From the IMG/VR virus record IMGVR_UViG_3300023284_002989: a stretch of 25,011 nucleotides of DNA; one strand, 5' to 3'. A program made the translations under genes and the position numbers. Source of the DNA: a virus. Position 1 is the stretch's first letter; every line of letters begins with the position of its first letter. Positions 1 through 25,011 of this stretch are shown piece after piece. Under the pieces are notes generated by a model. That model did not search any database. It worked only from the letters and a program-made list of their open reading frames with translations, and was not told the origin of the DNA.

Positions 1-2
1 AG

Positions 3-386
3 TTGCCAACAAAGGGTCCGCTGCCACCTGGGAAGTACAAGAGCAGGGACGGGCACCTGCTCTTCGTGCAAGAGGACGGGCAGGTACACGGCGATGGGAA
101 GTGGTGGCAAAAGGAGCCTTTCAACCCGATGTGGGATTTGCTTCACCGTGGTGCCGTTTCCTTCACCCTCATTCAGCCAGTTGCTGACGAGGTTATTGAC
201 ACGGTATGGCGTAGCGAGTGTGGAGACATACTTCGGATTGTCCGTGCAGACGACAAGCACATCTCTGTCGAGTCAATCGAACTCGCAGAAGCGGAGGTGG
301 GTTACGTCCACGATCTAGACGGCACCATCCCATTCACACGCGACGTGTTGGATTGCTGGGAGCCTGTCGAGACAATGGAGCTGTGA
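3..386 (+). CDS. hypothetical protein, possibly 5'-truncated at window edge; ETMEL C-terminal tag
   Basis: The frame is open from the window edge, and TTG at 3 is only the first possible start. It ends ...CWEPVETMEL-TGA. The stop overlaps the next start (GTGA). Confidence 0.6.
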   Translation: MPTKGPLPPGKYKSRDGHLLFVQEDGQVHGDGKWWQKEPFNPMWDLLHRGAVSFTLIQPVADEVIDTVWRSECGDILRIVRADDKHISVESIELAEAEVGYVHDLDGTIPFTRDVLDCWEPVETMEL

Positions 387-685
387 CCTTCCAGGAACTC
401 AAACCCTGTCCCGGGTGTGGGAAGACTGAGGCTGTGGTTGTGGATCAGCTCGTGATCCGCAGCAAAGGTGGCAGCTTCGATTTCACTGTCCGGTGTGGGG
501 ACATTCGAATCGAACAGGTCAACGGGTGTGGGTGGATCGGCCCGACCTACACCGACCGGGAAAAGGCGATTGAAGCCTGGAACAAACGGTGGGAGTCTGG
601 GGAATTGGACCAAGAAGAACGGGATTTGCTCACGTCATACCGCAACCGTGGTCCTGCGGCTGGTGGTCCCGGACCCAGAGTCTGA
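383..685 (+). CDS. Lar-family restriction-alleviation-like zinc-ribbon protein
   Basis: GTG at 383 overlaps the upstream TGA. The translation TFQELKPCPGCGK...VRCGD...GCGWIGPTYTDREKAIEAWNKRWE matches the remembered Lar signature (LKPCPFCG ... C..CG ... EAI.AWNRR). Confidence 0.7.
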   Translation: MTFQELKPCPGCGKTEAVVVDQLVIRSKGGSFDFTVRCGDIRIEQVNGCGWIGPTYTDREKAIEAWNKRWESGELDQEERDLLTSYRNRGPAAGGPGPRV

Positions 686-900
686 TGAGTCGTGAAGCGT
701 GCACATCTTGTGGGACGGTGGTGAGCACCACTGCAGATCCGAACCCACATGAGGGGTACTTCATCTCGCTGGAGCAGGCGGAAGAATTGGATGTGGAGCA
801 ACACTACCGAGAGTTCGGGCAGTTCCCACGTGGGTGGATGGCAAAGCACGCGATTCCGGTAGTGCTGTGCGAGCCCTGTCGGCAGAGGTTGGCTCGATGA
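685..900 (+). CDS. small zinc-ribbon-like protein
   Basis: ATG at 685 overlaps the upstream stop (TGATG). CTSC and CEPC pairs in 71 aa. Confidence 0.6.
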   Translation: MSREACTSCGTVVSTTADPNPHEGYFISLEQAEELDVEQHYREFGQFPRGWMAKHAIPVVLCEPCRQRLAR

Positions 901-1133
901 AAAAGCAGGTCAAGTGCAGCGTTCCCGGGTGCCTCCAGACGGCATGGTGCCCGAAGAAGGTAATGCGTGAGGGCAAGCCTGTGTTCGGGGTGCCCAACGG
1001 GTGGTACGCGGTGGTCCAGAAACCTCTACTGGATAATACGGACATCGATGGTGACCCGATTCAGGCGACCAGCAATGTCCACTGGTATTGCCCCCAGCAT
1101 GGCAGCCACGCAACCCGCGACGCAGAGAACTGA
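897..1133 (+). CDS. small Cys/His-rich protein
   Basis: ATGA overlap with the upstream stop. Contains KCSVPGC ... WYCPQH. 78 aa. Confidence 0.6.
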   Translation: MKKQVKCSVPGCLQTAWCPKKVMREGKPVFGVPNGWYAVVQKPLLDNTDIDGDPIQATSNVHWYCPQHGSHATRDAEN

Positions 1134-1139
1134 CGCATT

Positions 1140-1427
1140 ATGTCTTGGCGAGTAACACGACCAGTGTCATTGTGGAATCCAATGGGGTATAGCGCGCGTC
1201 AGATTCACGACCTTGCCATTCAGCGTTGGATTCTGCGTACTCCAGTCGAGGAATTGGCACAGCACGTCTTCGAGGGGGTGGATCTCGACAAGCCTCCAGT
1301 TCACCTGATCATCCCACCCCCACCAGGGTTCCTGGCTGCACGTAGACTCAAGGAGCTGGAACAGACAGTGTCGAACATGCTGCCCGTGACGAAGACCCCC
1401 AGCGAGGGAATGCCTTTCAGGATGTGA
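1140..1427 (+). CDS. hypothetical protein
   Basis: ATG-initiated ORF of 95 aa in the same-strand gene train. No family recognised. Confidence 0.6.
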   Translation: MSWRVTRPVSLWNPMGYSARQIHDLAIQRWILRTPVEELAQHVFEGVDLDKPPVHLIIPPPPGFLAARRLKELEQTVSNMLPVTKTPSEGMPFRM

Positions 1428-1681
1428 TGAGCAGCCCACGAGTAATCCCCCAGCGCCAGAAGGGTCTGGCGGGTGATCCGATCTTGGCTCCGAGCTGGTA
1501 TCTCATGTCCCCGGGTCATATTCTGTTGACCTGCTTCAACGGCCACACCTATCGCCTCGATCACGAGATCACTGTGGATGGGACTGTGCAGCCGTCTGTG
1601 GACTGCCCGGAGGACGGGTGTGATTTCCACGAGTTCGTGCGTCTTGAGTGTTGGGTCACCAGGGACAGGGTGTGGAAATGA
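1427..1681 (+). CDS. hypothetical protein
   Basis: ATG at 1427 overlaps the upstream TGA (TGATG); GTG at 1424 is the alternative. 84 aa. Confidence 0.6.
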   Translation: MSSPRVIPQRQKGLAGDPILAPSWYLMSPGHILLTCFNGHTYRLDHEITVDGTVQPSVDCPEDGCDFHEFVRLECWVTRDRVWK

Positions 1682-1902
1682 AGAGACCAGCACATTGCGG
1701 CAATTGCGGCAACTGCGGGACGCTGTATGTTCGTTTTGTCTGCTCGAAGTGTGAACCGGTGGCTTGCAAGTGCTGTTTGGAGCCGGTTGAGGAACGGAGC
1801 GGTTCCGGTTTCAAATACTGGGCGCATCGCTTCATATCGAATTGCCCCTGGCTTGGGTACACACTTACCAGGGGTGAAGTGATCGAGGTCATGGAGCTGT
1901 AA
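1678..1902 (+). CDS. Cys-rich small protein with EVMEL C-terminal tag
   Basis: ATGA overlap. Contains HCGNCGNCG...CSKCEPVACKCC and ends ...TLTRGEVIEVMEL-TAA. Confidence 0.65.
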   Translation: MKRPAHCGNCGNCGTLYVRFVCSKCEPVACKCCLEPVEERSGSGFKYWAHRFISNCPWLGYTLTRGEVIEVMEL

Positions 1903-1914
1903 GGGAGATTACAA

Positions 1915-2280
1915 ATGAGTAATTGGGGAAGTGTCGAACCATTGGTCGAGAAGAACCACGTCTGCAAGGGGCTGGAGGATGAGCCCTGGTTTCGCATCAT
2001 CCAAGACGACGGGTGCTACATGCTGCTGCTGCACGTCCCAGACGACCCGAAGTATCCGGACGGGTGGCGGAACACCGATTGGATCTTCCCCGAGGCGTTT
2101 GACGAGCTGGTGAAGCTGCCCAGACCACGCGGTGCGATATATGACATCACGCGTGACGGTCCCCTGCCCGCAGGTAAGGATCACCACATCGGGTCGTTGG
2201 TTGCGCAGCGGCATGCCGACAACGAAAAAGACCGAGCTGAGATCGAGCGACGGTTGAAAGCCGAGAGCGATGGGAACTGA
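1915..2280 (+). CDS. hypothetical protein
   Basis: ATG preceded by the RBS cassette TAAGGGAGATTACAAATG. 121 aa. The stop lies inside the next gene's ATGGGAACTGA start motif. Confidence 0.65.
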   Translation: MSNWGSVEPLVEKNHVCKGLEDEPWFRIIQDDGCYMLLLHVPDDPKYPDGWRNTDWIFPEAFDELVKLPRPRGAIYDITRDGPLPAGKDHHIGSLVAQRHADNEKDRAEIERRLKAESDGN

Positions 2281-2545
2281 AACTCTGAAACCAGAGGTTG
2301 TTGACGCTGTGTGCAAGAACTACAGGGATCCAGGTGCGCCCGAATGTGCGAAGGCTCCAGATCCGAAGTACACCATGCGGTTTGATGACATCGGAAAGCC
2401 CCCGATCTACTGGTGTTCGGTGTGTGGCCCGGAGGCCAGCGCAATGGACAAGGCTCTGAATCGGGCGTTTGCCGCTGGTGGGCAGAAGTTCGTCGACAAG
2501 TTCCAGAAGGCGATGGACGACCATCCGTGTAAACATGGGAACTGA
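2270..2545 (+). CDS. MGTET-start small Cys-containing protein
   Basis: Starts ATGGGAACTGAAACT (MGTETL) with an 11-nt overlap on the upstream gene. Contains a CSVCG motif. 91 aa. Confidence 0.65.
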   Translation: MGTETLKPEVVDAVCKNYRDPGAPECAKAPDPKYTMRFDDIGKPPIYWCSVCGPEASAMDKALNRAFAAGGQKFVDKFQKAMDDHPCKHGN

Positions 2546-2750
2546 GACTGACCTACGAAAACATCCTGACGCGGTCAAGTGTGCCCATTGTGGTCGGGAG
2601 CTTGGGCATGTTGGCGGGTTCTGCCTGGGTCGGGATCTGTTGCCGATGTTCGAGCATCCAGAGGTTGTGCCCTTGAAGCCGCCCCGAATATTCTGTGGCC
2701 TGTGCGTTATCGTGCCGGGCTGGACAATACTGTTGGAGGAAATTCAATGA
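2535..2750 (+). CDS. MGTET-start zinc-ribbon-like protein
   Basis: Internal ATG at 2535 of track ORF 2469-2750, chosen because it recreates the ATGGGAACTGAGACTGA start and the 11-nt overlap. Contains KCAHCG...FCGLC. Confidence 0.6.
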   Translation: MGTETDLRKHPDAVKCAHCGRELGHVGGFCLGRDLLPMFEHPEVVPLKPPRIFCGLCVIVPGWTILLEEIQ

Positions 2751-3175
2751 ATAGTTGGTCGGATCTCGAAAAGAAGAACTTATCACCAGAGCAGATCGCA
2801 GAAGCCGAACGAGAAGCAACGGCTATCGCAGCTGAGATTGACAAGCTGTCGCGGAAACGGATTGCGGAGTCGATTGCGCATCACGAGGGGAAACTGACTG
2901 AGGCGCAGCAAGCTGGGGATGAGCTGAAGGCTGCCAGGCGAGAGGGTGCGATTTCTGCCCTGAGCTGGGTTCAGATGCTTGAGTATGAGCCTGAAGAATC
3001 ACGCAGGGGACTGGAAGAGCGTGTGTGCGACCGCGTGATGTTCGAGTGTCGACGGTCGGGTATCAGTGAAGGTAAAGAGAGGGTTCTCGTGGGGGCAGTG
3101 CGAAGTGCATTCCAGCCGGATCCCCCTGGACCTCCGAACCCTCCACTTCCTCCCCGCAGCATGCCTGTGGGCTGA
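2747..3175 (+). CDS. coiled-coil protein with Pro-rich C-terminus
   Basis: ATGA overlap at 2747. E/A/K-rich helical sequence followed by PDPPGPPNPPLPP. 142 aa. Confidence 0.6.
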   Translation: MNSWSDLEKKNLSPEQIAEAEREATAIAAEIDKLSRKRIAESIAHHEGKLTEAQQAGDELKAARREGAISALSWVQMLEYEPEESRRGLEERVCDRVMFECRRSGISEGKERVLVGAVRSAFQPDPPGPPNPPLPPRSMPVG

Positions 3176-3381
3176 TGGGAACTGAGACTGATCAGGTACT
3201 GGTGCCTGTGTCGCGGTGCGATCATTGCCATTTCATGGACAAGCGGGAGGTGGAGGGAGACCAGGAGCATTGGATTTGCATGAAGGTCCCAATCTCAGGA
3301 GACGATGAAAGCACTGCTCTGATCGGCATTCGCAAGTGGGGGGACTACCCTGCGATCCCAGACTGGTGCCCGTTTCGGTGA
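3175..3381 (+). CDS. MGTET-start Cys/His-rich small protein
   Basis: TGATG overlap. Starts ATGGGAACTGAGACTGA (MGTETD). Contains RCDHCH ... WCPF. 68 aa. Confidence 0.65.
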   Translation: MGTETDQVLVPVSRCDHCHFMDKREVEGDQEHWICMKVPISGDDESTALIGIRKWGDYPAIPDWCPFR

Positions 3382-3566
3382 CGCGGGCACAGAAATGGCA
3401 GCAGTGGATCGAGCAGTGGACCGAGCTGCATGAGTACCTGGCCTGGGTGATGAAGAGGGCTGCGTACTCGATTGAGGACAAGGATCCCAAAGAGATACGA
3501 GATCAGTGGATGGAGGAAATGCATGAGGCAGCTGCAGACTGGGATGAATTTCTGTCCCACAGGTGA
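3378..3566 (+). CDS. hypothetical W/E-rich helical protein
   Basis: GTG at 3378 overlaps the upstream TGA (GTGA); the track start at 3336 would overlap by 46 nt. 62 aa. Followed by a terminator. Confidence 0.5.
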   Translation: MTRAQKWQQWIEQWTELHEYLAWVMKRAAYSIEDKDPKEIRDQWMEEMHEAAADWDEFLSHR

Positions 3567-3624
3567 GAAAGAAATTCCCACGGATGGGAATGTTTTTCCT
3601 GTGGGTGGGACAGTTTTTCTCTTT
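3552..3624 (+). terminator. compound intrinsic terminator
   Basis: Inner hairpin ATTCCCA-cgga-TGGGAAT (3574-3591) is followed by GTTTTT. Outer stem CTGTCCCAC (3552-3560) pairs with GTGGGACAG (3605-3613) and is followed by TTTTTCTCTTT. Confidence 0.6.
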
Positions 3625-3651
3625 CGATCCCACCTGCGGGTGTGGTAAGTT
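3622..3651 (+). promoter_or_regulatory. conserved promoter cassette, copy P1
   Basis: -35 TTTCGA (3622-3627), 18-nt spacer ending GTGG, -10 TAAGTT (3646-3651). ATG at 3660, only 8 nt past the -10. Aligns with P2-P5. Confidence 0.6.
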
Positions 3652-3659
3652 CTCTCTTG

Positions 3660-3896
3660 ATGTCTGAGACTGGTAAATTGGATTCTAATGTGGTGCGTGA
3701 CTTTCCTGTGGGAGCACAACTGCGGTACAAGAAGTCACGTTTGCGAGGGAGTAACGTCCACTGTAACGTTATGCGGCATTTCCTCGATCCAAACAAAAAG
3801 CACTACGTCGAATTGCACTGGAGCACCGGGGAAAAGAATAATTGGTCGGCAGGAGGGGTTGTCAGCGATCTGCAGACAGAGACGATGGAGTTTTGA
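3660..3896 (+). CDS. PVG-family small protein #1 (ETMEF tag)
   Basis: ATG at 3660 (MSETGKL...). VVRDFPVGAQL...HCNVMRHF...ELHWSTGEKNNWSAGGVVSDLQTETMEF. Closest paralog is 6031-6264. Confidence 0.7.
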   Translation: MSETGKLDSNVVRDFPVGAQLRYKKSRLRGSNVHCNVMRHFLDPNKKHYVELHWSTGEKNNWSAGGVVSDLQTETMEF

Positions 3897-4213
3897 TGTC
3901 AGACGCAACTGTCACGAGGTTGTCCGTTACAAAGGACCGCGCCAAAGCCCTTGGGCAGTGGGTAGAGGAATTGTCACACGACCCGGTGCGGACAGAACTG
4001 TTCAAGCTGGGGTTCACCCCCTTCCAGTTCCACTACACGGCGTTCGACGGGAGCATGTTGTCTGTGTCGCCCGATTATGCCGAAGAGCCGGTCTGGCATG
4101 TGTGCTGGGACGAAAATGAGGGGGATGGGGGGATATTTGTCCGAGTACACACCGACGAGTTGGTGGATTTCCTTGCGGTGCGCATCAAGGAAATGGAGTC
4201 GTCGAGGAAGTGA
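3896..4213 (+). CDS. hypothetical protein
   Basis: ATG at 3896 overlaps the upstream TGA (TGATG). 105 aa. No family recognised. Confidence 0.6.
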   Translation: MSDATVTRLSVTKDRAKALGQWVEELSHDPVRTELFKLGFTPFQFHYTAFDGSMLSVSPDYAEEPVWHVCWDENEGDGGIFVRVHTDELVDFLAVRIKEMESSRK

Positions 4214-4392
4214 AATGGAAGGTCCGCGTATGGTGCAACGACTGTGGTTTCGGGCAGGACCCCATGGGCTGCTTCGAGGGGGGTAGTGAGGTGCTGGACG
4301 AGGTGTTCGAGACTGTGGAGGTGGCAGAGGACGCCGGGAGCGACTACTGCAAGTGTTCCACGTGGGATTTCGAGCTTTTGGAGGAACAGTGA
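4210..4392 (+). CDS. small acidic Cys-containing protein
   Basis: GTG overlaps the upstream TGA (GTGA). Contains WCNDCG ... YCKCS. 60 aa. Confidence 0.55.
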   Translation: MKWKVRVWCNDCGFGQDPMGCFEGGSEVLDEVFETVEVAEDAGSDYCKCSTWDFELLEEQ

Positions 4393-4667
4393 AGCACCTG
4401 TCAGGTTGCAAATGGTACGCTGCGGCAGCATGCCCTGTAGCGGTGTCGTGTGATGCGCACGGGCACGATGTCTGCCCGGAGTGCGATCCCTGCATCTGCA
4501 GTGGGAAAGCATTCCTCGTGCGTGTCTGCAACACGTGCAGCAAGGAAGTCTTGCCCGTTGAAGAATGTGACGGTCGGGTGTTCTACGAACACATTTCGCC
4601 TTCACCAAAGTGTTGGATCGAATTGGTCAATGACGACACCACGTTTGTTGAGACGATGGACCTGTGA
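4389..4667 (+). CDS. Cys-rich small protein with ETMDL C-terminal tag
   Basis: GTG at 4389 overlaps the upstream TGA. At least 12 Cys (CPECDPCICS, CNTCS). Ends ...TTFVETMDL-TGA. Confidence 0.6.
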   Translation: MKHLSGCKWYAAAACPVAVSCDAHGHDVCPECDPCICSGKAFLVRVCNTCSKEVLPVEECDGRVFYEHISPSPKCWIELVNDDTTFVETMDL

Positions 4668-4951
4668 GGGTCAAACCCATACCGATGAGGACGCAGGAGC
4701 AAGCTCAACAGGGCTGCTATCGCAAGAGCGGGTACGCCTCTCTGGAATCGGCAAGGGTTGCTGCATCGCACAAGAGTGGAACCAGTTACGCCTACCGGTG
4801 TGGGCTGTGTGGGGACTGGCATCTGACTTCACAGCGTCCCAGCAAGGGCAAGATCGTCAGATCCAGGAGGCGCAGGAAAAGTAAGCAAGACCACAGTCTG
4901 CGGCAGTCGCTTGGTGACTCTTTGCGTAGTTTGACTAGTGACACCAAGTGA
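4664..4951 (+). CDS. small basic protein with CxxC-WHLT motif
   Basis: GTG overlaps the upstream TGA. Contains AYRCGLCGDWHLTSQ followed by a K/R-rich tail. 95 aa. Confidence 0.6.
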   Translation: MRVKPIPMRTQEQAQQGCYRKSGYASLESARVAASHKSGTSYAYRCGLCGDWHLTSQRPSKGKIVRSRRRRKSKQDHSLRQSLGDSLRSLTSDTK

Positions 4952-4970
4952 CTGGCAGTAGAGTCCCATA

Positions 4971-5225
4971 ATGAAACGTCGATCCATTCTCGGTGCTGCC
5001 CTTGCGGCGATTGCGCTTCCATTCCAGAAGCTGTTCAGGCGTAAGCCACGTGACATTGTGTTTCCTGTCATTCGCAACGCAGATTACGGAATGTCGATGG
5101 ACGAGATCATGCGGGATGTGCATTTCGATATGCAGCACATCTACGATTGGAAAGCGCGCCAAACAACCGACAAGGACAAGCTGTTAGACGACAAAGATGC
5201 GGTGTGCACGGTCTTCAAGGTCTGA
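4971..5225 (+). CDS. small exported protein, twin-arginine-like signal
   Basis: N-terminus MKRRSILGAALAAIALP (RR plus a hydrophobic h-region). 84 aa. Confidence 0.65.
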   Translation: MKRRSILGAALAAIALPFQKLFRRKPRDIVFPVIRNADYGMSMDEIMRDVHFDMQHIYDWKARQTTDKDKLLDDKDAVCTVFKV

Positions 5226-5354
5226 TACAGTGGGGCCAATCCGGTGAGGTTCTGCCTCGATTGCCTTGCCGGGGTTGTCTACAGGGTGAGGTGACTCTGA
5301 GACGACACAGGTTGTGCTTCCAGACGTGGAAGGCAATCCTGTGATTACAATCCA

Positions 5355-5397
5355 CAGGGTCCCTCTACCAATTCCAAGAGGGACCCTGTTTTCTCTT
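5355..5397 (+). terminator. rho-independent terminator
   Basis: Perfect 12-bp stem CAGGGTCCCTCT (5355-5366) / AGAGGGACCCTG (5377-5388) with a 10-nt loop, followed by TTTTCTCTT. Confidence 0.8.
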
Positions 5398-5425
5398 GCG
5401 GACACATTTGCGGAGGTGGTAGGTT
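5396..5425 (+). promoter_or_regulatory. conserved promoter cassette, copy P2
   Basis: -35 TTGCGG, 18-nt spacer ending GTGG, -10 TAGGTT (5420-5425). ATG at 5432, only 6 nt past the -10 (leaderless geometry). Confidence 0.65.
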
Positions 5426-5431
5426 GTGGCG

Positions 5432-6013
5432 ATGGGAAATGAAATTGGAAGACGCGCTGTTCTAAAAGGGGCTACGTTGGGTGCTGCCGCTATCGCTGCA
5501 GCACCTGCAATTGCTGCAGAGCAAGAAAACCCCTACCGCCTCAAAGTCACGAAGAAAGACGGCAAGACCCACATCTCCGGATTGCTGATCCGGCGTGGGG
5601 AGGTGTGGCCCAACGGTGATGTCATCTCACCCGAGTGCGAGATCGATACCTCCGGGTTGGTTGCGCGTGGATGGGCACATTTGGGAAGGCGTGCTGTATC
5701 CGGGCAGATTGTCGGGGAGCCGATTGCCTGTGTCGAAGATACAAACCCACCAGGCGATGTTCGGCTGACGTGTCTCCTGTACAGCGGTGTTCCTGCTGGC
5801 GAGGCGTTGCTCGCTCTGTACGATGCGGGCGAGCCGATTGTCTACGGGCCTATCGGTACCATCACGGGTGCTCACTGTGACGGGGTAGGGTACGCTGTCC
5901 GAGACAGCATTCGCGTCAACAGCGTCCAGTTCCTTTCCCACCTGGGAAGTCGTGCTGCACCCACCCGGTTGCACAAGATTGCCATCCCACGGCGGTGGCC
6001 GGATTGGTTCTGA
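5432..6013 (+). CDS. exported protein, twin-arginine-like signal
   Basis: ATG at 5432 (the track GTG at 5426 lies inside the promoter). MGNEIGRRAVLKGATLGAAAIAAAPAIAAE. 193 aa. Confidence 0.7.
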   Translation: MGNEIGRRAVLKGATLGAAAIAAAPAIAAEQENPYRLKVTKKDGKTHISGLLIRRGEVWPNGDVISPECEIDTSGLVARGWAHLGRRAVSGQIVGEPIACVEDTNPPGDVRLTCLLYSGVPAGEALLALYDAGEPIVYGPIGTITGAHCDGVGYAVRDSIRVNSVQFLSHLGSRAAPTRLHKIAIPRRWPDWF

Positions 6014-6030
6014 TCGAGCCTGGGGTAATT

Positions 6031-6264
6031 GTGGGAACTAAGACTGGGAAATTGAATCTCGATATCGTGCGTGACTACCCGGTAGGGGCGCGGTTAGGCA
6101 AGGAGTCAGGTATTGGTAAAGGGCTGCACTGCAATGTACTGCGGCATTTTATCAGTAGCTACGGTACTCACGAGATCGAGTTGCAGTGGAGCAACGGAGA
6201 CAAGAACAGTTGGACTGCGGTGGGGGTTGCCAAAGATCTGCAGGCAGAGACGCTGGAGTTCTGA
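6031..6264 (+). CDS. PVG-family small protein #2 (ETLEF tag)
   Basis: GTG at 6031 was chosen by analogy with paralog 3660 (GTKTGKL vs SETGKL); the track start is 5995. IVRDYPVGARL...HCNVLRHF...LQWSNGDKNSWTAVGVAKDLQAETLEF. Confidence 0.65.
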   Translation: MGTKTGKLNLDIVRDYPVGARLGKESGIGKGLHCNVLRHFISSYGTHEIELQWSNGDKNSWTAVGVAKDLQAETLEF

Positions 6265-6407
6265 TGCACTACTGCAAGCTGTGTTTCCAACTCGTCTATC
6301 GGCTTCCCGCCGTGTTCATGACGTACAAGCACCCCAGAGGATCAACCTGTCAGTGGGCAACGCACACTCTCACGAATGCTGAGATCACCGAAGCGATGGA
6401 GTTCTGA
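6264..6407 (+). CDS. 47-aa Cys protein with EAMEF C-terminal tag
   Basis: ATG at 6264 overlaps the upstream TGA (TGATG). MHYCKLC...STCQWATHTLTNAEITEAMEF. The C-terminal 19 aa align with 1678-1902. Confidence 0.55.
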   Translation: MHYCKLCFQLVYRLPAVFMTYKHPRGSTCQWATHTLTNAEITEAMEF

Positions 6408-6409
6408 GA

Positions 6410-6751
6410 ATGAAAAGACGCACTGTGATAAAAGCTGGAGCCGTTGTGGGGGCAGCATTTGTTCTCCCGCAGCAAAAGAAGAAACTTCAGCCCGAGATTG
6501 CGGTGTCCGAGGGTTGGGCTCCCATGCTGCCAATCGATTTCGAGCGGATGAAGAAGGATCGCGGGCAGCATCTTCTCGATTGCGGCCCCGAGATTGCGAA
6601 GCTCACGTCCTTGCGCCGGACGCTGTCTCTCAAGGGCGACAAGCAGGTGGTGGAGATTCGGGCTCGCAAGCATTCCCGTTTCACAATCCTCTGGCCAAAG
6701 GCGCGACCGATCCACTTCATCAAGACGACTGTCAAAATCGAGTGGGTATAA
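6410..6751 (+). CDS. small exported protein, twin-arginine-like signal
   Basis: MKRRTVIKAGAVVGAAFVLP. 113 aa. GGAG lies 8 nt upstream, inside the preceding gene's tag. Confidence 0.7.
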   Translation: MKRRTVIKAGAVVGAAFVLPQQKKKLQPEIAVSEGWAPMLPIDFERMKKDRGQHLLDCGPEIAKLTSLRRTLSLKGDKQVVEIRARKHSRFTILWPKARPIHFIKTTVKIEWV

Positions 6752-6760
6752 GGTAACGAA

Positions 6761-7291
6761 ATGAAACGACGATCGGTGTTGAAAGTGGTGGTGGCAGCCC
6801 CAGTGGCCGTTGCCCTCCCCGGGGTGGCGGTGGCTTCACAGCTTCCACAGACTCGTGGCTCTGGACAAGTATGGGTCTGGATGGCGGGCAGGTTTGTGCT
6901 GCACGGGCGGGAAGAGATCCGCAAGGGGATGCTGTATCTACACACGTGGGGGCACGATCTGTCCTGGGGGCAGCTGTACTGGGCGTTGCAGGATGCCCAG
7001 TGCATAACGTGTGTGTACAAATCAGCACCCCCCACGAGAGCCTGGCTTCTGACTTCGCGTCCCTTGCAGGGACGCAGCCATTCCACTCCGGTCTTCGATG
7101 TCTTGGACATCAACAGGGCTGCCTACTTCGACCGCGATGCCGAGCGGATGATGTGCTCGTGGAACCCGCAGGACAGGGACGCAATCATCGAGATGGCGCG
7201 CAACGACTTCCCGCAGCGGTACGTCAATTGCAAGTGCGGCAAGTTCATGCCCGCTGACAAAACAATGGCTTGCTGCCGCGTCCAGGTGTAG
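6761..7291 (+). CDS. exported protein, twin-arginine-like signal
   Basis: MKRRSVLKVVVAAPVAVALPGVAVA. 176 aa. C-terminal NCKCGKF...ACC. Confidence 0.7.
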   Translation: MKRRSVLKVVVAAPVAVALPGVAVASQLPQTRGSGQVWVWMAGRFVLHGREEIRKGMLYLHTWGHDLSWGQLYWALQDAQCITCVYKSAPPTRAWLLTSRPLQGRSHSTPVFDVLDINRAAYFDRDAERMMCSWNPQDRDAIIEMARNDFPQRYVNCKCGKFMPADKTMACCRVQV

Positions 7292-7295
7292 CTCG

Positions 7296-7556
7296 ATGGC
7301 AAACTCGATTGAAAACAAACTGGACCGCAGAGATATGTTGGAGGTGATGGCGACAGTCCCTGCCCTTGCTGCAGTCCCAACTTTCATGCGGAAGATGGAG
7401 ACTGCAGAGGATCAAAAGAACCTCATTCGGGAAGAAATTGTGTACGCCCGCAAAGATGGGAAGACGGTGCCTGTCAAGTACCGAGCTGTCTACAGCACGG
7501 GCATGACCCGCGAAGTTACTCTCGCCACCGCTAAGGCTGAAGATTTCCCGAGGTAG
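7296..7556 (+). CDS. small protein with degenerate twin-arginine-like N-terminus
   Basis: MANSIENKLDRRDMLEVMATVPALAAVPTF. 86 aa. Preceded by the junction TAGCTCGATGGCAA, which recurs at 7554. Confidence 0.6.
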   Translation: MANSIENKLDRRDMLEVMATVPALAAVPTFMRKMETAEDQKNLIREEIVYARKDGKTVPVKYRAVYSTGMTREVTLATAKAEDFPR

Positions 7557-7560
7557 CTCG

Positions 7561-7884
7561 ATGGCAACTGGTCAGCACGTACTCTTCGAGGAAGAGGGCA
7601 AGAAGCGGAGGAAGGTGATAGGCAGGTGGGGAGACCCGATTCCTGTGAAGCCTGGGGTAGGTAGGGGGAGCAAGCCGGTTCCTGTGAAACCCGTTGAGAT
7701 CACTGTCGGGTCGATCTGGGAAGGGATGGATTCTGGAAGGCATGTCAAGATTTTGTCCTGCGAGGATAAGCGGGTGATGGTGCAGTGCATCAAAAATACT
7801 CGCAATTTGCACTTCACCAACGTTGGGACTACCTGGGAAGAGTTCTCTTTGAACTTCAATACCGTCTACAGACGTATCGAGTAG
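7561..7884 (+). CDS. GQHVLFEE-family protein #1
   Basis: MATGQHVLFEEEGKK...SIWEG...GRHVKILSC...VMVQC...GTTWEEF. Paralog of 10235-10489. Carries an internal PIPVKPG/PVPVKPV duplication. Confidence 0.65.
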   Translation: MATGQHVLFEEEGKKRRKVIGRWGDPIPVKPGVGRGSKPVPVKPVEITVGSIWEGMDSGRHVKILSCEDKRVMVQCIKNTRNLHFTNVGTTWEEFSLNFNTVYRRIE

Positions 7885-7895
7885 GAGATTACGAA

Positions 7896-8135
7896 ATGGA
7901 AACTGAGACTGAGAAACCTGCTGAAGACAAGAAGCATCATCCTGGGGTCACCCACCTGTTGAAGCTCTTCAAGTACGAGCACCTGCCCGACAATCTCAGG
8001 AATGTGTCGGTGCTGTTTTCGGTGCTGGCGAACCACCTCGCAGATGAGCTGCCCAGCAACCCAGAGACGACTGTTGCATTGCGCAAGCTGTTGGAGTCGA
8101 AGGACTGCGCCGTGCGTGCGCTGGTGGTGGGATAG
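7896..8135 (+). CDS. METETE-start hypothetical protein
   Basis: ATG at 7896 preceded by TAGGAGATTACGAAATG (the same RBS cassette as at 1903). 79 aa, helical-looking. Confidence 0.65.
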   Translation: METETEKPAEDKKHHPGVTHLLKLFKYEHLPDNLRNVSVLFSVLANHLADELPSNPETTVALRKLLESKDCAVRALVVG

Positions 8136-8139
8136 GTCC

Positions 8140-15651: not shown

Positions 15652-15875
15652 TGGAGGTTGTCAGGCTTCCGGAGGGCTGGGAGTTCTGTACACCGGAGCA
15701 GGCTCTGTTCCAGCTTCCCAACGGTAATTGGCAGTCGTTTTACTGGTTGCAGGATTCAATTCACACGATGGGCTATATGGAAAGCAAGGACAACGCGCTG
15801 ATGCTCGCCAGAGCGAAGGACAGAGGATTGCCCTTGCGGCGCAGGCGCGGAGCAGAAATTGTGCAGGTAGGATGA
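15651..15875 (+). CDS. hypothetical protein
   Basis: TGATG overlap. 74 aa. No family recognised. Confidence 0.6.
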   Translation: MEVVRLPEGWEFCTPEQALFQLPNGNWQSFYWLQDSIHTMGYMESKDNALMLARAKDRGLPLRRRRGAEIVQVG

Positions 15876-16084
15876 TGCCTAAAAAGTTGGAAAAGTGTCC
15901 CTGTTGCAAGGGCAGCGGAATACGCCCTGAACACCATTCTATTTTGGAGCCGTGTTCCGATCCTGAATCCCACAAGTTGTCGGAGGAAGAGATACAGGAA
16001 GCGATACGAAAGGGGGAGGAAGATTTTCGGAGAGCGTCTTCTGTTCACCCAGCGTTGCGATTGTCTGGAATCTTCTACAAATAA
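15872..16084 (+). CDS. small protein with a DnaJ-type CxxCxGxG motif
   Basis: ATGA overlap at 15872. MMPKKLEKCPCCKGSG... 70 aa. Confidence 0.55.
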   Translation: MMPKKLEKCPCCKGSGIRPEHHSILEPCSDPESHKLSEEEIQEAIRKGEEDFRRASSVHPALRLSGIFYK

Positions 16085-16087
16085 GTG

Positions 16088-16348
16088 ATGACTGAGACTG
16101 ATAAATCGCTGGGCAAGTACATGTTCAGCAGACTCTGGCCTGTGTTGGGCAGAAAGACGCAGCGTTGGGCCATCTACTCGAAGAGTTCTGGCACGGTTCT
16201 CGGAGTAGCCCAATGGTTTGGACGCTGGAGGCAATACTGTTTCGAACCTGCACAGAGCACGATTTTCAACCAGGGCTGTCTCGATGAAATAGCTGGATTC
16301 CTGCGGAACGCCAATGCGGAACACCGTGCAAAGAGGAACGCGGCATGA
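16088..16348 (+). CDS. MTETD-start hypothetical protein
   Basis: ATGACTGAGACTGATAAA start; GTG 16085 is the alternative. 86 aa. W/R-rich (VAQWFGRWRQYCFEP). Confidence 0.6.
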   Translation: MTETDKSLGKYMFSRLWPVLGRKTQRWAIYSKSSGTVLGVAQWFGRWRQYCFEPAQSTIFNQGCLDEIAGFLRNANAEHRAKRNAA

Positions 16349-16539
16349 AAGATGGCGTGATCGGCAAAGTTCCCTGCCCTATCTGTTCTGGAGTGGGTAA
16401 GGAATGCGGAATGTGTGGGGGATTGGGCAGCATGCACAAGATCAAGATCCCCCCTCAACCCGGGTGTCGCAAGTGTGAGAAAGGGCAGTGCACGATGCAC
16501 CCGACATGGGAGTACCAACAGATCGAACAAGAGGCGTGA
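16345..16539 (+). CDS. DnaJ-zinc-finger-like small protein (repeated CxxCxGxG)
   Basis: ATGA overlap. Contains CPICSGVG, CGMCGGLG and CRKCEKGQC. 64 aa. Confidence 0.6.
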   Translation: MKDGVIGKVPCPICSGVGKECGMCGGLGSMHKIKIPPQPGCRKCEKGQCTMHPTWEYQQIEQEA

Positions 16540-16802
16540 TGGACGAGAAGAAACAAGCAGCGTTGAAGGAAAAGCCCAAGAAAGGTGACATTCTTGGTGT
16601 GCATATCAATGCTGTAGGCAGTGGACGCAAAAATGGCAAGACTGTTGTCATTGCATGGGGAGCGTACAAATCCGGGTTTGGTGAACTCACAATCATCACG
16701 GATGCAGAAGGCGATACAAAGATTCGGACAGAGACGATGGGCAAGGACTTTGCCAAGCGGGTGCTCAACAAGCTGATCGACGATGCGGAGGTCACGGAAT
16801 GA
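16539..16802 (+). CDS. hypothetical protein
   Basis: ATG at 16539 (TGATG overlap) in track ORF 16488-16802. Contains an internal copy of the tag-like nucleotide motif GAGACGATGG (16731-16740, ...RTETMGK...). Confidence 0.6.
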   Translation: MDEKKQAALKEKPKKGDILGVHINAVGSGRKNGKTVVIAWGAYKSGFGELTIITDAEGDTKIRTETMGKDFAKRVLNKLIDDAEVTE

Positions 16803-17104
16803 TCACTGCGGCGATGGTGGTGTACGCATTCATCGCGGGGTTTGCAATCAGAGCTATGAAGCCGTTTCCGGATGCATGGACAGATCCTGACTATGGCGAC
16901 GGGGACATAAGTGATGCGTCCCTGTCGATTTTCTTTGGGCTGGTGTGGCCAGTGACAGGACTGGGCTATTGTCTCTGGTGTTTGCACAAGAGTTGGAAGA
17001 ACAGCGTTGGTAAGTGGCATGCGGCTGAAAAGGAAAACGTACGACTCAAGAAGCGTGTCGAACAACTGGAGACGGGACTTTTGAAGGGTGAGGGAATCGA
17101 GTGA
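16799..17104 (+). CDS. membrane protein (2 predicted TM) with coiled-coil tail
   Basis: ATGA overlap. Hydrophobic stretches MITAAMVVYAFIAGFAI and LSIFFGLVWPVTGLGYCLWCL, then ENVRLKKRVEQLETGLL. Confidence 0.6.
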   Translation: MITAAMVVYAFIAGFAIRAMKPFPDAWTDPDYGDGDISDASLSIFFGLVWPVTGLGYCLWCLHKSWKNSVGKWHAAEKENVRLKKRVEQLETGLLKGEGIE

Positions 17105-17313
17105 AGTACGGTAAGTTCAGCAAAGATCCGTGGAGGGCGATGCCACCGTTTGCAACGCAAGAGCAGGCGTTTCTGTATGCTCTGAAGAGCTTCAAGGAGA
17201 TCGGATACGGGCGCATGATGCAGCTCATTCAGGGGGAATGGGCACGCATGCTCATGGACAGTGGCATGGATGAAGAGACAGCACGTAGGGGTGCGAAAAT
17301 CGACGTGACCTGA
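17101..17313 (+). CDS. hypothetical protein
   Basis: GTGA overlap. 70 aa. Confidence 0.55.
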   Translation: MKYGKFSKDPWRAMPPFATQEQAFLYALKSFKEIGYGRMMQLIQGEWARMLMDSGMDEETARRGAKIDVT

Positions 17314-17669
17314 TGAGTGACATTCACACATTCGTTGTGACGGCGAACAAGGATCGCACCGAGATTGGCATGGGTGGGCCTGATTTGCCGCAGATGTACA
17401 AGAGCGTTGATGACGAGGACATGGAGCTGATCGCCACATTCACTGCGGCTGAGAAGGATGCCAGGAGGATCTTCGACTCTCTGCGAGATACCCTGCGTGA
17501 TGAGATGTATCCAGCTGACGACGATCTTCTCCGCAAGTACGGACATCACGCCAAGGATTGCAAGATTGAAGCAAGCAGGTTTACCAACTCTTTCAAGGAC
17601 AAATACCACCAGCGCCCTCTGGGGCCAGAGTGCACCTGCGGTTGGGACAAGATCAAAGAGGCACTTTGA
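17313..17669 (+). CDS. hypothetical protein
   Basis: TGATG overlap. 118 aa. Its C-terminal KIEASRFTNSFKDKYH is repeated in the next gene. Confidence 0.6.
   Translation: MSDIHTFVVTANKDRTEIGMGGPDLPQMYKSVDDEDMELIATFTAAEKDARRIFDSLRDTLRDEMYPADDDLLRKYGHHAKDCKIEASRFTNSFKDKYHQRPLGPECTCGWDKIKEAL
17562..17609 (+). repeat. 48-nt direct repeat, copy 1 (KIEASRFTNSFKDKYH)
   Basis: 39 of 48 nt identical to 17759-17806 by hand alignment. Both copies are in frame in adjacent genes. Confidence 0.7.
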
Positions 17670-18028
17670 TGGCATACACGACCTTTCCTGCGGATCGGGT
17701 CTCTGGGTTGGCAGAGACCATCAACGAGATCACAGACAGCATCAGCGGCATTGATGAGAAGATCGAAGCGAGCAAGTTCACCAATCCTTTCAAAGACAAA
17801 TATCATTGGGGTGTTTACGAGAACTGGCCTGTGGGGTCTGTTTGCCGCCTGTTGTGGGCAAGCAAATTGTCGGAAGTTGCCAGGAGATGTGAAATCTTCG
17901 AGCACCGTCTTCTCGTACACAGTGGGCACGTTGTCGGGATCAAATGGGAAGACAATGGACAGGCAGAATGGTGGACTGCTGCCAAGGTGCACGCTGTGCT
18001 GGCAACACCAGAGGTGATGGAACTGTGA
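17669..18028 (+). CDS. PVG-family protein #5, N-terminally extended (EVMEL tag)
   Basis: ATG at 17669 (TGATG overlap). YENWPVGSVCRL...IKWEDNGQAEWWTAAKVHAVLATPEVMEL. Confidence 0.6.
   Translation: MAYTTFPADRVSGLAETINEITDSISGIDEKIEASKFTNPFKDKYHWGVYENWPVGSVCRLLWASKLSEVARRCEIFEHRLLVHSGHVVGIKWEDNGQAEWWTAAKVHAVLATPEVMEL
17759..17806 (+). repeat. 48-nt direct repeat, copy 2 (KIEASKFTNPFKDKYH)
   Basis: See 17562-17609. Confidence 0.7.
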
Positions 18029-18246
18029 TGCCGAAGCAGGAGGAATACCCAATTGGCAATGTGTGTCCGGTACTTGATCGTTGGGGTAGTCTGCGAACAC
18101 ATGTTCCTTTGCAGTGCTACGGAGATGTTTCGAAGAAGATGGAGCAACTGTCCAGCACGATCTCTGTGTGGATGAAGGTGTGCCAGAACTGTGGAGGTGT
18201 GTACGCCGAGACGTTTGACCAGGGGCGCGAAACAATGGATTTATAA
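18028..18246 (+). CDS. small Cys protein with ETMDL C-terminal tag
   Basis: ATG at 18028 (TGATG overlap) in track ORF 17944-18246. Contains CQNCGG. Ends ...DQGRETMDL-TAA; the codons GAA ACA ATG GAT TTA contain no GGAG. Confidence 0.6.
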   Translation: MPKQEEYPIGNVCPVLDRWGSLRTHVPLQCYGDVSKKMEQLSSTISVWMKVCQNCGGVYAETFDQGRETMDL

Positions 18247-18250
18247 CGCG

Positions 18251-18451
18251 GTGCCCGTGTCTGAGTCCTACGAACCCTGCAACTGCGGGGGAGAGTGTTA
18301 TGCGTACTACACCCCTCCGCTGTCTGCTGAGCCGTGCTGGGGCCAGTGTGAGATGGTGGTTGATGATGAAGACGGGTTTATCCACGCATGCCAGGGGCAC
18401 TACGACGCCTATGGTGGCAGTGGTCCGTACGAGAAGGAAGAAACAGCTTGA
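18251..18451 (+). CDS. small Cys-rich protein
   Basis: GTG at 18251 (or 18257), just after the upstream TAA; the track start at 18191 would overlap by 56 nt. Contains CNCGGEC ... CWGQC ... ACQGH. Confidence 0.5.
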   Translation: MPVSESYEPCNCGGECYAYYTPPLSAEPCWGQCEMVVDDEDGFIHACQGHYDAYGGSGPYEKEETA

Positions 18452-18693
18452 CAGACCGTTTCATTCCGTTTTCCGAGCTGTGGGCCGAATGCGAGCGCAT
18501 GGCCGACGAGATCCTGGAGCAAGAGGATCGATACCGAAAAGGCTTCGAGCGGATGCACTGGCAAATCTACAACGCTAGCCTGAGCCGGGAACCGCCTGTT
18601 TGCACCTGCAGAGACTGCCAGGTGACCATGTATGAAGGTGGCCGGGCTGATCGGCCTGTTGTGGTAGGCTTGTCGCGTGTCCCACAAGAATGA
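18448..18693 (+). CDS. hypothetical protein
   Basis: TTG at 18448 overlaps the upstream TGA (TTGA); the start is uncertain. Contains CTCRDC. 81 aa. Confidence 0.45.
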   Translation: MTDRFIPFSELWAECERMADEILEQEDRYRKGFERMHWQIYNASLSREPPVCTCRDCQVTMYEGGRADRPVVVGLSRVPQE

Positions 18694-18895
18694 ACTGCAC
18701 TTTACGCTCAGAGAGGAATTCTCTGAGGACGGGATCTTCTCAGCGTGGGTGATCAAGGACCATGATGTAGGTCTTGTCACGCAGGGTGATTCGGTCGAAG
18801 ACGCGTTGCGTGCGATTGCTTCTATGCGGGAAGCCCACCGTCGATGGAAAGATCGGTTGGAGGAAGAAAAGCGTAGGGGTGTGAATGCGAACTAG
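18677..18895 (+). CDS. HicB-like (UPF0150-type) antitoxin-fold protein
   Basis: GTG start. EDGIFSAWVIKDHDVGLVTQGDSVEDALRAIASMREAH resembles the remembered HicB N-domain pattern (GGY.A.VPdlPGc.TQGdT.EEAl.n..EA). No HicA-like neighbour. Confidence 0.5.
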   Translation: MSHKNELHFTLREEFSEDGIFSAWVIKDHDVGLVTQGDSVEDALRAIASMREAHRRWKDRLEEEKRRGVNAN

Positions 18896-18910
18896 GGTAG
18901 GTTGTGTTCC

Positions 18911-19150
18911 ATGCGATGCAAGATGCAGTTGAATCGGAAGTTGACGGTCGAGCAGGCTTTTGCCAAGGACGGCAAGCCGACCGTGGAGTTGGAGTTCACG
19001 CCTGTCATCGGGGGTGGAGACGAGAACGAATCGTTCTTCGCATCTACACCGTCTGGGGAACTTCGCCTGCAGGTGGTGAATCTCGATGCCGTCAAAGATC
19101 TGAAGGCTGGCAAGTCGTACTACATCGATTTCACCGAAGCGCCCGAGTGA
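18911..19150 (+). CDS. hypothetical protein
   Basis: ATG at 18911; TTG 18902 and ATG 18923 are alternatives. Beta-rich-looking (ELRLQVVNLDAVKDLKAGKSYYIDF). Confidence 0.5.
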   Translation: MRCKMQLNRKLTVEQAFAKDGKPTVELEFTPVIGGGDENESFFASTPSGELRLQVVNLDAVKDLKAGKSYYIDFTEAPE

Positions 19151-19190
19151 TGCCTGAGAAAAGCAAGAATCCTTGGGATTAAGTTTTCTC

Positions 19191-19220
19191 TTGCAATCTA
19201 GTTTGTGGGGGTGGTAGGGT
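19191..19220 (+). promoter_or_regulatory. conserved promoter cassette, copy P4
   Basis: TTTTCTC then -35 TTGCAA, 18-nt spacer ending GTGG, -10 TAGGGT (19215-19220). ATG at 19227, 6 nt past the -10. An imperfect hairpin at 19156-19190 lies upstream. Confidence 0.6.
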
Positions 19221-19240
19221 GTAGGTATGGGACTACGACT

Positions 19241-19567
19241 GTGAAGCGAGAAGACGGATTCAGGGAGATCCCGCAACCCGTGTTCACGTACACGTGCAAC
19301 GGGTGTGAGAAGAAGCTGACTGCAGGTGATGATGAGATCATTCCCATCAACCACCGATTCGGGTATGGCTCTCGATGCGATCTTGACGAGTACGACCTGC
19401 ATCTGTGTGAAGATTGCTTTTTCGACAAGGTGTTGCCGGTTATGAAGATCAAGCCCGATGTCCGCGAGTACATCATCGGAGAGGGTTCGACCGATGTCAT
19501 CCCGATGAAGCAGGCAATCGGGATCGCGAATATGGTGAACAAAATGCGTGAGGAAGGCACCAAGTGA
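19241..19567 (+). CDS. Cys-containing hypothetical protein
   Basis: GTG at 19241 was chosen because track start 19205 lies inside promoter P4. Contains CNGCEKK ... HLCEDC. 108 aa. The start is uncertain. Confidence 0.5.
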   Translation: MKREDGFREIPQPVFTYTCNGCEKKLTAGDDEIIPINHRFGYGSRCDLDEYDLHLCEDCFFDKVLPVMKIKPDVREYIIGEGSTDVIPMKQAIGIANMVNKMREEGTK

Positions 19568-19653
19568 ATGTTCCTGATTTGATCATCATGTTCTGTCTGG
19601 GTCTCAATGCCGGGATCGGCATAATGATGTGGGCACAACCGAAGAAAACCTGA
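19564..19653 (+). CDS. 29-aa hydrophobic peptide (1 predicted TM)
   Basis: Not in the track. GTGA overlap upstream and TGATG overlap downstream. MNVPDLIIMFCLGLNAGIGIMMWAQPKKT. Confidence 0.4.
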   Translation: MNVPDLIIMFCLGLNAGIGIMMWAQPKKT

Positions 19654-19844
19654 TGTCTGACGCCAGGCAGTATTCAGAGACTGAGGGGACGTTCAGAAAA
19701 GAGGAAGAGTCCACTCGCAAATGTCACCAATGTGACGCTGTCATGACCTGCAAGATCTGGGAGTCCAACGATGGAGGTTACGAGGACACCAAGTACACAT
19801 GTCCGAAGGGACATATCGAGTGGGTAGATGGGATTGACTCATGA
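19653..19844 (+). CDS. small zinc-ribbon-like protein
   Basis: ATG at 19653 (TGATG). The alternative GTG at 19629 would give MGTTEENL. Contains CHQCDAVMTC ... CPKGH. Confidence 0.55.
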   Translation: MSDARQYSETEGTFRKEEESTRKCHQCDAVMTCKIWESNDGGYEDTKYTCPKGHIEWVDGIDS

Positions 19845-20056
19845 TTGATCTGATCGTTCTGTCCTGGCTGGTGACGCAGATCGTCTTCATCGTTCTCAAA
19901 GCGGTGGGCAATCTCGATTGGTCATGGCTCTGGGTGTTGTCACCATTCTGGATGCCTGTTGGGTTGGTTGTGGGGCTGTACATCGTTTTGGGGATCATCA
20001 ACATCCCCATCATCATGTGGGCCAACCACAAGCGCAAAAAGAAGCTGGGGTTCTGA
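19841..20056 (+). CDS. small membrane protein (2-3 predicted TM), holin-sized
   Basis: ATGA overlap. MIDLIVLSWLVTQIVFIVL ... WLWVLSPFWMPVGLVVGLYIVLGIINIPIIMW, then a KRKKK tail. Confidence 0.6.
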   Translation: MIDLIVLSWLVTQIVFIVLKAVGNLDWSWLWVLSPFWMPVGLVVGLYIVLGIINIPIIMWANHKRKKKLGF

Positions 20057-20238
20057 TGCCTGATGTGGACAAGGCCGATGGTATCTGCAGGCACTGTGGA
20101 GGGGAAGTTCCAGTCACGAACACCAACCAGTTCTTCTGCAGCGAACCATGCCGCAGAGAAGGCTACCTCGCGCACTACGGAGAGTTGAAAAAGAGACGCG
20201 AAGCAGAGAAGAGGAAACGAGATGCCCAACAAAAGTAA
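20056..20238 (+). CDS. small zinc-binding protein (CxxC ... FCSxxC)
   Basis: ATG at 20056 (TGATG). Contains ICRHCGG...FFCSEPCRREGY followed by a basic tail. 60 aa. Confidence 0.55.
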   Translation: MPDVDKADGICRHCGGEVPVTNTNQFFCSEPCRREGYLAHYGELKKRREAEKRKRDAQQK

Positions 20239-20431
20239 CCTGAGAGAAGAGATTCGTGCAGGTATTCGACAAGGATTCGAACCTCTGCGAAAGTTTGTGA
20301 CGATGATGCAAGAACTTACTCGTCACCAGGAGGAAGTTAACCAGAAACTTCAGGCACCCAAGGAAGAGCCAGATGCGGTGATTCAGCGTGACGGCAAGGT
20401 CATTGAATTTCCGCTGCAAAAGAAGGATTGA
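20222..20431 (+). CDS. hypothetical protein
   Basis: ATG with a 17-nt overlap on the upstream gene. 69 aa, helical-looking. Confidence 0.5.
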   Translation: MPNKSNLREEIRAGIRQGFEPLRKFVTMMQELTRHQEEVNQKLQAPKEEPDAVIQRDGKVIEFPLQKKD

Positions 20432-20820
20432 TGAAAAAAGAGAAGCCCATCAAGGTCGTCCCGTCAAAGGGACGCAGGCACAAGACTGAGACTCGGATAT
20501 TTGCGCGGAATATCAGAGAACTCTTCTGCCGACAGCCGGGTTGCAAGTTCAAAGGCAAGCATGCGGCGCAGGGCGTGTGCCACACAACCGATACGTTTGC
20601 AGGCGGGGCCGACTGGAAACACATGGATGCGGCCTTTGAATTGGGGAAGAAGGCCACGGACGAGGTGCGGCGCATTCTCCGGGGCAACTCTGCCAAGCAC
20701 AAGATCGACTATCTGTTGGCGATGCACGAATCGTACTGGGTCAACAATGTATTCCATCTAGACGAGATGGTGCGCCTGCGGCGCGAGAACGCTTTGCTGA
20801 AGAGGAAGTTGAACAAATGA
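20431..20820 (+). CDS. hypothetical basic protein with C-terminal coiled coil
   Basis: ATG at 20431 (TGATG). 129 aa. Ends in LDEMVRLRRENALLKRKLNK. Confidence 0.6.
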   Translation: MKKEKPIKVVPSKGRRHKTETRIFARNIRELFCRQPGCKFKGKHAAQGVCHTTDTFAGGADWKHMDAAFELGKKATDEVRRILRGNSAKHKIDYLLAMHESYWVNNVFHLDEMVRLRRENALLKRKLNK

Positions 20821-20936
20821 TTGGATTTTGGACAGTAATGGAACTGGTGTGGCATGTCTTCGCCGTGGTTGGGGTTGTGTCCACGTCAATGTGGGTCTAT
20901 CGAATAGTTCGATATTTCCCAACAGGTCCAGCGTGA
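20817..20936 (+). CDS. 39-aa hydrophobic peptide (1 predicted TM)
   Basis: Not in the track. ATGA overlap upstream and GTGA overlap downstream. MIGFWTVMELVWHVFAVVGVVSTSMWVY. Competes with the 5' part of track ORF 20828-21160. Confidence 0.4.
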   Translation: MIGFWTVMELVWHVFAVVGVVSTSMWVYRIVRYFPTGPA

Positions 20937-21160
20937 ACGTGGGTTTCAACGCGACTATAATTCGACGATGGGGTGGCTCCTGGTGGGCGAGGCTTTGGAA
21001 GCCTACCCGTCACGTCAACCTTGGCGAGAAGTTCTCCATCATCGTGCGAATCGACGGTGATTACACCAATATTCAGGTCCAGGGCTACACCGACAAAGAC
21101 GGGAAGCGAACGCTGACGCTTGATGCTGGGGGTGCGACCCGCTACAAATTGCACAAATGA
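20933..21160 (+). CDS. hypothetical protein
   Basis: GTG at 20933 in the frame of track ORF 20828-21160. 75 aa. The start is uncertain. Confidence 0.5.
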   Translation: MNVGFNATIIRRWGGSWWARLWKPTRHVNLGEKFSIIVRIDGDYTNIQVQGYTDKDGKRTLTLDAGGATRYKLHK

Positions 21161-21384
21161 AGCTGGAGGAAAAGTCACGTATCCACTACCGGGAGGCCCG
21201 CAACACGGACGCCCCCGCACCCGACTGGCTCGTCAAGATGATGGTGCTCTATGGCGAGATGATTCAGTCCGAGTGCTCCGGGGTGGTTTATGACATCGGG
21301 CTCAAGTACAGGGAGAAGCACTACGCACAGGAGGAGAACGTCGCGGACGAGTGTGAGGCGGCGATTCTGGAGTTGTACAAATGA
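21157..21384 (+). CDS. hypothetical protein
   Basis: ATGA overlap. 75 aa. Confidence 0.6.
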   Translation: MKLEEKSRIHYREARNTDAPAPDWLVKMMVLYGEMIQSECSGVVYDIGLKYREKHYAQEENVADECEAAILELYK

Positions 21385-21644
21385 GCACCACTGTATTGAA
21401 ACCCGGTGATCCCGTGGTGTTCGACGACCAGGCGTTCGAGGTCGTGGCCGTTTTTCCCAACGGGACGTGCAACCTCGCGAACTACAAGGACTGCGTTTTG
21501 GTGTGTGACGCGCCGATAGACCGGGTCAAGCCGCTGAAAGTGAGCAAGTTTTGGAAAATAAACGATGCAGTCATAACGGCTGTTTTCGTGGTGCTGGCGA
21601 GCATCGGCATCGCGGGTGGCATCGACTGGCTTTTGCACAAATGA
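21381..21644 (+). CDS. hypothetical protein with C-terminal TM helix
   Basis: ATGA overlap. C-terminal AVITAVFVVLASIGIAGGIDWLL. Confidence 0.6.
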   Translation: MSTTVLKPGDPVVFDDQAFEVVAVFPNGTCNLANYKDCVLVCDAPIDRVKPLKVSKFWKINDAVITAVFVVLASIGIAGGIDWLLHK

Positions 21645-21946
21645 GCGGGGTTTGTGCAAAATGTGGGCAGACTCACGAGCGGACGCCATGCCCGAAATTT
21701 CCGCCAGGATTTGGTGATACAACGAGCCTGCGCAAGCGACTGGATGCTGCTGAGGAAGCCCTGGCCTTCTACGCAAACCCCGAGACGTACATTGCCATTG
21801 GCTTCTTCCCAGATCCGCCCTGTGGTGAATTCATGGACGACTTCAGTGACGCGCCGATGCCGGAATACGGACTGACTGGGCACCGACCTGGCAAGCTTGC
21901 GCGAGAGTATTTCGCTGAGCACTTTCCAACAAAAGAGACGGAATGA
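21641..21946 (+). CDS. hypothetical protein (N-terminal CxxC)
   Basis: ATGA overlap at 21641 in track ORF 21551-21946. MSGVCAKCGQTHERTPCP...ALAFYANPETY. 101 aa. Confidence 0.6.
   Translation: MSGVCAKCGQTHERTPCPKFPPGFGDTTSLRKRLDAAEEALAFYANPETYIAIGFFPDPPCGEFMDDFSDAPMPEYGLTGHRPGKLAREYFAEHFPTKETE

Positions 21947-25011: not shown

What the first reader, a model, noticed from the sequence alone, without database searches (positions are those of the whole stretch)
369..18246. Thirteen otherwise dissimilar small proteins share the C-terminal pentapeptide [ED]-[TVIA]-[ML]-[ED]-[LF]-stop
Seen: the ORFs ending at the coordinates below all terminate in this motif.
- 386 (VETMEL)
- 1902 (IEVMEL)
- 3896 (TETMEF)
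- 4667 (VETMDL)
- 6264 (AETLEF)
- 6407 (TEAMEF)
- 8618 (HEIMEL)
- 9531 (TETMEF)
- 9920 (YEVMEF)
- 10707 (PETMEL)
- 15651 (TDTLEF)
- 18028 (PEVMEL)
- 18246 (RETMDL)

Degenerate variants occur at 23982 (PVMCDL) and 22931 (SQDL). The protein bodies include the PVG family, several unrelated-looking Cys-rich mini-proteins and non-Cys proteins.

The consensus DNA, GAGACGATGGAG(C/T)T(G/C)TGA, embeds GGAG 5-8 nt before a coupled downstream start. A Shine-Dalgarno / reinitiation role is therefore one explanation.

Four copies have lost GGAG while keeping the peptide, through synonymous or conservative codons:
- ATGGAACTG at 8618;
- ATGGAACTG at 18028;
- ATGGACCTG at 4667;
- GAAACAATGGATTTATAA at 18246.

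In addition, the GTGA-type junctions leave only 2 nt between GGAG and the start codon. Both points argue for selection on the peptide itself.

Inference: this is a shared C-terminal tag, for example a class-II-PDZ-like phi-x-phi-COOH ligand, a protease/adaptor degron, or a targeting/packaging signal.
Basis: partly seen in the sequence, partly recalled or inferred. Interest (0 to 1): 0.85.

Follow-up and report, generated by a model that had tools for sequence, protein, structure and literature searches.

The report
Shared C-terminal peptide tag on phage miniproteins
About one in six of the small genes on this uncultivated phage-like DNA fragment end in the same five amino acids (Glu-Thr-Met-Glu-Leu/Phe), and the pattern of sequence change shows it is kept for the peptide rather than for the DNA, which points to a common docking or targeting tail whose partner is still unknown.

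Summary
All 13 ORFs end in [ED][TVIA][ML][ED][LF]-stop at the stated coordinates. These are the only 13 matches in all six frames. About 0.004 are expected at 75 C-termini and 0.4 internally; none is internal.

The conserved block is 15 nt plus the stop, with sharp edges and strict three-base periodicity. The four least conserved positions are all third codon positions. Synonymous codons vary roughly as in the rest of the genome. There is no shared RNA fold.

One fragment from another metagenome keeps ...AMDL-stop with no GGAG and no adjacent downstream start. Selection therefore acts on the peptide. GGAG probably also serves as a Shine-Dalgarno site, but only in the Phe-type junction GGAGTTCTGATG.

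The proteins are not one family. Six are "PVG" paralogs, predicted to be SH3/Tudor-like barrels with the tail outside the fold. Two or three are Cys-rich paralogs. At least four have no detectable relatives among the others.

The best reading is a C-terminal short linear motif that docks unrelated small phage proteins onto one partner, as the T4 clamp-binding tails do. The partner and function are not shown. Relatives are almost absent from public data.

The parts
369..386 (+). Motif copy ETMEL-TGA ending ORF 3-386. The downstream Lar-family gene starts at the overlapping GTG at 383.
1885..1902 (+). Motif copy EVMEL-TAA ending the Cys-rich ORF 1678-1902. The next start is 12 nt downstream and has its own GGGAG SD.
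3879..3896 (+). Motif copy ETMEF-TGA ending PVG paralog 3657-3896, with a TGATG junction.
4650..4667 (+). Motif copy ETMDL-TGA (GGAC, no GGAG) ending the Cys-rich ORF 4353-4667, with a GTGA junction.
6247..6264 (+). Motif copy ETLEF-TGA ending PVG paralog 5995-6264, with a TGATG junction.
6390..6407 (+). Motif copy EAMEF-TGA ending the 47-aa Cys-rich ORF 6264-6407. The next start is 2 nt downstream (twin-arginine-like protein).
8601..8618 (+). Motif copy EIMEL-TGA (GGAA) ending ORF 8313-8618, with a GTGA junction.
9514..9531 (+). Motif copy ETMEF-TGA ending ORF 9280-9531, with a TGATG junction.
9903..9920 (+). Motif copy EVMEF-TGA ending ORF 9531-9920 (129 aa, no Cys cluster), with a TGATG junction.
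10690..10707 (+). Motif copy ETMEL-TGA ending PVG paralog 10486-10707. The next ATG is 1 nt downstream.
15634..15651 (+). Motif copy DTLEF-TGA ending PVG paralog 15421-15651, with a TGATG junction.
18011..18028 (+). Motif copy EVMEL-TGA (GGAA) ending PVG-domain fusion protein 17666-18028, with a TGATG junction.
18229..18246 (+). Motif copy ETMDL-TAA (GGAT) ending the probable PVG-like ORF 18028-18246. It has no overlapping downstream start.
23965..23982 (+). Degenerate copy PVMCDL-TGA ending the divergent PVG paralog 23743-23982.
22914..22931 (+). Weak variant ...SQDL-TGA ending the 25-aa ORF 22854-22931. Only the last two residues fit the motif.

Best explanation
The pentapeptide [ED]-[TVAI]-[ML]-[ED]-[LF]-COOH is a C-terminal short linear motif kept by selection on the amino-acid sequence. 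It sits on at least six sequence-unrelated groups of small ORFan proteins, on what is probably a fragment of a large uncultivated phage.

Its pattern is two hydrophobic residues at positions 0 and -2 between acidic residues, always with a free carboxyl end, and in the one reliable model outside the folded domain. That is the pattern of a tail that inserts as an added strand or anchor into a pocket of one common partner. The most likely mechanism is therefore that the tail brings many different small phage proteins to the same hub or reader. This is the way the interchangeable hydrophobic-acidic tails of T4 gp33, gp55 and gp43 bring them to the gp45 clamp.

Shown: the motif is real, is locked to the terminus, and is under peptide-level selection. 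Inferred: it acts in trans as a docking or targeting tail. The partner is unknown.

A secondary layer exists. In the Phe-type junction (GGAGTTCTGATG) the Met-Glu codons also supply a correctly spaced Shine-Dalgarno sequence for the next gene.
For: - Frequency: 13 of 13 six-frame matches are terminal. 0.004 terminal and 0.42 internal matches are expected; 13 and 0 are observed.
- Sharp edges: information is maximal at codon positions 1-2 of the five codons and falls to background just upstream and just downstream. Mean pairwise nucleotide identity is 69% in the block, 31% in the preceding 30 nt and 29% in the following 12 nt.
- Periodicity: the four least conserved of the 15 positions are all third codon positions. 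The chance of that is 5/1365 = 0.004.
- Synonymous codons are close to genome usage: GAG 9 of 12 and 9 of 11 against 58%, TTC 5 of 6 against 72%.
- Within the PVG family, codon identity at same-residue columns is 46% in the tail and 39% in the body, so there is no extra nucleotide-level constraint.
- Not one family. BLASTP with tails trimmed links only the PVG members and the pair 1678/6264. hhalign of 4353, 9531, 6264 and 3-386 against the PVG profile aligns at most the last few residues (1-12 columns, probability below 2%).
- The AlphaFold2 model of PVG protein 3657-3893 has mean pLDDT 86.8 and is a small SH3/Tudor-like barrel. The last regular element ends at residue 74, and ETMEF (residues 75-79) is coil in a lower-confidence block.
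- Independence from coupling. L007, the counterpart of 17666-18028 from another metagenome, ends ATC GCG ATG GAT TTG TGA (IAMDL). It has no GGAG. No downstream gene is called on the remaining 80 nt, and no start overlaps or abuts the stop; the overlapping GTG opens only a 9-codon ORF, and the nearest ATGs are 5 nt (out of frame) and 51 nt downstream. The stretch contains a TTGACA. Window copies 1902 and 18246 also lack an adjacent start.
- A distant PVG homolog from a third metagenome (L008) ends DDTMEF.
- The three TGATG junctions without the motif (3175, 8776, 17313) have no usable SD, so coupling here does not need GGAG.
- No common RNA fold (z-scores -0.6 to +1.7) and no Rfam family apart from the tRNA.
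- Control fragments of related huge phages (MVP 46-47% identical) show no recurrent terminal peptide.
- Precedent: T4 C-terminal clamp-binding epitopes are short, hydrophobic and acidic, sit on unrelated proteins, and can be interchanged freely (PMC2988020).
Against: - No partner was identified. Only 25 kb of the genome exists, and no PDZ, TPR or clamp gene was recognised in the window proteins scanned against Pfam (20 proteins).
- Comparative depth is tiny: three fragments of 542-793 nt. In the one informative counterpart the tail (PEVMEL against PIAMDL, 3 of 6 identical) does not look better conserved than the rest of the protein (by eye; body identity was not computed).
- Modest codon excesses leave room for shared descent or some nucleotide-level pressure: ACG 6 of 8 Thr against 32%, and CTG 6 of 7 Leu against 41%.
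- A Trp sits exactly 17 residues from the end in the PVG proteins and in three of seven non-PVG proteins (p about 5e-4). This hints that part of the sharing is a longer homologous C-terminal module.
- Structural evidence that the tail is exposed rests on one model. The second model failed (pLDDT 38).
Confidence: 0.5

Rival explanations
1. Translation-initiation or coupling element. The block is an RNA signal (Shine-Dalgarno GGAG plus an overlapping stop/start) for the downstream gene, and the shared peptide is only its by-product.
For: - Nine of 13 copies overlap the next start (TGATG or GTGA), and two more lie 1-2 nt from it.
- In the Phe-type junction GGAG lies 5 nt before the ATG, with a binding energy typical for this genome (-5.9 kcal/mol). 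Codon -2 is GAG in 6 of 6 copies against 3 of 7 in the Leu-type (Fisher p about 0.05).
- GGAGTTCTGATG is the most repeated 12-mer in the window.
Against: - Third codon positions are the free ones, including the last G of GGAG, which carries 0.65 bit.
- Four copies lack GGAG.
- In GTGA junctions GGAG is only 2 nt from the start.
- An SD does not explain Phe/Leu at -1, Met/Leu at -3, Thr/Val at -4 or Glu at -5.
- The motif persists with no adjacent start (1902, 18246, L007).
- The three non-motif TGATG junctions lack an SD.
- There is no shared RNA fold.
Confidence: 0.1
2. Shared descent or mosaicism without a common function. The tail is the remnant of one ancestral 3' gene end, spread by duplication and by recombination at gene boundaries in a hyperplastic region. 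It is retained as an ordinary structural end of each protein.
For: - Six of 13 are PVG paralogs and two are a second family.
- A Trp lies exactly 17 residues from the end in the PVG proteins and in 1902, 4667 and 6407.
- Mosaicism is visible. The N-terminal part of 17666-18028 is 54% identical to the C-terminal part of 17313-17669, and L004 carries an extra small gene between conserved flanks.
- Gene starts also carry a repeated module, ATGGGAACTGAGACT.
- ACG and CTG are moderately over-used in the motif.
Against: - Similarity stops abruptly at codon -5, and the preceding 30 nt are at background identity of 31%.
- At least four proteins (3-386, 8313, 9280, 9531) show nothing beyond the tail by BLASTP. 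hhalign was run only for 3-386, 4353, 6264 and 9531, and found nothing beyond the tail.
- Five residues would not survive such divergence of the rest of the protein without selection on them.
- In the PVG model the tail is not part of the barrel.
- There are zero internal copies.
Confidence: 0.2
3. Cis-acting nascent peptide. While still in the ribosome, the last residues (with the Trp about 17 residues back, in the exit tunnel) slow RF2-dependent termination at UGA. That would tune re-initiation on the next gene or transcription polarity, in the manner of TnaC or SecM.
For: - The motif always abuts the stop codon, which is TGA in 11 of 13 copies.
- Selection is at the peptide level.
- Most copies are tightly coupled to a downstream gene.
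- A conserved Trp lies at -17/-18 in 9 of 13 proteins, a distance comparable to the 17-residue SecM arrest motif (my own knowledge).
Against: - TGA is also the stop of 84% of all genes here.
- Four proteins lack the Trp at that distance.
- Three copies have no coupled downstream gene.
- Known termination-stalling tails end in Pro, not Glu-Leu/Phe (my own knowledge).
- There is no direct evidence.
Confidence: 0.07
4. C-terminal degron. The tail marks a cohort of early small proteins for timed destruction by a host or phage protease or adaptor.
For: - Terminal position with a free carboxylate and a hydrophobic last residue.
- The carriers are small ORFan proteins next to a Lar anti-restriction gene, a plausible early or host-takeover region.
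Against: - Known bacterial C-degrons (ssrA ...LAA, nonpolar Tsp/Prc substrates) have apolar, not acidic, penultimate residues (my own knowledge).
- No protease gene was recognised in the window proteins scanned.
- This is a special case of the docking model and cannot be separated from it here.
Confidence: 0.08

Closest known systems
C-terminal sliding-clamp-binding tails of phage T4 gp33, gp55 and gp43 (and the RB69 polymerase C-terminal 11-mer)
   Same: A short hydrophobic-plus-acidic segment at the extreme C-terminus of otherwise unrelated phage proteins, joined to the body by a non-conserved linker, and interchangeable between proteins. All dock on one hub (PMC2988020). The RB69 tail ...DMFDF has the same acid-x-hydrophobic-acid-Phe-COOH pattern as ETMEF (sequence recalled from my own knowledge).
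   Different: T4 has three or four carriers; this contig has 13 in 25 kb. No clamp gene is known for this element. The carriers are ORFan miniproteins rather than replication or transcription factors. The binding was not tested.
Class II PDZ ligands (hydrophobic-x-hydrophobic-COOH) and bacterial PDZ readers (DegS/DegP, Tsp/Prc)
   Same: Hydrophobic residues at positions 0 and -2 and an obligatory free C-terminus.
   Different: Known bacterial PDZ readers are periplasmic, and DegS prefers Tyr-x-Phe. The carriers here have no signal peptides. No PDZ protein was found in the window.
Chemoreceptor C-terminal pentapeptide NWETF/xWxxF, which tethers CheR and CheB
   Same: A conserved bacterial C-terminal pentapeptide ending in acid-polar-Phe that serves purely as a docking site (PMC7698151).
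   Different: The defining Trp at -4 (position -3 counting the last residue as 0) is absent (Thr/Val/Ile/Ala here). That motif sits on one protein family (MCPs), not on unrelated proteins.
SSB C-terminal tip (DDDIPF) and the acidic, Phe-terminated tails of T7 gp2.5 and gp4
   Same: An acidic tail ending in an aromatic or hydrophobic residue, used by more than one protein to reach the same binding pocket (my own knowledge).
   Different: Those tails are long acidic stretches on DNA-replication proteins. Here the motif is a discrete five-residue block with Met/Leu at -3 (position -2 counting the last residue as 0).
Shine-Dalgarno and overlapping stop/start coupling junctions (ATGA, TGATG)
   Same: The Phe-type copy places GGAG 5 nt before an ATG that overlaps the TGA.
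   Different: Conservation is codon-periodic and extends to residues an SD cannot explain. The motif occurs without GGAG and without a start.

Membership tests
Shine-Dalgarno / translational coupling element | A purine-rich anti-SD complement placed about 4-10 nt before a start codon | tested here: inconclusive
   Met in 8 copies: six Phe-type (spacing 5-8 nt) and Leu-type 10707 (spacing 7) carry GGAG; 18028 (spacing 5) has only GGAA. Not met in 386, 4667 and 8618 (spacing 2), in 1902 (own SD) or in 18246 (no start).
Shine-Dalgarno / translational coupling element | Conservation at the nucleotide level, independent of the reading frame of the upstream gene | tested here: not met
   The information profile is strictly 3-periodic. 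The last G of GGAG carries 0.65 bit, and 4 of 13 copies lack GGAG.
Shine-Dalgarno / translational coupling element | Present only where a downstream start follows | tested here: not met
   Window copies 1902 and 18246 lack an adjacent start. In L007 no start overlaps or abuts the stop and no downstream gene is called on the remaining 80 nt.
Single paralogous protein family with a conserved last strand | Detectable homology outside the last five residues among all carriers | tested here: not met
   BLASTP with tails trimmed groups 6 PVG proteins and 2 Cys-rich proteins only. hhalign of four others against the PVG profile aligns only the tail, with probability below 2%. A shared Trp at -17 leaves remote partial homology open for 3 more.
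Single paralogous protein family with a conserved last strand | The tail is an integral secondary-structure element of the fold | tested here: inconclusive
   In the PVG model the last strand ends at residue 74 and residues 75-79 are coil, within a final block of mean pLDDT 76. Only one model is usable; the 9531 model failed.
Class II PDZ ligand | Hydrophobic residues at positions 0 and -2 with a free carboxylate | tested here: met
   Leu/Phe at position 0 and Met/Leu at -2 in 13 of 13 copies, all terminal.
Class II PDZ ligand | Binding to a PDZ domain | not testable with these tools
   No PDZ protein was recognised in the window proteins scanned (20 proteins). The host and the rest of the genome are unknown.
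T4-type clamp-binding C-terminal tail | [quoted passage not shown] | tested here: met
   Sequence pattern and distribution over at least 6 unrelated groups. Definition taken from PMC2988020.
T4-type clamp-binding C-terminal tail | A cognate sliding clamp, and binding to it | not testable with these tools
   No clamp gene on the 25-kb contig. No complex prediction was available.
Bacterial beta-clamp-binding motif QL[SD]LF / QLxLxL | Gln at the first position and adjacent or i,i+2 hydrophobic residues in register | tested here: not met
   No Gln at the corresponding position in any copy, and position -4 (counting the last residue as 0) is Glu/Asp. The consensus is from my own knowledge.
Chemoreceptor NWETF pentapeptide | Trp at -4 and Phe at the C-terminus | tested here: not met
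   Position -4 (fourth residue from the end) is Thr/Val/Ile/Ala, and 7 of 13 copies end in Leu.
ssrA-like / nonpolar C-terminal degron | An apolar last two to three residues (e.g. LAA) | tested here: not met
   The penultimate residue is Glu/Asp in 13 of 13 copies. The degron definition is from my own knowledge.
Nascent-chain termination or arrest peptide (TnaC/SecM type) | Ribosome pausing at the stop codon that depends on the nascent peptide sequence | not testable with these tools
   Only circumstantial: the motif abuts the stop, and a Trp lies 17-18 residues back in 9 of 13 proteins.

The most novel reading that the evidence does not exclude
A large uncultivated phage uses a dedicated address system. 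A five-residue C-terminal tag (ETME-L/F) on roughly a sixth of its small early proteins delivers them to one reader. That would be a virus-encoded, motif-based sorting or assembly network not described for any phage.
Probability: 0.15. Interest if true: 0.85.

Novelty: new variant of a known kind. Interest (0 to 1): 0.62.

Why it matters
Most genes of large phages are small ORFans with no handle for experiment. A shared terminal tag gives such a handle. A single peptide could be used as bait to pull out the common partner, and it defines a cohort of about 13 proteins that probably act on, or are sorted to, the same target.

If the docking reading is right, it extends a principle known from a few replication and transcription proteins (T4 clamp tails, SSB tips) to a whole class of accessory proteins. 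It would also suggest searching other viral genomes for lineage-specific terminal motifs.

The case is also a clean worked example of dual coding at gene junctions. A peptide constraint dictates which stop/start overlap is possible: a Phe codon allows only TGATG, and Leu CTG allows GTGA.

Tried and rejected
1. Finding relatives gave almost nothing.
- Exact motif DNA in viral contigs: 0 hits.
- The MVP protein as query in viral and metagenome contigs: no relatives.
- Motif DNA in metagenome contigs gave two single, unrelated chance hits, L005 and L006.
- Motif DNA in genome contigs: 0 hits.
- The window is a whole 25,011-bp JGI contig, and its nearest MVP relatives are 47% identical.
- Their contigs L001-L003 lack the motif.

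2. Protein searches.
- A PVG-profile search of 5.8 billion proteins found only one outside protein, P0126/L004. It is about 90% identical at the DNA level and has an identical tail, so it is uninformative on synonymous change.
- A concatenated query of 12 motif proteins returned nothing, not even the window's own proteins.
- The exhaustive HMMER search added only P0130 and P0131.
- Cluster look-up found no near-identical variants.

3. Annotation and structure.
- Pfam and PHROGs gave no annotation for any motif protein.
- Foldseek of the PVG model gave only generic SH3/Tudor-like barrels, all with E above 0.09.
- The single-sequence AlphaFold2 model of 9531-9917 is unusable (pLDDT 38).

4. Ideas considered and rejected.
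- Stop-codon reassignment: the downstream genes are in other frames.
- RF2-like programmed frameshifting: the last codon is not slippery, except TTT in one copy, and the SD-like element abuts the P-site codon.
- A restriction-site or strand-biased DNA word: the GAGAC(G) strand bias is explained by Glu-Thr codons on a one-strand gene array. Other frequent 8-mers are codon-usage artefacts with unrelated flanks.
- A conserved RNA hairpin.

5. Literature word searches for the peptides themselves found nothing relevant.

Full report
**What the window is.** The window is an entire 25,011-bp metagenomic contig from JGI. About 75 short genes lie head to tail on the + strand. Most have 4-nt (ATGA/GTGA) or 1-nt (TGATG) stop/start overlaps.

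Recognisable genes are few:
- an 899-aa major-vault-protein homolog at 11240-13939 (Pfam MVP_shoulder 1.7e-27). Its only GenBank phage matches are three 462-735 kb 'uncultured phage' records at 34-35% identity;
- a Lar restriction-alleviation protein at 383-685;
- one tRNA.

The contig is probably a fragment of a large phage. None of the motif proteins matches Pfam or PHROGs.

**Check of the observation.** All 13 ORFs end as stated, with the stated codons. The pattern [ED][TVIA][ML][ED][LF] occurs 13 times in the six-frame translation. Every occurrence is on the + strand and directly followed by a stop. From the amino-acid composition of the roughly 7,600 codons, 0.004 matches are expected at 75 C-termini and 0.42 inside proteins. 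The observed numbers are 13 and 0. The carriers all have positive codon-usage scores and fit the gene tiling. Control fragments from the nearest available relatives (L001-L003, MVP 46-47% identical) have no such motif and no other recurrent terminal peptide.

**Peptide or nucleotide?** Several independent lines point to the peptide.

- *Shape of the conserved block.* Aligned on the stop codon, the 13 copies form a block of exactly five codons plus the stop.
  - Mean pairwise identity is 69% in the block. It is 31% in the preceding 30 nt and 29% in the 12 nt after the stop.
  - Within the block, information is high at codon positions 1 and 2 and low at position 3 (0.86, 0.45, 0.65 and 0.39 bit). 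The only exception is the obligatory G of ATG/CTG.
  - The four least conserved positions are all third positions, which has probability 5/1365 = 0.004.
- *Synonymous codons.* Their usage is close to the genome's. Glu is GAG in 9 of 12 and 9 of 11 copies against 58% genome-wide. Phe is TTC in 5 of 6 against 72%. There are moderate excesses of ACG (6 of 8 Thr against 32%) and CTG (6 of 7 Leu against 41%).
- *Tail against body in the PVG paralogs.* Columns with the same residue use the same codon in 46% of pairs in the tail and 39% in the body. The tail therefore evolves like ordinary coding sequence under amino-acid constraint.
- *Persistence without coupling.*
  - The fragment L007 is the counterpart of 17666-18028 from a different metagenome. 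It ends ...CCA CCC ATC GCG ATG GAT TTG TGA (PPIAMDL). It has no GGAG.
  - No downstream gene is called on the remaining 80 nt, and no start overlaps or abuts the stop. The overlapping GTG opens only a 9-codon ORF, and the nearest ATGs are 5 nt (out of frame) and 51 nt downstream. The stretch contains a TTGACA.
  - In the window, 1902 is followed by a 12-nt spacer with its own GGGAG, and 18246 has no overlapping start.
- *No RNA element.* Six junctions fold differently, with z-scores from -0.6 to +1.7, and Rfam finds nothing.

**Role of GGAG.** This genome does use SD sequences. Typical cases are GGAG, GAGG or AGGAG ending 5-8 nt before the start, at -6 to -10 kcal/mol.
- In the Phe-type junction GGAGTTCTGATG, GGAG is 5 nt from the ATG. 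Codon -2 is GAG in all six window copies (and in L008).
- In the Leu-type copies it is GAG 3, GAA 2, GAC 1 and GAT 1 (Fisher p about 0.05).
- This suggests a second, local constraint where the codons happen to serve as the SD.
- It cannot be the primary cause. The three TGATG junctions without the motif have no usable SD (-0.6 to -3.5 kcal/mol). In GTGA junctions GGAG is 2 nt from the start. An SD also says nothing about residues -1, -3, -4 and -5.

The association between Phe and TGATG, and between Leu (CTG) and GTGA, follows from the code. A TTY codon cannot supply the first base of an ATGA or GTGA overlap. So the peptide appears to dictate the junction type, not the reverse.

**One family or several?**
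- *PVG family.* Six carriers (ending at 3896, 6264, 10707, 15651, 18028 and, more weakly, 18246) plus the degenerate 23982 form the PVG family.
- *Cys-rich group.* The proteins ending at 1902 and 6407 are related (E = 0.008), and 4667 may belong with them.
- *Singletons.* The ORFs 3-386, 8313-8618, 9280-9531 and 9531-9920 match nothing once the tail is removed.
- *Profile check.* hhalign of four non-PVG carriers against the PVG profile aligns at most the last few residues (1-12 columns), with probability below 2%.
- *PVG model.* The AlphaFold2 model of a PVG protein has pLDDT 86.8 and is a small SH3/Tudor-like barrel with only generic structural neighbours. Its last strand ends at residue 74, and the pentapeptide is coil in a lower-confidence terminal block.
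- *A caveat.* A Trp lies exactly 17 residues from the end in the PVG proteins and also in 1902, 4667 and 6407. That is three of seven non-PVG carriers, with p about 5e-4. For these proteins the shared C-terminal module may be longer, and remote partial homology or an old 3'-end exchange cannot be excluded.
- *Mosaicism.* Exchange of gene parts does occur here.

**Internal calibrators.** Two other shared gene-end motifs in the same contig behave differently.
- The twin-arginine-like N-termini MKRR[ST][VI]LKG (4971, 6410, 6761, 10709) use varied Arg/Lys codons, as expected for a peptide signal.
- The N-terminal M-G/E-T-E-T motif uses ACT for all 12 Thr codons (22% genome-wide). It includes three near-identical 15-nt copies of ATGGGAACTGAGACT, so it looks nucleotide-conserved.
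- The C-terminal motif behaves like the first, not the second.

**Mechanism.** Three things are shown: a terminus-locked pentapeptide, peptide-level selection, and presence on unrelated small proteins. The rest is inferred.

The tail alternates acid, small/beta-branched, hydrophobic, acid and hydrophobic-COOH residues. This places Met/Leu and Leu/Phe on one face of an extended strand next to the free carboxylate. That is the geometry used by PDZ-type and clamp-type pockets.

The closest documented precedent in phages is T4. [quoted passage not shown] The chemoreceptor NWETF pentapeptide is a bacterial analogue (PMC7698151).

I therefore favour a trans-acting docking or targeting tail, with confidence 0.5. 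A degron is a special case of this. The rivals are shared descent without a common function (0.2), a pure coupling element (0.1) and a cis-acting nascent peptide (0.07). The partner is unknown. Candidates worth testing are the co-expanded PVG barrels, the MVP homolog and host hubs.

**Novelty and limits.** No paper in the searched library mentions these peptides. The kind of feature, a C-terminal docking motif shared by unrelated proteins, is known. Its scale here (13 carriers, 17% of the genes on the contig) and its carriers (ORFan miniproteins) are not, so I rate it a new variant of a known kind.

The evidence base is one contig and three sub-kilobase fragments. The functional claim remains an inference.

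Noticed in passing
window 11240-13939 (+): An 899-aa major vault protein homolog (Pfam MVP_shoulder 1.7e-27, Vault_3). The nearest relatives are 46-47% identical and lie on long contigs of unidirectional small genes (huge-phage-like) or in Myxococcota MAGs. GenBank phage hits are only three 462-735 kb 'uncultured phage' records. A preprint reports the first viral MVPs (10.1101/2023.11.10.566534).
   Followed up: partly
window 2270, 2535, 3175, 7896, 8140, 3657/3660, 16085/16088 (+): A second shared gene-end motif. Otherwise dissimilar proteins start M-G/E-T-E-T (ATGGGAACTGAGACT). All 12 Thr codons are ACT (22% genome-wide), so it looks conserved at the nucleotide level, unlike the C-terminal motif. 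At 2270 and 2535 the upstream genes end ...DGN*/...HGN* because their stop lies inside ATGGGAACTGA (an 11-nt overlap). L008's downstream gene also starts ATGGAAACTG.
   Followed up: partly
window 4971, 5426, 6410, 6761, 10709 (and possibly 7296) (+): Five or six small proteins begin with a twin-arginine-like signal (MKRR[ST][VI]LKG...A-rich). Codons vary between copies. A cluster of apparently Tat-exported small proteins is unusual on a phage-like element.
   Followed up: no
window 383-685 (+): A Lar-family restriction-alleviation protein (Pfam PF14354, 5.6e-09). Its only plausible start is the GTG that overlaps the TGA of the ETMEL gene.
   Followed up: partly
window 17313-17669 and 17666-18028 (+); L007: A mosaic gene. 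Residues 30-64 of 17666-18028 are 54% identical to residues 82-111 of the preceding gene, fused to a PVG domain. The fusion is also present in the L007 counterpart, so it is old.
   Followed up: partly
window 3566-3657 versus L004 322-459: The close relative L004 (about 90% nucleotide identity) carries an extra 45-aa gene between conserved flanks where the window has only a spacer. This is a single-gene indel in a hyperplastic region.
   Followed up: no
window: the position 17-18 residues before the stops at 3896, 6264, 15651, 10707, 18028, 6407, 4667 and 1902: A Trp at a fixed distance (17, sometimes 18 residues) from the C-terminus, both in PVG proteins and in three Cys-rich non-PVG proteins (p about 5e-4 for the latter).
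   Followed up: partly
window 7561-7884 and 10235-10489 (+): Another small paralog pair (30% identity, E = 1e-14) with N-termini M(A/G..)TGQHVLFEE. Neither protein carries the C-terminal motif.
   Followed up: no
window 22723-22797 (+): A tRNA-Ile with the unusual anticodon AAT (ARAGORN; Rfam tRNA 48.7 bits). It lies in the only long stretch without called + strand genes (about 22195-22927).
   Followed up: no
window 11176-11214 (+): TTGACCTG occurs twice, 31 nt apart, in the 60-nt spacer upstream of the MVP gene. This is one of the few intergenic regions and may hold a promoter.
   Followed up: no
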